64,000 nt of DNA, taken from assembly GCA_963717435.1 (NCBI GenBank), contig OY970332.1, positions 512,001 through 576,000 on the forward strand, in the 5' to 3' direction. Positions 1 to 64,000 of this stretch are shown here, in pieces. Every line of letters begins with the position of its first letter. Position 1 is the stretch's first letter. The translations under genes were made by a program, and so were the position numbers. The DNA comes from an uncultured bacterium. GTDB taxonomy: Bacteria > Babelota > Babeliae > Babelales > Babelaceae. Under the pieces are notes generated by a model. That model saw only the letters and a program-made list of their open reading frames with translations. It was not told the origin of the DNA and did no database searches.

Positions 1-887
1 TTGTTGACGTGGATATGTCAAACGCACTTAATATTTCAAGACTGTATAATGCAAAAAACCCACTATCATCAACAGAAAATATATATTCACAAGATCTCGC
101 AGATGTTTGTGTTATTGCATCGCCGCATAAGTTTCATTGCGATCAGACTTTAGAAGCATTAAAAAGCGGCAAAGCAGTTTTTGTTGAAAAGCCACTTGCG
201 ACAGATTGGCAGCAATACGAGCGTATCTCAGATTTCTTGAAAATTAATAATAATGTGCCATTAACCGTAGATTTTAATAGGTCTTTTGCGCCATTTATTG
301 AAAAAATAAAAACTAATATTATAAAAAGAAACTCGCCGCTTGTTGTAATTTATAGAATGAACGCTGGGTTTATCCCAAAAGATCACTGGATACAAAGCAG
401 TGTTGGTTCAGGAAGAATTATAGGCGAGGCTTGTCACATATTCGATCTGTTTTACTATCTTACAGATTCTAAAGCAGTTTCTGTTTCCGTAGAAGCTATA
501 AAATCAAAAGCAGATGATATATTCTCGACAGACAATTTCTCTGCACAAGTTAGTTTTGCCGACGGTTCTATTTGTACGCTTATTTATACTGCACTTGGTA
601 ACTCTGCTATGTCAAAAGAGCGCATGGAGATTTTCTTTGACAGCAAGTCTATAGTGATGGAAGACTTTTTGACTCTTACTGGTTTTGGGTTGCCCAAGAG
701 CTTTAATCAATCTGCGTTTAGTCAGGACAAGGGGCATGAAGTTTTGATATCAAAATTCTTTGGCGCATTAAAAACTAAAAATTTTGAACCTCCAATTTCG
801 ATTGAAAGATTGTTGGATACAACCAGACTTACGCTTATTATCGATCAGTTGGCTTGCCAGGGCGGTGGAAATCAGGAGATTTTGTGA
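1..887 (+). CDS. Gfo/Idh/MocA-family oxidoreductase, C-terminal part (5'-truncated by window edge; probably the bi-domain dehydrogenase found in polysaccharide loci)
   Basis: IASPHKFH...GKAVFVEKPLA motif, DFNRSF, GRIIGEACH; frame is open to the window start. Confidence 0.85.
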   Translation, partial: VDVDMSNALNISRLYNAKNPLSSTENIYSQDLADVCVIASPHKFHCDQTLEALKSGKAVFVEKPLATDWQQYERISDFLKINNNVPLTVDFNRSFAPFIEKIKTNIIKRNSPLVVIYRMNAGFIPKDHWIQSSVGSGRIIGEACHIFDLFYYLTDSKAVSVSVEAIKSKADDIFSTDNFSAQVSFADGSICTLIYTALGNSAMSKERMEIFFDSKSIVMEDFLTLTGFGLPKSFNQSAFSQDKGHEVLISKFFGALKTKNFEPPISIERLLDTTRLTLIIDQLACQGGGNQEIL

Positions 888-913
888 GAAAATTTGTTTG
901 CAAATTTATTACT

Positions 914-976
914 TGCGCCATGGTTCGATACACCCATGCTTCGCCAAGGCTCCGCAGGGCACTCACCACGAGCGCA
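914..976 (-). repeat. Palindromic repeat copy 1 (intergenic)
   Basis: Reverse complement reads tgcgctcg-TGGT-gagtg-ccctgcggagccttggcgaagcatggg-tgtatcga-ACCA-tggcgca. Confidence 0.9.
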
Positions 977-989
977 CTTAAAGCCACAT

Positions 990-1051
990 CGCTCGCCCTG
1001 AGTGTTTTTCGTAGCTTTAGCGAAGAAAAATGTATCGAAGGGTTACGAGCG
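990..1051 (+). repeat. Palindromic repeat copy 2 (overlaps start region of the next gene)
   Basis: cgctcg-CCCT-gagtg-tttttcgtagctttagcgaagaaaaa-tgtatcga-AGGG-ttacgagcg. Confidence 0.9.
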
Positions 1052-2436
1052 TGAATTACAAATTTTTTTGTGTATTTATTTTTTGCGCAATTTCAGCAAT
1101 TTTATTATTTAAAGTCCCAGACAAAAACAGATTAGAACTTGATTCGCAACTTTACGATAGAATTGCGAAAAATTTTGCCCAGAATTCAGATCTTTCAGAC
1201 CCAAATAACCCACAGGTTATGCCCGTTACTGCGAAGGGATACCCGCTATTTTTGGGCTTAAATTTTAAATTTTTTGGGATAAATTACAAAATAATAATAC
1301 TGCTTCAAATATTACTTTCTCTTTTATGCTTTTATTTAATTTATAATATCTGCTTATTATTATTTAACACTCAAGTGGCAAATATATCGCTATTTCTTTC
1401 ATGCATAAATTTGGGGTTTATAATTCACGCTCAGTTTATTCTTACAGAAATATTATTAGTTACTTTTTTATTATTATTTTTATATTTTTTTTCACAATTT
1501 ATAGTGCAAAAAAAATTTTATTCTATCACTCTGGCAGGGCTATTTCTCGGGTTTTCTATGCTGGTCAAGCCCGTTGCGATATTTTTTTTACCCGTCCCCG
1601 TTATGTTAATTTTTTTTAGTAACTTTTTTGATAAAGTAGAAAGTCGCGTCGTCCCGCAGTGCCCGGCGGAGCTTAATGCGAAGCCTGGGAGTGCCCGAAG
1701 GGTGTATCGAGGGATAGCGGGTTTCTTGCTAACTTTTTTATTACCAGTCTCTGGATATATTTTATTTAATTATAAAAAATACAGTACTTTAAGCCTAAAT
1801 CCCGCGGGTTACGAAAATATATACAGATACTATCTTCCCCGTGTTCTTTCTTGCAAAGATAATATTAGTTTGGAAATGGCAGAAAAATCTGTAGACAGAT
1901 TTGTAACTGATAGCAACAATATAAACTCCAGATTCACGCCCGAGCTTAAAAATTTATTATTACAGACAGTTCTAAATAGCCCAGCTATTGCATGTTATAT
2001 CTGGTTCAAAAATGTAATAAAAACTTATTTTGGATTATATACAACAGAATTAAAAGTGCTTTTGAATAATAATCTGCGTGGCGGGACATGTTCTTATTTT
2101 AAAATGTCGGGAAATATTTTTGAAAAAATAACAAATTATATTAACTTCGGAACAAATTCTAGATCAGTTAAGCTAATTGGTTTTTTGGAGATATTTTATT
2201 TATTACTACAGTATTTATTAATATTTTTTGTATTTTATAGCTTATTCAAAAATAAGCAGTTTGCTGTTTTATTACTATTTTTGGGCTTTATAATCTATTT
2301 TGCACTAATAACGGGACATGACGGATTTGGGCGATACCGGATGGTGCTTGAACCAGTTTTAATTATCTTAAATTCTGCTGGAATAGCACAGTTAATTAAG
2401 ATATTTTCCCATCAGGCGGTGAAGAAATATGCTTAA
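1051..2436 (+). CDS. ArnT/PMT-like multi-TM glycosyltransferase (GT-C fold)
   Basis: Many TM helices; DSQLYD, GYPLFL, LTE, LVKP, GRYR motifs; start taken at GTG 1051 because the ATG at 1030 lies within the repeat. Confidence 0.75.
   Translation: MNYKFFCVFIFCAISAILLFKVPDKNRLELDSQLYDRIAKNFAQNSDLSDPNNPQVMPVTAKGYPLFLGLNFKFFGINYKIIILLQILLSLLCFYLIYNICLLLFNTQVANISLFLSCINLGFIIHAQFILTEILLVTFLLLFLYFFSQFIVQKKFYSITLAGLFLGFSMLVKPVAIFFLPVPVMLIFFSNFFDKVESRVVPQCPAELNAKPGSARRVYRGIAGFLLTFLLPVSGYILFNYKKYSTLSLNPAGYENIYRYYLPRVLSCKDNISLEMAEKSVDRFVTDSNNINSRFTPELKNLLLQTVLNSPAIACYIWFKNVIKTYFGLYTTELKVLLNNNLRGGTCSYFKMSGNIFEKITNYINFGTNSRSVKLIGFLEIFYLLLQYLLIFFVFYSLFKNKQFAVLLLFLGFIIYFALITGHDGFGRYRMVLEPVLIILNSAGIAQLIKIFSHQAVKKYA
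1645..1719 (+). repeat. Palindromic repeat copy 3 (in-frame within the GT-C gene)
   Basis: cgcgtcg-TCCC-gcagtgcccggcggagcttaatgcgaagcctgg-gagtg-cccgaaggg-tgtatcga-GGGA-tagcg; encodes RVVPQCPAELNAKPGSARRVYRGIA. Confidence 0.85.
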
Positions 2437-3547
2437 AAATAAAAAAGTTAATATTGTGATTATGGCAGGCGGTTCTGGAAAGCGCTTATGGCCGCTAAGT
2501 AGATCAGAAAAGCCAAAGCAATTTATAAAGCTTGGCAGCGAAAAAACTTTGCTCGAAGAGACTGTCGATAGAGTTAAAAATATTTTTGATAATCAAAAAA
2601 TATCTGTTGTAACTTCAAAAAACTATGAAAATTTTGTCGAAAGACTTGTTGGCGAATCTATCGACCAGATAATAGTTGAGCCTGAGGCAAAAAATACTGC
2701 CCCCGCTGTTTTATATTCTTGTTTAAGTTTGCAAGTTAATCCTGAAGATATAGTTATATTTCTTCCATCAGATCACCATATACCTGATTTTAATAAATTT
2801 AGGGAAAGTATTGTTCAGGCCGCGCAGGCTGCTGGTGAATCAGATAATATTGTTCTTGTCGGAATCAAGCCCAATTACCCTGCTACTGGCTACGGTTATA
2901 TATCTGTAGATACTAAAAATAAGTCTAAAAAAATTAATTATTTTGATGTTGAAAAATTTCACGAAAAACCAAATTTGGAGCTGGCGAAAAAATATTTTAA
3001 TTCTGAAAATATGCTTTGGAACTCTGGAATAATTTGCGCCAAGTTGTCTGTTTTGCTGGATGCTTTCGAAAATCAGTTTCCTGGGATAAAAAATCTATCA
3101 ATTACGTCACGGCCTAAACCCGCTCGTGGTGAGTGTTCTTCTGAGCTGTTTAAAAGCGAAGAAGAATGTATCGAACCATGCGGGTCAAGAGAAACTTCAA
3201 AAAAAATATATGATATAATTCCCGAAATATCTTTTGATTACGCAATACTTGAAAAAGTAAATAATATAAGCGTAATAGCGGGAGATTTTGTTTGGTCAGA
3301 CGTGGGAACATTAGACTTGTTTATAGCAGCAAAAAAAGATATTAATAATCAAGAAAATTTAATATCTATAGAGTCTGAAAATAATTTAGTTGAAGTTCAG
3401 AACAAGTTAGTAGTTTTAGTTGGCGTTCATGACCTATGCGTGGTCCAGACAGATGACGTGTTATTAATATCCGCCAAAAAAGATATTGATAAAATAAAAG
3501 ATGTTATAATCGAGTTAAATAATTCTGGAAAAAAAGAATATTGTTGA
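2429..3547 (+). CDS. manC: Mannose-1-phosphate guanylyltransferase
   Basis: IMAGGSGKRLWPLSR..PKQF, EPEAKNTAPA, PSDH, FHEKP, WNSG, SFDYAILEK, WSDVG. Confidence 0.95.
   Translation: MLKNKKVNIVIMAGGSGKRLWPLSRSEKPKQFIKLGSEKTLLEETVDRVKNIFDNQKISVVTSKNYENFVERLVGESIDQIIVEPEAKNTAPAVLYSCLSLQVNPEDIVIFLPSDHHIPDFNKFRESIVQAAQAAGESDNIVLVGIKPNYPATGYGYISVDTKNKSKKINYFDVEKFHEKPNLELAKKYFNSENMLWNSGIICAKLSVLLDAFENQFPGIKNLSITSRPKPARGECSSELFKSEEECIEPCGSRETSKKIYDIIPEISFDYAILEKVNNISVIAGDFVWSDVGTLDLFIAAKKDINNQENLISIESENNLVEVQNKLVVLVGVHDLCVVQTDDVLLISAKKDIDKIKDVIIELNNSGKKEYC
3118..3185 (+). repeat. Palindromic repeat copy 4 (in-frame within manC)
   Basis: acccgctcg-TGGT-gagtg-ttcttctgagctgtttaaaagcgaagaagaa-tgtatcga-ACCA-tgcgggt; encodes PARGECSSELFKSEEECIEPCG. 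Confidence 0.92.
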
Positions 3548-3580
3548 AAAAATTATTAAAGATTACTGAAAAATAAAAAC

Positions 3581-4639
3581 ATGAAAACAGCTTTAATTAC
3601 GGGGATAACGGGCCAAGATGGGTCGTATTTAGCAGAATTATTATTGTCCCGAGGCTATGAAGTTCATGGCATGATTCGACGGGCTTCGACAACTAATACT
3701 TCAAGAATAGATCATATAAGCAAAGATCTTAAACTGCACTACGGCGATATGACAGATTCTCTGGGAATTTTAAATTTAATATCAAAAGTTAAGCCACAAG
3801 AGATTTACAACCTAGCTGCCCAGAGCCATGTTGCTGTTTCTTTTGATACACCAGAATATACTGCCCAATCAGATGCTATTGGAACATTGAGAATATTAGA
3901 ATCTATTAGAATTCTTGGTGCGCAAAAAAATATTAAATTTTATCAGGCTTCAACAAGCGAACTTTTTGGTAAAGTTCAAGAAATTCCACAAAAAGAAACA
4001 ACGCCTTTTTATCCAAGATCGCCATATGCTGCAGCAAAGTTGTATGCGTATTGGATCACAGTTAATTATCGTGAATCTTACGACATGTTTGCATGTAACG
4101 GGATACTGTTTAATCACGAATCGCCAAGGCGGGGTGAAAACTTTGTGACACGAAAAATTACGCTTGCTGCCGCACGAATTTTTTATGGCCTACAGGATAT
4201 AATATATTTGGGTAATCTCGATTCTAAGCGTGACTGGGGCTATGCTCCTGATTACGTCGAAGCTATGTATCGAATGCTGCAACTAGATACTCCCGAAGAC
4301 TTAGTAATTTCGACAAATACTTGTTATACAGTCAGAGATTTTGCGCAAAAAGCTTTTTCGCAGATTGGCATAGAATTAATCTGGTCCGGTTCTGGTGTTA
4401 ACGAAGTTGGAATTGATGCAAAAACGGGGAAAAAACTTGTTGCCGTGCACTCAGATTTTTTCAGACCAGCTGAAGTTGATCTGCTGATTGGCGACTGCTC
4501 TAAAGCGAAAAAATTACTCAACTGGCAACCAACTGTTACTTTAGACAAACTTGTCGAAATCATGATGCAAGCAGATTTGAAATTAATAAATAATCAGGAA
4601 TATACCAACAAAGATAAATTAAATTTTATTAGTAAGTAA
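3581..4639 (+). CDS. gmd: GDP-mannose 4,6-dehydratase
   Basis: [55 protein letters not shown]. Confidence 0.97.
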
Positions 4640-4667
4640 TTTATAAACAAGAAATTTTACTCCTGTT

Positions 4668-5708
4668 TTATAAATTACGCCATGCATTTAAAAGTTTTGC
4701 GTGATTAATGATGAGTTCACTAGTATCTTTGCCTACCATATTTGTGTACATTAAACTGTTATATACACAATTGTAGCTAATATAAGCATCTTCTAATATT
4801 ACATTTAACTCATCAAATCCAAATTTATTAATTATATTTTGTTTTAGTTGTTCTAAAGATTCTTTAGTTAACTCACATTTTGAAAATAAGCCGTGATTTT
4901 TAAATGTCTTATTGTTTTTTATTATTTTCCCAGCGCTTTCAAAAATTTCTTCCAGATCTTGTTTACTGATACCTTCAATATTTGTTCTGTTTTTAATATT
5001 TTTTCCGGTCGAATGATCAAAAGCTAAAGTAAAATCATTATAAAACTCTTCAAGAAGCTGTCTTACGTACCTGCGATTTGTGTTATCTTTGTTTTGATCC
5101 GCTTCATTATTTATTGCGGCAAGTCTTTTGAGAGCAATTTTTAAATCGCAATAGGCAAGTTCAATGCTGACCTTATGACCTTCTAATTCATACAGTTTAT
5201 AGTTTTCAGGTTCTAGCAACCAAGAATCAATAAATACAGTTTTGCCTGCGCCTAAAGCATCTCGAATTTCTTTATGATATTGAGGCAGAATCAGCTCGCT
5301 GATTTTATATTTTTCTTTTATTTCGGGGGTATTAGAAAGTCTTCGAATTTTTTTAATTGCCTGCTTAGCAAGATGTTTTTGATCTTCTGTTATTTTGTCT
5401 TTAAATAATGGCTTACCCCATAATATTGCATGGAATATATTGCATGCATGGTCCCCTATTGCTTCTTTAATTATAGAATATTCTTTGGGAAAGAGTTCTT
5501 GCCATCGTTGAATATGTGCCTCACGAAAATATTTATCGTCTGAAATGCCGTGATTTTCCTCAGAAAGTTTTATTGTCTCTTCTAATAACATGTTTTTTTC
5601 AGCGCAAGATATTCCTCGAAGTAGTACGATTTTTCCTGCCTTAATTGTTGATATTGTTAGTAGTAAAATTATTAGTGAAAACTTGCAAAAATCTTTTTTT
5701 ATAATCAT
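4668..5708 (-). CDS. Secreted P-loop kinase/AAA-like protein with degenerate Walker A
   Basis: N-terminal signal peptide; IVLLRGISCAEKN at the P-loop position; TVFIDS Walker-B-like strand; LAYCD...LKRL lid-like segment. Confidence 0.55.
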   Translation of the reverse strand: MIIKKDFCKFSLIILLLTISTIKAGKIVLLRGISCAEKNMLLEETIKLSEENHGISDDKYFREAHIQRWQELFPKEYSIIKEAIGDHACNIFHAILWGKPLFKDKITEDQKHLAKQAIKKIRRLSNTPEIKEKYKISELILPQYHKEIRDALGAGKTVFIDSWLLEPENYKLYELEGHKVSIELAYCDLKIALKRLAAINNEADQNKDNTNRRYVRQLLEEFYNDFTLAFDHSTGKNIKNRTNIEGISKQDLEEIFESAGKIIKNNKTFKNHGLFSKCELTKESLEQLKQNIINKFGFDELNVILEDAYISYNCVYNSLMYTNMVGKDTSELIINHAKLLNAWRNL

Positions 5709-5826
5709 ATAAGCACCTTTTTTGATGGTTAAGTTTTTAAGAATTTATTTTTAATATATATGATTGTCAAACAATACATGATGCAAGCTGAAAAAATCTA
5801 ATAATTTAAACAAATCTAATTTTATT

Positions 5827-5963
5827 CGCCGTCGCTAAAAACCGCGAGTCTTTAGCCCGTGGATGCAAGCGACAAGAACCACGCCGCAGCTTTAGCGCAG
5901 TCGGGTTTGGCTATGGCGTAATTTCGCGCGATACGCCGGATTTTTAATCCGGAGAGCGCTTCA
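5827..5963. other. GC-rich multi-hairpin intergenic element (candidate non-autonomous IS200/IS605-like MITE or structured RNA)
   Basis: Pairings cgccgt/atggcg, gtcgct/agcgac, ccgcg../..cgtgg, ccggatt/aatccgg; contains cgcagctttagcgcag, resembling the inner hairpin of the repeat family. Confidence 0.55.
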
Positions 5964-6058
5964 TAAATATTTAATATAATTTAGATAATTATTGTTTTTC
6001 TATTCCCGCGCTTGTTAATTTTTAGATTGTTATTATTTAATTAATAAGTGAGGGTAAA

Positions 6059-7258
6059 GTGAAAAATATTAAATTTTTATTGTTAATTTTATTTTTTAAT
6101 TCTTACGGCGCAAATCGATTTCAACCTTTCAAGTCTGACCTGAGTAAAGGAGTACCTGCTAAAGAAATTGAGGATCTGCAGGATTATATCGAACACTTTA
6201 GTCGACATTTGGAAATTCAAGATAAGGTAATTAACGATGCAATTAACAGTATCCCAGAGAAATTCAAAGAAAAAATAAATTTACTAGCAGACGCATCAAA
6301 AAAGAAATCAGCAACGGAATTTACAAGTCTTTATAATACAACATTTAGGGAGCTATTCTTACTATGGTTCAAGTCTGACCCAGATATATGGAAGCAGATA
6401 CTAAAGAATACTGCTCAGGAAGCAATTGTACCAGCGCTTATGGGTTTGATTTTCCCTGTTATTTTTATTATAGTGCCACCTTTGTTACCGGCACTATTAG
6501 CGGATGTTTATCGTACCTACAAAAAATACCCTGACTATGTCGATATTGGGAAAAATATATTAGAAAAAATAGATAGCGATTTTGCCAAATATAGAGTTTC
6601 TTATAGCAAGCAACAGATTAAGGATTATCTTAATGCCGCATCTAAAGATATGTTTTTATTCGAAGTGCAAACACCAATTGGATCAAAAGAGTCTGGCGGA
6701 ACTCTTAAAAAAGAAGTTGGAAATCTGAAAAATATTAATTTGCCGACTCAAAAAGAAATAGATGAGTTAAAAGCCAAGTTAGAGAATAAAGAAGTATCTC
6801 AGAAAGAATTTCAAGATTGGGTAGAAAAAAATACAAAATTAACGGCTAAACTTATAATTTTTAATCGCTGGATGAAAGCATTAGGAGATCTGAGTGAATT
6901 TTTGGTTAAATCTGGCTCAAAAGATTTGCCGCCACTATTTAGTGAAGTGCTTGCGCTAAATGACGATATTTTGGATAAAATATATAACTTAAAATCGGCT
7001 AGCGAAAGAAGTGGGACTGTAATTCGGGAGGGTTCGAGATCTTTTATTAAGCTGGATATGGGACAGGTGATAAATGATCTAAAAGACAAATTATCAAAAA
7101 TACAGAAGAAAATAGATAGCGTATATGTATTCAGACAAGGGCCGAAAGACGCAAAAGAGTTATTGCAGATTTTAGTTGGGGTTCCTGGAAAGAAAAATGG
7201 CATATTCGATAGAGTTATTGAAAAGATGGAAACAGATTTTGGAACTATGGGGAGATAG
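6059..7258 (+). CDS. Secreted hypothetical protein, paralog A of tandem pair, with a central hydrophobic segment
   Basis: Signal peptide MKNIKFLLLILFF; long identical blocks shared with 7260..8522. Confidence 0.8.
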   Translation: MKNIKFLLLILFFNSYGANRFQPFKSDLSKGVPAKEIEDLQDYIEHFSRHLEIQDKVINDAINSIPEKFKEKINLLADASKKKSATEFTSLYNTTFRELFLLWFKSDPDIWKQILKNTAQEAIVPALMGLIFPVIFIIVPPLLPALLADVYRTYKKYPDYVDIGKNILEKIDSDFAKYRVSYSKQQIKDYLNAASKDMFLFEVQTPIGSKESGGTLKKEVGNLKNINLPTQKEIDELKAKLENKEVSQKEFQDWVEKNTKLTAKLIIFNRWMKALGDLSEFLVKSGSKDLPPLFSEVLALNDDILDKIYNLKSASERSGTVIREGSRSFIKLDMGQVINDLKDKLSKIQKKIDSVYVFRQGPKDAKELLQILVGVPGKKNGIFDRVIEKMETDFGTMGR

Positions 7259-7259
7259 T

Positions 7260-8522
7260 ATGAAAAATATTAAAGTTTTATTTTTAATTTTATTTTTTAG
7301 TTCTTATTTTGATGTCAAAAATGGATATCTAAACTGTTCGATGCAGCAGGTGTACGACTCCTTAAACCGTGTAAATCAATCTAGTCTCTTTTCGAAAGAT
7401 CTGAGTAATGGGGTAGAAGATAAAGACATTGAGCAACTAGAAGATTTTATTAAAAAATTTGTTAAAGAGATATCCCATATCTACTATGGTTATGATCCGT
7501 ATTTCATAGAAATTGAAGGCACAATGCCGCTTATTCCAAAAACATTCAAAGAAAAAATAAATCTACTAGCACAATCAAAAAACAAAACATCACGAGAATT
7601 TACAGCCCTTTATAACAAAACGTTTAAAGAGTTATTCGAAATATGGTTTCAATCTAAAGAAAATATATGGAATTTGGCAGTAAACAACTTACGGACTAGC
7701 GTTATAAATGATTTGGAATTCTTCATATGCCTATTTGCCGTCACGATCCCTCTGTTTCCGATATTGATAATACCGACTATGGTGAAATATTATTCGATAA
7801 TTTCTCCATACGGTGAACTATCAGGACCATATGCCGAACTTGGGAAGAAGTTATTAGAAAAAATAGATAGAGATTTTGCAAAGTACACAATTTCGTATAG
7901 CAAAAAAGAGATGATGGATTATCTTAATGCCGCATCTAAAGATATGTTTTTATTTGAGGTGCAAACATCGAAAGATTTGGGCAGAACTGTTAAAACAGAA
8001 GTTGGAAATCTGAAAAATATTAATTTTCCGACTCAAAAAGAAATAGATGAGTTAAAAGATGAGGCAAAGAAGAGTTCTAAGTTATCGACGCAAGAATTTC
8101 AAAATTGGGTATCTAATAACAAAGCTTTGACAAACAAGCTTATAACCTTTAATCGTTGGATGAAAGTCTTGAGCGACCTGCGAGAATTTTTGGTTAAATC
8201 TGGCTCAAAAGATTTGCCTCCAATATTTAATGAAGTGCTTGCGCTAAATGACGATATTTTGGATAAAATTGTTCTTTTGAGAGATGCATCAAATAAGGGC
8301 GGGGCTGATGTTCTAATTAAGAACAATATAAAACTGCTAAAAGAAAAATTATTAAAAATACAGAAGAAAATAGATAGCGTATATGTATTCAGACAAGGGC
8401 CGAAAGACGCAAAAGAGTTATTGCAGATTTTAGTTGGCGTTCCTGGAAAGGATAAACGTATATTTGGCATATTTGATAGAGTTATTGACAAGATGGAAAC
8501 AGATTTTGGGCCCAGTAAGTAA
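7260..8522 (+). CDS. Secreted hypothetical protein, paralog B of tandem pair
   Basis: Start at ATG 7260 after GGAG (MKNIKVLFLILFF); shares DYLNAASKDMFLFEVQT, EFLVKSGSKDLPP and SVYVFRQGPKDAKELLQILVGVPGK with paralog A. Confidence 0.8.
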   Translation: MKNIKVLFLILFFSSYFDVKNGYLNCSMQQVYDSLNRVNQSSLFSKDLSNGVEDKDIEQLEDFIKKFVKEISHIYYGYDPYFIEIEGTMPLIPKTFKEKINLLAQSKNKTSREFTALYNKTFKELFEIWFQSKENIWNLAVNNLRTSVINDLEFFICLFAVTIPLFPILIIPTMVKYYSIISPYGELSGPYAELGKKLLEKIDRDFAKYTISYSKKEMMDYLNAASKDMFLFEVQTSKDLGRTVKTEVGNLKNINFPTQKEIDELKDEAKKSSKLSTQEFQNWVSNNKALTNKLITFNRWMKVLSDLREFLVKSGSKDLPPIFNEVLALNDDILDKIVLLRDASNKGGADVLIKNNIKLLKEKLLKIQKKIDSVYVFRQGPKDAKELLQILVGVPGKDKRIFGIFDRVIDKMETDFGPSK

Positions 8523-8595
8523 TTAAATAAGTTATAGTTCTCGTAATTAAAAAAATTTGTTATTTTGTGGCAATAAATTTAATTGCGGGAACTGT

Positions 8596-9573
8596 ATGCA
8601 AAAAGATTCAAAAATATATTTGGCTGGGCATGAGGGGCTCGTTGGATCGGCTCTCTTGGAAAAATTGAAAAAGTCTGGATACCAAAATATAATTACAAAA
8701 AGTTTTTCTGAACTTGATTTAAGAAACCAAGAACAAGTTAATAGTTTTTTTAAGATAAATAAGCCAGAATGTGTTTTTATCTGTGCAGCAAAAGTTGGCG
8801 GCATAGTCGCAAATATGACCAAACCTGCTGAGTTTATTTATGACAACTTAATGATCGTTGCGAATTTAATTCATGCAAGTTATGTTTATAAAGTAAAAAA
8901 ATTATTGTTTTTGGGTTCTTCTTGTATCTACCCAAGAGATTGCGCACAGCCGATCTGTGAAGAGTATTTGCTAACTGGCCCACTTGAACAAACCAACAGA
9001 GCTTATGCGATTGCAAAAATATCTGGCATAGAACTTTGTCAATCTTATAATAAGCAGTATGGGACAAATTTTATCTCTTGCATGCCCACAAATTTATATG
9101 GGCCAGGAGATAATTTTGATCTAAATAGTTCCCATGTTATCCCCGCTTTGATTTCCAAAATAATTACCGCACGCGATAATCGCGAAAAGTTTGTCACAAT
9201 TTGGGGAACTGGTAACCCAAAAAGAGAATTCTTGTATGTTGAAGATCTTGCAGACGCGTTAATATTTTTGATGCAAAACTATAATATCTCAGAAATAATT
9301 AATATTGGAACTGGGCAAGATTTGTCGATAAAAGAGTTGGCGCAAACTATAAAAAATATTACAAATTACACAGGCGAGTTGGTTTTTGATACAACAAAAC
9401 CAGATGGAACGCCAAGAAAATTGCTTAATGTTGAACGAATCAGTAAACTAGGCTGGAACGCAAAAACTGAGTTAAAAGATGGGCTTAAAAAAACGGTAGA
9501 TTGGTACGAAGCAAATATAAAATTGGGAGCTGGATATGAGCGAAGCAAAAATCACAAAACTATTTCGACGTGA
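8596..9573 (+). CDS. fcl: GDP-L-fucose synthase
   Basis: [61 protein letters not shown]. Confidence 0.96.
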
Positions 9574-11359
9574 CTTGTTTTTTATTAGACCGACCCTTCG
9601 ATACATTTTTTTCGCGCCAACTCGCTCAAAAAACACTCAGGGCGAGCGGTCTTCATGGCGTTGTTCAAAGTTTCATAATAAGCTCGTGATTTTCTTGTTA
9701 TCTGTACTGAATATTTTTAGTTTATTAAGTTATTCTACACGTGTTGAAATTGTTGTGCCAACCTACAAAAATCAAGATGTATGCATAGCAAATCTTAGAT
9801 CGCTAGTATCGCAAGATTATCCAAGAGACCTGTTTCATATAACAATAGTCGATGACATGTCCCCAGATAGTACAAATTATTTAATCAAAAAATATATAGA
9901 CGAAAATAATTTAAATAAGCTAGTTAAAATTATTACCAATAAAAAACGCACGGGGGCGCTTGGTAATTTCTATAAAGTTATTCATGATCTTCCCGGTGAT
10001 ACTGTGGTTTTTACGGTAGATGGGGATGACGAACTTAATGGCCCAAATGTTGTAAAAAGAGTGATTAAAGAATACGAAGAAAATAATGCATGGGTAACTT
10101 ACGGGCAGTTTAAATGGCTATCTTCTGGTAGTATGGGAATTTGCAGAGATATTCCTGATGACGTAAAAAAGCGTAATGCTTTTAGAAGTCAATCATGGGT
10201 CTTTTCTCACCTGAGAACTTTTAAAGCTTGGTTATTTCAACAAATAAAATTTGAAGATCTATTGTGTCCCGCAACTCTTGATAATAGATCTTCTGGATTA
10301 TCAAAATCTGAATTTTTCTACGACAAAGCCTGGGATCTGTCATTAATGTTTCCAATGCTTGAAATGGCGCGTGATGGGCACATAAGATATATTCCAGATG
10401 TTTTATATATTTATAACGACATGAGCCCACTTAACGACCACAAAGTTGATGCAGGCCGCGTGGTTGCATTAGACGCTTATGCTCGTAAGCGAAAAAAATA
10501 TGACGCTCTGTCAGCCCCGGTTTATATAGATAATGTACCGCAAAATATAGACCTGATTGTGTATTCTAAAGACAGACCGCTGCAATTATTAAGTTTTCTA
10601 GAATCACTAGGTAAATATGCAACTGGGGTTAATAAAGTTTTTGTTGTATACGCTTCCAGCGATGCGTATGAGCCTGGATACAAAGAAGTTTTTGAAAAAT
10701 TTAATGGGCTAACCATTTATCGACAAAATAATAATCTGCATGGAACTGATTTTAAGCAGATTAATCTCGATATAATAAACCAAATGGTTTCTAATTACGT
10801 AGCCTTTGCAGTTGATGATATTGTTGTAAAAGACAGATTCGATTTTGCAGAATGCGCCAAATATTTAAGACACACAGACGCATACGGGTTTTATTTGCGA
10901 CTTGGCGATCATGTTGATTACTGTTATACAGAAAATAGATATCAGGGCGTGCCCCACTTAATTCCGGTTTCAGAATCTATGGGCGCTTGGCGATTCTCTT
11001 CTGGTCAAGCTGATTGGAACTATCCAAACTGTTTAGATATGACAGTTTATAAAAAAGCAACCGCGATAAGTGCCATAACAAATTTAAACTATAGAGCTCC
11101 AAACTCTATGGAAGGCACATGGGCAGGGCGCGCGGACCACAACAAAATTGGGCTCTGCTATTATGACTCTAAAATTGTTAACTTGCCGTTAAATTTAGTT
11201 AACACAGAAATCACGGGCAACAGACACATGCATAGTTATTCTGTGGCGCAACTTTATGACTTGTTTAGGCGCGGATTTAAAATGGATATTAATAAACTAG
11301 AGAAAATTAAAAACAGATCGGCCCATATGGAATATGAGCCAAGTTTTATCGCAAGATAA
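9536..11359 (+). CDS. Two-domain glycosyltransferase (GT2 N-domain plus a second GT-A-like domain)
   Basis: [27 protein letters not shown]; second domain YSKDRPLQL...FAVDD; GGAG precedes ATG 9536; start uncertain. Confidence 0.8.
9587..9652 (-). repeat. Palindromic repeat copy 5 (antisense, in the N-terminal part of the 9536 ORF)
   Basis: Reverse complement agaccgctcg-CCCT-gagtg-ttttttgagcgagttggcgcgaaaaaaa-tgtatcga-AGGG-tcggtct. Confidence 0.9.
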
Positions 11360-11391
11360 AATTAATAAATTTTAAATAATTTGGGATCAAC

Positions 11392-12840
11392 ATGAAAAAA
11401 TTACAACAAAGAAAAAAGTTTTTTATAATACTAGTAATATCAGCAGTATTTTTATCAGTTTTTTACATATACCAGGTTTTCTTTAAGTTTGATCAATGCG
11501 TAGATTTTGATAAATCTATGAACGAGGGACTAAAGATAACATTTGGTGCCCACTCTACCCCTGAAGCTGAAAAAATCTGGCTCAGCGACTTGAAAAATCT
11601 TTATAAAAAAAATTGCTACGACAGTTTTGCCGAAAGTTCTGAATATAAGATCCCACCGATAATTCACCATGTTTGGCTCGGAAGCGAAATCCCAAACCAA
11701 TATAAATACTTAAGACAAACTTGGGTTGAAAAGCATCCGGGTTGGATTTTCAAATTATGGACCGATGCGGACGTAGAGCCATTTAAACTGGAAAATAAGT
11801 TATTATTTGATGCTGCACGAAACTATGGCGAAAAATCAGATATATTTAGATACGAAATATTAAAACGCTATGGCGGTTCTTATTTTGATACAGATTTTAT
11901 GTGTATTAAATCAATTGCGCCGTTACATAGATCCAACGACTTCTATACCGGAATCATGAACGCTGGTGAAGTTTTGATCGCTATAGGGGCATTGGGTTCG
12001 ATTCCTGATCATCCGTTATTAAAAGCAGTCATGACTTCTATAAGTGAAGCAGGTTCAAAATATGATATAAATAATATTATGGAAAGAACTGGACCGATCC
12101 ATTTTACAAAGATATTTGTCAAAGAGGCGCCCAAATTATCTGGTTCTATAGTTGCATATCCTGTAACGTATTTTTATCCTGTACCAAATACTATAAGAGG
12201 GCAAAACTGTTTTGATAAGGCAAAAGAATTTATAAAACCTGAAACTTTCGGTGTTCACTTGTGGGAATGCAGTTGGATGCGGCCGCAGGCTTTCTTGCAA
12301 CAAAATCAAATCGACAATTACAGTATAAATTGTAAGGACGAACACTTTGGCAGATTTGAAGTAGACAAATTTATTGATAAATATTTTGCCAAAAAACAGT
12401 TGGGCGTTTTTGTTGATATCGGTGCAGAAGATGGGGCAATGTTCAGTAACACTTATTTTTTGGAAAGATCGAGAAACTGGAAAGGAGTTTGTATAGAGCC
12501 TGAAACAAAACAGTTTTCAAGTCTTTCAAACAACAGAATAAGTTTCTGTGCAAATTGTGCAATAATCTCTCAGGGCGATAATAATAAACTTAAAGATCCA
12601 TACCCATATATTTATGATCTTGCTGACATATTACAGTACTGCAAATTTGATAAGGTCGACTATCTCTCGATTTCATCAAATCGTGCTGAAGTAATATTAA
12701 GGGCAGTAAATTTTAGCTTGTGCGACATAAAATTAATCAGTTTAAATTCCGGCCAAGACGCAGCCGAGAATATACTTATCAAAAATAATTATAAACTGAT
12801 AAAGGATCTTGGTGGTATTAAAGTTTTTGAGAAAAAGTAG
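11392..12840 (+). CDS. GT32/OCH1-like DXD glycosyltransferase fused to an FkbM-like methyltransferase domain
   Basis: IPPIIHHVWLG, KSDIFRYEILKRYGGSYFDTD, TGP; C-terminal VFVDIGAEDG..SNTYFLE..WKGVCIEP. Confidence 0.85.
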   Translation: MKKLQQRKKFFIILVISAVFLSVFYIYQVFFKFDQCVDFDKSMNEGLKITFGAHSTPEAEKIWLSDLKNLYKKNCYDSFAESSEYKIPPIIHHVWLGSEIPNQYKYLRQTWVEKHPGWIFKLWTDADVEPFKLENKLLFDAARNYGEKSDIFRYEILKRYGGSYFDTDFMCIKSIAPLHRSNDFYTGIMNAGEVLIAIGALGSIPDHPLLKAVMTSISEAGSKYDINNIMERTGPIHFTKIFVKEAPKLSGSIVAYPVTYFYPVPNTIRGQNCFDKAKEFIKPETFGVHLWECSWMRPQAFLQQNQIDNYSINCKDEHFGRFEVDKFIDKYFAKKQLGVFVDIGAEDGAMFSNTYFLERSRNWKGVCIEPETKQFSSLSNNRISFCANCAIISQGDNNKLKDPYPYIYDLADILQYCKFDKVDYLSISSNRAEVILRAVNFSLCDIKLISLNSGQDAAENILIKNNYKLIKDLGGIKVFEKK

Positions 12841-12850
12841 TTTAAATTAG

Positions 12851-13534
12851 TTATTTTCTATTGTCGTAATTTTTTTGAAGCTGCTCGTCAGTAGAAGATA
12901 TTTTGCTTAAAACTTTTTCAAATAAATTTATTATTGCATCTAAGATTAGCAAAGATTCTTCATAGCGCATTACTTTATTATTATCTTTATTATAAGAGTC
13001 TTTTAAGTTGGCAAGTTTTAATTTTAAATCAGATAACAATTTTGAATTTTCAGAATAAATACTATTATAAGCATCATGCGCATTTTTAAGCACATCTTTT
13101 CTTAAGATAATAAAATTAGGGTTTAAATCTTTAATTTGTTTCCCGTCAGCAACCTGTTTCTCTTTTGCCGCAGGATAAATATACTTTTCATAAACCTTTG
13201 AATACCAGTCGTTAATTAACTTTTCACCATTGGTTTTTATTATATCGTTAGCTAGTTTATTTAATTCTTCGTCACCAACATAAGCATCTATTTGTTTATA
13301 TAAATCAGGATCTATAAACTGGTGCAACTTTGTACCAATTTGCGTGTACTCTTTAGGTAAGCCCTCAGTGATTAAATTAAATTTAGAAAAACTGTTTCCC
13401 AGTAAACCCAAGTCTCTTATTAGCGCTTTCGGATCTATGCTCTCATATACTGGACCAGTAGTTTTTTGCTTAGAAAATATATTTCCAAAAATTAATAACA
13501 AAATACTTAAATTATAAACAGATATCTTATTCAT
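12851..13534 (-). CDS. Secreted hypothetical protein
   Basis: 227 aa ORF with signal peptide, helical composition. Confidence 0.65.
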   Translation of the reverse strand: MNKISVYNLSILLLIFGNIFSKQKTTGPVYESIDPKALIRDLGLLGNSFSKFNLITEGLPKEYTQIGTKLHQFIDPDLYKQIDAYVGDEELNKLANDIIKTNGEKLINDWYSKVYEKYIYPAAKEKQVADGKQIKDLNPNFIILRKDVLKNAHDAYNSIYSENSKLLSDLKLKLANLKDSYNKDNNKVMRYEESLLILDAIINLFEKVLSKISSTDEQLQKNYDNRK

Positions 13535-13628
13535 GATATTTTTCCCAAATTAAATTAATAATTAATTTTACGTTTTAGATTTTAATTAATTTACTAATTT
13601 AATCTCAAGAGTTATTAAAAAAATAAAC

Positions 13629-14885
13629 TTATAAGCCGTTGGTTAGTGCTTTAACCAAGTCTTTTTGGCTAACTTTGTTCTCTGCTCCAGTCATCATATT
13701 TTTTACTGTAGCCATTCGTGAAGCTTGTTCATCTGGCCCTAAAATTATCACATATTTTGCGCCAAGCTTATTTGCTTTTCGCATCATGCTCTTCATAGAT
13801 TCGCCATCCAAGAAAATCTCTGTGCATAAATTTGCAGCTTGAAGTTCGTCTGAAAGTAATAGCGCAAGTTCTTTTTGTGCTTGTTCCAGTGGGATTATTA
13901 TATTAAGTGCCGGCTCTTGTTCTAATATTAACTTATCTTTCATCTCTTCAAGCATTATTATAACGCGCTCGATTCCAACAGCTGCGCCTATTGATGGGTA
14001 ATCTTGTTTCGCGCCGATCTGTGTTGCAAGTGTGTCATATCTGCCACCGCCACAGAATGCATTTTGTGCACCAAGCGCAGTTCCAGAAAATTCAAAAACT
14101 GTTTTGTTATAGTAATCCAAGCCTCGTACTAATGCATGATTATAACTAAACGACACAGATAAATTTTGTAGATTTTCTTGCAACTGTGTCCATTCTATAT
14201 TGCATTCTGCACACAAGTTATCTGCTATATGTGGTCCAGATTTATAAAGTTGTTGGCACGATTCTGTTTTGCAATCAAATACACGCATGATATTTGATTC
14301 TTTACGCACTTTGCATTTGTCACAAATTTTATCTATATTTTCTGATAAAAATTTATATAATTTGTCTCTAAATTTTATTCTGTCAGATAGGCAACCTAAA
14401 AAGTTTAATGTAAGAGCGTAACTATCAAGTTTTAATGTTTCAGAAAAAAATCTATCAAGCATTTTTATAAATAAAACATCTTGTAATATTGAACTTGTGC
14501 CTATGGCTTCGATATTAAGTTGATTAAACTCACGATATCTTCCCTTTTGTGGTCTCTCGTGCCTGAAAACTGGGCCATAAGAAAATACTTTAAACGGGAT
14601 TGTCTCTATAGATTCATTCAAAAATGCACGCATTGTTGAGGCGGTCATTTCTGGACGCAAGCAGATCCCATCGTTATCCACTTCAGTATTAACTGTGTAC
14701 ATTTCTTTGGAAACAACGTCAGTTTCTAGACCCAAAGATCTTTTAAACAATTCTATTGGTTCAAGTATTGGTGTGCTAATCTGTTTGAAGTTATAAATTT
14801 TTAAAAATTTTTTTGCATTATCTATAAAAAAATTGAATAATTTCAGGTCTATAAAATCCTGTGTTCCCTTTATTCTTTGTATCAT
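13629..14885 (-). CDS. hisS: Histidine--tRNA ligase
   Basis: RIKGTQD, LRPEMTAS, FRHERPQKGRYREF, LVRGLDYY, GGGRYD, GIER. Confidence 0.97.
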   Translation of the reverse strand: MIQRIKGTQDFIDLKLFNFFIDNAKKFLKIYNFKQISTPILEPIELFKRSLGLETDVVSKEMYTVNTEVDNDGICLRPEMTASTMRAFLNESIETIPFKVFSYGPVFRHERPQKGRYREFNQLNIEAIGTSSILQDVLFIKMLDRFFSETLKLDSYALTLNFLGCLSDRIKFRDKLYKFLSENIDKICDKCKVRKESNIMRVFDCKTESCQQLYKSGPHIADNLCAECNIEWTQLQENLQNLSVSFSYNHALVRGLDYYNKTVFEFSGTALGAQNAFCGGGRYDTLATQIGAKQDYPSIGAAVGIERVIIMLEEMKDKLILEQEPALNIIIPLEQAQKELALLLSDELQAANLCTEIFLDGESMKSMMRKANKLGAKYVIILGPDEQASRMATVKNMMTGAENKVSQKDLVKALTNGL

Positions 14886-15009
14886 TTGGGCCCAATCATA
14901 AAATTTTTATTAATATTTTTCGTGTCGACTTCGGGTTGACTATGTGTCTTTACAATGTTAGAACGTTTAACGTTAGTATAAAACTTTTTGTTCTAAAAAG
15001 GGAGAAAAA

Positions 15010-16554
15010 ATGAACAAAAGAATTTTAATTACGCTCTTAACCCTATCTGGAGCAAGGTCTGCTCTTGCGGTTCATGGTGAGGGCAACGTTTCTGGTCATA
15101 CATTTTTTTCAGTTCAAAGACCGCCGTATGCGTCTTGTAGCCCTGAAAAAGTTTCCAACTTCAGACTGTACCGCACATGTATGAAAGAAGATGGAATTCG
15201 TGGGGCACTTGAAGTTGTGTTCTTTGGATCTCGAACTCTATATCCGGGCGATATAGCTGAGTTCTTCTTGCCGTTCGGTAAAAGATCTTTAGGTGTTTTA
15301 GAGTATAAGCCAGGTGTTTCAACGGGTGATAATATTCCAGGCAAAGATGTTGAAGCACGAAATTTTAACATAAAAACAGATAGCTCTTCAACAACATTTG
15401 GAAGTACACTAAATTTTTGTCCTAGACAAACTCTTTTTGGAGTAGGTTTTACATATAAACAGGCAATAACTATAAAGCATCATTGTGACGATGGTGACAG
15501 AACAGGATTTTGGGGAGAAGTTTCTTTCCCAGTTGTCCGCGTTACAAACACAATGGGCATGGTTGAAACAGTAACGAGTAATGGTGGTGGAGTTGTTGCA
15601 GGAACGGGTCTTGATGGTGCGCCATTTGTTCCAAATATGACGGCTGCTTTTAATCAAAGTAACTGGAAATATGGAAAGATATGCGGCAACAAAAATATGA
15701 CTAAATGGGGCGTTGCTGATATCGAGTTAAAAATAGGTTATAACACAATCGAATTTGAAAAATGCCATTTAAACTCATATGGTGGAATTGTTGTTCCAAC
15801 TGGTAATAGACCGCAGGGGCATTATGTTTTTGAACCAATAGTTGGTAATAACCACCACTTTGGAATCATGTGGGGTAATAATTTGGGCTTTGAATTGATT
15901 CATCATGGTGATCATAAGCTTGAAATGGAAACCGATACAAACAGCAGATTTTTATTCTGGAACTATCAAGTGAGATCTTACGATCTTGTTAATAAAGATT
16001 GGAGCAGATATATATCTCTATACGCCAATGGAGCTGCCGCTCAAACTGCTGCAACAAATGTTGATCCTAACTCAGGAACATCGGGTATAAATATCTTTAC
16101 CGGTTGCTTTAAAGTTAGTCCAAGATTCTCATTTAATATTAACAACGCTTTTGTTTACACACACTGCAGTGGTTTTAGCGCTGAAGCGGGCTATAACTTC
16201 TACGCGCGCCAAGCTGAAGAACTTAAGTTGAAAGATACAAAATATAACACAGCGGCGCTGCAATCTGTTGTTGGTGAAGGTTTCACAAATCCAAACAGAA
16301 CAATCAACAATAACTTGGTTCCTGCGGATGTTGCCGTTTCAGGTTATCAGGCGATAGTGCTTTCCAATATTAATATCGATTCTGCTGGTCATCCTGGCGT
16401 TATCACCAATATTTTATACGGCACGGTTGCTTACGACAGAACTGTTGTTTGTTTCCCAAGCTTTGTATCCCTTGGCGGTTCCTACGAGTTTTCTTCAATT
16501 AATACATCTTTGCATAGATGGATGTTTTGGGGCAAATTTGGCTTCTCGTTCTAG
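15010..16554 (+). CDS. Putative outer-membrane beta-barrel protein of unknown family
   Basis: Signal peptide; Gly/aromatic-rich amphipathic strands; C-terminal WGKFGFSF (BAM-type terminal Phe); own terminator. Confidence 0.65.
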   Translation: MNKRILITLLTLSGARSALAVHGEGNVSGHTFFSVQRPPYASCSPEKVSNFRLYRTCMKEDGIRGALEVVFFGSRTLYPGDIAEFFLPFGKRSLGVLEYKPGVSTGDNIPGKDVEARNFNIKTDSSSTTFGSTLNFCPRQTLFGVGFTYKQAITIKHHCDDGDRTGFWGEVSFPVVRVTNTMGMVETVTSNGGGVVAGTGLDGAPFVPNMTAAFNQSNWKYGKICGNKNMTKWGVADIELKIGYNTIEFEKCHLNSYGGIVVPTGNRPQGHYVFEPIVGNNHHFGIMWGNNLGFELIHHGDHKLEMETDTNSRFLFWNYQVRSYDLVNKDWSRYISLYANGAAAQTAATNVDPNSGTSGINIFTGCFKVSPRFSFNINNAFVYTHCSGFSAEAGYNFYARQAEELKLKDTKYNTAALQSVVGEGFTNPNRTINNNLVPADVAVSGYQAIVLSNINIDSAGHPGVITNILYGTVAYDRTVVCFPSFVSLGGSYEFSSINTSLHRWMFWGKFGFSF

Positions 16555-16641
16555 AGTAACCCGTGGGTAATGTTCCAGGGTATTTACACTGATGAACTTT
16601 GACCCCCAGTAAACTTTAACCCAATTTACTTGAATTTTTCA

Positions 16642-16667
16642 AAAACCCTCGCACTTGCGGGGGTTTT
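16642..16667 (+). terminator. Rho-independent terminator
   Basis: aaaaccctcgca-ct-tgcgggggtttt hairpin downstream of the OMP gene. Confidence 0.75.
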
Positions 16668-16701
16668 CTATTTCTCAGCTTAATTTATCTATTCAATATT
16701 A

Positions 16702-16731
16702 TTGACAATTAGAAATCAAATGCTCTACGCT
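16702..16731 (+). promoter_or_regulatory. Candidate sigma70 promoter
   Basis: TTGACA-18 nt-TACGCT upstream of 16827. Confidence 0.4.
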
Positions 16732-16826
16732 TAAATTAGCGGTAATTATATAAAAACTAATTATTAATTACAAATTATGGGTTTAAAAAGCTTAAATTGT
16801 GATTCTTGTAAAAAATTGGGAGCGTT

Positions 16827-17636
16827 ATGAAAGTGTTTAATAAATATTATTTTTTAATTCTTGCGGCGTTTTGCGGTGTATTAAAAGCTGATCTGAACGA
16901 TTTTAGATCTAAGCTTTCGCAGTACCAAAAAGATGTTAATAATACAGATCTTCTTACAAGTTTGGTTGACTCATATTTAATGCTGAATATACAAGAGATT
17001 CAGCGAGCAAATCAAAGTTTGAAGCAGGCGGGATTGGATATTGTTAAATTGCGCCAAAAGAGTGAACAAGCTTTAAGTGGAAGAGCAAAAAAGCTTGAAC
17101 TTCAGGCCCAAACAAAAGATAAACAACGTAATAAGATTTCTGCAGATTTATCCAAGGCACAAGATGAAATTAAAGCTTTGGAAAAGAGACTTGAAGAAGT
17201 AAAAAACCCAAATCAGGCTAATTTTGAACTTGAGGGGGCTATACTTGATGATGATCCAGAATTAGTTAAAGAGATTTTGGAGCGTGGAGTGGATACAAAT
17301 GGAGGCGCATTGAATTGGGTTATTAGAAATAGTGGGTCAAAAAATTCAATTGAAATTATTAACCTATTGTTGAAATATAATGCTAACCCAAACTTTAGAT
17401 TTTATGAACTTAGTCCTATTGAAGAAGCTCAAAAACTGCTTTCTGATGAAATTTATGAAAAACAGGGCAAAATAGCTTGGTTAAAATGGAAAGTAATAGG
17501 CTTGGGTGCGGATGAAAAAGATCCGGAAATAAATAGGCTTATGGAAATTGTAGATTTACTTGGAAAAAATGTACCGAGTGAAGAAGAAATTGCTAGAGGC
17601 AGTAAAAAACAAGTCGGACCTGAATATGGCCTTTAA
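16827..17636 (+). CDS. Secreted coiled-coil protein with C-terminal ankyrin-like repeats
   Basis: Signal peptide; ELVKEILERGVDTN...EIINLLLKYNANPN...SPIEEA ankyrin-like motifs. Confidence 0.75.
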   Translation: MKVFNKYYFLILAAFCGVLKADLNDFRSKLSQYQKDVNNTDLLTSLVDSYLMLNIQEIQRANQSLKQAGLDIVKLRQKSEQALSGRAKKLELQAQTKDKQRNKISADLSKAQDEIKALEKRLEEVKNPNQANFELEGAILDDDPELVKEILERGVDTNGGALNWVIRNSGSKNSIEIINLLLKYNANPNFRFYELSPIEEAQKLLSDEIYEKQGKIAWLKWKVIGLGADEKDPEINRLMEIVDLLGKNVPSEEEIARGSKKQVGPEYGL

Positions 17637-17661
17637 AAAGTTATAAAAAATTGGGGTGACT

Positions 17662-18645
17662 ATGAAAGTGTTTAAGAAATATTATTTTTTAATTCTGGCG
17701 GTTTTTTGTGGTGTATTAAAAGCTGATCTGAATGATTTTAGATCTAAACTTTCACAATACCAAAAAGATGTTAATAATACAGATCTTCTTGCAAGTTTGG
17801 TTGACTCGTATTTAATGCTGAATATACAAGAGATTCAGCGGGCAAATCAAAGTTTAAAACAGGCGGGATTGGATATTGTTAAATTGCGCCAAAAGAGTGA
17901 AGAAGTCTTAAGTGGAAGAGTGAAAAAGCTTGAACTTCAGGCACAAACAAAAGATAAACAACGTAATAAGATTGCTGCAGATTTATCTAAGGCACAAGAT
18001 GAAATTAAAGCTTTAGAGAAAAAACTTGAGGCAGGTAAAGTTTCCACAAGGGAGGCTAACCTGCAACTTGAAATTATTAACAGACAGCTTGATAATATTC
18101 AGACACAAAATGCGAAATTACAGGGTTATTTACATAATTATTCACAGGCTATCGAATCGATATTACCTAAAAATACTTTAATTGGCTCAGAGGACAACTT
18201 TGGCGGTAAAAGATTTTTAATTATCGGCCAAAATGGCTTGCTTGAAAAGCTTAAAAATATATCTTCAGAGTTGGCTGGCCTGACATCAGAATCACCTGAT
18301 TTTGAAAATAAACAAAAAGAATATAATAAAATTATCGCTGATTTTAAAGATTCTTTAAGTGAATGTAACGTTAATAAAGAGACCATAAAAGAAGAAGTTG
18401 AAGAATTAAGACAAAAAAATGATAATTTGAACAAGACTAAAACTGATCTTGAAACTTTAGTTAAGAATCTTGAAGAGCAGTTAAAATTGTCACAAAATGC
18501 TACAGAAAAGCTTGAATTGATAAAGAAATTTCAAGACGCTAGCGCAGAGATAAATAAATTAACTAAAGAAAAAGAATATTTGATCTTACGCGTACGCGAA
18601 CTCACTTCTGAGATATCTAGACTTTACGAATCCAAATCTGCTTAA
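17662..18645 (+). CDS. Secreted coiled-coil protein sharing its N-terminal ~123 aa with the upstream gene
   Basis: Near-identical N-terminus; heptad-rich C-terminus. Confidence 0.75.
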   Translation: MKVFKKYYFLILAVFCGVLKADLNDFRSKLSQYQKDVNNTDLLASLVDSYLMLNIQEIQRANQSLKQAGLDIVKLRQKSEEVLSGRVKKLELQAQTKDKQRNKIAADLSKAQDEIKALEKKLEAGKVSTREANLQLEIINRQLDNIQTQNAKLQGYLHNYSQAIESILPKNTLIGSEDNFGGKRFLIIGQNGLLEKLKNISSELAGLTSESPDFENKQKEYNKIIADFKDSLSECNVNKETIKEEVEELRQKNDNLNKTKTDLETLVKNLEEQLKLSQNATEKLELIKKFQDASAEINKLTKEKEYLILRVRELTSEISRLYESKSA

Positions 18646-18848
18646 TATTATTTATCTTGTTATTTATCTTGCACAAGTTTTTCCCGTGTAATACTCTTTC
18701 TGCGTTAACTTTTCCAGTAAAATTATAACGCAAAATAAAATTTGAGTATTGTATGGTATTTGATTTACAAACAAAAAGAGAAGCAAGAATAATATTTTTA
18801 ATATTTTCGATATTTTATAACACAGTTAATTTAGTTGGTCAGGGTAAC

Positions 18849-19859
18849 ATGGAAAAACAACAAGATAATCAAAACAGCAAACAAACTATATTAATCACAG
18901 GCGGAGCGGGGTATATAGGCTCTGCGGTTGCCTATTATATGGCACAAGCCGGTCATAAAGTTATAATTATCGATAAATTAGTACATGGTCAAAAATTTGA
19001 TCATAAATGGGCTGAGTTAATAGTATCAGATTTTTCAGATGAACAAGTTCTTGCAGATATTTTAACTAAAAACAAAATCGACGCAGTTGTGCACTGCGCA
19101 GCATCTATAGAAGTTGGAATCTCCGTAAAATCCCCCAAAGATTTTTATGAAAATAACGTTGTTAAAACGTTAAAATTATTAAACACTCTTGTTAAATATA
19201 ATATTAAAAAAGTGATATTTTCTTCAACTTGCGCGGTTTATGGGTTACCAAAATATCTTCCATTAACAGAAGATCATCCCAAAGAACCCATAAGCGCATA
19301 TGGCAATACAAAACTTACTATGGAATTTATTTTAAATGATTACCAAATTGCTTATGGCCTGTCCTATGTCGCGCTTAGATATTTTAATGCAGCAGGCGCG
19401 ATTGTTGATCAAAATCTGGGGGAAATACATGAACCCGAAACCCATCTTATCCCGATAATTATAGATTCTGTTTTTAAAAATAAAGTCTTTAAAGTATTTG
19501 GTTCTGATTATAAAACGCAGGACGGAACAAATATTCGGGATTATTTACACATAAAAGACATAGCAACTGCACATATAAAGGCTTTAAACTTGCTTGATAA
19601 TGGAGTTAGGTGTGCCCAAGTAAATCTTGGCACAGGACACGGATATTCTGTAAACGAAGTTGTTGAAGCGGTGCAAAAAGAGCTTAATCTGCCGGTAAAT
19701 ACGCAATATTCTCAAAGACGTCCGGGCGATCCTGATATTTTGGTCGCTGATCCGTCTAAAGCAAAAGAGATTCTTGATTGGCGCCCTGAGCATTCTAGCT
19801 TGCATGAAATTGTCAAAGATGCCTGCCAGTTCTACAAAAATAATCATCTTAAATCTTGA
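18849..19859 (+). CDS. galE: UDP-glucose 4-epimerase
   Basis: ILITGGAGYIGS, FSSTCAVYG, YGNTK, LRYFNAAGA, ETHLIP, RDYLH, RRPGDP. Confidence 0.93.
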   Translation: MEKQQDNQNSKQTILITGGAGYIGSAVAYYMAQAGHKVIIIDKLVHGQKFDHKWAELIVSDFSDEQVLADILTKNKIDAVVHCAASIEVGISVKSPKDFYENNVVKTLKLLNTLVKYNIKKVIFSSTCAVYGLPKYLPLTEDHPKEPISAYGNTKLTMEFILNDYQIAYGLSYVALRYFNAAGAIVDQNLGEIHEPETHLIPIIIDSVFKNKVFKVFGSDYKTQDGTNIRDYLHIKDIATAHIKALNLLDNGVRCAQVNLGTGHGYSVNEVVEAVQKELNLPVNTQYSQRRPGDPDILVADPSKAKEILDWRPEHSSLHEIVKDACQFYKNNHLKS

Positions 19860-19920
19860 TTCCCAAATTACGGTTTTATTACAATAAAACTGTAATTTAT
19901 TATTTTTTTTAGGGGGATCT

Positions 19921-20172
19921 ATGAATAAAAATTTTTATTTTCTGTCGTTAATTTCGCTTGTCTTTTTATGTTGTCTTGCAACAGTTTTGGATACTGGAAA
20001 CGAACAAAAACGACAGGACTATATTTCGCAGATTGAAGCGATAGATATAGAACTTCGTGAGCTGAGAGCTAAGCGCCCAGAGGCAGGTGATGCGATAATA
20101 GACGGAAAAATTAGAACAAGGCTGCAAGAAAGAAGTATTATCGCAAATAATCTCGAAAATCTGCCAAAATAA
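19921..20172 (+). CDS. Small secreted/membrane-anchored hypothetical protein
   Basis: GGGGGA RBS, hydrophobic N-terminus, 83 aa. Confidence 0.55.
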   Translation: MNKNFYFLSLISLVFLCCLATVLDTGNEQKRQDYISQIEAIDIELRELRAKRPEAGDAIIDGKIRTRLQERSIIANNLENLPK

Positions 20173-20187
20173 CTAATTTTATTTATC

Positions 20188-22754
20188 TTATTTTCCGTGG
20201 CACTTTTTGAATTTTTTACCTGAACCACAAGGACAGTCATCATTGCGTCCAACTTTTGGTCCCTGTGCCTGCTGTTCGGTTTTGTTTTCACCGGGCAGCT
20301 CTGTGCCTATCATGTTTAATTGATCAAGCTCGCGCTCTCTTCTTTGCTCAAGCTCGGCCTGGTTAAATCTTTCAAGATTCATATGGAAGACATGGTGCAC
20401 AATTTCACGACGTAATAGTCGCATCATATCTTCAAAGATAGCAAATGATTCTCGCTTGTATTCTATTAATGGGTTCTTTTGTCCCCAGCCGCGTAAATCC
20501 AATACCCTCTTTTAGATGATCCAGGTTAAGCATATGCTGCTTCCAAGCGGTGTCTATGGTTTCTAACATGAACCATTTTCTGCCATGTTGCAATTATGCT
20601 TGTTGCTCTTTATTGTTCACATAAAGCTTGAAACTTTTCTAACAAGAAGTTAATAATGTCTGGCACTAACAATCATGATTTCAGAATTTTCGAATTATTA
20701 GCGTTTTTAAAAAGTCTTGCGAACGAAAGACCTGTTAATCCCATCATATCATGTAAATATATCTTTAACTACTTCTGCAGGAAGGGGATCTTTTCCATTT
20801 ACGCCTTGTTACGCGAATAAGATTTAATGGGTCTTGAACACCGTCCCTAATCATATCGCGAATAAGAGTCGTAATAGCTTTTGTTCACCTTCTAAGAATA
20901 GACCGACTATAATAAATAAATAACTTTTCGTTGTTGATTAAGAACGTCATCATATTCAAGCAAGTGTTAGCGTATTTCAAAGTTTTTTTTTTCAACTTTT
21001 TCTTGGGACGTTCAATTTTTGGAAATAAAAGACGATTCTATTATTTCATCTTCTTTCATACCAAAACATTCCATATATTTTTTAATGTATCACCAGCAAA
21101 AATTCTGATCAGATCATCTTCAAGTGAAATATAAAATCTGGATTCACCCGGATCACCCTGACGACCAGAACGTCCTCTAAGCTGGTTATCGATACGTGCG
21201 GCTCTCATGTCGTTCAGTTCCCAAAATATATAATCCGCCGGCTTGACCTGATTCTGGTGTAATTTAATATCAGTCCCACGACCTGCCATATTGGTTGCAA
21301 TAGTAACTCTGTCCTGCAACCCCAGCATTGGCCACAATTTCTGCTTCCCTTGCGTGTTTTTTGCGTTCAACACTTCATGTGGAATCCCATTTGCGGTTAA
21401 AACGTGACTTAACAGTTCAGATGTTTCAATGGCAATGGTACCAATCAATACTGGTTGTCCCTTTTTTATGCGTTCTTTAATATCTTCAACAATCGCCTTG
21501 TATTTCGCATTTTTTGACAAAAAATTAAGATCTGGTTTATCAAACTGGATCATAGGTTGATTAGTAGGAATATGAACAACATCAAGCTTATAGATTTTAT
21601 AAAACTCTTCAGCTTCGGTTACGGCAGTACCTGTCATACCAGCAAGTTTACTATAAAGTCTAAAATAGTTTTGCAAAGTAATCGAAGCTAAAGTTTGGCT
21701 TTCTCTTTCGATCTTAACTTTTTCTTTAGCCTCAATAGCCTGGTGCAACCCGTCGCTATATCGTCTGCCCGGTAAAATACTTCCGGTAAATTCATCGACA
21801 ATTAAATACTTCACCATCATTAACCACATATTCAACATCTCTTTTAAATAAAGTGTGTGCATTTAGTGCCTGATTAACATGGTGCAAGAGTTTAATTTGT
21901 TCAACTGCATATAGGTTATCGATGTTAAATGCACTCTTCTATTTTATCGTTTCCAGCTTCAGTTAATAATACGCTGCGCATTTTTTCATCGACTTCATAA
22001 TCAGTAGCTTTGTTTAGCCTTGATATAACTTTATCAGCGTCAACATACAAGTTGCTGCTTTCATCAGAAGAACCAGAAATGATTAACGGTGTTCTTGCTT
22101 CATCTATTAAGTATCGAGTCAACTTCATCGACAATTGCATAATTTAGTTCACGCTGGACATAATCTTCCAGTCTGAATTTCATATTATCTCGTAAGATAA
22201 TCGAATCCAAGTTCGTTATTTGTGGCGTATATAATATCAGAATTGTAAGCTCTTTTGCGTTCAGTGTCGTTTAGAGAGTTTTGTATTACCCCGACAGATA
22301 ATCCCAATAAATTATAAATTTTGCCCATCCATTCAGCATCTCGACGCGCCAAATAATCGTTAACTGTAACCAAGTGTGCGCCTTTGCCCGAAAGAGCGTT
22401 AAGATATAGGGGCAAAGTTGCTGTTAAAGTCTTACCTTCACCAGTTTTCATTTCTGAAATTTTACCCTGATGCAAAACTATTCCGCCCACAAGCTGCACA
22501 TCAAAATGGCGCTGGCCAAGCTTTCTTTTTCCTGCTTCTCTTGCTAGAGCAAAAGCTTCGGGCAAAATACTATCTAACGACTCGCCCTGAGCTATTCTTT
22601 GACGGAATTCGTTAGTTTTTATAGCCATATCTTCGTCTTTTAGGGCCTGCATTTGCGGCTCTAAAGAGTTAATTTTGTCGACTATTGGTTGTAATCTTTT
22701 AACTTCTCGATGACTACTTGTCCCCATTAATTTTGCAAGCAATTGTGATATCAT
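20188..22754 (-). CDS. secA: Preprotein translocase SecA (broken by multiple frameshifts in this sequence)
   Basis: Fragments carry [71 protein letters not shown] and [23 protein letters not shown]. Confidence 0.95.
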
Positions 22755-22905
22755 TTTTAAACCCTTAAATCTTTATCTCTGCCATTTTTTATTATTTTTA
22801 GTTTTTATGAACTTATTATTTTCTAGCATACAAAGTAAAGTGTACCATAAAAATCAATTCTTTTCCCGTCCTAAAAATTATTTATAGGGCAGGTTCTCAG
22901 GGGGC

Positions 22906-23631
22906 CTACTTTTTTATAGCAACTAGGCTTATCTGTCTTCTTGAATTTTTATGGTTTCTATGGGAACAAAATCTGGGGTTGCAAATAGTACAAATACTAT
23001 TCTCTAAGTTTATATTTTGCTGTTTTACCCCAAGCTTTATAAGCTTTATTTGCGCCAATTCTGGCAGGTCAAAATATATTTTATTATCTCTGTTAATTAA
23101 ATTATTTTTATATTTTTCTGGTAAATTACTCACAAAGTCCTGTTGAACCTCGTAGCAACAGGCTTTTGCGCACGGGCCAAGATAAGCTTTTAGCTGTTCA
23201 GGCTTTGAGCCAAAATTTTTAATTAAACTGTTAACACAACTCTCTATTATTCCATTAACTGCCCCGCGCCAGCCTGCATGAATTATGGCGATTAAGTTAT
23301 TATCAACAATAATTATTGGCAGGCAGTCCGCAGTTAATATGCCAATCCCAGTATTTTTTAAATCGGTAATTAAATAATCACTTTCAACTTGCCAAGATTT
23401 TGGCAAATTATCTTTGTTATAAATATAATCTGGACCAGCTAATATCTTGTTAGTTAATATTATCTCTTTTATACCATGGACCTGTTTGGGGAAAATAATA
23501 TTGTTCAGTTTAAAATTTATCTTATTTGATTCTATAAAATCTAAATACTCTTGTTTTTCCGGGCTTTTATAGCAATCATTATCTATGCTGTTTTTTGAAT
23601 CCCCAAAGTATATTAAAATATCTTGTTTCAT
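22906..23631 (-). CDS. pgeF: Peptidoglycan editing factor / YfiH laccase-domain protein
   Basis: QVHG, ILTADCLPI, IHAGWRG, LGPC...CCYEV, FCSHR. Confidence 0.9.
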   Translation of the reverse strand: MKQDILIYFGDSKNSIDNDCYKSPEKQEYLDFIESNKINFKLNNIIFPKQVHGIKEIILTNKILAGPDYIYNKDNLPKSWQVESDYLITDLKNTGIGILTADCLPIIIVDNNLIAIIHAGWRGAVNGIIESCVNSLIKNFGSKPEQLKAYLGPCAKACCYEVQQDFVSNLPEKYKNNLINRDNKIYFDLPELAQIKLIKLGVKQQNINLENSICTICNPRFCSHRNHKNSRRQISLVAIKK

Positions 23632-23663
23632 AATTTATTTTTGAAAATTTTAGAATTTAAATA

Positions 23664-24458
23664 TTACTTATTAATATACTCTCTTTTAAAGAACATACTA
23701 TCTTGTTGTTTCTTTATTTTTGTCTCAAATAAGTTATCTAATTGATCTAATATTTTAGCTATAACTTTTATTTGTTCGATATTAAGAAGCCCCTTAACAG
23801 CATCAAGAAACTCATCTCCCTGAGTGCTTACTTCTTCCCTGAGTAGCTCTAAAAAATCTAGATTTTGTTCTACTTTGTCCATAAGAACATCAGCCCAACA
23901 GATGTCAATTAATGGCGCATTTATAAGCAGTTCTGCCAAACTCTTAGCAACTTTATTTAAAAAATATTCTGGATTTAATCTGTACCAATAGTCTTTATTA
24001 TATTCACTTGTTGGTGGCATATAAGTTAAAATTTGGGAAAAAATTTGATATGGCACTTTATTTTTAACTGTAAATCCAATTTCCCCATCACTTTCAATAT
24101 CGGCACGAACCAAAGTCTTAACGGCCGCGTCCAAAAAATCTGCAAGACAAAGATTTGTTCTATCCAACTCATCAATGCAATAATTGGCTTTAAGTAAATA
24201 TTCTAAAATTAGCATATTTTCGCCATCAATTTCTTTTAGATCAACTATGTAATTTAACAAGTTTAATTGGGCTGTTCTGCCAACATACCCATTTTTTGCC
24301 AGATAATTTCGATAATACATAATCTGTTTTTTAGTCTCAATTTTTTGTTTTGATTTTATTGTACTGTTTGCGTCAACCGCTTTTCTTGCGGTTTTTCCGG
24401 GCGCTTGTATTGCATTAAAAAAAATTAATATAGATAAGAAAATTTCTTTAAGCATCAA
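23664..24458 (-). CDS. Secreted hypothetical protein (member 3 of a local paralog family)
   Basis: Signal peptide; YRNYLAKNG / LEYLLKANYC / QILTYMP motifs echo neighbours. Confidence 0.6.
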   Translation of the reverse strand: MMLKEIFLSILIFFNAIQAPGKTARKAVDANSTIKSKQKIETKKQIMYYRNYLAKNGYVGRTAQLNLLNYIVDLKEIDGENMLILEYLLKANYCIDELDRTNLCLADFLDAAVKTLVRADIESDGEIGFTVKNKVPYQIFSQILTYMPPTSEYNKDYWYRLNPEYFLNKVAKSLAELLINAPLIDICWADVLMDKVEQNLDFLELLREEVSTQGDEFLDAVKGLLNIEQIKVIAKILDQLDNLFETKIKKQQDSMFFKREYINK

Positions 24459-24552
24459 ATATCCTAAATTGTTTTTTAAATTACTAAAACTAATTAGGGG
24501 TATAGTAAGAAATTTTGATCTCGATTTTCTATATTTTTTAATTAATTATTTT

Positions 24553-25464
24553 CTAATTACTTTTTAACTGCTTAATATGCTTAAAAATTAGCGCCCAGAC
24601 AATCACAGCGCCTGATTTTATCGCCTTTGCCTGTTCAAAATTTTTAGTTGTGCTTTCTAAGTCATCTTCAAGTTGCACTATTTTTTCTGCTCTCGATTTA
24701 GCTTTATCTTCTATTTCTTTATTGATTAATTCTAGCAATTTTACGCTTCCGCCAACTTTTCCAACCAGTATTTGCAATAACGTATCTTTCTCTTTTTTAC
24801 CCAAATTTTGGTTTTGCCACTCTTGCATATCAAGAATAAGATTGGCGTAACTTCCCATGCAAATATAACCGTTTTGCGTTAAAATTATTTGATCAGTTTC
24901 TTTCAAATTTCCTGTCTCTTTTAACGCTGAATAAAGCGTTGGCATGTTTGATATAATCTTATAAACAATTTCAGGGTTTGCCAGTTCTGTATTTTTTAAT
25001 GCTCGCGAAATTGTCTGAATAACTTTTAAATAATCTAATCTAAATTGGCCGGGTTTTTTTACCGAATAATTTGCAATTACCGTATATTCTGCTTTTTCAA
25101 GATAATTAAGTTCTATCGCTTCTTGTTTTGTTTGAATTTCCTGGCTATTAAGCAAAACTTCTAATGCTTTTAATCTTGATTCTTGGTTGACAACCCCAAT
25201 CTTCTTTAAAGCCTGTCTGGCCCCCAAGATTTCTTCTTTTTTGGGGATTTTATCAAAATCTGTTTCTATATATTTAATAACTTTATTTATATCAGATTCT
25301 GTGTTTTGGCCCGTATCTTGGCCCATATTCTGGTTTGAATTTTGACTCGGGTTTTGGCTTGTCCCAAATTTATTGTGAAGCCAAACAAATAGCTCCATAC
25401 AGCTTAAATTTTGAAAATTTAAAATAGTAACTATCGAAATAATTAGTAATTTGAGTTTCATCAC
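24553..25464 (-). CDS. Secreted hypothetical protein (member 2 of a local paralog family)
   Basis: Signal peptide; ANYSVKKPGQFRLDY, NPEIVYKIISNMPTL. Confidence 0.7.
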   Translation of the reverse strand: MMKLKLLIISIVTILNFQNLSCMELFVWLHNKFGTSQNPSQNSNQNMGQDTGQNTESDINKVIKYIETDFDKIPKKEEILGARQALKKIGVVNQESRLKALEVLLNSQEIQTKQEAIELNYLEKAEYTVIANYSVKKPGQFRLDYLKVIQTISRALKNTELANPEIVYKIISNMPTLYSALKETGNLKETDQIILTQNGYICMGSYANLILDMQEWQNQNLGKKEKDTLLQILVGKVGGSVKLLELINKEIEDKAKSRAEKIVQLEDDLESTTKNFEQAKAIKSGAVIVWALIFKHIKQLKSN

Positions 25465-25559
25465 TGCCCCTAACAGTCTGAACCCTAAGATTTAACCTAC
25501 CAGTTTCATGTTGGCATAATTGCAACTAAATATGCAATAATTCAACAAAATTTAATTTT

Positions 25560-26564
25560 TTATATTCTCCATTTACCTTCCCGGGAGGTCATAGATATAT
25601 AAGGGGAGTATTTTAAGCGTTTTCCTCCAACCCAGTTCACTATTTCATTTTCGAAGCTTTGTCCTTCAATCAGGTCCAATATTTCATTGACTTCCTTTTC
25701 AATTGTTCCCGTTTCCCTATATATTTGAAGTCTTGAATAATGTTTATCTGCCATAAGGCATTCTACTTTGTGGTCTGCTGCAAATCTTAAATGACTACTA
25801 ACTGAACTTTTAAGATTTGAGTTTTTCTGAAAGGACGGTCTTTTGGATGGTTTGATATTAATTTTTTTTACTAGGGCAACTAGTATCTTTTGGCGAGTTT
25901 CTTCGCTTAAATCCCGAGATTTTATCAGTGAAATATTCAATAATAAAATTGCAAACTGTTTAATACATTTGTCTTCATCATGAAGTTTGATGTCAGTTTT
26001 ACTATCAGTTTTAAGGTCGCTTGTGCTATGTTCTTCATCTATTATTGTTTGCAAATCTGGCATTGTGGCAATAATTGCATAAACAATCTCGTGATTGAAA
26101 TTGACAATTAAATTCCGTTGATGGGAAGATATAATTGCTTGCGTATACCCATTAAGTAATTCAAGTATTCTAAAATAATCTAACCTAAACAGACCAAATT
26201 TGTTATTACTTAGGCCGTGTGGTTTACGTTTGTTAATAGAATAACTTGCCATGATAATTTCTTTTGCGACAAAAATAACTTCTCTTTCATCAAGATCTAT
26301 ATCTTTTTTTCCAGTTATTATGCTTTCCAAAAAGCTTAATCTTTTTGCGGGATTAGAAATCCCAATTTCTTTAAGTCTATTTCTATACTTTTTTATTTCT
26401 TCTCTGCTAGGATTTTCGTAAATTTCTACAATTGGCGATGACGTATCCGGTGGGTATCCAATTTGCTCAGTAAAAGAATTTTCGATCTCTTCTTCTTTTG
26501 TCTCCATTGCGCGAGAAATATTTAACGAAGTAAGTAATATTAAAAATATTGTTTTATTTGTCAT
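25560..26564 (-). CDS. Secreted hypothetical protein (member 1 of a local paralog family)
   Basis: Start at ATG 26564 with AGGA RBS; ASYSIN...FRLDY, NHEIVYAIIATMPDL. Confidence 0.7.
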   Translation of the reverse strand: MTNKTIFLILLTSLNISRAMETKEEEIENSFTEQIGYPPDTSSPIVEIYENPSREEIKKYRNRLKEIGISNPAKRLSFLESIITGKKDIDLDEREVIFVAKEIIMASYSINKRKPHGLSNNKFGLFRLDYFRILELLNGYTQAIISSHQRNLIVNFNHEIVYAIIATMPDLQTIIDEEHSTSDLKTDSKTDIKLHDEDKCIKQFAILLLNISLIKSRDLSEETRQKILVALVKKINIKPSKRPSFQKNSNLKSSVSSHLRFAADHKVECLMADKHYSRLQIYRETGTIEKEVNEILDLIEGQSFENEIVNWVGGKRLKYSPYISMTSREGKWRI

Positions 26565-26574
26565 GTTTATAATC

Positions 26575-26982
26575 CTAATAAATAACTTGGTTTGGCTCTT
26601 GAATCTCACTAATTTTATTTCTTACAAAATTAAGAATAAAAGTGGCTTTTTTTATCGCATCTAAAACTTCTTCTCTATCGATATAAAATCTATCATCTGG
26701 GTATCTGGAATAAATCGCATATGGGAGTAGATCCAAAGCATCGCTTAATAGTTTTTTAAAAGAAGAATCATGTTGGGAACACAACAGCAATAGTCTCTCT
26801 AAGTCATGTGTTTTTGGTATGTTTTGTTTTTTATAAACTAAATATGCTTTAAGCGCTTTCTCTGCACATTGTTGGGTATGGTATGAAGCTGTATCAAGTG
26901 TTTCGTTATCATCTTTTGATAATTTTATAGCTGATTTAAGATCGCCCAAAGATTTGGCTAACCAAGTTTCATGATTTAGCAT
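26575..26982 (-). CDS. HEPN domain protein (MNT-HEPN pair)
   Basis: YHTQQCAEKALKA, KTHDL, SRYP. Confidence 0.9.
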   Translation of the reverse strand: MLNHETWLAKSLGDLKSAIKLSKDDNETLDTASYHTQQCAEKALKAYLVYKKQNIPKTHDLERLLLLCSQHDSSFKKLLSDALDLLPYAIYSRYPDDRFYIDREEVLDAIKKATFILNFVRNKISEIQEPNQVIY

Positions 26983-27292
26983 AAATCAGCTTCCCATTTT
27001 TTAAAATTTTACTTATAAATGAGTTTGGATCTTCAGCCAATTTATTTAATTCAGATTTTGTATAAACAAGTAAATCTTTTGATAGATCTAAACCCCATAG
27101 TGATTCATAACCAGATTTGCCCCGTTTATGTCTTTTATTTTCATCAGAGTTTTCGACAACTATTAATAAGTCTAAATCACTGTCTTCGTTGGGAGTTCCC
27201 CATGCATATGATCCGAAGAGATATATTTCTAAAGGGTTATAAACTTTTATTAATCTATCTTTTACTTCTTCTATTATTTCTTTAGTTATCAC
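26969..27292 (-). CDS. Minimal nucleotidyltransferase (MNT)
   Basis: LFGSYAWGTPNEDSDLDLLIV; overlaps the HEPN gene. Confidence 0.9.
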   Translation of the reverse strand: MITKEIIEEVKDRLIKVYNPLEIYLFGSYAWGTPNEDSDLDLLIVVENSDENKRHKRGKSGYESLWGLDLSKDLLVYTKSELNKLAEDPNSFISKILKNGKLIYAKS

Positions 27293-27443
27293 AATTTCTC
27301 CTGTGACTTAATTTTCTTAATATATTATTACTTTATTAAAATTTATAGACTTTGTAATTTTAAAAAAGATAGACGGCTTTGATTTTTTAATTATGTAGGT
27401 TATCGTAGTAATATTAAGAATTTTATAATAATGGGAAAAATAT

Positions 27444-27656
27444 ATGGAAGCAATAGAGTTTATGGCCAAAGTAAAGCAGGGCAAAAGTATTGAAATCCCA
27501 AAGGAATATTTGGCAGATATTACAGGTGAATTTAGGGTCATTCTTCTTATAAACAAAAAAGAAATTAAAGAAAAGCCTCGCAAAAAAAAATTTGAAGCTT
27601 TAAAAGTAAAAACTAAAGGGCTTAAATTTAATCGAGAAGAAATTTATGATGAATAA
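27444..27656 (+). CDS. Putative antitoxin partner of PIN toxin
   Basis: 70 aa, ends KFNREEIYDE, overlaps the start of the PIN gene. Confidence 0.7.
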   Translation: MEAIEFMAKVKQGKSIEIPKEYLADITGEFRVILLINKKEIKEKPRKKKFEALKVKTKGLKFNREEIYDE

Positions 27657-28059
27657 TAAAGTTTTTCTTGATTCGAATATATTAATTTATCTTTATTCTA
27701 AAGATGAACCAAAAAAGAGAGAAATTGCCTCGGACTTACTTGCAAAATTTGATAATGTTTATATTAGCACTCAGGTATTATTTGAATTTACCCACATAAT
27801 GCATCGAAAATTAAAAGTTGATTATGACCAAATAGATGATGCCTTAAAAGAGTTTAATAATGCATTTTTGATTACTAATGTTACATATGAAATTATTCGC
27901 AAGGCTATAAAAATAGCAGAAAAATATAAGTATTCTTTTGTTGATAGTCTAATTATTGCAACTGCCATAAACAGCAATTGCGATATCTTATATTCAGAAG
28001 ATATGCACGCGGACCAAGTAATTGAAAATTCATTAAAAATAGCTAACCCATTCAAATAA
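27646..28059 (+). CDS. PIN-domain (VapC-like) toxin
   Basis: FLDSNILIY, STQVLFE, SFVDSLII, LYSEDM, NPF. Confidence 0.9.
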   Translation: MMNNKVFLDSNILIYLYSKDEPKKREIASDLLAKFDNVYISTQVLFEFTHIMHRKLKVDYDQIDDALKEFNNAFLITNVTYEIIRKAIKIAEKYKYSFVDSLIIATAINSNCDILYSEDMHADQVIENSLKIANPFK

Positions 28060-28078
28060 TAAAAAAATAATCACAGAA

Positions 28079-28102
28079 ATGCCCGAGATAAAACTCGGGC
28101 AT
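28079..28102. terminator. Hairpin terminator between convergent PIN and ftsZ genes
   Basis: atgcccgag-ataaaa-ctcgggcat. Confidence 0.65.
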
Positions 28103-28132
28103 AAGTTTAACTATTGTAACTGCTAATATTTT

Positions 28133-29380
28133 TTAGCTAACTTTGCTTTGTTTTTCTGAAGCTTTTTTTCTCATATAAGCAGGTACATCAAGATCGTTTT
28201 GATCAACCTCAGTTGTAGCTTCTTGTGCTAATATTTCTTCGGGTGCAGCAGCTTTAAATTCCGGCTTTATTTCAACAATCTCTTCAACAAGTTGAACTTC
28301 CACTTTTGCATGCGCAGGTTGCGCTTTTGGTTGCATAATAACTTGTTGTGGGGTTATTGTAGGCTTCACCTCAAGTATATTGTTTTGAGCGGCATGATAA
28401 GCTTTTTGTTGTTGCGCATCAAATCCTGTTGCAATTACTGTAACTAAAACTTCGTCTCCAAAATTGTCGTCTATCACAGAACCCAAAATAATATTTGCAT
28501 CTTCATGAGCTTGTTCATAAATTATTGAAGCTGCGGCGCTAACTTCATGTAGCCCCATATTTTGGTTACCGGTAATATTTAACAACACACTTCTTGCGCC
28601 CTGAATATGCATATTTTCAAGTAACGGCGAAGATAATGCAAGCTGTGCTGCACGAACGGCTCTGTCTTCTCCAGACATTCTGCCACTTCCAATAACAGCA
28701 TAACCCTGATTTTTCATGATTGTTTTAACATCTGCAAAATCTACGTTAATATGACCAGGATGTGTGATAATATCTGATATGCTTCTTACAAATTGGTTCA
28801 GAACATTATTGATCATATTAAATGCACCAACAAGCGACATTTTTTGGTCAACAACATCTATTAATTTTTGATTAGGCAAAACAATTAAAGTATCGACATT
28901 TGATGCAATAGATTCGATTGCATCGTTAGCGATTTTCATTCTGCGTTTACCTTCAAATACAAACGGCTTGGTAACAACTGCTATTGTTAAAATGTCATTT
29001 TCTTTTAACGCACGAGCAATAACCGGCAACGCTCCGGAACCTGTTCCGCCGCCCATACCGCCGGTCAAAAATACAACATCAGCACCAGAAACAGACTCCA
29101 TTATTCTTTCAAGATCTTCTTCAGCAGCGCGTCTACCAAGTTCTGGATTTGCACCAGAACCTAAGCCCTTGGTTGCTTTTACACCAAGTTGAATTTTGCA
29201 TGGCGCTTTTGAAACTTGCAATGCCTGCGCGTCAGTGTTTGTTGCAATAAAATCTATTCCGTCAGTTCCTGCCTCGATCATACTATTAATCGTGTTTCCA
29301 CCAGCTCCGCCGACGCCGATAACTTTAATACTAGCGCCAGGTGTTAGATGAATTGACGATTCCTTTTCAAATTCTATCAT
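28133..29380 (-). CDS. ftsZ: Cell division protein FtsZ
   Basis: IKVIGVGGAGGN, GMGGGTGSG, INVDFAD, C-terminal DLDVPAYMRK. Confidence 0.98.
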   Translation of the reverse strand: MIEFEKESSIHLTPGASIKVIGVGGAGGNTINSMIEAGTDGIDFIATNTDAQALQVSKAPCKIQLGVKATKGLGSGANPELGRRAAEEDLERIMESVSGADVVFLTGGMGGGTGSGALPVIARALKENDILTIAVVTKPFVFEGKRRMKIANDAIESIASNVDTLIVLPNQKLIDVVDQKMSLVGAFNMINNVLNQFVRSISDIITHPGHINVDFADVKTIMKNQGYAVIGSGRMSGEDRAVRAAQLALSSPLLENMHIQGARSVLLNITGNQNMGLHEVSAAASIIYEQAHEDANIILGSVIDDNFGDEVLVTVIATGFDAQQQKAYHAAQNNILEVKPTITPQQVIMQPKAQPAHAKVEVQLVEEIVEIKPEFKAAAPEEILAQEATTEVDQNDLDVPAYMRKKASEKQSKVS

Positions 29381-29398
29381 TTTAAGGGGTCTCCTTTT

Positions 29399-30622
29399 TT
29401 AAAAGAAATCAAATACCCAGGATTTCATGCGCCAGAATACTCTGGTTATTAGTGGCTCAGTTAAGTAATCTACTGGCGGCAAGCTATCTTTTTTAATTAC
29501 ATATAAAAGTAGCCCATAACTTGTTGCAAAAATTGGGCTATCTAGTGTCTCATTAAATGGAGATGTTATTTTTGGTTTGCCCAATCTCACTGGAACTTGA
29601 ATAATATCGTGGGCCAATTCCTGTAACCCATCTAGCATTGAACCGCCGCCTGTTAAAACAAGTCCCGAGCCCATAAAACTTCGCAATTTGTTTTTGTCGA
29701 TTTCCTGCCTTACAAGCATAAGCAATTCAGAGGCTCTTGCGTCAACAATATCTTTAATATCAGAAACTTTAAAATCTTTCGCTTGGTTGCCCTGTATCAT
29801 TTCTAATGTAATAGTATCTTCAAGAGATCTGTTTACTAAAAGCTTTTTTGCTTGTTCAGCACTTTTAATTGTTGTTCTTAAACATGTTGCAATATCATGG
29901 GTAAATAAGTTTCCCGCTATAGGAAAAACTTTGGTATGCATAACACTATCTTGTTGATAAATCGCAAAATCCGATGTTCCACCACCAATGTCCAAAATTG
30001 CAATTCCGAGTTCTCTTTCATCTTCACTTAAAACAGATTGCGCTGAAGCAATTTGTTCTAAGATTATATCTTCAACTTTCACACCGGCCATTTCGCAGCA
30101 TCGTATTAAATTTTGTATTGATGGGATTGCGCCAGTTATCATGTGCACTTGAACCTCAAGTCTTACCCCGTGCATACCAAGTGGATCATGAACTTTATGT
30201 TGTCCATCTATTATGTAATATTGTGGGATAACATGTAATAATTTGTGACCCTCTGCTATAGGCACAGCTTTTGCCGAATTTATTGCCGCTGCGATATCAT
30301 AAACAGATATCTGTTTATTTTTTACGGGCACTATCCCATGGGAATTTATAGCCTGTATGTGCGACCCAGAGATACCAACATAAGCAGATTCTATTTGCTT
30401 GCCTATCATTAGTTCAGCTTCTTTTACGGCAGCTTTTATAGATTCTACAGCTTGAGCAACATTAACTATAACCCCTTTTGCAAGCCCCTGAGATGGAGAT
30501 TTGCCAATAGCTATAATTTCGATGTTTCCTGTTGGGCTTACTTGCGAAACCAATACGCAGATTTTTGTGGTGCCGACATCTATGGCAACAGTTATATTAT
30601 TTGATAAATTTTTGACCTTCAT
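29399..30622 (-). CDS. ftsA: Cell division protein FtsA
   Basis: AIDVGTTKI, LDIGGGTSD, GLVLTGGGS; adjacent to ftsZ. Confidence 0.96.
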   Translation of the reverse strand: MKVKNLSNNITVAIDVGTTKICVLVSQVSPTGNIEIIAIGKSPSQGLAKGVIVNVAQAVESIKAAVKEAELMIGKQIESAYVGISGSHIQAINSHGIVPVKNKQISVYDIAAAINSAKAVPIAEGHKLLHVIPQYYIIDGQHKVHDPLGMHGVRLEVQVHMITGAIPSIQNLIRCCEMAGVKVEDIILEQIASAQSVLSEDERELGIAILDIGGGTSDFAIYQQDSVMHTKVFPIAGNLFTHDIATCLRTTIKSAEQAKKLLVNRSLEDTITLEMIQGNQAKDFKVSDIKDIVDARASELLMLVRQEIDKNKLRSFMGSGLVLTGGGSMLDGLQELAHDIIQVPVRLGKPKITSPFNETLDSPIFATSYGLLLYVIKKDSLPPVDYLTEPLITRVFWRMKSWVFDFF

Positions 30623-31373
30623 GTTCCCCTTCCCCTTTCAAGGTGAGCACGATTTTGTCCCCAAACCGTATATCGGCGCACCAGATACTATTCTTTCTTT
30701 TTTTTGATTTTGAATTTTCTGTTTTAACTTTATCTTTTATCTTATTTACTGATTCCCATAGTTTTTCAGGAAATCCTGTTTCATGTTCAGTTTTTATATA
30801 AAAAAAACTATCTTCCTTATCTAATAGCGTTATTACAGTTTTGTTGTGCCAGATTATTCGATATTTTTCAAAAACTTCAGGATTTAAATTTTTAAAGAAA
30901 TTAAAAATAAGTGCTTCTTCTGCTGGTGAAACTTCTCTATCTTCTAAAAAAAAGTTATTTAAATTTTCATAAAATTCTGGACTATAAAAACTGTTGGAAA
31001 TAATTTTTGATCCTGAAGTTATTACCCGATTATTATTGATCATAAATACGGGCAAGTCTGTCTGTACTTTGATAACTTTGCGGCAGCTGCCCTTTGATAT
31101 TTTTTCAATAGATTTTATAGCTGGAAATACAGCCTTTAATTCTTCGGCTATTTTTATGGCTCTGGATTTATATAGTCCACTATTTATAAGGTCTTTAACT
31201 TTGTCGTTAATTTCTGCGCTATTAGATGGGTTTGTGATTACACAAATATTTAGATTGGTTTTGAAAAAGCATAAAATATACCAGCATGCTGATAAGAATA
31301 CGATAAAATTGAAAGCTAATAATATACTTAAAGCATGAGTAGCTCTTAGATTCATGAAACCATCCCCAAACAA
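30597..31373 (-). CDS. Divergent FtsQ/DivIB-like protein
   Basis: Single N-terminal TM, C-terminal ADIRFGDKIV (DLR motif), positioned directly upstream of ftsA. Confidence 0.65.
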   Translation of the reverse strand: MFGDGFMNLRATHALSILLAFNFIVFLSACWYILCFFKTNLNICVITNPSNSAEINDKVKDLINSGLYKSRAIKIAEELKAVFPAIKSIEKISKGSCRKVIKVQTDLPVFMINNNRVITSGSKIISNSFYSPEFYENLNNFFLEDREVSPAEEALIFNFFKNLNPEVFEKYRIIWHNKTVITLLDKEDSFFYIKTEHETGFPEKLWESVNKIKDKVKTENSKSKKRKNSIWCADIRFGDKIVLTLKGEGEHEGQKFIK

Positions 31374-31463
31374 ATATATAAATATGCCTATAATATTTAA
31401 TATCTTTTTGAGTAGCTTGGAGTCAAGAATATCTAAGATTATTTTGCGCTATCTTGCCGTGTT

Positions 31464-32198
31464 TTAAATCTTGCCCATCTGACTTGCAACTAAAAACAGC
31501 AGGATTCCAGCAGCAACTGAAGCATTGTATGATATGTCATCAGACTTTTGAGCAAGTCTTATTTTTGTGCCGTCTTTTAAGATTTCACGGGATACGCCAA
31601 TGGCTTCGTTCCCAATTACAATACAAACAGGTTTTGTATATTTTACTTCTGTGGCATTTTTGCCGTCCAAAGTTGCCAGATAAATATTATATCCAGCTTT
31701 TTTTAACTCTGTTATTGCTTGGGCAGGTGAACTTGCTTGATAAATTTCAAGTCTTTCAGCTAATCCTGCACTCGCTTTGATTGTTGAGCCGTTAATCGGC
31801 GCGCCTTTACGCTGGCAGATTATAACACCGTCAGCTCCTGTGCAATAAGCTGATCGTAAAATTGCGCCCAAATTGCGGGTATCTTGTATACTGTCAACCA
31901 TTACCAAAAATGGATGCTTGTTAGCATCAAAAAAACTTTTTCTTATCTGAAACTGACTAGCAAGAGCAACCACAGACTGATGGTCAACTGTCCCTGCCAA
32001 ATTATTAAGATAGTTTTTCTCTACGTATTTAATGGTTACAGTTTTTGGCAACAAACCCGCTATTTCTTTCCAAGATTTTGGCTCAGGCTTTGTTGTATAT
32101 ATAGTGTAAATTTTTCTTTTTTTGGCTTTAAGCAGTTCTATTATCGGGTGTATCCCAAAAACCACTTCGCCTTCGATTTTTTGTGTTGTTTTTGCCAT
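31464..32198 (-). CDS. rlmB: 23S rRNA (guanosine-2'-O)-methyltransferase, TrmH/SpoU family
   Basis: FGIHPIIE, HQSV, DTRNLGAILRSA, KASAG, IGNEAIG, SYNASVAAG. Confidence 0.88.
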   Translation of the reverse strand: MAKTTQKIEGEVVFGIHPIIELLKAKKRKIYTIYTTKPEPKSWKEIAGLLPKTVTIKYVEKNYLNNLAGTVDHQSVVALASQFQIRKSFFDANKHPFLVMVDSIQDTRNLGAILRSAYCTGADGVIICQRKGAPINGSTIKASAGLAERLEIYQASSPAQAITELKKAGYNIYLATLDGKNATEVKYTKPVCIVIGNEAIGVSREILKDGTKIRLAQKSDDISYNASVAAGILLFLVASQMGKI

Positions 32199-32201
32199 GG
32201 G

Positions 32202-32504
32202 TTATCTCATAAAGGTTATTTTAATCCAAGCGGAAAGAATCATGCCCTTAGCAACGCCACATTTAACAGGATGATTGTCGCACCAACGACATATGTTGCA
32301 ATCATTATCACTGTCGTTTTTGCCATCTGATTTAAAACGCTTGTTTTGTTTAAACAATTCTAAAGCTTTTTGAGTATTTACGAGTCTTGTTCCCTGTTGG
32401 GTCGCAAATCGATTTGCCTGAGTGGCAAACATGCAATTTGCGCTCGAAGCTGTAATTAGGGATAAAATTAAAGTTATTACTGTAAATTTAATTTGTTTTT
32501 TCAT
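32202..32504 (-). CDS. Small secreted hypothetical protein
   Basis: Signal peptide; CNICRWC cluster near C-terminus. Confidence 0.55.
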   Translation of the reverse strand: MKKQIKFTVITLILSLITASSANCMFATQANRFATQQGTRLVNTQKALELFKQNKRFKSDGKNDSDNDCNICRWCDNHPVKCGVAKGMILSAWIKITFMR

Positions 32505-32521
32505 ATTGACCCTATAGTGTT

Positions 32522-32941
32522 TTATATAGATTCTATCCTATTAAGAAATGCTGACGGTGGTTCTATAATGATCCCATTGAACAATTTTAAAGGCAAGAGA
32601 TCTTTTTTGTCGCCGGTGACAAGTATATGAGCATTGCCTAAAAAAGCAGTTTCTAGAACTAGATTATCTGCTTTATGTGATATAAATTTAAAATCTCCAG
32701 AAGGCTCATAAATCGTTGATATAAGTATTATTTCCGCTAATAATTCATCGACTTCTGTCTGAGTAAAATCTAATTTATTTACTAGATTTCTTTTTACTTC
32801 GTTAAGAATTGCCGAACTGGTGACCAAATTAAACTTTCTAGCGAGCGCATATTCAACTATTTTTGCTGGCTTTCCACCAAAAGCCAAAGCTGATATAAAT
32901 ACGTTTGCATCAATACAAACAGTTAAAGTTCTAGTCTTCAA
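32522..32941 (-). CDS. PIN-family putative toxin
   Basis: IDANVFISA, ILNE, DNLVLETA, LVTGDK.DLL. Confidence 0.88.
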   Translation of the reverse strand: MKTRTLTVCIDANVFISALAFGGKPAKIVEYALARKFNLVTSSAILNEVKRNLVNKLDFTQTEVDELLAEIILISTIYEPSGDFKFISHKADNLVLETAFLGNAHILVTGDKKDLLPLKLFNGIIIEPPSAFLNRIESI

Positions 32942-33167
32942 ATGGCCTGCCGAAATCCTTAGGAGTTAGACCCTTTTTTTTTGCCACGGACTTGCCCTTT
33001 TTTGCAAGGGTCTTAAAGATTCGCTGTGCTTTATATTGCCTAAATGACTCACGTATCAGTTCGCTAACTGTTCTGTGTTCTTCATCAGCTATTTTTTGGA
33101 TCTCTTTTCCCATTTCGACTGGAAGAGAAATAGTTATTGTTTTTATAGATTTCATATTTTTTCTCAT
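32931..33167 (-). CDS. Ribbon-helix-helix (CopG-like) antitoxin
   Basis: TITISLP...EEHRTVSELIRE; overlaps the PIN gene. Confidence 0.85.
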   Translation of the reverse strand: MRKNMKSIKTITISLPVEMGKEIQKIADEEHRTVSELIRESFRQYKAQRIFKTLAKKGKSVAKKKGLTPKDFGRPFED

Positions 33168-33365
33168 TTGTTAAGAAATATTCTTATCAAATAAATTATC
33201 GCAAGTTTTGTTTTAAAAATCAACAGAACAGATTTAAAGTGAGCCCCATGATCTTTTTTTTCAGGTTTAGAATTAAAATCTCAAATTTGACTTGCTTGCG
33301 ATCCCCGTCTAAATTCTTAACTTGTTGTGTTATTTCAGTTTCTTAATAATAAAAAAGGGTTTTAT

Positions 33366-34019
33366 ATGAAAAAGTTAATGATGGAATTCTTGGGAACATT
33401 CTTTCTTGTTCTTTCTGTAGCAGTTTCCGGCAGTCCATTTGCAATCGCCATGACACTTATGGCTTGGTTATATATAGGGGGTTATGTTTCAGGTGGACAT
33501 TATAATCCACTGGTATCTTTGGCAGTGACTTTAATAGACAAATTGTCTTGGAGAAACTTTGGATTTTACGTCTTGGCTCAAGTTTTGGGCGGGGTTGCGG
33601 CTTTTGCTATGACTTATTACCTAAAAGGTCTAGTTCTTTTACCTCAACCTTCAAGCAGTTCCACTCTTATGCAGGCTTTTGTAGTAGAAGCACTTTTATC
33701 TGCGGTATTGGCATCGGTTGTTCTTTTTACTGTTTTTCACGAAAAATATAAAAACAGCCAAATTTTTGGTTTTGCGATAGGTCTTACAATTATAGCTATA
33801 GCAGCTGTTGGTAGCCCAATCTCTGGTGGGTTATTTAATCCTGCAATATCTCTTGGTGCTAATATTTTTGCTTTAATTAAGGGCATGCCGATAGTAAGTG
33901 AAAATTTAGTTATGTATGTCTCAGGTTCGCTTCTTGGTGGCATCCTAGGCGCACTTTTATTCAGAATTTTCGCAATTGCAGACAAGCGCTTTGTTTTTAT
34001 AGAAATTATTAAAGATTAA
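33366..34019 (+). CDS. Aquaporin / MIP channel
   Basis: EFLGTF, SGGHYNPLVS, GGLFNPAIS, six TM helices. Confidence 0.92.
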   Translation: MKKLMMEFLGTFFLVLSVAVSGSPFAIAMTLMAWLYIGGYVSGGHYNPLVSLAVTLIDKLSWRNFGFYVLAQVLGGVAAFAMTYYLKGLVLLPQPSSSSTLMQAFVVEALLSAVLASVVLFTVFHEKYKNSQIFGFAIGLTIIAIAAVGSPISGGLFNPAISLGANIFALIKGMPIVSENLVMYVSGSLLGGILGALLFRIFAIADKRFVFIEIIKD

Positions 34020-34045
34020 TAATTTTATATTATATATTTTGCTAC

Positions 34046-34076
34046 TTGGCCCCCAGGTTAAATCTTTGGGGGCCAA
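34046..34076 (+). terminator. Rho-independent terminator
   Basis: ttggccccca...tgggggccaa followed by attttt. Confidence 0.7.
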
Positions 34077-34225
34077 ATTTTTGAAAAAACTTCGAAAAAC
34101 CCTTGATTTTGCGCCATTATTTCCTGTAAGCTTAAAAATAATAGAGTAGTATGGGTTCAGGTAAAAAACCGTAGTCTGAACCTGTAAAAAAGTAATAAGT
34201 TTTACGGTAAAAATGGAGAGTTATA

Positions 34226-34759
34226 ATGAAGAAGTTTTTTGGTTTATTTATATTACTGATTTCTTTCAGCGCAAGTCAGCTTTTAGCCCTAAAACCAGCG
34301 GGAAATTCGGCTGAAAAATTAATACAATTTCATAATATCGTAAGCAGACAAAAAATCGCCTGGAGTGATTTCCATAAAAACACTATTTTTGAAATAAAGT
34401 CTTTAAATAAGCAGATAGTAAGAGAATGGGTCAATTTCAGTAATAACAATATAAGAAAATTGGAATATCTTAAATTAGATGATCAATCTAAAGAAGCTTA
34501 TTTTAAACAAGAACTAGATGAGGCTATAGCTTTACATAAAGCTCATACGGTTAAATGGGCAAATCTTATGAAAAAGCAAAATGCAGCTGCTGCTAAGCTT
34601 GTATCAAAAAACAGAGCTGAATTGGAATCGTTTGAAGGTAAAGGCGAATCTGCTTTTGAAAAAGCTAAAAAATATTTTTCAAAAAAGAAGACTTTGCCTG
34701 GCCAAGAGCAAGCTTCTGATGAAGAAGTAGACGAATTAAGCTTCGAAACACCTGCTTAA
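34226..34759 (+). CDS. Secreted helical hypothetical protein
   Basis: GGAGAG RBS, signal peptide, terminator downstream. Confidence 0.7.
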   Translation: MKKFFGLFILLISFSASQLLALKPAGNSAEKLIQFHNIVSRQKIAWSDFHKNTIFEIKSLNKQIVREWVNFSNNNIRKLEYLKLDDQSKEAYFKQELDEAIALHKAHTVKWANLMKKQNAAAAKLVSKNRAELESFEGKGESAFEKAKKYFSKKKTLPGQEQASDEEVDELSFETPA

Positions 34760-34773
34760 TAAATTTTAGTTTA

Positions 34774-34819
34774 AAAAATAATAGGGGCAAAGTTTCAAAA
34801 CTTTGCCCCTATTATTTTT
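34774..34819. terminator. Bidirectional terminator
   Basis: Long perfect inverted repeat aaaaataataggggcaaagttt...aaactttgcccctattattttt between convergent genes. Confidence 0.85.
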
Positions 34820-35666
34820 ATCTATTTTTTGATTTTGCTATAGCATGGGGCTGATGTTTTTTTGCGGGTTTTATATTTGCCATTTTTTCACGTTTTACGC
34901 GTAACGACAAGCTATTTTTTAGAGAACTTACTAAGTTGTTTTCTTTTTTTGTGCTTTTCTTTTTTGCTATAGATTTTTTTGATTTTTTACTTTTACCTTT
35001 TTTAATTTCTTGGGCTATTCTTTGCGCAAACGTATCTTTATAAATATCTAATTTAAAAGTTTTGCTGCTAAGCTTATTTATTAGTTGTTCGGCAAGCTTT
35101 AGTTCTTGGGTGCTAAATTTCGGCTCTTTTTTTAAAACATTAATAGCATCTATATCTCTAATTTCATAGCTATAATGCAAAGTAGATAATAATAAAACAT
35201 TTTCTTGCGGCATAATTGCGCATATATACTCTTTGTCGCGCATAACAAATTGTCCTATTGCAGCAGTGTGCGTTTCTTCCAGGGCGCGCTTAAATAAAAA
35301 ATACACTTTTTCCGAATGTTTTTCCGGGAGAACGTAATAGTGTCCCTCAAGATATATCGGCTTGATTTGGCCAAGATTAACAAACTGTTTTATATCTATA
35401 GTGTCAGTTTTTATTGCCCTCAATTCGTGCAGCTTTTCTTGTGTCAAAATAAAATAGCTTCCATCAGGTAATTTTAGGCCCTTAACAATATCGTGCCATA
35501 CTATCTCTTTATTGCAGTTTTTGCAGAAGCGCTCATAAGTAATTGGGGTGTGACACTTCTTGCATAATAATTTAAACCCTAAAGTATGTTCTTGAATTGC
35601 TGGGTAAATACTTATGTTAATATTTACCAACCCGAAAGACACCGATCCGTTCCATATTGACTTCAT
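34818..35666 (-). CDS. ku: Non-homologous end-joining protein Ku
   Basis: SIWNGSVSFGLVNI, IVKG, TLHY..EIR, YKDTF, basic C-terminal tail. Confidence 0.93.
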   Translation of the reverse strand: MKSIWNGSVSFGLVNINISIYPAIQEHTLGFKLLCKKCHTPITYERFCKNCNKEIVWHDIVKGLKLPDGSYFILTQEKLHELRAIKTDTIDIKQFVNLGQIKPIYLEGHYYVLPEKHSEKVYFLFKRALEETHTAAIGQFVMRDKEYICAIMPQENVLLLSTLHYSYEIRDIDAINVLKKEPKFSTQELKLAEQLINKLSSKTFKLDIYKDTFAQRIAQEIKKGKSKKSKKSIAKKKSTKKENNLVSSLKNSLSLRVKREKMANIKPAKKHQPHAIAKSKNR

Positions 35667-35685
35667 ATAGTCTCCAATAAAAAAC

Positions 35686-36753
35686 TTATTTTTTAAAAAT
35701 AACTGATTTCGGGGACTCTCTTATAACAGATTTTGCTTCTTTATCATCTCTTAACCCCTTAAACCTGCCAACTCTCAGCTTTCCAGAATTTGTCCACTGC
35801 GCAAATTGAAATTCGGCCACCAAAATCGGTTTGACCCAATATATATTTTTTGTTGCTATATCAATCTGATCAAATGGGCATTTTTTAATTGTCAGTCGCT
35901 TAAGTTTATTTCCCAAAAATTTTAACATGCCCTGGTTAAATCCTGTCCCCACTTTGCCTGCATAAATAAATTTATTTTTATTATAATAGCCAACAAGTAG
36001 TGCACCGAAATTTTCACGTGCCCCCTGCGGCTCTGTATATCCTCCAATTACCAGTTCTTGACCAAGCGAACATTTAAACTTTAGCCAACTGTTTGCCCGG
36101 TATTCAACATATTCGCTGTCCGCGCGTTTAGCCATTATTCCTTCCCAATGTAACTTGCATGCCTCATGGAAAAATTTTACGCCGTCTCCAATTTTGTGTT
36201 CGGAGTAAGCTAATTTCTTGTTCCACTTAAAAATTTTTTTTAAAATCTTTTTTCTATAAATTAGGGGAAGTTTTTTTGTGTCATATCCGGCAGCATAAAG
36301 CAAATCAAAAACCCAATATTTTATTGTTGTTTTTTTCTCTTTTTCTTCTATGAGCCCGCTTTGCTTTAGATTAATTCTTCCCTGAAGTAGCTGAAAGTCT
36401 GAGATTCCTGATGCACCTAGGGCAACAATTTCGCCGTCTATAATAAAATCATCAGCGGGCTCTTTGGTTAAAGCTTCTAAAATTTCAGGGTATTCTTGAT
36501 TTATTAAGTTATTGTTGCGCGACATTAGAGAAACTTTGCCATTTTTTTTAAAGGCTATGCATCGTATGCCGTCATATTTATGTTCATAAAGCCAGTCTTT
36601 GCTTGAGAAGTAATCTTTGGTAAGAGTTGCAAGCATGGGGTGTATAACTTGGGGTTGGGGCTTTTTTTCAATTTTTTTTAAAAATTTTTCGGGTAGGTTA
36701 TTAAATATATTTTCAGATATATTTGTTTTTTTATAGGCCATACTCTCTCCCAT
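35686..36753 (-). CDS. ligD: ATP-dependent DNA ligase (stand-alone LigD-type ligase domain)
   Basis: PMLATL, EHKYDGIR, IDGEIV, VFDLL, EGIMAK, WLKFK, YAGKVGTGF, LRDDK; adjacent to Ku. Confidence 0.9.
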   Translation of the reverse strand: MGESMAYKKTNISENIFNNLPEKFLKKIEKKPQPQVIHPMLATLTKDYFSSKDWLYEHKYDGIRCIAFKKNGKVSLMSRNNNLINQEYPEILEALTKEPADDFIIDGEIVALGASGISDFQLLQGRINLKQSGLIEEKEKKTTIKYWVFDLLYAAGYDTKKLPLIYRKKILKKIFKWNKKLAYSEHKIGDGVKFFHEACKLHWEGIMAKRADSEYVEYRANSWLKFKCSLGQELVIGGYTEPQGARENFGALLVGYYNKNKFIYAGKVGTGFNQGMLKFLGNKLKRLTIKKCPFDQIDIATKNIYWVKPILVAEFQFAQWTNSGKLRVGRFKGLRDDKEAKSVIRESPKSVIFKK

Positions 36754-37020
36754 TTTTATTCAGTTTTTATATTGTCATAAACATTACATATATTAAGTTG
36801 TATTAAGTTGGTATTGGCTGTGTCAATTACTACCATTATTTACTATTATTATTTACTGGAATTATTGCTTTTTTCTCCCCCGCAAAACAAGAGCCGTTCT
36901 AGGCTGTTAAATTTTTAGATAAAATAACTACTATTTTTCTTGACAAAACAGGTGGGGTCTATAGTCTCATAATTATTAATTTTGCCTGCTATTTTTTTTA
37001 GAATTTGGAGAGGTTATTCG

Positions 37021-37995
37021 TTGAAGTTCAATATTAAGTTTTTATATATTTTTTTCGCAAATAGTTGTTTTTTGCTATCTATAAATTCAGATAGTTTAAA
37101 CGCTTCTAATAGTTCTCACATCAAACTGACTCAGTCTCTTTACATGATAGAGTCGAATCAAAAAATTACGAACAGTCCTGTTCTGTATCTTTATGTACAT
37201 GGTTTGGGAGGTAGGGGAGGACACGGAGTCTACTGGTCCAATTGCGCCGCCAACGACGTTAAGAGATATATTCTTAATGAGCCATTAATATTTTTCGACT
37301 TTCCCGATGCTATAGGCAAATTTAATCCATTAAAAACAGACTTGGGTCAAAAAATTGATGTTGGACATTTAGCTGAGCAATATAAAAGCTTGCTAGAATT
37401 AACTTATTCAGCCAATAAATCTCCTAAAAAAATTGTTTTGGCGGGGGTTTCCCGAGGCGCAGCTACATTAATAAACTTCGCTGCCGAACATGACATAAAA
37501 GATGTTGCGCTGTTAATTCTGGAGTCTCCATTTGATAACGCCATGAATGTTATTAAGTTTCAGGCCGAAAGACTTTATCAATCTTGGAACCCATTAATAA
37601 GCGGACTGGGTTCAAAGTGGTCCATGTCAAAATTATATCCAAAGTATGATCCAAATGGGATCTCGCCAATAAAATCCGTTGGGAAAATTCCAAAAAATAT
37701 TCCAATAATTCTAGTGCATTCGCGCCAAGATGCGGTTATTTCGGTTAATGCATCAAGAAGATTATATGTCGAACTTAAACAATCTGGTCATGAACATGTT
37801 TACTATTTCGAAACTGATTCTGGGGACCATGCCAAAATATTATGGGGAAATCAGGGTGAAACTTATCAATGTTTAGTGCATGCTGTTTATGCCAAATATG
37901 GTTTACCGCACGATAAAAATTTTGCTGACAATGGGGCAGGGATTATGAACTTATGTCAGCCAACGGTTGAGCACATAAATAGTTTAATAAAATAA
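37021..37995 (+). CDS. Secreted alpha/beta hydrolase
   Basis: HGLGG, GVSRG nucleophile elbow, LESPF, HSRQD, GDH; TTG start after GGAGAGG. Confidence 0.8.
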   Translation: MKFNIKFLYIFFANSCFLLSINSDSLNASNSSHIKLTQSLYMIESNQKITNSPVLYLYVHGLGGRGGHGVYWSNCAANDVKRYILNEPLIFFDFPDAIGKFNPLKTDLGQKIDVGHLAEQYKSLLELTYSANKSPKKIVLAGVSRGAATLINFAAEHDIKDVALLILESPFDNAMNVIKFQAERLYQSWNPLISGLGSKWSMSKLYPKYDPNGISPIKSVGKIPKNIPIILVHSRQDAVISVNASRRLYVELKQSGHEHVYYFETDSGDHAKILWGNQGETYQCLVHAVYAKYGLPHDKNFADNGAGIMNLCQPTVEHINSLIK

Positions 37996-38023
37996 AAATT
38001 TTTTGGGGATTTCTGGGTTTTTT

Positions 38024-38827
38024 ATGTTTATCAGGGGCAGTATATTTAATTTCTTGTGTTTGCTTGCGCTATTTTTTTTAATTCCTGGGTGTTTTCCAAA
38101 AAGTTACAGAGTTAGAAAATTAAAGCCACTTGATCGCCAAACTGCCCAATTTGTCGAAAAAAAAGACAACGTCAAAGTTTTGGTTTCTGCTTTGAATGAA
38201 GAAAAAACAAAGAAAATATTTGGCCAAGAATTAAATAAGGGCAAAAAACATTTCCAGCCCATTCAAATAACAGTAAAAAATAAATCTGACAAAGTTTGGC
38301 TCTTAAGACATGATGGCATCGATCTTAAGATGGTTTCATCCGAGCAGGTCGCAAGATTGCTTAGATATCATACATGGACACGGTTTGCGACATGGTCCGC
38401 TGTTTATGCAGGATATGTTGCAGTTTTGGTCCCATTTATTTTGGTTATTTCTTTTGCGGGGGCAACAGCGGGAGCATTTTCTGGCTCAGTTGGCGCAGTT
38501 GCAGGGTATACTCTTTTGGGGCTTGCGACAGTTGCGCTTGCTTTTTCAGGTCCATTTTTTATTGCGGCAGATTGCGTAACTTGTTCGAAGCAAAATTCTC
38601 AAATCGAGTATGATTTTAAGAAAAAAACTGGATTTGAGGGTTTGATTTTGTTGCCTGGAAAATCAAAAAATCTTTTAATATTTGTGGATGATAAGGATTA
38701 TAAATCTAACTTTAATATTCAACTTAACTCTGCAACGGGCGGCGACAATCTAGATTTTTCTGTTGCTTTGGAAAATATTAATGACCCTAAACTCAGCACA
38801 AGTTTATTGGGATATATTAATATTTGA
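38024..38827 (+). CDS. Putative lipoprotein with long internal Gly/Ala-rich hydrophobic hairpin
   Basis: FLIPGC lipobox-like site; hydrophobic stretch of about 55 aa. Confidence 0.6.
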   Translation: MFIRGSIFNFLCLLALFFLIPGCFPKSYRVRKLKPLDRQTAQFVEKKDNVKVLVSALNEEKTKKIFGQELNKGKKHFQPIQITVKNKSDKVWLLRHDGIDLKMVSSEQVARLLRYHTWTRFATWSAVYAGYVAVLVPFILVISFAGATAGAFSGSVGAVAGYTLLGLATVALAFSGPFFIAADCVTCSKQNSQIEYDFKKKTGFEGLILLPGKSKNLLIFVDDKDYKSNFNIQLNSATGGDNLDFSVALENINDPKLSTSLLGYINI

Positions 38828-38925
38828 TTTCGTGAGAGAGAGCTCGGGAATTATTAAATTTTGTTTTAGTAGTAAACTCACAATAGCTATGTTAAAATCT
38901 TTCGGCAAATAAAACCGGAGAATTT

Positions 38926-40317
38926 ATGGCTTTCTTAGAATTAAAAATTAAAAAACACAGTTTCGATCATTGGCTCTCAAAAAATAGTTATTATCATTTA
39001 TTTAATGCAGCTTTTTATAAATTTATTATTCCAAAAAATTCAAAAGTATTGCATATAGGCTGCAAAAATGGATACTTACTTAACGCCCTTTCTGTAAATA
39101 TCGGAGTTGGCGTTGAATTTGATGAGCAGTATCTGATGGAGGCTCGTGAAAAACATTCCAATTTTAATTTTTATTCGGATCTTACAAGTTTGGCCCCAGA
39201 AACAAAATTTGATTATATAGTTGTTTCAAATTCTATAATGGAAATTGATGATATTCAGATCTTTTTTTGTGATATCCAAAAATTTTGTAATCCTGATACT
39301 AGATTAGTTCTTGATTGGTACTCAACTCTTTGGGAGCCCATATTAAATATAACGCAAAAACTTGGCCTGCGGCGCCCTACAAATATAAAAAATTGGGTTT
39401 CTGCTTATGATGTATCAAATTTTTTGTATCTTTCGGGCTTTGATATTGTAACTTCAGGAAAGCAGATTCTATTTCCAAAATATATTCCAATTATTTCTTG
39501 GTTTCTAAATAATTTTTTGGCGCTTGTCCCCGGATTTAGATTTTTGTGCTTAGAAAATTGGGTCATTGCCCGTTCTAAGATTGCCAACTATGACGCAGAC
39601 TATTCTGTGTCGATAGTTATTCCGTGCAGAAACGAACGTGGCAACGTAGAAGCAGCGGTAAAAAGATGCCCATCTCTTGGTAAATTTACAGAAATAATAT
39701 TCATCGAGGGACATTCAAAAGACGGAACATACGAAGAAATAGAACGCGTAGCAAAACTATATCCGGATAAAAATATAAAATATTCAAGGCAAGATGGAAT
39801 TGGCAAAGGCGATGCTGTTCGCAAGGGCTTTGGAATGGCGACCTGCGATATACTAATGATCCAAGATGCAGATCTTACTGCACCACCAGAAGAGCTTCCA
39901 AAATTTTACGAGGCCATGGCCACCGGAAAAGGTGAGTTTATTAATGGTTCAAGATTAGTATATGGCATGGAGTCTAACGCCATGAGATTTTTGAACTTAT
40001 TAGCAAATCATGCATTCGCTGTACTTTTTTCTTGGACATTGGGTCAAAGAGTTAAAGATACTCTGTGTGGAACAAAAGTTTTATTTAGAAAAGATTATGA
40101 GCTAATCGCAGCAAATAGAGAATTTTTTGGAGATTTTGATCCTTTTGGAGATTTCGATTTGCTATTTGGCGCTGCTAAATTAAACAGAAAAATTGTTGAT
40201 CTTCCTGTAAAATACAAAAGCAGAACATATGGCACATCGCAAATTAGTAGATTTTCAGCAGGAGTTTTGCTTTTGCGTATGAACATTTTGGCGATTAAAA
40301 AATTTAAGCTGAGATAA
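38926..40317 (+). CDS. Methyltransferase-like domain fused to GT2 glycosyltransferase
   Basis: KVLHIGCKNG; SIVIPCRNERGN, GKGDAVRKGF, QDADL, DTLCGTK, DPFGDFDLLFGA. Confidence 0.88.
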   Translation: MAFLELKIKKHSFDHWLSKNSYYHLFNAAFYKFIIPKNSKVLHIGCKNGYLLNALSVNIGVGVEFDEQYLMEAREKHSNFNFYSDLTSLAPETKFDYIVVSNSIMEIDDIQIFFCDIQKFCNPDTRLVLDWYSTLWEPILNITQKLGLRRPTNIKNWVSAYDVSNFLYLSGFDIVTSGKQILFPKYIPIISWFLNNFLALVPGFRFLCLENWVIARSKIANYDADYSVSIVIPCRNERGNVEAAVKRCPSLGKFTEIIFIEGHSKDGTYEEIERVAKLYPDKNIKYSRQDGIGKGDAVRKGFGMATCDILMIQDADLTAPPEELPKFYEAMATGKGEFINGSRLVYGMESNAMRFLNLLANHAFAVLFSWTLGQRVKDTLCGTKVLFRKDYELIAANREFFGDFDPFGDFDLLFGAAKLNRKIVDLPVKYKSRTYGTSQISRFSAGVLLLRMNILAIKKFKLR

Positions 40318-40321
40318 TCTA

Positions 40322-42364
40322 ATGTGCGGTATTGCTGGTTTTGCGAACATAAAAAATTCAAAATTTTCAATACAAGATTCACAACTTGATGTTTTACACA
40401 ACTCAATCGCCCACAGGGGCCCTGACGGATTTGGAATCTGGAAATCTGATAAATTTGAAACAGCTTTTGTTCACAGAAGATTAGCGATTGTAGATCTAAC
40501 TTCTGGCGGCCATCAGCCTATGCTAGACGATCAAGAAAAAATAGTAATCACTTTTAATGGTGAGATTTATAATCACGAATCTATTAGAGCAGAACTTGAA
40601 AAACTGGGGCATAATTTCAGATCACGTTCTGATACAGAAGTAATAATTTACGCTTATAAACAGTGGGGGATATCTTGTTTGGATAAACTAGAGGGTATGT
40701 TTGCTTTTAGTTTATTTGATTTGAACAAAAATGAACTTTATCTTATTCGCGATCGAATTGGCGTCAAGCCATTATATTTTAGTTTGCAGAATAATATCTT
40801 AAGTTTTGGCTCAGAAATCAAAGCATTATTTAGTCTAGATTTTGTTGAAAAAATTTTGAGCCCTCAGGGGATTTATCACTATCTTACTTATCTTGTCACC
40901 CCGGCACCATTAACTATTTATCAAGATATATACAAACTTCCCGCTGGGTATTATTTGAAATTAGACTCACAGAAAAATATTAGTTTTGTTAGATGGTATG
41001 ACCCTCTAGCACTGTCTTCCGACGTCCTGCTTCCAGCCGTCGACAAATCCCAACCCGCTCATCCCGAGTGTTCTACGAAGCCTTGGCGAAGTAGAATGTA
41101 TCGAGGGACGCAGGGCGGGCCCGGCGCGCTACCCGAACAATTTTACGCAGATAAACTTCTTGAACTTTTAGACTCGTCAGTAAAAAAGCGACTAATGTCA
41201 GACGTGCCGCTAGGCGTTTTTCTTTCAGGCGGGGTCGATTCGAGTTTGTTATTGGGGCTAATGTCAAGACATACAGACAATTTAAAAAGTTTTAATATAG
41301 CTTTCGATTCTGGGGGCGATTATAACGAACAGAAATACGCACGCAAAATAGCTAATATATTTAAATCGCAACATACAGAACTTGTTATTGGCGAAAAAGA
41401 GGCGTTCGAATTTTACCCCCGCATGATATACTATCAAGACGAGCCTTTGGCGGACTGCGTTTCTATCCCGCTGTATTATATTTCCCAAAGTTTACGTGAT
41501 TCTGGCGCTCGTGTTGTCCTAATCGGTGAGGGGGCAGATGAGCTATTTTTTGGTTATAGCATGTACGCAAAATATCTGCGCGCAAATAATATTTTATCTA
41601 AATTTAATTTTTTACCAGGTAGTTTAAAAAAAATAATAAGTTTATCTGCTTCAAAAATTGCGCCAGAAAAGTATTCTCTTGTAGATCTGCTTGATAACTG
41701 GTCAAAATCCAGGCCCATATTTTATTCTGGTGCCATTGCTTTCCCTGAAAGCATGAAAAAAGAATTTTTTATTGCACAAAATTTTTCAGAAGACCCTATA
41801 ACTTCACAAATTTACCCGGATATATCTCAGGGCTTTGATAGCTATGAATATTTAAATTACCATGCAAAAAATTTTACTAATTCAACACAAATTGGGAATG
41901 ATAATTTTTCTAATCTCATGTTATATCTAGAATTAAAAAACAGACTTCCAGAATTGTTACTAATGCGCGCTGACAAGATGACCATGGCGGCGTCAATAGA
42001 GGGCCGCGAGCCATTTTTGGATCATAGTTTAGTTGAATTTGCTTTTAATATCCCCACAGATTTAAAATACAAAAATGGGACCACAAAATATATTTTGAAA
42101 AAAGCAGCTGAAAAAGTTTTGCCCCATGATATTATTTATCGCAAAAAAGTTGGCTTTGCGGCCCCAACCAAATTGTGGTTTGAAAATGGCAAATATTTTA
42201 AACCATATTTTCAGGATTTACTAACTACAAAAAGAGATTCTATAAAGCAGTATTTTGATATAAATTTTATTGAAAATATGCTCAAACAGCACCAGGATGG
42301 CAGTAAAAATTATGCTGATCAACTTTGGACATTGCAAAATTTATTTAGCCTAGATTGTTTTTAA
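40322..42364 (+). CDS. asnB: Asparagine synthase (glutamine-hydrolysing)-type amidotransferase
   Basis: MCGIAG, HRGPD, FNGEIYNH, RDRIGVKPL, LSGGVDSS, GEGADE, DKMTMAASIEGREPFLD. Confidence 0.93.
   Translation: MCGIAGFANIKNSKFSIQDSQLDVLHNSIAHRGPDGFGIWKSDKFETAFVHRRLAIVDLTSGGHQPMLDDQEKIVITFNGEIYNHESIRAELEKLGHNFRSRSDTEVIIYAYKQWGISCLDKLEGMFAFSLFDLNKNELYLIRDRIGVKPLYFSLQNNILSFGSEIKALFSLDFVEKILSPQGIYHYLTYLVTPAPLTIYQDIYKLPAGYYLKLDSQKNISFVRWYDPLALSSDVLLPAVDKSQPAHPECSTKPWRSRMYRGTQGGPGALPEQFYADKLLELLDSSVKKRLMSDVPLGVFLSGGVDSSLLLGLMSRHTDNLKSFNIAFDSGGDYNEQKYARKIANIFKSQHTELVIGEKEAFEFYPRMIYYQDEPLADCVSIPLYYISQSLRDSGARVVLIGEGADELFFGYSMYAKYLRANNILSKFNFLPGSLKKIISLSASKIAPEKYSLVDLLDNWSKSRPIFYSGAIAFPESMKKEFFIAQNFSEDPITSQIYPDISQGFDSYEYLNYHAKNFTNSTQIGNDNFSNLMLYLELKNRLPELLLMRADKMTMAASIEGREPFLDHSLVEFAFNIPTDLKYKNGTTKYILKKAAEKVLPHDIIYRKKVGFAAPTKLWFENGKYFKPYFQDLLTTKRDSIKQYFDINFIENMLKQHQDGSKNYADQLWTLQNLFSLDCF
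41054..41119 (+). repeat. Palindromic repeat copy 6 (in-frame within asnB)
   Basis: cccgctca-TCCC-gagtg-ttctacgaagccttggcgaagtagaa-tgtatcga-GGGA-cgcagggcggg; encodes PAHPECSTKPWRSRMYRGTQGG. Confidence 0.92.
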
Positions 42365-43395
42365 GTTTATTTATGCTTGTACAAGAACACAGTTACTCGA
42401 AAAATATTTATAATCAAAAAATATTAATATTTGGTCCCAAGTCTCCACCAATTGGCGGCGTATCCGTGCATATTGAAAGAGTTTCTGAAGTTTACCAAAA
42501 AAATAATAATTTAATTGAGTTATTTGATTGCACAACTGAGATTACTGGGCAAAATAAATTTTCTTATGCTCTTAAAATTTTTAAACTAATAAATAAATTT
42601 AAGCCCGATATTATCGATTATCACACCAGTTTTTTGAAGTATTATATTCCCGAGTTATTTATTTTAGTTTTATTAAAAATATTTTTTAAATTTAAAATAA
42701 ATATTATTGATCATGACCCAAGATATTTATATAAAAAAACTTATTTTCAAAAAAAAATATTAAATTTTTTGAAAATATTTATCGACCAGCAGATTATTAT
42801 AGGCAGTTCAACGTATCAGAGTTATCTAGATAACAAGATTAAGTTAAGAAAAAATTTCTCGATTCAGTCACCATTTTTGCCTCCAGGGGACTTTCAGCTT
42901 CAAGATTTACTTAAAACTTATCCTGAAAGCTTATTTAAATTTATAAACTCGCACAAAAAAATAATACTAATGAACGCATTTAATATCGGATTGCTGGAAA
43001 GTGGCCAAGACCTATACGGGGTCGATGTTGCCATAGATTTAGTTAAATTTTTAAATTCAGATCTTGCTTTTGTTAATCAAATTGGGCTAGTTTTGCTTTA
43101 TCAAACTTGTGACGAAAAATATTTGAGTGTGATAAAAGATAAAATAAGAAATTTAAACCTAAAAAATAATATATATTTTCTTAAAGGCAATTATATTTTG
43201 TGGCCACTATTTTCAAAAGCAACAATATTTATAAGACCAACAAGAAGTGATAGTTGGGGGATAAGTATAGAGGAGAGTTTATATTTTGGCGTTCCAGCTG
43301 TAGCAAGCGATGTTTGCCAAAGGCCAAAAGGTGCGATACTTTTTGATGTTAATAACGAACAGGATTTTCATAAAAAAGTTTATAATTGTTTATAA
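42355..43395 (+). CDS. Glycosyltransferase family 4 (GT-B)
   Basis: PPIGGVSVH, FIRPTRSDSWGISIEESLYFGVPAVASD; start uncertain (ATG 42373 possible). Confidence 0.82.
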   Translation: MFLSLFMLVQEHSYSKNIYNQKILIFGPKSPPIGGVSVHIERVSEVYQKNNNLIELFDCTTEITGQNKFSYALKIFKLINKFKPDIIDYHTSFLKYYIPELFILVLLKIFFKFKINIIDHDPRYLYKKTYFQKKILNFLKIFIDQQIIIGSSTYQSYLDNKIKLRKNFSIQSPFLPPGDFQLQDLLKTYPESLFKFINSHKKIILMNAFNIGLLESGQDLYGVDVAIDLVKFLNSDLAFVNQIGLVLLYQTCDEKYLSVIKDKIRNLNLKNNIYFLKGNYILWPLFSKATIFIRPTRSDSWGISIEESLYFGVPAVASDVCQRPKGAILFDVNNEQDFHKKVYNCL

Positions 43396-43424
43396 TTATT
43401 TGAGTTTAATAAAAAGGCAAAGTT

Positions 43425-44339
43425 ATGAGCGCAATACTGACCAGCGTGATATTATGCACTAGAAATCGACCCGATGACGTTAAACAATTTTTGCAATCTT
43501 TGATCAAACAGACTTGTCCCCCCAACGAATTAATAGTGGTAGATAGCAGCACGGATCCGCTTAATTTGAATCCTGAGTTTAATAGTTTATTTGATAATAA
43601 AAATTTTCCCGAAACTAAACTAATTTATAAACACTCTGACCCGGGTCTTACGTTGCAACGCAATATAGGCATAAGTTTGACCCACGCAGAGGTCATATAC
43701 TTTTTTGACGACGACACTGTTTTAAGTCCAACTTATATTTCCGAAATGAATGATGTTTTTATAAATCATCCGGAATATGGCGGAGGGATGGGTTGTGTTA
43801 CAAATTTGGAACCCAAAAAGACTGGGCTTGGAAGAATCTTTAGGCAGTTTTTCTTACTACAGAGAGATTATTCTTCTGGTAAATTTACAGCTTCAGGTAT
43901 GCCAACACACACTTATGGTATTACAAAATTTCGCGATATACAGGTTCTTGGTGGCTGTTGCATGGCTTATAGATCTTATGTATTTTTCAAAAACAAGTTT
44001 GATGAAAAATTGAGATTTTATGGCGCTATGGAAGATTGCGATTTTTCCAAGCGCGTATCACAAAATTGCAAACTTTTTTATAATCCCGATGCAAAACTCC
44101 AGCATTTGCAAAGTCCAATAAATCGCGACAAAATAGAAGATTTATCTGCCATGTATATTAAAAATTATTCTTATTTGTTTTTTAAAAATTTTTATCCAGA
44201 AAATAGACTAAGAATTTTTGCTTATTACTGGAGCGTACTGGGCTTAATTTTAGAGTCTAAAATTTTAAAACAAGAAGATAAGTTTAGGGGTTATTTGCGA
44301 GGCCTAAAAGAATATGGGATCAGAGAAAAGAATATTTAA
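43425..44339 (+). CDS. Glycosyltransferase family 2
   Basis: SVILCTRNR, IVVDSS, QRNIG, FFDDD, EDCDFS. Confidence 0.9.
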   Translation: MSAILTSVILCTRNRPDDVKQFLQSLIKQTCPPNELIVVDSSTDPLNLNPEFNSLFDNKNFPETKLIYKHSDPGLTLQRNIGISLTHAEVIYFFDDDTVLSPTYISEMNDVFINHPEYGGGMGCVTNLEPKKTGLGRIFRQFFLLQRDYSSGKFTASGMPTHTYGITKFRDIQVLGGCCMAYRSYVFFKNKFDEKLRFYGAMEDCDFSKRVSQNCKLFYNPDAKLQHLQSPINRDKIEDLSAMYIKNYSYLFFKNFYPENRLRIFAYYWSVLGLILESKILKQEDKFRGYLRGLKEYGIREKNI

Positions 44340-44413
44340 ATTTATTTTAAAAAGCCACAAAAACATTATACTTAAGCATATTTTTTAATATCTTAATTAT
44401 ATTTTGGGGTGTC

Positions 44414-44833
44414 ATGAAAAAAGTTTTTTTGTTACTTTCGTTTTTGTTTGCCACATTTTCATCTTCTTGCATGAATCATCTGAGCGATGTGGATTGTCAT
44501 ATTAAATTTATTGTTTCTGGCAATAAGCATGAAACTCACATGAACACGGGTGATGCATCAATATGGTGGGGAGAGCCGCGCCCTCTTGGAGAGTTTGACT
44601 TCTCTGTTGATATTTATGATTCAGGATCTTTTGCTATTTTGCAATTTAAGATATTCAAACAATCTCAGAATGGGGACAGATCTTTAATCGCGCGGCAAAA
44701 AATCCAGGCAAATTGGGATATGTTGCATAGAGAAATGATTTTTTACTTGGATATCGATAATAAAACCCAAAAGAGTTTTGTCTTAGAAGTAACCGCAACC
44801 AGAAAGCAGCAATCTGAAGTTCTAACAAACTAA
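44414..44833 (+). CDS. Secreted hypothetical protein
   Basis: Signal peptide, beta-rich mature part. Confidence 0.6.
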   Translation: MKKVFLLLSFLFATFSSSCMNHLSDVDCHIKFIVSGNKHETHMNTGDASIWWGEPRPLGEFDFSVDIYDSGSFAILQFKIFKQSQNGDRSLIARQKIQANWDMLHREMIFYLDIDNKTQKSFVLEVTATRKQQSEVLTN

Positions 44834-44843
44834 ATTTTAATTC

Positions 44844-45203
44844 TTAATTGTAAAATTCGTTCCAGGCTGTACCGAAAAGCGAACTTAAAGTGTTGTCCGC
44901 GATCAAGTCGATCGAATGTTGATCGTTTGCTATCGCAAATTTGTGTATGGCAGCAAAACCTTCAAACAATTCTTGTATTAGATGTTGTGGGTCTCCCGGC
45001 CATCTGCTATTTCCAGCTTTGTTTCGATTTTGATAAAATTCTTTTAATAATTTTTTATTTTGAAAAAAAATTGCCGCATCCTCAAAAGTCGGCGCGCCTT
45101 TGGCAATAACTTTTTCTATGGTTAATTTAGATGTAAAAATATTAGTGCTGCCCAAGGTAAGTATCGCAAATAGAAATTTGTATAAATTCATAAACTGTTC
45201 CAT
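44844..45203 (-). CDS. Secreted hypothetical protein
   Basis: Signal-peptide-like N-terminus, 119 aa. Confidence 0.55.
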   Translation of the reverse strand: MEQFMNLYKFLFAILTLGSTNIFTSKLTIEKVIAKGAPTFEDAAIFFQNKKLLKEFYQNRNKAGNSRWPGDPQHLIQELFEGFAAIHKFAIANDQHSIDLIADNTLSSLFGTAWNEFYN

Positions 45204-45307
45204 ACGTTATTTTGTAAAAAATATGATAGTTATTTTAAATTATAAATTCTCAAAAAACCAGCTAATTTAAAGTTTTTTTTTAATAATAATAAAAAATTTT
45301 AAGTTTT

Positions 45308-46641
45308 TTATTTAGTAGATAATTCGACTCTATCGTGCGTTATGTAATTACTTTCAGTCAGAACTTTATTTCCATAATAAATTGTAACTGCAAAATAGAT
45401 TGCATAGGAAAATGTTGTTGAAGAAACTGCCCCATAGGCGCCGAATTTTGGAACCAATAGCAAGTTTAAAAAAATATTTAAAGTTGCGGGTATACAAAAA
45501 GACAAAGACAGAAACTTTGTCTTCTTTTTAAACTGTATAATACTGCAGGAAAAATATGTCCCCATTAAGAAAATATAGCCGATTAGCAGTGGCCACAAAT
45601 AGTTGGTTACTTGAAGATATTGTGGTGGTAAAACAAAATTTAATATTTTTTTTGCTACAAAAAACCCAAAAGTTATAACCAAAAATATTCCCATCATGCT
45701 GGCCCACATGATTTTTCTGTTTTTTTGTTCTATAAATAAAAGATTATTTTTGTTTTTTGCAAAACTTTCAAAAAGTTCAGGCAAATAAGAGCCACTTAAT
45801 GGCTGCAGAATTAGTAAATAAAAAAGTTGTCCAAGACTATCTGTTAAAGAATAGATCCCAACCTCATGCATGCTGCAGTATCTTGATAGAATTATTTTAT
45901 CGCAGGAAGATAGCACCCATGCAAAAATCATGCCGGGAATAAACGGCGCGCCGGAGTATATATATTTCTTAATTAATTCAAAATCTATTTTGTATAACCC
46001 TGCTCTTATACTTGCAGTTATAGTTAAATTTGCTTTTCGCTTTAAATACTCATAAATTGCAAATAAAGCTGGGATAATTAGCGCGATTAAGTTAGCAAGT
46101 GCGATCCCAATGATATTGAATTCAAAGTATAATACTAAAATTAAATTTGAAGTTATAGACAGTATGGCACTTGAAATTTGCACGAACGTACAATAAAAAG
46201 CTTTATGTTGATATCTTAGTATCTGAAAAAAAGCTCAGAAAAAAACGAAAAGAAACAAGTTAATAGAGAAATAAATATTAAATTGGTTGTTGCTGCATTT
46301 AAAAAATAAAGCTTATTTATTGTGGGTATTGAAAAAAACAAAATAAAAATTATTGGCACAGAAACCAAAAGATAAACTGTGACTATATCAATCAAGATTT
46401 TTTTTCTACTGCTATTATCGTGATGGAAAAAATCTAGCCAGAGGGCTTGTCTTAGGCCAAGTCCCAAGAAAATTGCTAGCACTGTTGAAAAGCTGGTCGC
46501 CAAAGAAAAAATGCCATATTGTGCTGGGCTTATAACTTTTAAATTTAATGGTATAACTATTGCCTGTGCTAATTTTAAAAAAATAGCGCCGCCAGAATAT
46601 ATAAAAAAATTTTTTATAATATTTTTATAGGTTAGTGACAT
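45308..46641 (-). CDS. Polysaccharide flippase (Wzx/MOP family), split by a 1-nt frameshift
   Basis: IKNFFIY..., YGIFSL, DKIILS..EVGIYS, LNIFLNLLLVPKFGAYGA; one extra base in the run at 46226-46232 joins the two ORFs. Confidence 0.85.
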
Positions 46642-46674
46642 TTATTATTCCCAAAATTAAGAAAGATAAAAATC

Positions 46675-47082
46675 ATGTTTAATTATAAATCAAAAACCGT
46701 GGAACAGTTGTTAAGATACATGTTAGTTGGCGGCGCTGCAACATTGATCGATTTGTCTCTATTCTCAATTTTGATATATATCTATTCTATGCATTATAAT
46801 ATTGCGATAGTTGCCGGCTTTTTTGTGGGAGTATTTGTTAATTTCATGCTTTGCAACGCATTTGTTTTTAGTCGTGGAAAGATATCATTCAGAAATGCTT
46901 TAGCGCGCCATTATGCAGCAAGTATGGCAGGGTTTGTGATCAATTTTACTTTATTTCAATTTTGGCAAGAAGCTGTAGTCTCAGACAGGCCAGTTTTGGG
47001 CAGAATCGTGGTTGCCGCATTAACTTTCGTGTTTAATTTTTTTGCATTTAAAAGATTTTCTTTTTTGGAGCATCGTGTCTAA
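46675..47082 (+). CDS. GtrA-family membrane protein
   Basis: RYMLVGGAATLID, NF...FVF, four TM helices. Confidence 0.85.
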   Translation: MFNYKSKTVEQLLRYMLVGGAATLIDLSLFSILIYIYSMHYNIAIVAGFFVGVFVNFMLCNAFVFSRGKISFRNALARHYAASMAGFVINFTLFQFWQEAVVSDRPVLGRIVVAALTFVFNFFAFKRFSFLEHRV

Positions 47083-47098
47083 CCGGTCTAATATTTTT

Positions 47099-47716
47099 TT
47101 AAGCTTGGTTTTCTCTTCTTCTTGCAACCATTATTGCAATAAACAGAGTAGATAATATTATTAGTAAAACATAAAAAAGATTTACGGCGCCCGTTAATTT
47201 TCCTACAAGAGTATAATGTGCCATAAATAAGCAATATAATCCGCCTAAAACCAAACCTATAGCCACTGGAATAGTTTTAATCGCCGTTCCAAACAGAAAC
47301 GAAGTTGTCCCGGCAAGTAAAGCAGCGTAAAACAGAGTTGTCTCGTGCCACAGGATCGCAGGCATAATTTTTTCGTCAATTATTTTTTCTTTTTCTTTAA
47401 GTTCTTTTTTCAGTTCTGCTTTTATTTTTTTTGCCTCTTCTATTTCATCTAAGATTATTTTTTGATTATTTTTATAATCTGAGCTTGTATATTTTACACT
47501 TGTATAAGCTTTATCCAGCTCTTTAATTTTATCTTTTAGTTTATTGATTTTTTTTCTCAGTTTATCGACATCTTTAAATTCTTGAACGTTTTCCAAGTTT
47601 GGTTTTGGTGCAAGCGCCACTACAAATTTGTAAATAGCGACTGGAATTATTGCGCCAATTAAAAGTCCCAGTAATAATTGTCTTTTTAGATATATCAATA
47701 TAAGTTTTATTTCCAT
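47099..47716 (-). CDS. Membrane protein with coiled-coil loop (paralog of the upstream gene)
   Basis: TM - Lys/Glu coiled coil - three TM; GLVLGG motif. Confidence 0.7.
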   Translation of the reverse strand: MEIKLILIYLKRQLLLGLLIGAIIPVAIYKFVVALAPKPNLENVQEFKDVDKLRKKINKLKDKIKELDKAYTSVKYTSSDYKNNQKIILDEIEEAKKIKAELKKELKEKEKIIDEKIMPAILWHETTLFYAALLAGTTSFLFGTAIKTIPVAIGLVLGGLYCLFMAHYTLVGKLTGAVNLFYVLLIILSTLFIAIMVARRRENQA

Positions 47717-47717
47717 A

Positions 47718-48356
47718 TTAGCCCCTACTTTTTGACTGTTTATTTTTCTTGGTATCTTCTTCTTGATATAATTTGTAGGTTACAAATATTACAAGTGCCA
47801 GCAGAACCAAAATTTGAACCAACTTTGTTATATCGCTTAAGTCTTGCCAATAACTTAAGTTCCCTAAAATTATAGAAAATACCCCACCCATAATAAGACC
47901 AGATTTTACTGCGCTTATTTTTATAAATATCCCAGATAAAATTGCCAAAATCCCAATAAACTGTGATATATAAAATAAAGCTTTTTTTGATGTATTTGCT
48001 GAATCGCCATATTTTTTACCAAAATCATCTTCTTTTTCTTTGCGCAGATTTTTTAAGTTTTTTATATCCTTTTTAACTTCTAGTATTTCGTTTTTGAGAT
48101 TATTTATTTTTGATCGATCTTGAAATTCTTCAGATTTAAGCAAAGATATTTCAAGCTCTTCCAGATTATTTTTTTTATCTTTTAATTTGGTAATTTTCTT
48201 AGAGATTTTGTTTATTTCTATATATTCGGGCGATAGATATATATTAAAATTGGGGTTTAATATTAAAGCTAGATAATAACCAAATGCGGGAATTAAAAGG
48301 GCTATAGTGAAATTCAAAAGCAAGTTTCTAGTGCTTGCTGCCATCTTATCGCTCAT
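47718..48356 (-). CDS. Membrane protein with coiled-coil loop
   Basis: Same topology as 47099..47716; GLIMGG motif; GGAG RBS before ATG 48356. Confidence 0.7.
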   Translation of the reverse strand: MSDKMAASTRNLLLNFTIALLIPAFGYYLALILNPNFNIYLSPEYIEINKISKKITKLKDKKNNLEELEISLLKSEEFQDRSKINNLKNEILEVKKDIKNLKNLRKEKEDDFGKKYGDSANTSKKALFYISQFIGILAILSGIFIKISAVKSGLIMGGVFSIILGNLSYWQDLSDITKLVQILVLLALVIFVTYKLYQEEDTKKNKQSKSRG

Positions 48357-48663
48357 ATAGTCTCCAGAATTAAAGTTTATCGACAAATAAGTTCTTCGAC
48401 ATTCTAATTCATGGGGTCCAATATTAGCAATAAATTATTGCCAATAATTTATGAATTATAAATTTAGCGTATTTAGGCACTTGCATTCTGATCTTTTTTA
48501 GAACATAATTTAAACAAGCAGTTGAAAAATGTCCGTACTTATAAGCAAATTTACTTAAATTGGTGCCTGTCGCCTTGTATCAATTTGTAATTTGAATTAT
48601 AATAAATCCCATAAGTAAGATCATTTAAAATTTTTAACTTTTTTTATTCGTAAGAAGTTTCAT

Positions 48664-49095
48664 ATGTTTTCAAAAATAAAATTTTTTCTACTTCCCCTAA
48701 TTTCAGCTGCACTATTTTCTAATATTAATTCTTGCTACCAATGTACAGGTTTTTTCTCAGACTGTTCTAGCTCAAAGCAAAGCTCTCAAGATGACAAATA
48801 TGCATCTAATTCACATGTTCCAGATTATGAAATTCGCGCACCGAAGGAAGACTCGCATTTGTTGGAAGCGATGGAAGCTCTTAAAATTTTTGGTGGCACA
48901 GGACTTGCTGAAAAAATGAGTTATGATGACGCTGTCCAGTTAGGAAAAGCGATCAGAAAAGCAATAAAAAAACAGCAAGAGTCTGGCAAAGAAGAAAGAA
49001 CAGGGATTAAAATACGTGCAACTGGATCTGCAGATAATTCCGGCTCGGTTTCGCCGACCATTGGGACACCTCCAAATGAATTTGACAAAAAATAA
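48664..49095 (+). CDS. Secreted hypothetical protein
   Basis: Signal peptide; terminator downstream. Confidence 0.6.
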   Translation: MFSKIKFFLLPLISAALFSNINSCYQCTGFFSDCSSSKQSSQDDKYASNSHVPDYEIRAPKEDSHLLEAMEALKIFGGTGLAEKMSYDDAVQLGKAIRKAIKKQQESGKEERTGIKIRATGSADNSGSVSPTIGTPPNEFDKK

Positions 49096-49120
49096 AAAAA
49101 TAAATTAGTTAAAAATAATA

Positions 49121-49148
49121 AAAATAGCCTGATTTTTCAGGCTATTTT
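49121..49148. terminator. Bidirectional terminator
   Basis: aaaatagcctga-tttt-tcaggctatttt between convergent genes. Confidence 0.8.
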
Positions 49149-49178
49149 TATGCTCTAAATTTTAAGTTATTTTCTGTA

Positions 49179-50123
49179 TTATTCGTTTTCAACTATCGCT
49201 TTTGGTCTAGGCGTGTAAAGTTTTAAAACCTTATTGGCAACAAATCCCATTTTTTCCAATTTTTTAATCATCTCTTCGCTTGTGACGTCTACTGCGATTG
49301 TCACTTTATCGCAGTCTTTGTTTATAGCTTTATAGCAAAGTTCAATTATCATTTCTTTTTTATATTTATTCCAATCTCCACCTTCAATCCCAGGGCTTTT
49401 CATTGTTTGAATTACATCCAAATAAGCAGCGCGTTCTTCGTTTCCTTCAAGACTTGGGAACTCTATTATTCCTGTGACTATTGGTCTCTCGTTATGGGGC
49501 TCATCAAATTTGTAATATCCAACATAGCCTCGCACCAAGTCTTTTTTGTCTATTTTTGTAATATCAAATTTTGAATAATATTCTTTTACTGTGTTTGGCA
49601 ATTGAGAATTGCTCTCCTGTATTAATTCGAAATCGCCGAGTGTTTCTTTGCTCTTTGCTCTCGCGAGTTTCAGGTCAGTTTCAATAATATCTTCTGGCCT
49701 ATATCCTTCCAAGTTTTTTGTCATGGAAATAAAACTTGCGCATTGCAACAAGCCATTTTCTTTTAGAGATTCTTCCAGTTTTTTCGATTCTTCAGATTCA
49801 ATTAAATACCAAAGACAGGGTCTGTTTTTTTCTGTAAAATAACCAACTATTTCTTCGACCTTTTCTTCAGATATATTTTTTGCGCCCGCAAAAACGTAGT
49901 TATATATTGGGTTATCAATTCCAGAATCTACCCATATTAAATCGTTATTTTTCGTAATTTGTGCCCCGAAGACCCTCTGGGGAAAATATACCATGTATTC
50001 TCTCATAAGGGACGTTAGAGCCCGCTCATTCGAAGAAGTTTCTTCTTCTTTGAGATTTTTATCCATGGGCACAATATTTGGTGCAACGACAAAAATTAAA
50101 CTTAGGGATAATAATTTTTTCAT
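49179..50123 (-). CDS. Secreted protein with GNAT-like fold
   Basis: Signal peptide; YNYV...PCLWY...LKENGL...SM N-domain and LEKMGF C-terminal GNAT motif. Confidence 0.55.
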   Translation of the reverse strand: MKKLLSLSLIFVVAPNIVPMDKNLKEEETSSNERALTSLMREYMVYFPQRVFGAQITKNNDLIWVDSGIDNPIYNYVFAGAKNISEEKVEEIVGYFTEKNRPCLWYLIESEESKKLEESLKENGLLQCASFISMTKNLEGYRPEDIIETDLKLARAKSKETLGDFELIQESNSQLPNTVKEYYSKFDITKIDKKDLVRGYVGYYKFDEPHNERPIVTGIIEFPSLEGNEERAAYLDVIQTMKSPGIEGGDWNKYKKEMIIELCYKAINKDCDKVTIAVDVTSEEMIKKLEKMGFVANKVLKLYTPRPKAIVENE

Positions 50124-50156
50124 AATTTCTCCTAAAAAATTAAAAGCTATAAAAAC

Positions 50157-51455
50157 TTATAACAATAAACTCTTATAAAAATTTTGTTCATTAGTTTGGC
50201 CAAAAGCATACTCAAGCGGGAATTTTTCGCAAATCTTTTTTGCCTGATCCTTTATTTGTGCAAGTTTAACTGGAGCTTCATGATTTTTAATAACTTCATC
50301 AATTAAATAAACAAGTTCTTGGACCTCTGAATTTTTCAAGCCTCTTGTTGTAACAGCGGGCGTCCCGATTCTAATTCCACTTGTGATCCATGGCTTTTCG
50401 GTATCAAACGGGATCGTGCTTCTGCTGATAGTAATCCCCGCGGCTGAAAGAGCGCGCTCAGCCTGAAGCCCATTTATATTTTTCGATCTTAAATCTAAAA
50501 CAAATAAATGGTTGTCTGTTCCACCCGAAACAATTCTATATCCCAAATCTTTAAAAGTTTGGGCCATAGTTTTTGCATTACTAACAATTTGCTTTTGATA
50601 TTGAACAAAATCTGGCTTTAGCGCCAATTCAAATGCTACTGCTTTTGCCGCAATAACGTTCATTAGTGGCCCACCCTGAAGCGTGGGAAAAACTGCCTTA
50701 TCAAGAGCAGTGGCAAATTCTGGTTTGCACATCGCCAGGGCACCACGTGGGCCGCGTAAAGTTTTGTGTGTTGTACTTGTTATAAAGTCAGCATAACCAA
50801 CTGGTGTCGGGTGAATTTTGGCGGCAACAAGACCGGCAATATGCGCTATATCTGCCAAAAACAAAGCGCCGCAAGATTTTGCGATATTAGAAAATTTTTC
50901 AAAGTCTATAATTTTTGAATATGCAGATGCGCCTGCGATTATTAATTTAGGCCTATGCTGTTGCGCTAACTCTTCTATCGCATGATAATCAAGCTCTTCT
51001 GTTTTTGGATCAACAAAATATTGAACAGATTTATAAACCGCTCCAGAAAAATTTGCATTATGACCATGAGTTAAATGCCCGCCTGCAGACAGGCTCATGC
51101 CCATTACAGTGTCGCCAGGTTTTAGTGACGCAAAATAGACAGCCATATTGGCCTGCGATCCGGCATGTGGCTGAACATTAACATGTATATTAGTTTGTGA
51201 GTCCGTCTTAAATAACTCACGGCAACGTGATTGCGCAAGTTCTTCAACTTTATCCACAAATTGGCAGCCGCCATAATATCTTTTTCCCGGGTAACCCTCG
51301 GCGTATTTATTTGTTAAAATCGAGGCCGTGGCTTCCAAAACTGCTGGATGGGTGTAATTTTCTGAAGCAATTAAATCTATCTCTTGATTTTGTCTTTTAG
51401 CTTCTTGATCTATTAATTTTGCAATTTCAGGATCAAATTTTTCTAAATTTTTCAT
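50157..51455 (-). CDS. glyA: Serine hydroxymethyltransferase
   Basis: LIASENY, NKYAEGYPGKRYYGG, GGHLTHG, TTHKTLRGPRG, SGIRIGT. Confidence 0.97.
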   Translation of the reverse strand: MKNLEKFDPEIAKLIDQEAKRQNQEIDLIASENYTHPAVLEATASILTNKYAEGYPGKRYYGGCQFVDKVEELAQSRCRELFKTDSQTNIHVNVQPHAGSQANMAVYFASLKPGDTVMGMSLSAGGHLTHGHNANFSGAVYKSVQYFVDPKTEELDYHAIEELAQQHRPKLIIAGASAYSKIIDFEKFSNIAKSCGALFLADIAHIAGLVAAKIHPTPVGYADFITSTTHKTLRGPRGALAMCKPEFATALDKAVFPTLQGGPLMNVIAAKAVAFELALKPDFVQYQKQIVSNAKTMAQTFKDLGYRIVSGGTDNHLFVLDLRSKNINGLQAERALSAAGITISRSTIPFDTEKPWITSGIRIGTPAVTTRGLKNSEVQELVYLIDEVIKNHEAPVKLAQIKDQAKKICEKFPLEYAFGQTNEQNFYKSLLL

Positions 51456-51462
51456 AATTTTT

Positions 51463-51863
51463 TTATCCCAATATATTTTCGCAAGCCTCAAGAAGCTCAT
51501 CACAAATCTCCATGCAATCACTGCATGCATCAGTTAGATTTTTATCAATACGACCTGAAAATTTTATTATCTCGCCGCACTTTTTAACAACTTCCCCCGA
51601 TTTTGAAATAGATTCCTGCAGTTCTTCTGTATCCACTTTTTTATTGAATTCAAGTTCATATTTTGCAGCTTTAATATATTGCTCGATATTTTTTACGGTT
51701 TGGTGGCATTGAGCAACTGTTTGTTCGATTATTTTTCTAATATTATTATCTTTTTTTCGACCGCATCGATTATATTTTTGCAGCCCTGAATACATAGATT
51801 GCACTGCTTCACGCAATTTTGGTTTGCCAATACATATTCTCTATTTTCCATATTGCTTTTCAT
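51463..51863 (-). CDS. Cys-rich four-helix-bundle protein (DUF326/copper-storage-like), split by a 1-nt frameshift
   Basis: AGGAG RBS and ATG at 51863; CVKQCNLCIQGC in the 5' frame and CSDCMEIC in the 3' frame; one more base in the run at 51751-51757 fuses them. Confidence 0.6.
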
Positions 51864-51945
51864 ATTAGTCTCCTAAAATTTATTCTGAATAAAAATTTAA
51901 ACAAAAGCTTAGCAGCAGCTATTGTTTAAGCAAATTTTATATATA

Positions 51946-51974
51946 TTGACAGGTTTGAAGTAATAATATAGCCT
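51946..51974 (+). promoter_or_regulatory. Candidate sigma70 promoter
   Basis: TTGACA-17 nt-TAGCCT. Confidence 0.55.
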
Positions 51975-52241
51975 AGTTACATAATTAGTTCTTATACGAG
52001 TGGGTGACCATGAACCTGTTTTTATCTTATTTTATGTGTCGAAATTTTTCTGCAGCTACCTTTGTAGCTTCCCCCTGGCGTATCTAATTTTCCAGTCTTG
52101 AAATCTCAAGATTTTTTTAATTCAAATAAATTTATATTTATCAACTATTCTTTCTCTTGGTGGCCGTGAGGCCAAATTAATACTTTTTTAAATTAATTTT
52201 ACTGTTTTTATTTAAATTTTAATTTTGAAAGAAAGACTAAC

Positions 52242-53135
52242 GTGAAAAATATATTATTAGTTTGTTTAGTTTCATTTTCTATTTTTTCTATGGAGAACGC
52301 CGATATATCTGACGCTATTTCCTCTGAAAATAAATATACGTTCCGGCAAGCCTGTGAACAAGATTTGCTGGAATTGCTAGAGTTAATTAATACTCAGGCG
52401 ATTCATGACAAAAATAAAATCGTTATTTTGCCTAAAAAATTTAGGGAAATGATTTTAAAAAAAACAATAGGATCGGGACGTTTATTTGTGGCATTAGATG
52501 AAAATCGAAAAATTGTCGGTTATAAAAAACTTTTTTTGATTACAGATGAATCTGAAAAGCAAGCTATTTTGCAAGACGAAATAAGATGTCTGGCAGGAGG
52601 AGTAAAAAAGTACTCGGGGTTTATTGATGAGTCTTTTAATTTTAGGCAGGAGTCTAGACAGGAAGATAACAAAGATATTTTGGATGCTGATAAATTCTAT
52701 GACGTTTGTATCTATAATGGCGGTGATTATACCCTTCCACAAAGTAGAGACCAGGGTATAAATTCAAAATTAACAGACGCATCTTTAAGGTATTTAAAGC
52801 CAATAATTCTTGATTATTTAAAAGCCAAAAATGCCAATAAGGTTTCTATGTTTTATGGAATAACAGATGAAAATTCGGGGGATTTTCCAGGACATAAGAA
52901 TGATCGAACGGTATCAATAAGTAAATCTTTTATAAAATTTATAAAATCTTTAAAGGATTCCGATCTTAAAGGCTTTGACTTTGAAGATATTGTCCTAAAA
53001 TACAAAAGATATCAGGCATTTATGCCAACATTTGATCCGGAATCAACTGAATTGGCGCCATTGCCCGATGATCAATCTATCTCAGGAAATGGTTGTGTTT
53101 TAACATATGAATTTCAAGAAAGAATTTATGAATAA
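52242..53135 (+). CDS. Secreted hypothetical protein, GNAT-like
   Basis: Signal peptide; FRQA..DL..LLELI, LFVA...IVGY, TLPQSRDQGINSKL (acetyl-CoA motif A-like). Confidence 0.6.
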   Translation: MKNILLVCLVSFSIFSMENADISDAISSENKYTFRQACEQDLLELLELINTQAIHDKNKIVILPKKFREMILKKTIGSGRLFVALDENRKIVGYKKLFLITDESEKQAILQDEIRCLAGGVKKYSGFIDESFNFRQESRQEDNKDILDADKFYDVCIYNGGDYTLPQSRDQGINSKLTDASLRYLKPIILDYLKAKNANKVSMFYGITDENSGDFPGHKNDRTVSISKSFIKFIKSLKDSDLKGFDFEDIVLKYKRYQAFMPTFDPESTELAPLPDDQSISGNGCVLTYEFQERIYE

Positions 53136-54453
53136 AAAAATAATTTTTAGTTTTATTTTTTTGAATTTAAGCTTAGTGCTTTTTAATTTATTTAAACAAA
53201 ACAAAAATTTTCAGATGGGCCATTCAGGCTCATCTGAAACATCAATCGATAATCAAATGATTAAATTTTTACAGTATTATGTAAAAATCGATACAACCCA
53301 TCCAAAACCGGATTATGATAAAGCTATAGATTTTTTAAGAAATCAGGCACAAAGAGATGGTTTTTTGAGTCAAGAAATTAAACTCACTTCTGGTAAAAAA
53401 GTTTTGGTTATAACTTATCCTGGTAAAAATTATGGTAAAGACAAAAATTTAAAATCTTTGGCTCTTAATCATCATATGGATGTTGTGCCGGCTGATGGTA
53501 AAAACTGGATCAAGCCACCTTTTTCCGGAGAAATTTATAATGATTCGATTATTGGGCGTGGCACACAAGATATGAAGGGTATAGCTGCTGTTCATTATTT
53601 CGCATTAAAACAGCTAAAAGATTCTGGCATAACGCCAAACCGAACCATACATATTTTTGCTGTTCCTGACGAAGAGATAGGCGGTTTTTCCGGGACAAAA
53701 GAGTTTGTTGAGACCAATGAATTTAAAAGTTTAAATGTGGGTTATGTTCTTGATGAAGGGCACGCTTCAGGAGATTCTAGTTGTTTGGATATTAAAGTTG
53801 CTGAAAGAAAGCCCATTCAAGTTCAAATAACTAGCTTAGGTAAGCTTTATCATGGATCAAAATTAATGTGCGATAATTCTATACATAATTTAATTAATTT
53901 TTTAAAAAATATTGTTGATATTCATACTGGCCAACAATTAAAGATAAAAAATAATAGGACAAATATTCAGGCTGGAGAGCTTTTATCTTGTAATATTACT
54001 TCTTTGACCTCTGGAGTAAAAAAAGAAAACGGTCACACAGCCCTTAATATGGTTCCTGATGTTGCAACAGCTACAATCGACTTTCGTGTACCATGTAGCA
54101 TGAAAAATAAAAATGTAATTTCTATGTTTGAGAATATTTTAGTCGATTATCCAGCAATAAATTATGAAATTTTGGCTCAGGCGACAGAAGAGCCTGAAAT
54201 AGTTAATTTCAATAATGAATTTTATCAGACTTTGGTTAAAACTATAAAAAAATTTAATTTAGAATCGAGGCCCCATTTTTTTGAAGCTTCTAGTGATTTA
54301 AGGTTTTACCAAGATTTGGGCATATTGGGGCTTGGGTTGACTCCATTTACTATAGAAGATAATATTCACGGCACTAATGAATCTGTGCCAGTTAATGAGT
54401 TAATTAATGCAAAAAATATAGTCCTACAGTTTTTGAAAGATTTTTGCACATGA
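53128..54453 (+). CDS. M20 family aminoacylase (aminoacylase-1-like) with N-terminal signal/anchor
   Basis: LNHHMDVVP, GRGTQDMK, VPDEEIGG, LDEG, SDLRF, IHGTNE. Confidence 0.88.
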   Translation: MNKKIIFSFIFLNLSLVLFNLFKQNKNFQMGHSGSSETSIDNQMIKFLQYYVKIDTTHPKPDYDKAIDFLRNQAQRDGFLSQEIKLTSGKKVLVITYPGKNYGKDKNLKSLALNHHMDVVPADGKNWIKPPFSGEIYNDSIIGRGTQDMKGIAAVHYFALKQLKDSGITPNRTIHIFAVPDEEIGGFSGTKEFVETNEFKSLNVGYVLDEGHASGDSSCLDIKVAERKPIQVQITSLGKLYHGSKLMCDNSIHNLINFLKNIVDIHTGQQLKIKNNRTNIQAGELLSCNITSLTSGVKKENGHTALNMVPDVATATIDFRVPCSMKNKNVISMFENILVDYPAINYEILAQATEEPEIVNFNNEFYQTLVKTIKKFNLESRPHFFEASSDLRFYQDLGILGLGLTPFTIEDNIHGTNESVPVNELINAKNIVLQFLKDFCT

Positions 54454-54529
54454 GCATAATCCCTTGCGTATATTAAGAAGCTATGTAATATAAAAATTAT
54501 ATTTAAATATAATTTACGGGGGAGTTACC

Positions 54530-55450
54530 TTGGAAAAATTTAATAATATATTTTTAATAGTAGTTTTAAGTTTTATTCCGGGATGTTTTTTTTACAAAAA
54601 AAATGTCACTCCTGCTGTCGGCAAAACAGATAAGGTAACAGTTTCTGTTCATGGAACTCTTCCCCCCGTTGCAAGAAATTTTGTAAATGCGCTAGAATCT
54701 CCAAAGGGGTTATGCCCACTTATGGAGAGACCAAATGCGTTGGTTCTAAGCAGGATGGGTTATGTGCTGCATGAGACCGACCCAAAAATGTTTCCCGCTG
54801 AGACATTTTATCTTTATGGATGGTCGGGCAAATTATGCTTTGAAGAACGTGAAATTACAGCAGAAGATTTATATAAAGCTTTAAAGAAATTATCCGGTAA
54901 AATTACGCTTATCGGTCATAGCCATGGCGGCAATGTGATATTAAATCTGGCTCGGGTTGCCGAAAAATACAATGACAAAAATTTTAGAATTCACAGAATA
55001 ATTTTATTAGCGACGCCCATACAGGAAGTATATGAAAACTTAGAAAAATCTCCTGTTTTTGAAAATATCATATCGATTTATTCAAACACAGATGTTATTC
55101 AGGTCCTGGATCCTCAGGGCCTATATCAAAAAACAAAAGAACATAAAAAGATAAATGGCACAGATAATTCAAAGTCTCCGATGTTTTCAACAAGACTGCT
55201 TCCAGATAACCCCAAAATTAAGCAGGTCAGAGTCTTGCTGAACAAAACCAATCCGGGCCATATGGATTTTGTCAGGGCCAAATTCTTAAGGGCTCTGCCT
55301 AAAATCTTGAAGCTTATTGATAATGCTCCTGAGGGCCAACGCCGCTTTATTGTCAATATTGACCGTCGAGGTGAGCCATATTTTGTCAAAGCTGTACAAA
55401 GGGGGGACGGCCGGCGAGTATATGTCCCAATTGATTCCAAAACGGCGTGA
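54530..55450 (+). CDS. Alpha/beta hydrolase, putative lipoprotein
   Basis: FIPGC lipobox-like site, VHGT, GHSHGG, LATP, GH. Confidence 0.8.
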   Translation: MEKFNNIFLIVVLSFIPGCFFYKKNVTPAVGKTDKVTVSVHGTLPPVARNFVNALESPKGLCPLMERPNALVLSRMGYVLHETDPKMFPAETFYLYGWSGKLCFEEREITAEDLYKALKKLSGKITLIGHSHGGNVILNLARVAEKYNDKNFRIHRIILLATPIQEVYENLEKSPVFENIISIYSNTDVIQVLDPQGLYQKTKEHKKINGTDNSKSPMFSTRLLPDNPKIKQVRVLLNKTNPGHMDFVRAKFLRALPKILKLIDNAPEGQRRFIVNIDRRGEPYFVKAVQRGDGRRVYVPIDSKTA

Positions 55451-55456
55451 TTTACG

Positions 55457-55530
55457 CCTCGGCGCTCGCCCTGAGTGTTTTTCGTAGCTCTTTAGAGCGT
55501 AGAAAAATGTATCGAATGGGTGCGCCGGGG
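55457..55530 (+). repeat. Palindromic repeat copy 7 (intergenic, upstream of efp)
   Basis: cctcggcgctcg-CCCT-gagtg-tttttcgtagctctttagagcgtagaaaaa-tgtatcga-ATGGG-tgcgccgggg. Confidence 0.9.
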
Positions 55531-55621
55531 AAAAATAGCCCGTGTTTGCTTTTTTATCACTATTTTTTATACTTAAAAAATAAAGAAATTATAAAATAGC
55601 CTTATTATAAAGGAAAAAATC

Positions 55622-56194
55622 GTGATATTAGCCGGCGATTTGCGTAAGGGCTCTAAATTACTGTTCAGAAATGAGCCATATATAGTGATAGATTTTCAGC
55701 AAGTTAAACCTGGAAAAGGCGGTACGTACATGCGTACCAAGATGAAAAATCTTATTACGGGTTTAATGCATGAAGAAACATTTAACTCCAGCGAAAAATT
55801 GGAGTCTCCAGATTTAGAATTCCGTGAAGTAATGTATGCCTATAAAGATGGCGACAACTATCAGTTTATAGATCAAGAGAGCTATGAAGAGCTTAGTTTC
55901 ACAAAAAAACAGCTAGCAGATGTGGTTGATTTTTTGAAAGAACAAGAAATTTATACAGTTTTGAACTTTAACGGGCGCCCTATTGGCGTAACAGCCCCTA
56001 ATTTTATGGAACTAAAAGTTATAGAAACTGTTCCTGGTGTTCGTGGCGATACTGCCCAAGGTGCTGCAAATAAACCTGCAAAACTTGAAACTGGCATAAC
56101 AATTCAGGTGCCATTGTTTGTAGTTGAGGGGGATGTTTTAAAAGTTGATACTCGTGATGCAAGTTATATCGAACGTATAGATAAAAAGAAGTAA
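55622..56194 (+). CDS. efp: Elongation factor P
   Basis: VKPGKGG, PGVRGDTA, KPAKLETG, VPLFV, VDTR. Confidence 0.96.
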   Translation: MILAGDLRKGSKLLFRNEPYIVIDFQQVKPGKGGTYMRTKMKNLITGLMHEETFNSSEKLESPDLEFREVMYAYKDGDNYQFIDQESYEELSFTKKQLADVVDFLKEQEIYTVLNFNGRPIGVTAPNFMELKVIETVPGVRGDTAQGAANKPAKLETGITIQVPLFVVEGDVLKVDTRDASYIERIDKKK

Positions 56195-56219
56195 TTTATT
56201 TTTCCGATAGGTCTTTGAT

Positions 56220-56690
56220 ATGTGCTGTGATATGGATGGTTTTTGCGATCTACATAAAGAGGGAAGTATTATTGATTGCAGCCGGTTGTCGCAGCGTAGC
56301 CAGAGAGCAGTGGTTTTAAACCTGCTTTATGCCGCTGACTCATTCGATTATCAAAATAGTTTTGAGTCAATAGTAGACAATTTTTCACGTGGATTTGATA
56401 TAACAATAGATAAAGACAGCTATGTGTTTACTTGTGCATCTAATATCATAGAAAAACGAGAAGAGCTTGATGCGGCCCTTGTGCCATTAATGGAAAATTG
56501 GCGAATAGATCGTATCGGTTTGGTTACCAGGCTTATCTTGAGATTTGCAATCTGGGAATTAAAATACACAGAAACACCGCCTATTGTGGCCATAAATGAA
56601 GCAATTGAACTTGCTAAATGCTTTGGGGAAAAAGATTCTTATAAATTTGTCAATGGTGTTCTTGATGAGTTTGTGAAGAATCAAAAGTAA
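56220..56690 (+). CDS. nusB: Transcription antitermination factor NusB
   Basis: [28 protein letters not shown]. Confidence 0.92.
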
Positions 56691-56722
56691 TTTGTTAAAA
56701 TTTATTGTTAGGGAGTTTTGCT

Positions 56723-57049
56723 ATGACAAAGTTCAATTTTAAGCGTTTATTAGCTGTTTCAATGTTTGTTTTTCTTTTTTCTTTTGGCCCAGTTATTTAT
56801 TTATTATTATTTGGTCAATATCTTAATACAGCACAAATGATAGATTACGGTATCTATTTTAATTTTGTTTATGCTTTATTTCCGCTATTATTTTTAAAAT
56901 TTAATTGGAAAACAATCGACCCAGAAGGCAAGCTTAACTTTACTTGGTCTGCTTTCTTTAAAGTATATGGTGCGTTTTTAATTTTTAACTTGATCTGGTT
57001 GGTTATTAATTTGTTTTTTCAATCTAAATTATCGTCATTATTGTCGTAA
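56723..57049 (+). CDS. Small membrane protein (about 3 TM)
   Basis: GGGAG RBS, hydrophobic helices. Confidence 0.6.
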   Translation: MTKFNFKRLLAVSMFVFLFSFGPVIYLLLFGQYLNTAQMIDYGIYFNFVYALFPLLFLKFNWKTIDPEGKLNFTWSAFFKVYGAFLIFNLIWLVINLFFQSKLSSLLS

Positions 57050-57666
57050 CTTTGGGTATTATCTTTAAATTGTATATCTTCTTCTTCCAGCCAGTTTTTC
57101 CAGAATGGTGTAATCTTCTGATTAGAGTGTAATATAAGTTTATGACCAAATTTTTCAGCCAAATATTTTTCATCAAGAAGTTGATTTTGTAATTTGGCTA
57201 TTAATTCTGGCCTGTATTCTGTAAATTCCCAACAAATGTTTTTTAGTTCCCACACGATTTTATAGTTTGGGTTTACTATATCAAAAACTCTTTTTATATT
57301 TTTTAAGGCGCAATATGCTACAACTTGAAATTCAAGATCATCTAAGTATTTAGTATTTAAATTTGCACTTTCTGTGACTTCATAAACTAGCCCCTTTAAA
57401 AAATTATCGCGACCCTTTTTGGGTTTTATATTATTTCTTTTTACTAATCTATCTATAGATATTATTAAATTTTCAAAACCGGGCTTTTGAGCATGAAGCT
57501 TGATTGCCTGATTTAAATTTTTATAATTATGTTCAATAATAAAACTTTTGGTTTTTGAGCTTTTTATTAGTTTAAGTAGCTCGTGTTTGCCAGCGTTAAT
57601 ATCAAAATTAATGCTTAAATTAAGAGCTAATAAAAAAAAGATTATTTTTTTAAATTTATATAACAT
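57019..57666 (-). CDS. Secreted protein with candidate PD-(D/E)XK nuclease-like domain
   Basis: Signal peptide; GLVYE...RVFDIV...VWELKN...QL pattern. Confidence 0.5.
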   Translation of the reverse strand: MLYKFKKIIFFLLALNLSINFDINAGKHELLKLIKSSKTKSFIIEHNYKNLNQAIKLHAQKPGFENLIISIDRLVKRNNIKPKKGRDNFLKGLVYEVTESANLNTKYLDDLEFQVVAYCALKNIKRVFDIVNPNYKIVWELKNICWEFTEYRPELIAKLQNQLLDEKYLAEKFGHKLILHSNQKITPFWKNWLEEEDIQFKDNTQSYDNNDDNLD

Positions 57667-57792
57667 TATCGCGTCCCTTTTTTACTAATAACTAAAAAAA
57701 GCTAGTTACTTTGGTCAATAAATTATATAAAAATCTAAATTTTTAAATTAAAATTATTTTTATAGAATTTATAAAAATAATTTAGGAGTTTT

Positions 57793-60355
57793 ATGAATTT
57801 TGAAAATTTTACAACAGCCGCACAAGAACTTATTAATCAAGCTGCCAGCTTGGCAGTAAAGCTAAAAAACCCCGCACTTAAGCCATTGCACGTATTTGCA
57901 GTTTCTCTGGATAACGAATTTTGCAACTCTTTTTATAAACTTTTCAACTTTGATATAGAAAACCTAAAAAATATTACAGATACTGAACTTAAAAAGCTGC
58001 CAACAGTAGAAGGGGGCAAGCTTGTTGCCGATTATAATTTTGAAGAATTTTTAAACTCTTGCAAAAAAGAGAGCGAAACCTTAGAAGATAGTTATATTAG
58101 CTTAGAACATATTATGCTTACTTTCTTGCAAGACAATTATCTGCCCCAAAGTATATTAGAGATTTTCAAAAAAAATAATTTTAATAAAAGTTCAATTTTG
58201 TCTGCGATCGGGACAATTCGAAAGGGCAAAAAAGTGAAAGATAAAAACGCTGAAAAGCAGTACCAAATTCTTGAAAAATACTGTCAAAATATTACAAATC
58301 TAGCACGCGATGGCAAACTTGACCCAGTTATAGGCCGCCATGAAGAAATAAGACGCGTGATACAGATTTTATCAAGAAGAACAAAAAATAATCCCGTTTT
58401 AATTGGTGAGCCCGGTGTCGGTAAAACGGCAATTGTTGAAGGTATAGCTCAAAGAATAATAAACAACGATGTTCCAGAAAGCTTAAGAAACAGCACCATA
58501 TACTCGCTAGATTTGGGTCTATTAATAGCAGGTGCAAAATATCAGGGCGAATTTGAAGAGCGCCTAAAAGGTGTCTTGAAAGAGGTTGAAGAAAGCCCTG
58601 AGCAAATAATTTTATTTATAGATGAACTTCATATGCTCGTCGGAGCTGGCCAAACTGGTGGCGGCATGGATGCTTCTAATTTATTAAAACCTGCACTTGC
58701 GCGTGGAGTTTTGCACTGTATTGGCGCGACAACAATCAAAGAATATAAAAAATATATCGAAAAAGATGCTGCTCTTGAGCGCAGGTTCCAGAAAGTTCTT
58801 GTTGAAGAGCCGACAGTTGAAGACGCAATTTCTATATTACGGGGGCTAAAAGAAAAATATGAACTTCATCATGGAATCAGAATAAAAGATCAGGCTCTTG
58901 TTGATGCGGTTTTGTTATCCAAAAAAAATATTCCGGATAGATTTTTGCCCGACAAAGCTATTGATTTGGTTGACGAGGCAGCGGCTGTTGTCAAAATGAG
59001 ATTAGAATCGCAACCAGAAGAAATTGATCAGCTAGAGAGAAAAATCAGACAGCTAGAGATAGAAAAAGTTGCGCTTGCAAAGGAGAAAGATAACGCTATT
59101 TCAAAAAAGCGTCTAGAAGTTTTGGAAAAAGAGCTTTCAGAAATCAAAGAAAAGAATCAGACTTTAGTAAACCAGTGGAAAGCCGAGAAAGCGCCGCTTG
59201 AGCAGATCAGCAAAATTAAAGAAGATATTGAGCGTGCTCAAAACCAGTTCCAACAAGCAGAACGTGAAGGTGATTTTGCACGTGCCTCTGAAATAAAATA
59301 TGGCAAGCTTGTAAAGTTACAGCAGGATCTTGAAAAGCAACAAACTAAGCTTTCAAGTTTAAAAACTTCGTTAATAAAAGAAGAAGTTGATGAACGGGAT
59401 ATCGCAGCTGTATTATCACGTTGGACAGGAATTCCTGTGGAAAAACTTGAAGCTAGCGAGACAAGCAAAATTTTGAACATGCAAGATTTATTGCAAAAGA
59501 AAGTTATTGGCCAAGATGAGGCGATAAAAGCAATTTCGCAGGCAATTCAGATGCACAGAGCTGGGCTAACCGATCCAAACAGACCAATAGGTTCTTTCTT
59601 GTTTTTGGGACCAACAGGTGTTGGTAAAACTGAAGTTGCAAAGACGCTAGCGGATTTTCTTTTTGATGATCCAAAACGCATGATAAGAATTGATATGTCC
59701 GAGTATATGGAAAAGCATAGCGTTGCAAGACTTATCGGCGCGCCTCCGGGATATGTTGGTTATGAAGAAGGCGGCCAACTTACTGAAGCAGTAAGGCGCC
59801 ACCCGTATATCTGTTGTTCTTTTTGATGAAGTTGAAAAAGCAAACCCTGAAGTCTTTAATCTATTTTTACAAATTTTAGATGAAGGGCACCTGACAGACG
59901 GCCAGGGTCGTCAGGTTTCGTTTAAAAATTGCATAATTATTATGACATCAAATATCGGCTCAGACCTGGTTCTACAAGCAAAAGATATCACTGAAAAATT
60001 AAAAACAGAAATAATGGGCCTGCTACATAAAAATTTTAGGCCAGAATTTTTGAACAGAATTGAGTCGATAGTTTTCTTTAAGTCTTTAAGTCATGAAGAT
60101 GTTGTTAAGATAGCAAAAATTCAGCTAGAAGATCTACAAAAGAGACTTGCGCAACGCAATATAACTTTAAAATTCTCACAAGACGCTATCAATAAGCTTG
60201 CTGATTTGGGTTATGAAAAAGAGTTCGGTGCCCGCCCATTAAAACGTGCAATCACACAATATGTTACTGTGCCCTTATCTCAGTATTTACTCAAAAAACC
60301 TGAGGCGACGAAAATAGAAGTTGCTGTCAAAGATGGCGAGATTACTTTAGTTTAA
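57793..60355 (+). CDS. clpB: Chaperone ClpB (one frameshift at about 59809)
   Basis: [21 protein letters not shown], coiled-coil M domain, [22 protein letters not shown]; removing A59809 restores [13 protein letters not shown]. Confidence 0.96.
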
Positions 60356-60363
60356 ATTTAATA

Positions 60364-60383
60364 GGGGCGAGATTTATCGCCCC
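60364..60383. terminator. Hairpin terminator after clpB
   Basis: ggggcga-gattta-tcgcccc between convergent genes. Confidence 0.65.
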
Positions 60384-60401
60384 GAAAATAGTTTCGCTGT
60401 G

Positions 60402-60719
60402 TTATTTCGCTTGGGTTATGTTATAAACAATTCGATAAGCACTAGTAAGATTATCTTGGGTATCTTTATTGAGTTTGCCATTCGCATCTATTAAGCCAAG
60501 TGAATCCAAAACTCTTTTTATTCTTAGATCAGTAATCGATTTTTCTGGATTTTTGCTCATTTGCTCGAGTTTTGCGAATGCTTCGGCATCGATTCTCAAT
60601 GAGCTAATTTTGTTTACCAACTCGTCTATATCAGTTGCTCCTACAGAGAAAATTGAACTACAACTGGTGATAACAAAAATTGACAAAATTGAGCGTGCGA
60701 TAATATTGGCATTTTTCAT
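60402..60719 (-). CDS. Small secreted hypothetical protein
   Basis: AGGGG RBS, signal peptide. Confidence 0.6.
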   Translation of the reverse strand: MKNANIIARSILSIFVITSCSSIFSVGATDIDELVNKISSLRIDAEAFAKLEQMSKNPEKSITDLRIKRVLDSLGLIDANGKLNKDTQDNLTSAYRIVYNITQAK

Positions 60720-60797
60720 AACTTGCCCCTTTTAGTTTAAATATTTTTATTTGTTCCAACAAAACCGTTTAATTTTACCAGTAAAATTCTCTGCTAT

Positions 60798-62072
60798 CTA
60801 CTTCTTGTTCGATAATATGTAGATCTTGTCGTTTTTTACTATATTTTCAAATCCAAAATCTTTAATTATCTGATTGAGCTTATCATTTGCATTTCTTAGC
60901 AGAGTTAACAACTCTTCTTTTACTTGTTTGTTTTTTAAACCAGAAGCTAATTCTTTTATGTCATTTAATTCTGTCGCAGTAATTCTATACCAGTCTATTA
61001 TGTTATCTATTTCGCCTTTGGTGAAAATATTCGTAGGATATTGGCCGTTAACTATCTCTAGTTTTTTTCCCACTCTTTCAATGTTGCGATTTATATTTTT
61101 GAATTGTCTTATGTATGCATCGGCAAGATCTTCAAAAAATACAGTTAAATCTTTATCTCCCCTGTCAGAATATAGTCTGTCGGCGTAGGCTTTGAACTCA
61201 GATTTGTACTTTGCATCGGTTATTTTTCGTGCAGTTTCTTTTATCTGTAATGCTAATTGTGCTATATCAGATTTTGCTTTTCCAATAACTTTCTCTGTGA
61301 CATTGGGCGCCTGAGGCTGGGCCGGCAGGTTTTCTGGTGAGGTTGGTGAGGGCTTCGGTGTTTCTTCCTTACTAGGCTCAATAGTTCGTTCTTTTGGCCC
61401 TTCGATTTCTTGTTGTTTTGCTTTTTCTTTTTCTTTGCGTTCTTTAGCTTCTTGCTCTTTGGTTTTTTTGGCAGCTTCAATGTCTTGTTCCATTTTTTCA
61501 GCTTTGTTTAATGCAGAAATTAGGGCTCTTGAGTCGGCGTCTATTTTTTTATTAATTGCTCCAAAAAAATCTTTAATTAAAAAAATAACAAAATTTTTGC
61601 ATAGTTCAGTACTGTCTCTCCAAGTTCTTATGTCTTTTGCTAACTTGTAAACATAGTTTAATTTTTCATTAAATTTTTCACTAAAGTCTGCAAGTTGTGT
61701 TTCTTTGCGCGTATTATTTAAGTTCGATGATACTATGCTTTTCAAGCTTGCTGATTGGGAAAATAGATAATTTGTGATCGTGTTTCCGTCCCCATAAATA
61801 TATTCTTTAAAAAGCTTGGGAAAATCTTCTGAGCCAGTTGAATCCATAAAAGTATATATTTTGTCCATTAATTCAGACAGAACTTGTTTATCTTTTTCAT
61901 TTAGATTTATAAAAGTTTTTGAAAAATTTGTTTCCAAAAGATTTTTAAGTTCAGATTTAAGTTTTTTATCTTGTTCTTGAAGCTGTTTTATGTCAGCAGA
62001 TGTTTTTATTGCAAAAACTGGCGCGTGAGTCAAAAATAATAAACCTAATAAAATTAAAGATATTTTTTTCAT
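60798..62072 (-). CDS. Secreted helical protein with central charged, Pro-rich linker
   Basis: Signal peptide; EETPKPSPTSPENLPAQPQAP linker between two helical domains. Confidence 0.75.
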   Translation of the reverse strand: MKKISLILLGLLFLTHAPVFAIKTSADIKQLQEQDKKLKSELKNLLETNFSKTFINLNEKDKQVLSELMDKIYTFMDSTGSEDFPKLFKEYIYGDGNTITNYLFSQSASLKSIVSSNLNNTRKETQLADFSEKFNEKLNYVYKLAKDIRTWRDSTELCKNFVIFLIKDFFGAINKKIDADSRALISALNKAEKMEQDIEAAKKTKEQEAKERKEKEKAKQQEIEGPKERTIEPSKEETPKPSPTSPENLPAQPQAPNVTEKVIGKAKSDIAQLALQIKETARKITDAKYKSEFKAYADRLYSDRGDKDLTVFFEDLADAYIRQFKNINRNIERVGKKLEIVNGQYPTNIFTKGEIDNIIDWYRITATELNDIKELASGLKNKQVKEELLTLLRNANDKLNQIIKDFGFENIVKNDKIYILSNKK

Positions 62073-62184
62073 ATATATACTCTCTAAAACTCAAAAGTGA
62101 CATAAGCTATCATCTAAGTTAGTATCAAAATATCGGATCTAAAAAAAGAGTTTTGTAATAAAGCCTAGAAAATTTGGGTGAGGC

Positions 62185-63114
62185 ATGAAGTTATTTAAGA
62201 TTTTATTTCTAAGTTTATTAAGTTTTTTTATTTTGGAACAAAAATTAATTGGCTACAATTTGCCCAGCATCGATCTGGGGCTGAGCAACTTTCTATGCGG
62301 CTTGCCCTGGGTGCCCGATAAGGGTTGGTATATGAGCCAATATTTAGTATCTTACAACGCAGATAAATTCACGGATGGCGAAGGCAATCTTATCGACCCA
62401 GAAGAATGTCCAAAATACAACGCTGTTTCAGGAATAACTGTGTTTACATACCAATCAAACTGCAGATTTTTAAAAGCAAGACCAGGAGTTGTTTTTGGTG
62501 TTCCATATTGGCTCATGGCAAAAACAAATAAAAATAGTTTTGTGACCAGCAGTGGTAGAGGATTTGGGGATTTGATATCGGAAGTTTTTTTACAATGGGA
62601 TATGGTCAAACGTAATGGACGTGATTTTTTTCAAAGTAATGCGGGCATTCTTTTTACTTTCCCAACGGGAAAATGGGTAGTATGCCCGAATGCTAGCAGT
62701 ACAATCAATCCAGGCAATAACCTATTTTCTATAAGTCCATTTTGGGCATACACTTTTTATATAACTCCAAAGCTTACATTTTCGGGCGTAGATTATTATG
62801 TATTTTCGACTAAAAACCGTACAACAAAAATTCTCGCCGGGCATGCTGTAGTTTTGCTTTATGACTTGCTTTATCAGTGCACGGATAAATTTTATTTTGG
62901 ATTTAATGGATATTACGTTCAGCAGTTACAAAACGATAAATTAAATAACGTTGCTATACCAAAAAGTAAAGAGCGAGTTCTGGGTTCAGGCGCTGGGATT
63001 TTCTATGAGCATAATAAACATAATTATCTTACCCTGCACCTATATTTTGAAAGTTTGGCAAGAAATAGAACCCAAGGCACAAATTTTGTTTTCAGATGGA
63101 TATATGTTTTTTAG
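62185..63114 (+). CDS. SphA/MetA-pathway-like outer-membrane beta-barrel (putative transporter)
   Basis: Signal peptide; DLGLSNF, GFGDL, FPTG, NPGNN, GFNGYYVQQ, terminal Phe. Confidence 0.75.
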   Translation: MKLFKILFLSLLSFFILEQKLIGYNLPSIDLGLSNFLCGLPWVPDKGWYMSQYLVSYNADKFTDGEGNLIDPEECPKYNAVSGITVFTYQSNCRFLKARPGVVFGVPYWLMAKTNKNSFVTSSGRGFGDLISEVFLQWDMVKRNGRDFFQSNAGILFTFPTGKWVVCPNASSTINPGNNLFSISPFWAYTFYITPKLTFSGVDYYVFSTKNRTTKILAGHAVVLLYDLLYQCTDKFYFGFNGYYVQQLQNDKLNNVAIPKSKERVLGSGAGIFYEHNKHNYLTLHLYFESLARNRTQGTNFVFRWIYVF

Positions 63115-63218
63115 CTATATACTGTTGTATTTTGTGACAGGCTGTTTCAAATTTTGAGATTTAATATAAGCTTATTTGAAGCATAAAATAGTTACATTAA
63201 TAGGTAAAAATTACAAAT

Positions 63219-64000
63219 ATGATACAGCTTCGAAATCTGACATTAGATCTTAATGTTAATAAAATCTTTGAGAATATTAGCTGTGTTATTCAGGACGGTG
63301 ACAGGGTCGGCGTAATCGGTCGTAACGGCGCCGGAAAATCCACACTTTTAAAAGTCATAGCAGGTTTAATTAAGCCCACTTCTGGCGATGTTGTGATAGA
63401 AAAACAGGCGCGAATAGCATACTTGCCCCAAGAAGATATTCTTTCTTCTAAGTTAGTTGTGTTTGAAGAAGCATTCTCCGCTTTTTCCAGTTTATTTGAA
63501 ACTGAAAAAAAGATCGGGGAAATCGAAGCTGCCATCTCTGATGGTTCAGTTACTGATTTGCAGCTTGAAGAGTATGCAGAACTTTGCAGTTCCGTGGGAG
63601 ATTTTAGTAGACACGATGCTGTTAAGCAAACTACAGAAGTCCTTACCGGATTGGGCTTCACAGAAACTTCTATGAAAAAAACAGTTGATGAATTAAGCAC
63701 CGGGTGGAAGATGCGTCTTGCGCTTGCAAAGTTATTATTAACAGATGCGGATATGTATCTTTTTGATGAACCCACAAACCACTTGGATATTGTTACACAG
63801 CAGTGGTTCTTGGAAAAATTGCAGGCTATGAAACAGGGCTTTTTGTTGGTCAGCCATGATCAAGTATATTTAGAAAAAGCATGTAACTGCATACTTGAAA
63901 TAGAAAACAAAAAAGGCTCATATTATCGGGGCAATTTAAAATCTTATTTGGCTCAAAAGCAAGCGTCACTTGAAATTGCGCGTGCAACGCGAGCAAGACA
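63219..64000 (+). CDS. ABC-F family ATP-binding protein (3'-truncated by window edge; absent from the ORF track)
   Basis: ATG 63219; translates to GDRVGVIGRNGAGKSTLLK, YLPQE, ELSTGWKMRLALAK, FDEPTNHLD, LVSHD. Confidence 0.92.
   Translation, partial: MIQLRNLTLDLNVNKIFENISCVIQDGDRVGVIGRNGAGKSTLLKVIAGLIKPTSGDVVIEKQARIAYLPQEDILSSKLVVFEEAFSAFSSLFETEKKIGEIEAAISDGSVTDLQLEEYAELCSSVGDFSRHDAVKQTTEVLTGLGFTETSMKKTVDELSTGWKMRLALAKLLLTDADMYLFDEPTNHLDIVTQQWFLEKLQAMKQGFLLVSHDQVYLEKACNCILEIENKKGSYYRGNLKSYLAQKQASLEIARATRAR

Follow-up and report, generated by a model that had tools for sequence, protein, structure and literature searches.

Seven copies of a palindromic repeat

The window, a 64,000-nucleotide stretch from a Dependentiae-like host, carries genes for a GT-C/PMT-family membrane glycosyltransferase, a manC-like nucleotidyltransferase, an fcl-like epimerase, a GT2 protein, and an asnB product, together with G+C-rich islands that the initial annotation described as seven copies of one palindromic repeat. 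A covariance model built from these copies (R1), run with filters off, confirmed all seven and refined their coordinates (Table 1), returning exactly seven copies in 64 kb at 51–82 bits (E 3.6e-21 to 2.8e-12) and no eighth, the next best match having E = 1.6. As R1 was built from the same seven copies their scores are partly circular, which does not apply to the absence of an eighth. The copies have 47–65% G+C against ~29–38% for the window. Copies 1 and 2 form a head-to-head inverted doublet; copy 3 is the most degenerate, with CAGTG for GAGTG and a 14-nt internal duplication; and copy 7, which has a long, G+C-rich outer stem, lies 9 nt past the ORF 54530-55450 stop codon, with efp downstream.

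Table 1. Positions, strands, and settings of the seven repeat copies in the 64-kb window
Copy	Position	Strand	Setting	R1 bits	R1 E-value	Remarks
1	912-978	-	intergenic	76.1	2e-19	P2 = TGGT/ACCA; fold
2	986-1051	+	intergenic	82.1	3.6e-21	P2 = CCCT/AGGG
3	1643-1723	+	in GT-C ORF 1030-2436	51.3	2.8e-12	
4	3117-3187	+	in manC-like ORF 2429-3547	72.9		
5	9585-9652	-	5' region of GT2 ORF 9536-11359	61.1		antisense
6	41052-41117	+	in asnB ORF 40322-42364	77.7		
7	55459-55528	+	intergenic	75.0		

The architecture common to the seven copies is (C)CGCTCR-N4-GAGTG-[hairpin]-YGTATCGA-N4', and the full unit, 55–81 nt in length, can be written 5'-[outer arm ..CCGCTC]-R-[N4]-GA-GTG-[variable hairpin]-YGTA-TC-GA-[N4']-Y-[(GA)GCGG.. 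outer arm]-3'. About 18 nt (CCGCTCR, GAGTG, and YGTATCGA), unpaired or half-paired, are nearly invariant; the three helices tolerate almost any sequence provided that pairing is kept, and the bubble between helices is asymmetric (5/8 nt). The pattern GAGTG-N15-45-TGTATCGA occurs 6 times in the window against 0.01 expected (100 shuffles), and TGTATCGA alone 9 times against 0.95 expected. When the seven copies are aligned, pairing extends to 84% of cells, with changes on both sides in 11 of 19 pairs and at most 51% pairing in slid controls, and none of 500 shuffles reached the covariation score, indicating that the shared architecture is real. Copies folded singly give modest z-scores (from -0.1 to -5.6 for RNA and from +0.2 to -4.2 for DNA; -4.4 and -3.7, respectively, for copy 7); the case for structure rests on covariation.

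Copies within genes encode inserted peptides

Three copies lie in sense orientation and in frame within the GT-C, manC-like, and asnB ORFs, all of which are unbroken, as had been proposed, and each adds ~25 aa (about 22–27 residues) to its host protein. The peptide from copy 6 corresponds to about residues 244-266 of the asnB product, in the linker between the GATase (51-170) and Asn_synthase (279-672) Pfam domains. Copy 4 encodes about residues 230-253 of the manC-like nucleotidyltransferase, where residues 225-252 are coil with pLDDT < 50 in the AF2 model. Copy 3 encodes about residues 205-232 of the membrane glycosyltransferase; this segment comes directly after the part that matches the PMT domain, where orthologs vary, and in many library matches the alignment is split in two, leaving out about residues 202-226. 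The true start of the GT-C protein is probably downstream of the ATG listed for its ORF, because that ATG falls in the TGTATCGA box of copy 2.

Occurrence of the same peptides in orthologs that lack the DNA repeat had been set beforehand as the refuting test, and we looked for it in asnB, manC, and GT-C. The asnB segment is absent from 11/11 aligned orthologs, one of them at 77% identity, and the GT-C segment from 10/10. The manC segment is absent from 10/11; the eleventh ortholog (75% identity) carries at the same site a larger, different insert that contains TRDER, the reading of an antisense copy. The closest manC relative (81% identity) has no copy at the window's site and carries an antisense-copy peptide (PSIQ...VTQGER) elsewhere. 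These ortholog alignments show that the three encoded segments are insertions, and their absence from orthologs supports the initial reading of an RPE-like element that creates new protein sequence.

Copy 5 follows the stop of the fcl-like epimerase gene (8557-9573) and precedes the GT2 domain of the next ORF, where it would form codons 17–39 of the longest ORF. The ATG of that ORF lies within the preceding gene, an overlap of 38 nt, and the GT2 domain begins only at residue 72 (Pfam). The location of this copy at the 5' end of the GT2 ORF agrees with the initial annotation, which had listed it as a fourth in-gene copy; it may be either an N-terminal extension or a 5' leader of the GT2 gene. 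Copies between Pfam domains also occur in ORFs elsewhere, in a prepilin peptidase (locus L076) and a heparinase II/III-like protein (locus L077).

Distribution and turnover in other genomes

A scan of species genomes gave at least 142 non-redundant model matches in 87 of the 120 fetched loci, so that model-confirmed copies occur in at least 87 loci from about 40 genomes. The source genomes are mostly Dependentiae/TM6 MAGs, with some labelled Myxococcota, Dehalococcoidia, or Pseudomonadota, although the taxon labels of MAGs may be wrong. Every one of the 87 confirmed loci comes from a MAG; the sample also held six loci of cultured isolates, which are chance matches. The ~18-nt core is shared by genomes of 34–71% G+C with several phylum labels, and the flanks of copies reach ~70% G+C. 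Judged from these matches, the family is not confined to the Dependentiae-like lineage of the window.

The description of the repeat as a gene-invading family holds for the in-frame insertions in the window, whereas elsewhere copies are mostly intergenic and often form REP/BIME-like doublets; gene invasion is not the main habit of the family. Inverted doublets are present in the window and in at least 20 other loci, in spacers between housekeeping genes. Where paired copies occupy convergent spacers their order is '+ then -' in 9/9 cases, so each gene encounters its sense copy before the antisense one. At gene 3' ends there are 23 sense versus 14 antisense copies, only a weak orientation bias, and antisense copies are common, also inside ORFs.

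Several comparisons bear on turnover. The two close manC relatives (75–81% identity) differ in insertion state, and a syntenic spacer between hisS and a gene of unknown function contains a copy in locus L036 and none in the window. In loci L077 and L012 an inverted copy is nested within the hairpin of another; the flanks of the nested copy in L077 are consistent with duplication of GAA (3 bp), the sole hint of a target-site duplication. Near-identical genome-specific subfamilies are also found, and one MAG has a ~150-nt composite repeat built on a doublet. The presence/absence differences between relatives, the nesting, and the genome-specific subfamilies are demonstrated by these data.

Pairing statistics favor a DNA hairpin

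Over 100 distinct copies, pairing reaches 98.0% in helix P2 and 99.1% in helix P3, with 426 cells changed on both sides versus 129 ± 11 in shuffles and at most 55% pairing in slid controls; only about one copy in two has the outer stem (52% of cells paired). G-T accounts for 16 of ~1135 cells in P2 and P3, compared with 17 outright mismatches. In the apical loops of 136 copies, C-GNA-G triloops occur in 28 and C-GNRA-G loops in 8. GNA triloops form especially stable DNA mini-hairpins. Because the stems are almost wholly Watson-Crick, they point to hairpins at the DNA level, not RNA.

Database searches and the search for a mobilizing enzyme

At the Rfam gathering threshold the window has no match and 20 diverse loci yield only tRNAs, while an E-value search of 880-1080 gave as best match a miRNA model at E = 0.3, with nothing near threshold. 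Distant-mode blastn of 905-1060 against plasmids and phages gave no match. We considered a tRNA-derived origin and rejected it, as ARAGORN finds no tRNA or tmRNA in the window, and dropped a loose likeness of GTATCGA to a T-loop. Literature searches found no paper in the library searched that links such repeats to Dependentiae, searches with the motif strings returned only unrelated papers, and in three Dependentiae genome papers the terms palindrom-, MITE, hairpin, and inverted repeat do not occur in the text. The suggestion that the element is possibly undescribed agrees with both the Rfam and the literature searches.

The hunt for an enzyme reached over 64 kb of the source genome and up to 3 kb around each other copy. 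No transposase, HUH, or recombinase family was found among 66 window ORFs (Pfam, E <= 1e-5), among 30 of the window ORFs re-scanned at E <= 0.05, or among 162 ORFs flanking copies in 60 loci, bearing out the initial report of no recognizable transposase or nuclease in the window. The flank survey scanned 150 + 12 of the 210 ORFs listed in loci L001-L080, the remainder being ORFs of loci without a model match and L079:2-409; in G+C-rich loci the scan covered ORFs of 200 aa or more. No RAYT (Y1_Tnp) gene flanked by copies was present in the window ORFs or in the 162 flanking ORFs (flanks up to 3 kb), and an all-against-all blastp of 1393 flank ORFs revealed no recurrent unknown neighbor family, the clusters reflecting synteny or ankyrin/ABC families. 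Three window ORFs were considered as enzymes and judged not credible: 25563-26609 (G2P_X_C at a sub-threshold E = 1.9e-4, with no PHROG or PDB support), 52242-53132 (ERCC4, sub-threshold at E = 0.03), and 49182-50123 (a PHROG endonuclease family at E = 0.002).

Relation to known repeat families

Rickettsia palindromic elements (RPEs) are described in PMC10969869 as repeats of about 150 bp in ten families, located in intergenic sequence and in frame within unrelated metabolic genes, with no transposase known according to that account. The family described here similarly places a palindromic repeat in frame in unrelated ORFs (three intact host ORFs here) and adds peptide, and its host is likewise an obligate intracellular bacterium. 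It is set apart from RPEs by length (units of 55–81 nt) and host phylum rather than by sequence comparison, and it differs further in an invariant unpaired core that is kept across genomes with several phylum labels.

REPs are short imperfect palindromes of 20–40 nt with a 5' GTAG-type head as their hallmark; REP/BIME sequences are mostly extragenic, often form inverted doublets of two subtypes, and make up genome-specific populations, and REPs probably act through a hairpin of single-stranded DNA and a few conserved unpaired bases. REPINs, as presented in PMC3337134 and 10.1101/2022.05.22.493013, are two inverted REPs mobilized by RAYTs. Like REPs and REPINs, the present family has inverted doublets as a repeated unit and genome-specific populations. 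Unlike REPs, its consensus has no GTAG head and comprises three helices with an asymmetric bubble instead of one stem, and 3/7 window copies are intragenic; no RAYT was seen among the window and flanking ORFs scanned.

MITEs are summarized in PMC10969869 as small, non-autonomous, stem-loop-forming elements that are usually intergenic or in 3' UTRs, with occasional in-frame ORF fusion; in that account a typical MITE is A+T-rich, can be traced to an identifiable parent IS, and carries terminal inverted repeats and target duplications. Our repeat shares small size, lack of autonomy, and the ability to form stem-loops with the Correia, ERIC, and QMITE elements. About half of its copies have an outer stem (CCGCTC/GAGCGG plus variable bases) that serves as an inverted repeat, and the one nested case is consistent with GAA duplication. 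In contrast to MITEs, it forms G+C-rich islands in an A+T-rich genome, and no parent IS was identified in the scanned ORFs. Integron attC sites and the subterminal single-stranded DNA hairpins of IS200/IS605 conserve shape and a few unpaired bases but not stem sequence, and their terminal structure is variable; attC boxes R''/R' read RYYYAAC / GTTRRRY, and attC sites form same-orientation cassette arrays next to intI. The present consensus lacks these boxes and occurs as inverted doublets between housekeeping genes without cassette arrays, and no adjacent tnpA, tnpB, or intI was seen, so that the likeness to attC and IS200/IS605 is one of working principle only.

Discussion

We consider it probable that the family is a new small non-autonomous palindromic mobile DNA element of the REP/RPE/MITE kind. 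In the scheme that we propose, the unit would fold into a single-stranded DNA hairpin, and an enzyme acting in trans would recognize its shape together with the invariant bubble, in the way that HUH/Y1 enzymes recognize REP or IS200/IS605 hairpins, and copy or move the unit to new sites. Insertions may land anywhere, with most survivors in intergenic spacers; in-gene copies would be tolerated when they fall in a surface loop or inter-domain linker, have a length that is a multiple of three bases, and contain no stop codon, and would then persist as an extra peptide of about 22–27 residues. Current mobility, the single-stranded intermediate, and the enzyme class are components of this scheme that we infer. 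Against a mobile element count the lack of a candidate enzyme among the scanned ORFs, a target-site duplication hinted at by a single nested case, an outer stem found in just half or so of the copies, and the occurrence of one unpaired core under at least four phylum labels, which is unusual for REP or MITE families and which a conserved host factor could equally well explain. A purely random inserter also does not predict the uniform '+ then -' order in convergent spacers, and the perfect Watson-Crick arms could stem from template-switch 'correction' of quasi-palindromes, without selection.

A conserved host factor is the basis of one alternative, in which the repeat is a chromosomal DNA site used by a host protein; such a site would seldom spread and would be maintained by selection instead of being selfish. 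Gyrase and IHF bind the REP/BIME sites of E. coli, and the ~18-nt core shared across base compositions and phylum labels, the BIME-like alternating doublets between housekeeping genes, and the lack of a dedicated transposase among the scanned window and flanking ORFs all fit such a role. We nevertheless regard it as unlikely: presence differs between close relatives and copies lie within coding sequence, which are hard to fit to a needed site, nested copies exist, the near-identical genome-specific subfamilies resemble recent bursts, and a universal factor predicts wider presence than the MAGs that supply every confirmed locus. An invariant core with freely covarying stems and an apical hairpin of variable length is also typical of functional RNAs, and the repeat might be a structured RNA that serves the host as a 3'-UTR stabilizer, RNase processing site, terminator-like element, or small ribozyme, with in-gene copies incidental. 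The sense-first order at all nine convergent pairs and the mild sense excess after 3' ends are in keeping with this, and in 3 window copies CGCTC-N5-GAGTG with a T-run after it was marked as resembling a terminator. However, we rejected an intrinsic terminator since the T-run follows only A+T-rich variants and G+C-rich members lack it, and a ribozyme or terminator within manC, asnB, or GT-C would harm the mRNA concerned. G-U pairs are no commoner than mismatches, unlike in RNA helices that evolve via G-U, DNA-favored GNA triloops outnumber GNRA tetraloops, antisense copies are common even within ORFs, and no Rfam model matches at gathering score in the window or the 20 diverse loci, which together make a host-serving RNA quite improbable. 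Apparent frameshifts in the window's secA and clpB imply an imperfect assembly, but that the repeat is a chance or compositional similarity or an artefact of a low-quality MAG is barely conceivable, given pattern counts far above shuffles, E-values down to 1e-21, and the same architecture in about 40 independently assembled genomes.

Returning to the small mobile element that we favor, we regard a broader version of it as less likely than not: a single ssDNA-hairpin family, defined by its invariant unpaired core of ~18 nt and spanning several phyla, might be moved by an enzyme, or by a replication or repair activity hijacked from the host, in either case of a kind not previously connected with repeats like these, and in Dependentiae might now be writing new peptide into housekeeping and glycosylation enzymes. 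In-gene palindromic repeats have so far been a textbook oddity of Rickettsia, and the same outcome is seen here in an unrelated phylum of protist parasites, with a clean, testable anatomy and a repeat family that occurs in many uncultured lineages. The defined motif allows the mobilizing enzyme to be sought through a co-occurring gene family, and the in-gene copies can show, as a natural experiment, which protein loops accommodate random insertions of ~25 residues. For annotation of Dependentiae MAGs, caution is warranted at G+C-rich islands in ORFs, spurious starts in the TGTATCGA box, and extended N-termini. If a multi-phylum ssDNA element is borne out, it would be the second RPE-like source of protein innovation, independent of the first and with a far broader range of hosts.

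Seven Copies of the Element in the Window

We built a covariance model (R1) from the seven aligned copies with a hand-written structure and scanned the 64 kb with filters off. R1 recovered exactly the seven dispersed copies described in the initial annotation (51-82 bits, E ≤ 2.8e-12), and the next match did not fall below E = 1.6. The pattern GAGTG-N15-45-TGTATCGA is present in six of the seven copies, where shuffled sequences predict 0.01 matches, and the alignment columns AGTG, GCG, and TGTATCGA are invariant in all seven. The copies have a G+C content of 47-65%, compared with ~29-38% for the window. Five lie in the first 10 kb, within a GDP-mannose/fucose and glycosyltransferase cluster; one is inside asnB, in a second glycosylation cluster, and one is between an unnamed ORF and efp. 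The closest relatives of asnB and manC carry the source labels Dependentiae, Babeliales, or TM6, which places the window in a Dependentiae-like genome.

Coordinates of element copies and other features in the window and in loci of other genomes
Sequence	Position (strand)	Feature	Remark
Window	912-978 (-)	element copy	inverted pair with 986-1051
Window	986-1051 (+)	element copy	
Window	1643-1723 (+)	element copy	in GT-C ORF 1030-2436
Window	3117-3187 (+)	element copy	in manC-like ORF 2429-3547
Window	9585-9652 (-)	element copy	antisense, precedes GT2 domain; GT2 ORF 9536-11359
Window	41052-41117 (+)	element copy	in asnB ORF 40322-42364
Window	55459-55528 (+)	element copy	
Window	990-1004; 3121-3135; 9634-9648 (-)	CGCTC/GAGTG complementarity	one G-T; flagged terminator-like
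Window	1030-1038	first ATG of listed GT-C ORF	ATG of the TGTATCGA box
Window	6059-7258; 7176-8522 (+)	adjacent paralogous ORFs	399 and 448 aa; no Pfam family
Window	11392-12840 (+)	482-aa ORF	DXD glycosyltransferase domain (Gly_transf_sug)
Window	20191-22754 (-)	secA	split into at least three ORFs
Window	25563-26609 (-)	349-aa ORF	adjoins HEPN/nucleotidyltransferase pair (26578-27292)
Window	34821-36753 (-)	Ku and ATP-dependent DNA ligase gene pair	NHEJ
Window	57793-60352 (+)	clpB	split in two
L012	1476-1569	nested copies	whole hairpin of one copy is an inverted copy
L077	1463-1569	nested copies	inverted copy in apical loop of another
L038	3-494	ligase gene	beside a copy
L080	1-1527	ligase gene	beside a copy
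L050	1374-1447	tRNA gene	copies on both sides
L057	1399-1470	tRNA gene	followed by two tandem copies
L073	1063-1135	tRNA gene	directly beside a copy

Several other features of the window were recorded. The translations of the two paralogous ORFs are identical over long stretches close to the C-terminus, and the pair interrupts the GDP-sugar gene cluster. The 482-aa ORF also aligns briefly and weakly with the profile of the TcdA/TcdB glycosyltransferase domain, which fits a putative host-directed or cell-surface glycosyltransferase. The gaps in secA contain homopolymer runs (T6 and T10), and clpB is frameshifted near RRHPY/SVVLFDE; these breaks are either assembly indels or real pseudogenes, and no element copy lies at them.

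Fold of the Unit

RNA and DNA folding parameters give the same fold for each unit. An outermost stem of variable sequence (P1), usually including CCGC/GCGG, is separated by an unpaired TCR stretch from P2, a 4-bp covarying helix (in the window, TGGT/ACCA, CCCT/AGGG, and TCCC/GGGA). Next comes an asymmetric bubble, with GAGTG on the 5' side and YGTATCGA on the 3' side, that contains a conserved GA...TC mini-helix, and the innermost hairpin (P3) varies in sequence and length. Because fold z-scores of single sequences are modest, the structural case rests mainly on covariation. In the seven-copy alignment 84% of cells are paired, both sides change in 11 of the 19 pairs, none of 500 shuffles reaches the covariation score, and pairing falls to 37-51% in slid-partner controls. 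The family-wide alignment of 100 distinct copies was fitted to the model and thereby favours the structure, but the effect size and slide control are still large: P2 is 98.0% and P3 99.1% paired, both sides change in 426 cells versus 129 ± 11 after shuffling, and slid controls reach at most 55%.

P1 is paired in only 52% of cells across the 100 copies, and CCGCTC is conserved even though about half of the copies provide no 3' partner for it. The complementarity of the CGCTC box to the GAGTG box may represent an alternative conformation. Where this pairing was flagged as terminator-like, the call included the T-rich hairpin arm that follows; the T-run is missing in G+C-rich family members.

Across the ~1135 cells of P2 and P3 in the 100 copies, G-T pairs (16) and outright mismatches (17) are equally rare. 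Among the 136 copies with P2 complementarity, the apical loop is a C-GNA-G triloop in 28 and C-GNRA-G in 8; C-G-closed GNA triloops form exceptionally stable DNA mini-hairpins. Copies at ORF 3' ends are sense in 23 cases and antisense in 14, a count that uses stop-to-stop ORFs and not gene annotation. Taken together, the rarity of G-T pairs, the GNA triloops, and the occurrence of copies on either strand favour a role for the structure at the level of DNA, the simplest form being a single-stranded hairpin.

Copies Inside Genes

Judged against orthologous sequences, the coding copies in asnB, manC, and GT-C are insertions in all three genes. The asnB segment near QPAHPECSTKPWRSRMYRGTQG (~residues 244-266), located between the glutaminase and synthetase domains, is missing in all 11 aligned orthologs, one of which is 77% identical. 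The manC segment KPARGECSSELFKSEEECIEPCGS (~residues 230-253) is missing in 10 of 11 orthologs and the GT-C segment near SRVVPQCPAELNAKPGSARRVYRGIAG (~residues 205-232) in 10 of 10, with many library matches to GT-C aligning in two stretches that skip it. The in-frame copies initially claimed for these intact genes are borne out, and the alternative that orthologs lacking the repeat carry the same peptide is contradicted by the same counts. The reading frame through the three sense copies is the same (..GCT CRN NNN GAG TGT..). In an AlphaFold2 model of manC (from the shallow alignment A5; mean pLDDT 72), residues 225-252 are coil with pLDDT < 50, flanked on either side by confident helices.

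The fourth copy had been placed in the probable 5' end of a GT2 gene without breaking its frame; its position ahead of the GT2 domain holds, and it may form either an N-terminal extension or a 5' leader. Since the listed GT-C ORF takes its first ATG from the TGTATCGA box, gene callers likely over-extend N-termini at copies of this kind. Outside the window most copies span short ORFs only, with two clear in-gene cases: a copy in a prepilin peptidase (locus L076), between the Pfam domains A24_N (28-110) and Peptidase_A24 (166-276), and, in a heparinase II/III-like protein (L077), two nested copies between its N (38-304) and C (393-597) domains.

Insertion States, Nesting, and Subfamilies

In the manC relative P0122 (81% identical), the window's site is empty and a peptide encoded by an antisense copy (PSIQ...VTQGER) lies at another site. 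In a second relative, P0123 (75% identical), the same site holds a longer insert, with TRDER (read from an antisense copy) and KSIEGC. Three insertion states in three close orthologs therefore indicate recent turnover of the element at manC. Likewise, where hisS (58% identity) and an unnamed neighbour (41% identity) are syntenic, the spacer between them holds a copy in locus L036 and none in the window.

Copies also nest within one another, and the flanks of the inner copy in L077 (..TTTTGAA[inner]GAAAAAA..) are consistent with a 3-bp duplication (GAA) within the apical loop. Inverted doublets are frequent. In convergent-ORF spacers all nine copy pairs are ordered '+ then -' (L006, L064, L005, L032, L015, L041, L069, L071, L051), such that the first copy met from either gene is a sense one; spacers of other types have five pairs '+ then -' versus six '- then +'. 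Each genome has a near-identical subfamily of its own. A MAG labelled Myxococcota (L031, L028, L043, L027, L009, L115, L094) contains a composite repeat of ~150 nt, in which two different element subtypes stand in inverted orientation, together with common flanks that carry a separate inverted repeat (..TTGTCAC..GTGAAATGACAA..). Genes for tRNAs lie directly beside copies in three loci.

Distribution in Other Genomes

Scanning species genomes with CGCTC-N5-GAGTG-N15-45-TGTATCGA returned at least 120 loci, and all counts here are lower bounds and no measure of prevalence. R1, run on these loci as on the window, recovered the family, as the initial annotation had proposed to check: it confirmed copies in 60 of 80 and 27 of 40 of the loci listed, with at least 146 matches (at least 142 without the L007/L008 overlap). 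The other 33 listed loci look like chance matches, having no P2 complementarity. All six cultured-isolate loci among the matches listed belong to these 33, and the confirmed hosts listed are all uncultured.

By record title, at least 16 confirmed genomes are labelled Dependentiae, TM6, or Babeliales, at least 8 are unlabelled 'bacterium' MAGs with low-G+C flanks, and at least 16 bear other labels (among the matches listed, Myxococcota/Myxococcales 4, Dehalococcoidia/Dehalococcoidales 4, Pseudomonadota/Alphaproteobacteria 6, a 'Bifidobacterium' co-assembly bin, and a Solimonas MAG). MAG taxon labels can be wrong; whatever the labels, flanks of 54-71% G+C show that A+T-rich Dependentiae cannot be the only hosts. 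In G+C-rich genomes the stems are G+C-rich and the unpaired core is unchanged.

Search for a Mobilising Enzyme

As initially reported, no mobilising transposase or nuclease was recognised in the window: its ORFs match no transposase, HUH, recombinase, or homing-nuclease family at E ≤ 1e-5 (Pfam, 64 kb of the source genome), and a relaxed re-scan gave only sub-threshold matches without PHROGs or PDB support. We rejected the 349-aa ORF as a candidate; it matches the Pfam G2P C-terminal domain (filamentous-phage replication protein) at E = 1.9e-4, scoring 22.3 bits where the cut-off is 25, and has no PHROG or PDB match. The 162 ORFs beside copies in 60 loci (≤ 3 kb round each copy; in G+C-rich loci, ORFs of at least 200 aa) include no transposase-type family and comprise ordinary housekeeping genes, ankyrin proteins, and toxin-antitoxin genes. 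When 1393 flank ORFs were compared all against all, no recurrent unknown neighbour emerged. At this coverage of the source genome and of the flanks, such negatives are weak. Homologs of the window's ligase gene adjoin copies in two other Dependentiae loci, which may reflect synteny or chance.

Relation to Known Families and Proposed Mechanism

The earlier proposal of an RPE-analogous, possibly undescribed element is supported by the ortholog-absent segments and the turnover, and by searches of databases and literature. The suggested Rfam search matched no described family in the window or the loci, plasmid and phage sequences contain no match, and no description was found in literature that included the text of PMC4378268, PMC6561590, and PMC4776705, with subscription journals outside its scope. 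The element resembles RPE in its effect on proteins, an in-frame added peptide, but it lies outside the RPE size criterion, as given in PMC10969869, and its host is different. With REP/BIME/REPIN sequences it shares size range, doublets, and genomic position, and the ~150-nt composite is REPIN-like; however, it has no GTAG head, its fold is more complex, and no RAYT occurs in the window ORFs or in the flanks (≤ 3 kb) of copies. The element is real, and we place it among the small palindromic mobile repeats.

Beyond the element, its structure, its insertions, and its turnover, which we demonstrate here, we infer a single-stranded intermediate and a class of enzyme. The element would be non-autonomous, and an enzyme supplied in trans would recognise its hairpin, in single-stranded form, and the invariant bubble, much as with REP/RAYT or IS200/IS605. 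Insertion would be largely indiscriminate, with selection filtering copies afterwards; within genes, a copy would survive only if it kept the reading frame, introduced no stop codon, and sat in a tolerant loop. Three aspects stand out: the mobilising activity of the element, none having been identified among the ORFs scanned; an invariant unpaired core common to genomes with several phylum labels; and the in-frame invasion of genes outside Rickettsia.

Follow-up and report, generated by a model that had tools for sequence, protein, structure and literature searches.

A 64,000-nucleotide stretch of bacterial DNA (the window) carries a repeat whose copies differ in the letters of their stems while keeping their pairing, which raises the question of what kind of element this is and whether its fold is read as DNA or as RNA. 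A first-pass annotation, based on six of the copies, had proposed a protein-recognised single-stranded DNA (ssDNA) or RNA fold in which structure rather than sequence is conserved. The element is probably a small non-autonomous selfish DNA of 60–75 bp, similar to REP/REPIN sequences and Rickettsia palindromic elements (RPE) and often arranged as inverted doublets. The family is apparently undescribed, and it appears to act at the DNA level, with the habits of mobile DNA and not those of a functional RNA.

Copies in the window and their host genes

The exact motif GAGTG-N5-35-TGTATCGA occurs seven times in the window, against 0.01 occurrences expected, and none of 100 shuffled sequences reached seven. 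The six copies cited in the first-pass annotation all lie where it placed them, with the arms that it described, and the inner stems TTTTTC/GAAAAA, TTCTTC/GAAGAA, TTCTAC/GTAGAA, and CCC/GGG likewise agree with its account. Copy 1 (911–981, minus strand, arms TGGT/ACCA; 75.5 bits with the covariance model CM R1, and a motif match) is intergenic and forms a head-to-head pair with copy 2 (983–1052, plus strand, arms CCCT/AGGG), the top-scoring copy (86.5 bits), with 1 nt between them. On the 5′ side of copy 2, the foot CGCTCG (990–995) is followed by the arm (996–999) and GAGTG (1000–1004), a stem then pairs 1005–1010 with 1025–1030, and the 3′ side is composed of TGTATCGA (1031–1038), the second arm strand (1039–1042), and the closing strand CGAGCG (1046–1051). 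The DNA fold of this copy is predicted at −11.9 kcal/mol (z −2.5), and an ATG within its 3′ core is the predicted start of an ORF at 1030–2436.

Copy 3 (1638–1724, plus strand, arms TCCC/GGGA, 31.3 bits) is a two-hairpin variant with GCAGTG as its 5′ core, and it lies in frame and in the sense orientation within that same ORF, a PMT-type glycosyltransferase by translation and Pfam. Copy 4 (3114–3188, plus strand, arms TGGT/ACCA, closing stem ACCCGC/GCGGGT, 77.1 bits) is also in frame and sense, in an ORF of the mannose-1-phosphate guanylyltransferase type according to Pfam (2429–3547). At this point split matches and an alignment reveal about 27 residues that are absent from the orthologues of this ManC-type gene in seven other genera. 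Copy 5 (9584–9655, minus strand, arms CCCT/AGGG, closing stem AGACCG/CGGTCT, 70.5 bits) is antisense and, as judged from Pfam and reading frame, falls within codons 1–40 of the ORF called at 9536–11359, whose true start may lie downstream of the copy. Copy 6 (41049–41118, plus strand, arms TCCC/GGGA, foot variant CCGCTCA, 80.9 bits) is in frame and sense in an asparagine synthase ORF (40322–42364), where Pfam places it in the linker that connects the GATase domain (residues 51–170) to the Asn_synthase domain (279–672). Copy 7 (55456–55529, plus strand, arms CCCT/ATGG(G), foot GCGCTCG, 72.1 bits), which lies beyond the range of the first-pass annotation, is intergenic and has a long closing stem and a DNA fold of −15.1 kcal/mol (z −3.5). 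DNA contigs from the sequencing run cover the stretch in pieces, and one joint, at 1500 to 1624, matches no copy.

Conservation of the fold

The covariance model finds 121 copies in the 1.198-Mb genome, with a mean G+C content of 52.5% against 34.6% for the genome. Each unit is a single long imperfect hairpin of 60–75 bp. Its foot, (C/G)CGCTCG, is conserved, and the partner strand of the foot closes the hairpin; the arm is 4 bp long and takes few alternative sequences, and the inner stem, 6–7 bp, is free in sequence. The (C/G)CGCTCG end is present in 98 of the 114 parsed copies, and CGTC appears only through overlap in the subfamily with TCCC arms. The apical module is made of C-GNA-G loops: of 106 apical parts, 63 have either a C-GNA-G triloop or the form C-GNA-(hairpin)-GNA-G, loops such as GCGAAGC, CTTG, and TTTA also occur, and GNRA or UNCG loops are absent from the parsed apical parts.

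The claim that the fold is conserved and the stem sequence is not is borne out by the whole set. All 10 modelled pairs have changes on both sides, with 287 compensatory cells in the 121 copies. Paired cells amount to 97.3% compared with 72.8% after shuffling (0 of 500 shuffles) in this genome and to 98.6% compared with 62.7% in 90 copies from other genomes; the alignments (A2 and A3) had been fitted to the covariance model, and the shuffle controls overstate independence because the copies are kin. The covariation holds both genome-wide and in the copies from other genomes, and sliding the 3′ partner by 1–3 columns in the set of 121 lowers the pairing to 43–76%. The closing stems, described earlier as different in each copy yet paired, are indeed copy-specific: over 111 copies the best helix averages 4.75 bp, compared with 3.62 bp (sd 0.09, maximum 3.93) after exchange of the 3′ tails among them.

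The core set out in the first-pass annotation is invariant, but its boundary has to be redrawn. GAGTG ends in a base that pairs with the opening base of TGTATCGA (G·T in 96 copies, G-C in 5, T-A in 2, G·A in 9, and others in 2; n = 114), so the invariant loop is GAGT opposite GTATCGA. The 5′ core is unpaired and invariant in 109 of 114 copies and the 3′ core in 95 of 114, and the 3×3 GNA/GNA loops likewise stay unpaired and invariant, with the loops kept across phyla. The bases proposed to form G-A/G-A mismatches and a TAT bulge do not vary either, and covariation therefore speaks neither for nor against the pairing proposed there. A pairing of CGCTC with GAGTG, as a pseudoknot or switch, was considered and finds no support because these columns are near-invariant and the few variants are uncompensated.

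The motif strand folds more stably than its complement in all six window copies compared and in 101 of 106 genome copies. To judge from sequence, the invariant, strand-asymmetric internal loop is the obvious candidate recognition surface. Strand asymmetry and invariant loops are as compatible with RNA as with ssDNA.

Placement, spread, and nature of the element

The copies are concentrated outside genes and also enter them. Although only ∼12% of the genome is intergenic, 76 of the 121 copies are intergenic and 39 lie inside ORFs, as called with a crude greedy ORF set on an assembly that carries frameshifts. Convergent regions are enriched in copies (31, with 11 expected) and divergent regions depleted (12, with 23.6 expected), and 26 copies compared with 13 lie nearer the end of the upstream gene. 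Copies in ORFs occupy all six classes of frame and orientation, and all 33 that could be parsed, a count to which only copies inside ORFs can contribute, are open in the frame of the host. Pfam domains were identified in ten of the 12 host ORFs searched, among them AsnB, MurB, class I tRNA synthetase, MiaA, and transketolase. None of five flanking ORF pairs represents halves of one gene split by a copy, two more pairs having been dropped because they crossed locus borders. Landing is mostly behind genes and also in frame inside genes, where the copies are tolerated as extra peptide loops. Of the 36 RNA genes found (35 tRNA, 1 tmRNA), only one lies within 400 nt of a copy. A replichore bias would be expected if insertion were into lagging-strand ssDNA, and no replication-direction bias is seen (28+/22− and 34+/37−).

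The copies are dispersed insertions that nest and form doublets, with a third in frame within genes, an aspect that the first-pass annotation missed; a selfish DNA of the REP/RPE kind behaves in this way. Neighbours within 150 nt form 19 pairs against 2.4 expected, and 17 of the 19 are inverted. These inverted doublets are ∼170–300 bp long, the doublet unit stops exactly at both feet, and six doublets align out to their outer feet. Four copies are nested in the apical loop of another copy, with the composite itself recurring, and an identical hairpin module is found with different arms. No target-site duplication or direct repeat is visible flanking singles or doublets, and no clean empty site was obtained at nucleotide resolution. 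In a contig of a related strain, window positions 888–1054, which span copies 1 and 2, are replaced by 27 other letters, a weak case with a side of 25 letters and a depth of 2.5.

Within the same order (Babeliales), the element is present in 71 of 151 sampled genomes and in 49 of 96 genera. An alphaproteobacterial order has it in six of 14 genomes, with up to 36 copies, and copies with the exact core and G+C-rich stems are found in Dehalococcoidia, Myxococcota, Gammaproteobacteria, and Binatia MAGs, where the repeated units are at most ∼340 bp and gene-free. Doublets of 190–300 bp are repeated units in MAGs of Myxococcota, Binatia, and others. The distribution is patchy even inside one genus, where one of four genomes has copies. 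Plasmid and phage records gave no blastn match, only one of the 80 stretches screened out of 96 pattern matches in IMG/VR reached an E value of 0.0099, and no relative turned up when metagenomes were scanned with the ManC-type protein.

In the preferred reading, a selfish mobile DNA, the purine-rich strand would fold as ssDNA, and a protein acting in trans would read the foot together with the invariant loop and then copy or move the element. Lineages would keep the fold while the stem letters drift if the element is read in this way. The search found no mobilising enzyme. Y1 transposase (RAYT/IS200, PF01797), IS110, TnpB, and reverse transcriptase were not found in the element's own genome, and Y2_Tnp had no match in this genome or in the control genomes. 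A cross-tabulation of the 151 genomes gives 24 that hold both the element and Y1, compared with 24.9 expected, and none of six Y1 loci has a copy within 1.5 kb. The genome encodes two tyrosine recombinases and one intact and one broken serine recombinase, none tellingly adjacent to copies; its sole multicopy transposase, IS481-like and present in three copies, has ends unrelated to the element. In low-copy genomes ordinary genes with no common family lie beside the copies. In other phyla the recurrent neighbour families are only short-chain dehydrogenases and ABC ATPases, common everywhere, and were not retained as candidates. A Xer/dif relation was dropped after an ad hoc dif-like pattern gave nothing near the skew maximum.

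A more specific form of mobility can be imagined, although we consider it unlikely: the element could be the substrate of an unrecognised broad-host-range mobilisation system, in which a single-copy or host-encoded protein outside the known families of hairpin-reading transposases would recognise the folded single strand through its foot and the GAGT/GTATCGA bubble and would cut and rejoin it there. Such a system would explain an identical 20-nt core in Dependentiae, Proteobacteria, Myxococcota, Chloroflexota, and Binatia with the stems left free.

We regard it as quite improbable that the element is a structured RNA motif, kink-turn-like or with another protein-binding loop, acting in transcripts, for instance to stabilise mRNA 3′ ends, to mark a processing site, or to provide a ribonucleoprotein handle. 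The fold is strand-asymmetric, with the motif strand also more stable under RNA parameters (101 of 106 copies), the pair closing the loop is mostly a G·U wobble (96 of 114), and copies lie preferentially behind genes. However, orientation is neutral, with 19 copies in the direction of transcription and 20 opposite to it in tandem intergenic regions and 25 sense and 14 antisense copies in ORFs. Within the variable stems G-U is no more frequent than other mismatches, taking 6 of 1146 cells in this genome and 6 of 844 in others, about its random share among unpaired cells, and the loops are GNA triloops, not GNRA or UNCG. Rfam returned nothing at gathering score in the 64-kb window and, at E ≤10, chance-level hits over 890–1070, which covers two copies. 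A kink-turn comprises a 3-nt bulge, tandem sheared G·A pairs, and a Watson–Crick canonical stem, bound by an L7Ae-type protein. The invariant loop can be drawn with a 3-nt bulge followed by tandem G·A/A·G beside the 4-bp arm, but the stem adjoining the bulge would be G·U/U·G/G·U, three consecutive wobbles, and an L7Ae-family protein (PF01248) was not found in the genome; with no Rfam match and a neutral orientation as well, the kink-turn-like reading is unsupported. In the earlier alternative of ssDNA or RNA, then, ssDNA fits better, and the RNA side is unsupported, given the scarcity of G-U pairs and the neutral orientation.

It is very doubtful that the copies are a resident host signal, such as sites bound by a nucleoid protein, a topoisomerase, or a recombination protein, or hairpin terminators that work in both directions, roles also proposed for REP/BIME elements. 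The enrichment in convergent regions and at 3′ gene ends, the extreme conservation of the 18–20-nt core across phyla, and the retention of copies in reduced genomes of ∼1.2 Mb would suit such a role; the patchy distribution, the third of copies within coding sequence in any frame, the nested copies and composites, and the lack of a consistent T-run after the hairpin in the copy sequences argue against it. Least probable of all is quasi-palindrome correction, in which template switching between arms at replication makes the complementarity, which would then be unselected and say little about a functional fold: pairs are Watson–Crick only, as templated copying yields, and whole hairpin modules are exchanged among copies with different arms, yet correction should also erase the GAGT/GTATCGA and GNA/GNA loops, and the motif strand is systematically more stable.

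The family makes up ∼0.7% of a 1.2-Mb genome and alters dozens of proteins, including a tRNA synthetase, MurB, MiaA, transketolase, and asparagine synthase. It will fragment assemblies and misdirect gene callers, as at copy 2, from which one gene takes its called start codon. It also provides a natural experiment, with dozens of independent stem variants around an invariant asymmetric loop and congeneric genomes with and without copies, a contrast that allows a direct search for the loop-reading enzyme, with RAYT, the usual suspect, excluded here.

Comparison with known systems

The literature search found no paper that links Dependentiae/TM6 with palindromic repeats invading genes in frame. 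One close likeness is to REP/REPIN sequences mobilised by RAYT transposases, as treated by Bertels & Rainey 2011 (PMC3116915, PMC3337134) and Di Nocera et al. 2013 (PMC3733652), the latter giving a GTAG (or CGTC) tetranucleotide at one end of a 20–40 bp palindrome as the REP tag. Similar to these, the element is a short imperfect palindrome present in many copies, is non-autonomous, and has the inverted doublet as its apparently replicating unit. REP sequences lie predominantly outside genes and downstream of them; the placement here leans the same way, with 76 of 121 copies intergenic and convergent regions enriched, although 39 lie inside ORFs. The main differences are that the element is longer and multi-helix (60–75 nt rather than 20–40), that it has an invariant asymmetric internal loop in place of a GTAG/CGTC end tag, and that Y1 is missing from its own genome and unassociated with it across the 151 genomes.

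In-frame invasion of genes by small palindromic repeats is textbook knowledge for Rickettsia, and the RPE and the Wolbachia WPE are said to have been described by Ogata et al. in 2000 and 2005. Like the RPE, the present copies are palindromic, occur in a genome that is small, A+T-rich, and of intracellular type, have no known transposase, and are found in frame in protein-coding genes, including housekeeping genes, where they are apparently translated. They differ in phylum, in their shorter units, in a core common to several phyla, and perhaps also in sequence. RPE-4 and RPE-6 are mentioned in PMC3733652.

MITEs (reviewed in PMC10969869) are likewise small and non-autonomous, have inverted ends, and can lengthen or change proteins, and those of Coxiella burnetii enter ORFs (PMC5896051). 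Unlike the element, they descend from a recognisable IS whose terminal repeats they share, and their insertion duplicates the target site; no such IS and no such duplication was found here. The ends of IS200/IS605 have sub-terminal hairpins that a Y1 TnpA recognises, often accompanied by TnpB, and their insertion favours the lagging-strand template; Y1, TnpB, and replichore bias are all missing here.

Two further systems resemble the element in part. The yeast mitochondrial G+C-rich palindromic clusters, which include translationally bypassed “byps”, are also G+C-rich hairpin elements that spread in an A+T-rich genome and enter coding regions; by contrast, the in-gene copies described here are in open frame and no gene is split, so bypassing is not needed. 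The integron attC site is a folded single strand with paired arms, an unpaired bubble, and a variable terminal hairpin that is read by a recombinase. The element shares this single-strand architecture and the conservation of structure instead of sequence, but its copies are dispersed and enter genes instead of standing in cassette arrays beside an integrase, and they have no attC core sites.

The fold of the hairpin element and its covariation

The hairpin element is a repeat unit of 60–75 nt composed of a foot, a 4-bp arm, a 5′ core, a variable hairpin, a 3′ core, and a closing tail. The exact motif GAGTG-N(5-35)-TGTATCGA occurs seven times in the window, compared with 0.01 expected. Six of these are the copies of the first-pass annotation (911-981 and 9584-9655 on the minus strand; 983-1052, 1638-1724, 3114-3188, and 41049-41118 on the plus strand), whose cited sequences are all present as described, and the seventh, at 55456-55529 on the plus strand, lies beyond them. 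A covariance model seeded with six window copies, and specifying only the 4-bp arm and a 6-bp inner stem, finds 121 copies at E values up to 0.01 in the whole genome, a single contig of 1,198,203 bp with 34.6% G+C. This load corresponds to one copy per 10 kb and 8.4 kb in total, with a mean G+C content of 52.5%. Near the ends of this contig (1-6,400 and 1,185,300-1,192,300) lie four paralogous ORF pairs of at least 40% identity, which may reflect a segmental duplication or residual overlap at the circular junction.

The anatomy of the unit is taken from the 114 of 121 genomic copies that could be parsed. The foot is CCGCTCG in 79, GCGCTCG in 19, CCGCTCA in 7, and TCGCTCG in 5, and the 4-nt arms are TCCC/GGGA (54), CCCT/AGGG (25), TGGT/ACCA (9), or rarer types. 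The 5′ core is GAGTG in 109 copies, the variable hairpin is most commonly 25–26 nt long, and the 3′ core reads TGTATCGA in 95, AGTATCGA in 12, and CGTATCGA in 4. The 3′ core is followed by the complementary arm and then by a tail complementary to the foot and to bases upstream of it; where the foot starts with G, the tail has GCGC, not GCGG. This closing helix is copy-specific, with 4.75 bp in the real copies versus 3.62 bp after tail swapping. The base that ends the 5′ core and the one that opens the 3′ core form G.T in 96 copies, G-C in 5, T-A in 2, G.A in 9, and other combinations in 2 (n = 114), and in other genomes G.T in 68, G-C in 11, T-A in 3, A-T in 1, and G.A in 5 (n = 88). Because these two bases pair, the truly invariant loop is GAGT opposite GTATCGA. 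Of 106 copies, 15 end apically in a C-GNA-G triloop and 48 in C-GNA-[small hairpin]-GNA-G; GCGAAGC, GC-TTTA-GC, and GC-CTTG-GC are among the hairpins so enclosed.

The first-pass claim that the structure of the repeat, not its sequence, is conserved is borne out by the genome-wide alignment. All 10 modelled pairs vary on both sides among the 121 copies, with 287 compensatory cells, and 97.3% of cells are paired versus 72.8% after shuffling (0/500 shuffles); slid registers give pairing of only 43–76%. In other genomes, 90 copies drawn from 49 loci give 98.6% paired cells versus 62.7%, with 307 compensatory cells. Although the copies are related and the alignments fitted to the covariance model, the result is robust because clearly more than twelve different stem sequences are represented.

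Doublets, nesting, and frame-independent insertion into genes

Copies frequently neighbor one another: 19 pairs lie within 150 nt versus 2.4 expected, 12 of them tail-to-tail, 5 head-to-head, and 2 in tandem. Six tail-to-tail doublets have a common A+T-rich spacer, and their similarity stops exactly at both outer feet. Four copies are nested in opposite orientation within the apical loop of another copy, a composite that recurs four times. Some units contain a second hairpin bordered by a repeated GAGTG, and identical hairpin modules are combined with different arms in different copies. Several doublets are flanked by an additional common A+T-rich motif (TTTTACATAAATTG ... GTAAGCAAAA), as at genome positions 193,700-193,950, 438,250-438,480, 830,540-830,790, and 1,167,710-1,167,900 (loci L128, L140, L160, and L177), and have a common spacer that is promoter-like in appearance; border and spacer may make up either a bigger composite or a third module of the repeat.

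By a rough set of our own ORF calls (1130 ORFs, 87.8% of the genome), intergenic copies number 76; a further 39 fall entirely within ORFs, and 6 extend across an ORF end. The groEL frame behind groES (L127:16000-18120; genome positions 176,000-178,120 on the minus strand, beyond the window) contains several frameshifts and resumes in other frames, probably through long-read homopolymer error in the assembly or else through decay of the gene, and in both cases counts based on ORFs are approximate. Intergenic copies favor convergent regions (31 versus 11 expected) over divergent ones (12 versus 23.6) and lie closer to the end of the upstream gene (26 versus 13). The copies have no replication-direction bias and no association with tRNA genes. 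Several members of the expanded, eukaryote-like WD40 and β-propeller protein families (6 and 7 paralogues, e.g., genome positions 1,046,851-1,065,950) have copies nearby.

Copies within genes represent all six combinations of frame and orientation (9, 8, and 4 in sense; 5, 1, and 6 in antisense; 33 parsed). Pfam domains are clear in 10 of 12 host ORFs tested (asparagine synthase, MurB, class I tRNA synthetase, GH3 hydrolase, NurA, MiaA, Mur ligase, SufBD, transketolase, and a heparinase-like protein), and the copies fall in linkers or extend a domain; among five pairs of flanking ORFs, none represents a gene cut in two by a copy. In the window, copies lie in the genes for a glycosyltransferase of PMT type and a nucleotidyltransferase of ManC type. 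Matches of relatives to the ManC-type protein are interrupted around the copy, where ~27 residues are absent from seven aligned orthologues of other genera. In a contig of a related strain (90–97% alike), window position 887 is joined to 1055 through 27 unrelated letters, so both intergenic copies are absent there; with a side of 25 letters, a depth of 2.5, and one data set filed twice, this contig is a weak hint.

The surrounding region, 1-12840, is a sugar-nucleotide and glycosylation gene cluster that comprises a GFO/IDH/MocA oxidoreductase, the PMT- and ManC-type transferases, a GDP-mannose 4,6-dehydratase, an epimerase, a family 2 glycosyltransferase, and, at 11392-12840, a protein with a Gly_transf_sug/TcdA-TcdB-type glycosyltransferase domain. 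The called ATG of the glycosyltransferase ORF 1030-2436 falls within the 3′ core of the copy at 983-1052 (1030-1038; A-ATG-TATCGA), and copies with an A-rich stem thus create a potential start codon after a purine-rich run. A contig from sequencing runs X3/X4 joins position 1500 to 1624, skipping 123 nt in this glycosyltransferase ORF upstream of the copy at 1638-1724; its side is only 21 letters, and the joint is possibly from another organism.

Strand asymmetry and the nature of the folded molecule

In all 6 window copies tested, the motif strand, which reads GAGTG-(hairpin)-TGTATCGA, folds more stably than its complement, by 1.3–4.0 kcal/mol; the same holds for 101 of 106 genome copies, whether DNA or RNA parameters are used. 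This strand specificity indicates that one strand in particular is meant to fold. The first-pass annotation had proposed a kink-turn-like fold of either single-stranded DNA or RNA, and the bases of its proposed tandem G.A pairs are invariant. Five lines of evidence favor DNA. G-U is no commoner than other mismatches, with 6 of the 37 non-Watson-Crick cells in this genome and 6 of 18 in others, and the stems are nearly all Watson-Crick. The loops consist of GNA triloops and GCGAAGC-type mini-hairpins, and the usual RNA tetraloops are absent among them. Such triloops and mini-hairpins are hallmarks of stable single-stranded DNA. Copies between co-directional genes are oriented with transcription in 19 cases and against it in 20, and those in ORFs are sense in 25 and antisense in 14, so that orientation is independent of transcription. 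No Rfam family matches the element, and a search of the genome for an L7Ae-type protein found none. An RNA kink-turn is unlikely. We infer that the folded strand is DNA and acts in single-stranded form; the motif strand would fold most simply as single-stranded DNA during mobilization.

Wide, patchy distribution and relation to known hairpin repeats

Among 151 sampled genomes of the phylum, which all belong to one order, 71 have copies, as do 49 of the 96 genera, and many of these genomes have at least 33. Occurrence is patchy even inside one genus: in g12, genome G149 has at least 31 copies and G145, G011, and G109 have zero. Other many-copy genomes are labelled Candidatus Babeliales, Dependentiae, or TM6, and one 1.7-Mb genome contains at least 119 copies, chiefly doublets. 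Beyond the phylum, the same core is found in a 3.9-Mb alphaproteobacterial MAG of 67–69% G+C, in whose order 6 of 14 genomes carry the element with up to 36 copies, and, with G+C-rich stems, in MAGs labelled Dehalococcoidia (four), Myxococcota, Salinisphaerales, Solimonas, Sinimarinibacterium, and Binatia. Taxon labels need care, since some genomes labelled "Pseudomonadota" place in the Babeliales order. The G+C-rich pattern matches 49 stretches, compared with well under one by chance in a rough calculation, and the repeated unit in these other-phylum genomes is gene-free and at most ~340 bp. No copy was found in plasmid or phage records, or among the IMG/VR matches listed.

The genome has no Y1 transposase of the RAYT or IS200 families. 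In the 151-genome sample, Y1 occurs in 53 genomes and together with the element in 24, versus 24.9 expected, and none of six Y1 loci has a copy. Searches for IS110, TnpB, and reverse transcriptase found none, and the genes adjoining copies in low-copy genomes and other phyla have only abundant families in common. The only multi-copy transposase found belongs to an IS481-like element (HTH_32 and rve_3 domains, ~20-bp inverted ends) at genome positions 349,531-350,544, 618,258-619,286, and 638,304-639,332; its ends are unrelated to the hairpin element, and it was rejected as the source. Matches to tyrosine recombinases (two) and serine recombinases (two) likewise have no link to the copies. One serine recombinase, large (499-residue frame; 1,174,161-1,175,977), adjoins a Val-Asn-Asp tRNA cluster, and the other, broken (406,905-408,626), adjoins Lys-Glu tRNAs; both loci look like remnants of integrated elements.

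A literature search, mostly at the level of abstracts, found no description of this hairpin family, and the supplements of a REP survey (PMC3733652) may list related repeats. The copies appear to be mobile now or to have been so formerly, and a trans-acting protein would read the foot and bubble of the folded strand. The best-supported reading is that the hairpin element represents a new family of selfish hairpin DNA that is REP/REPIN-like and RPE-like.
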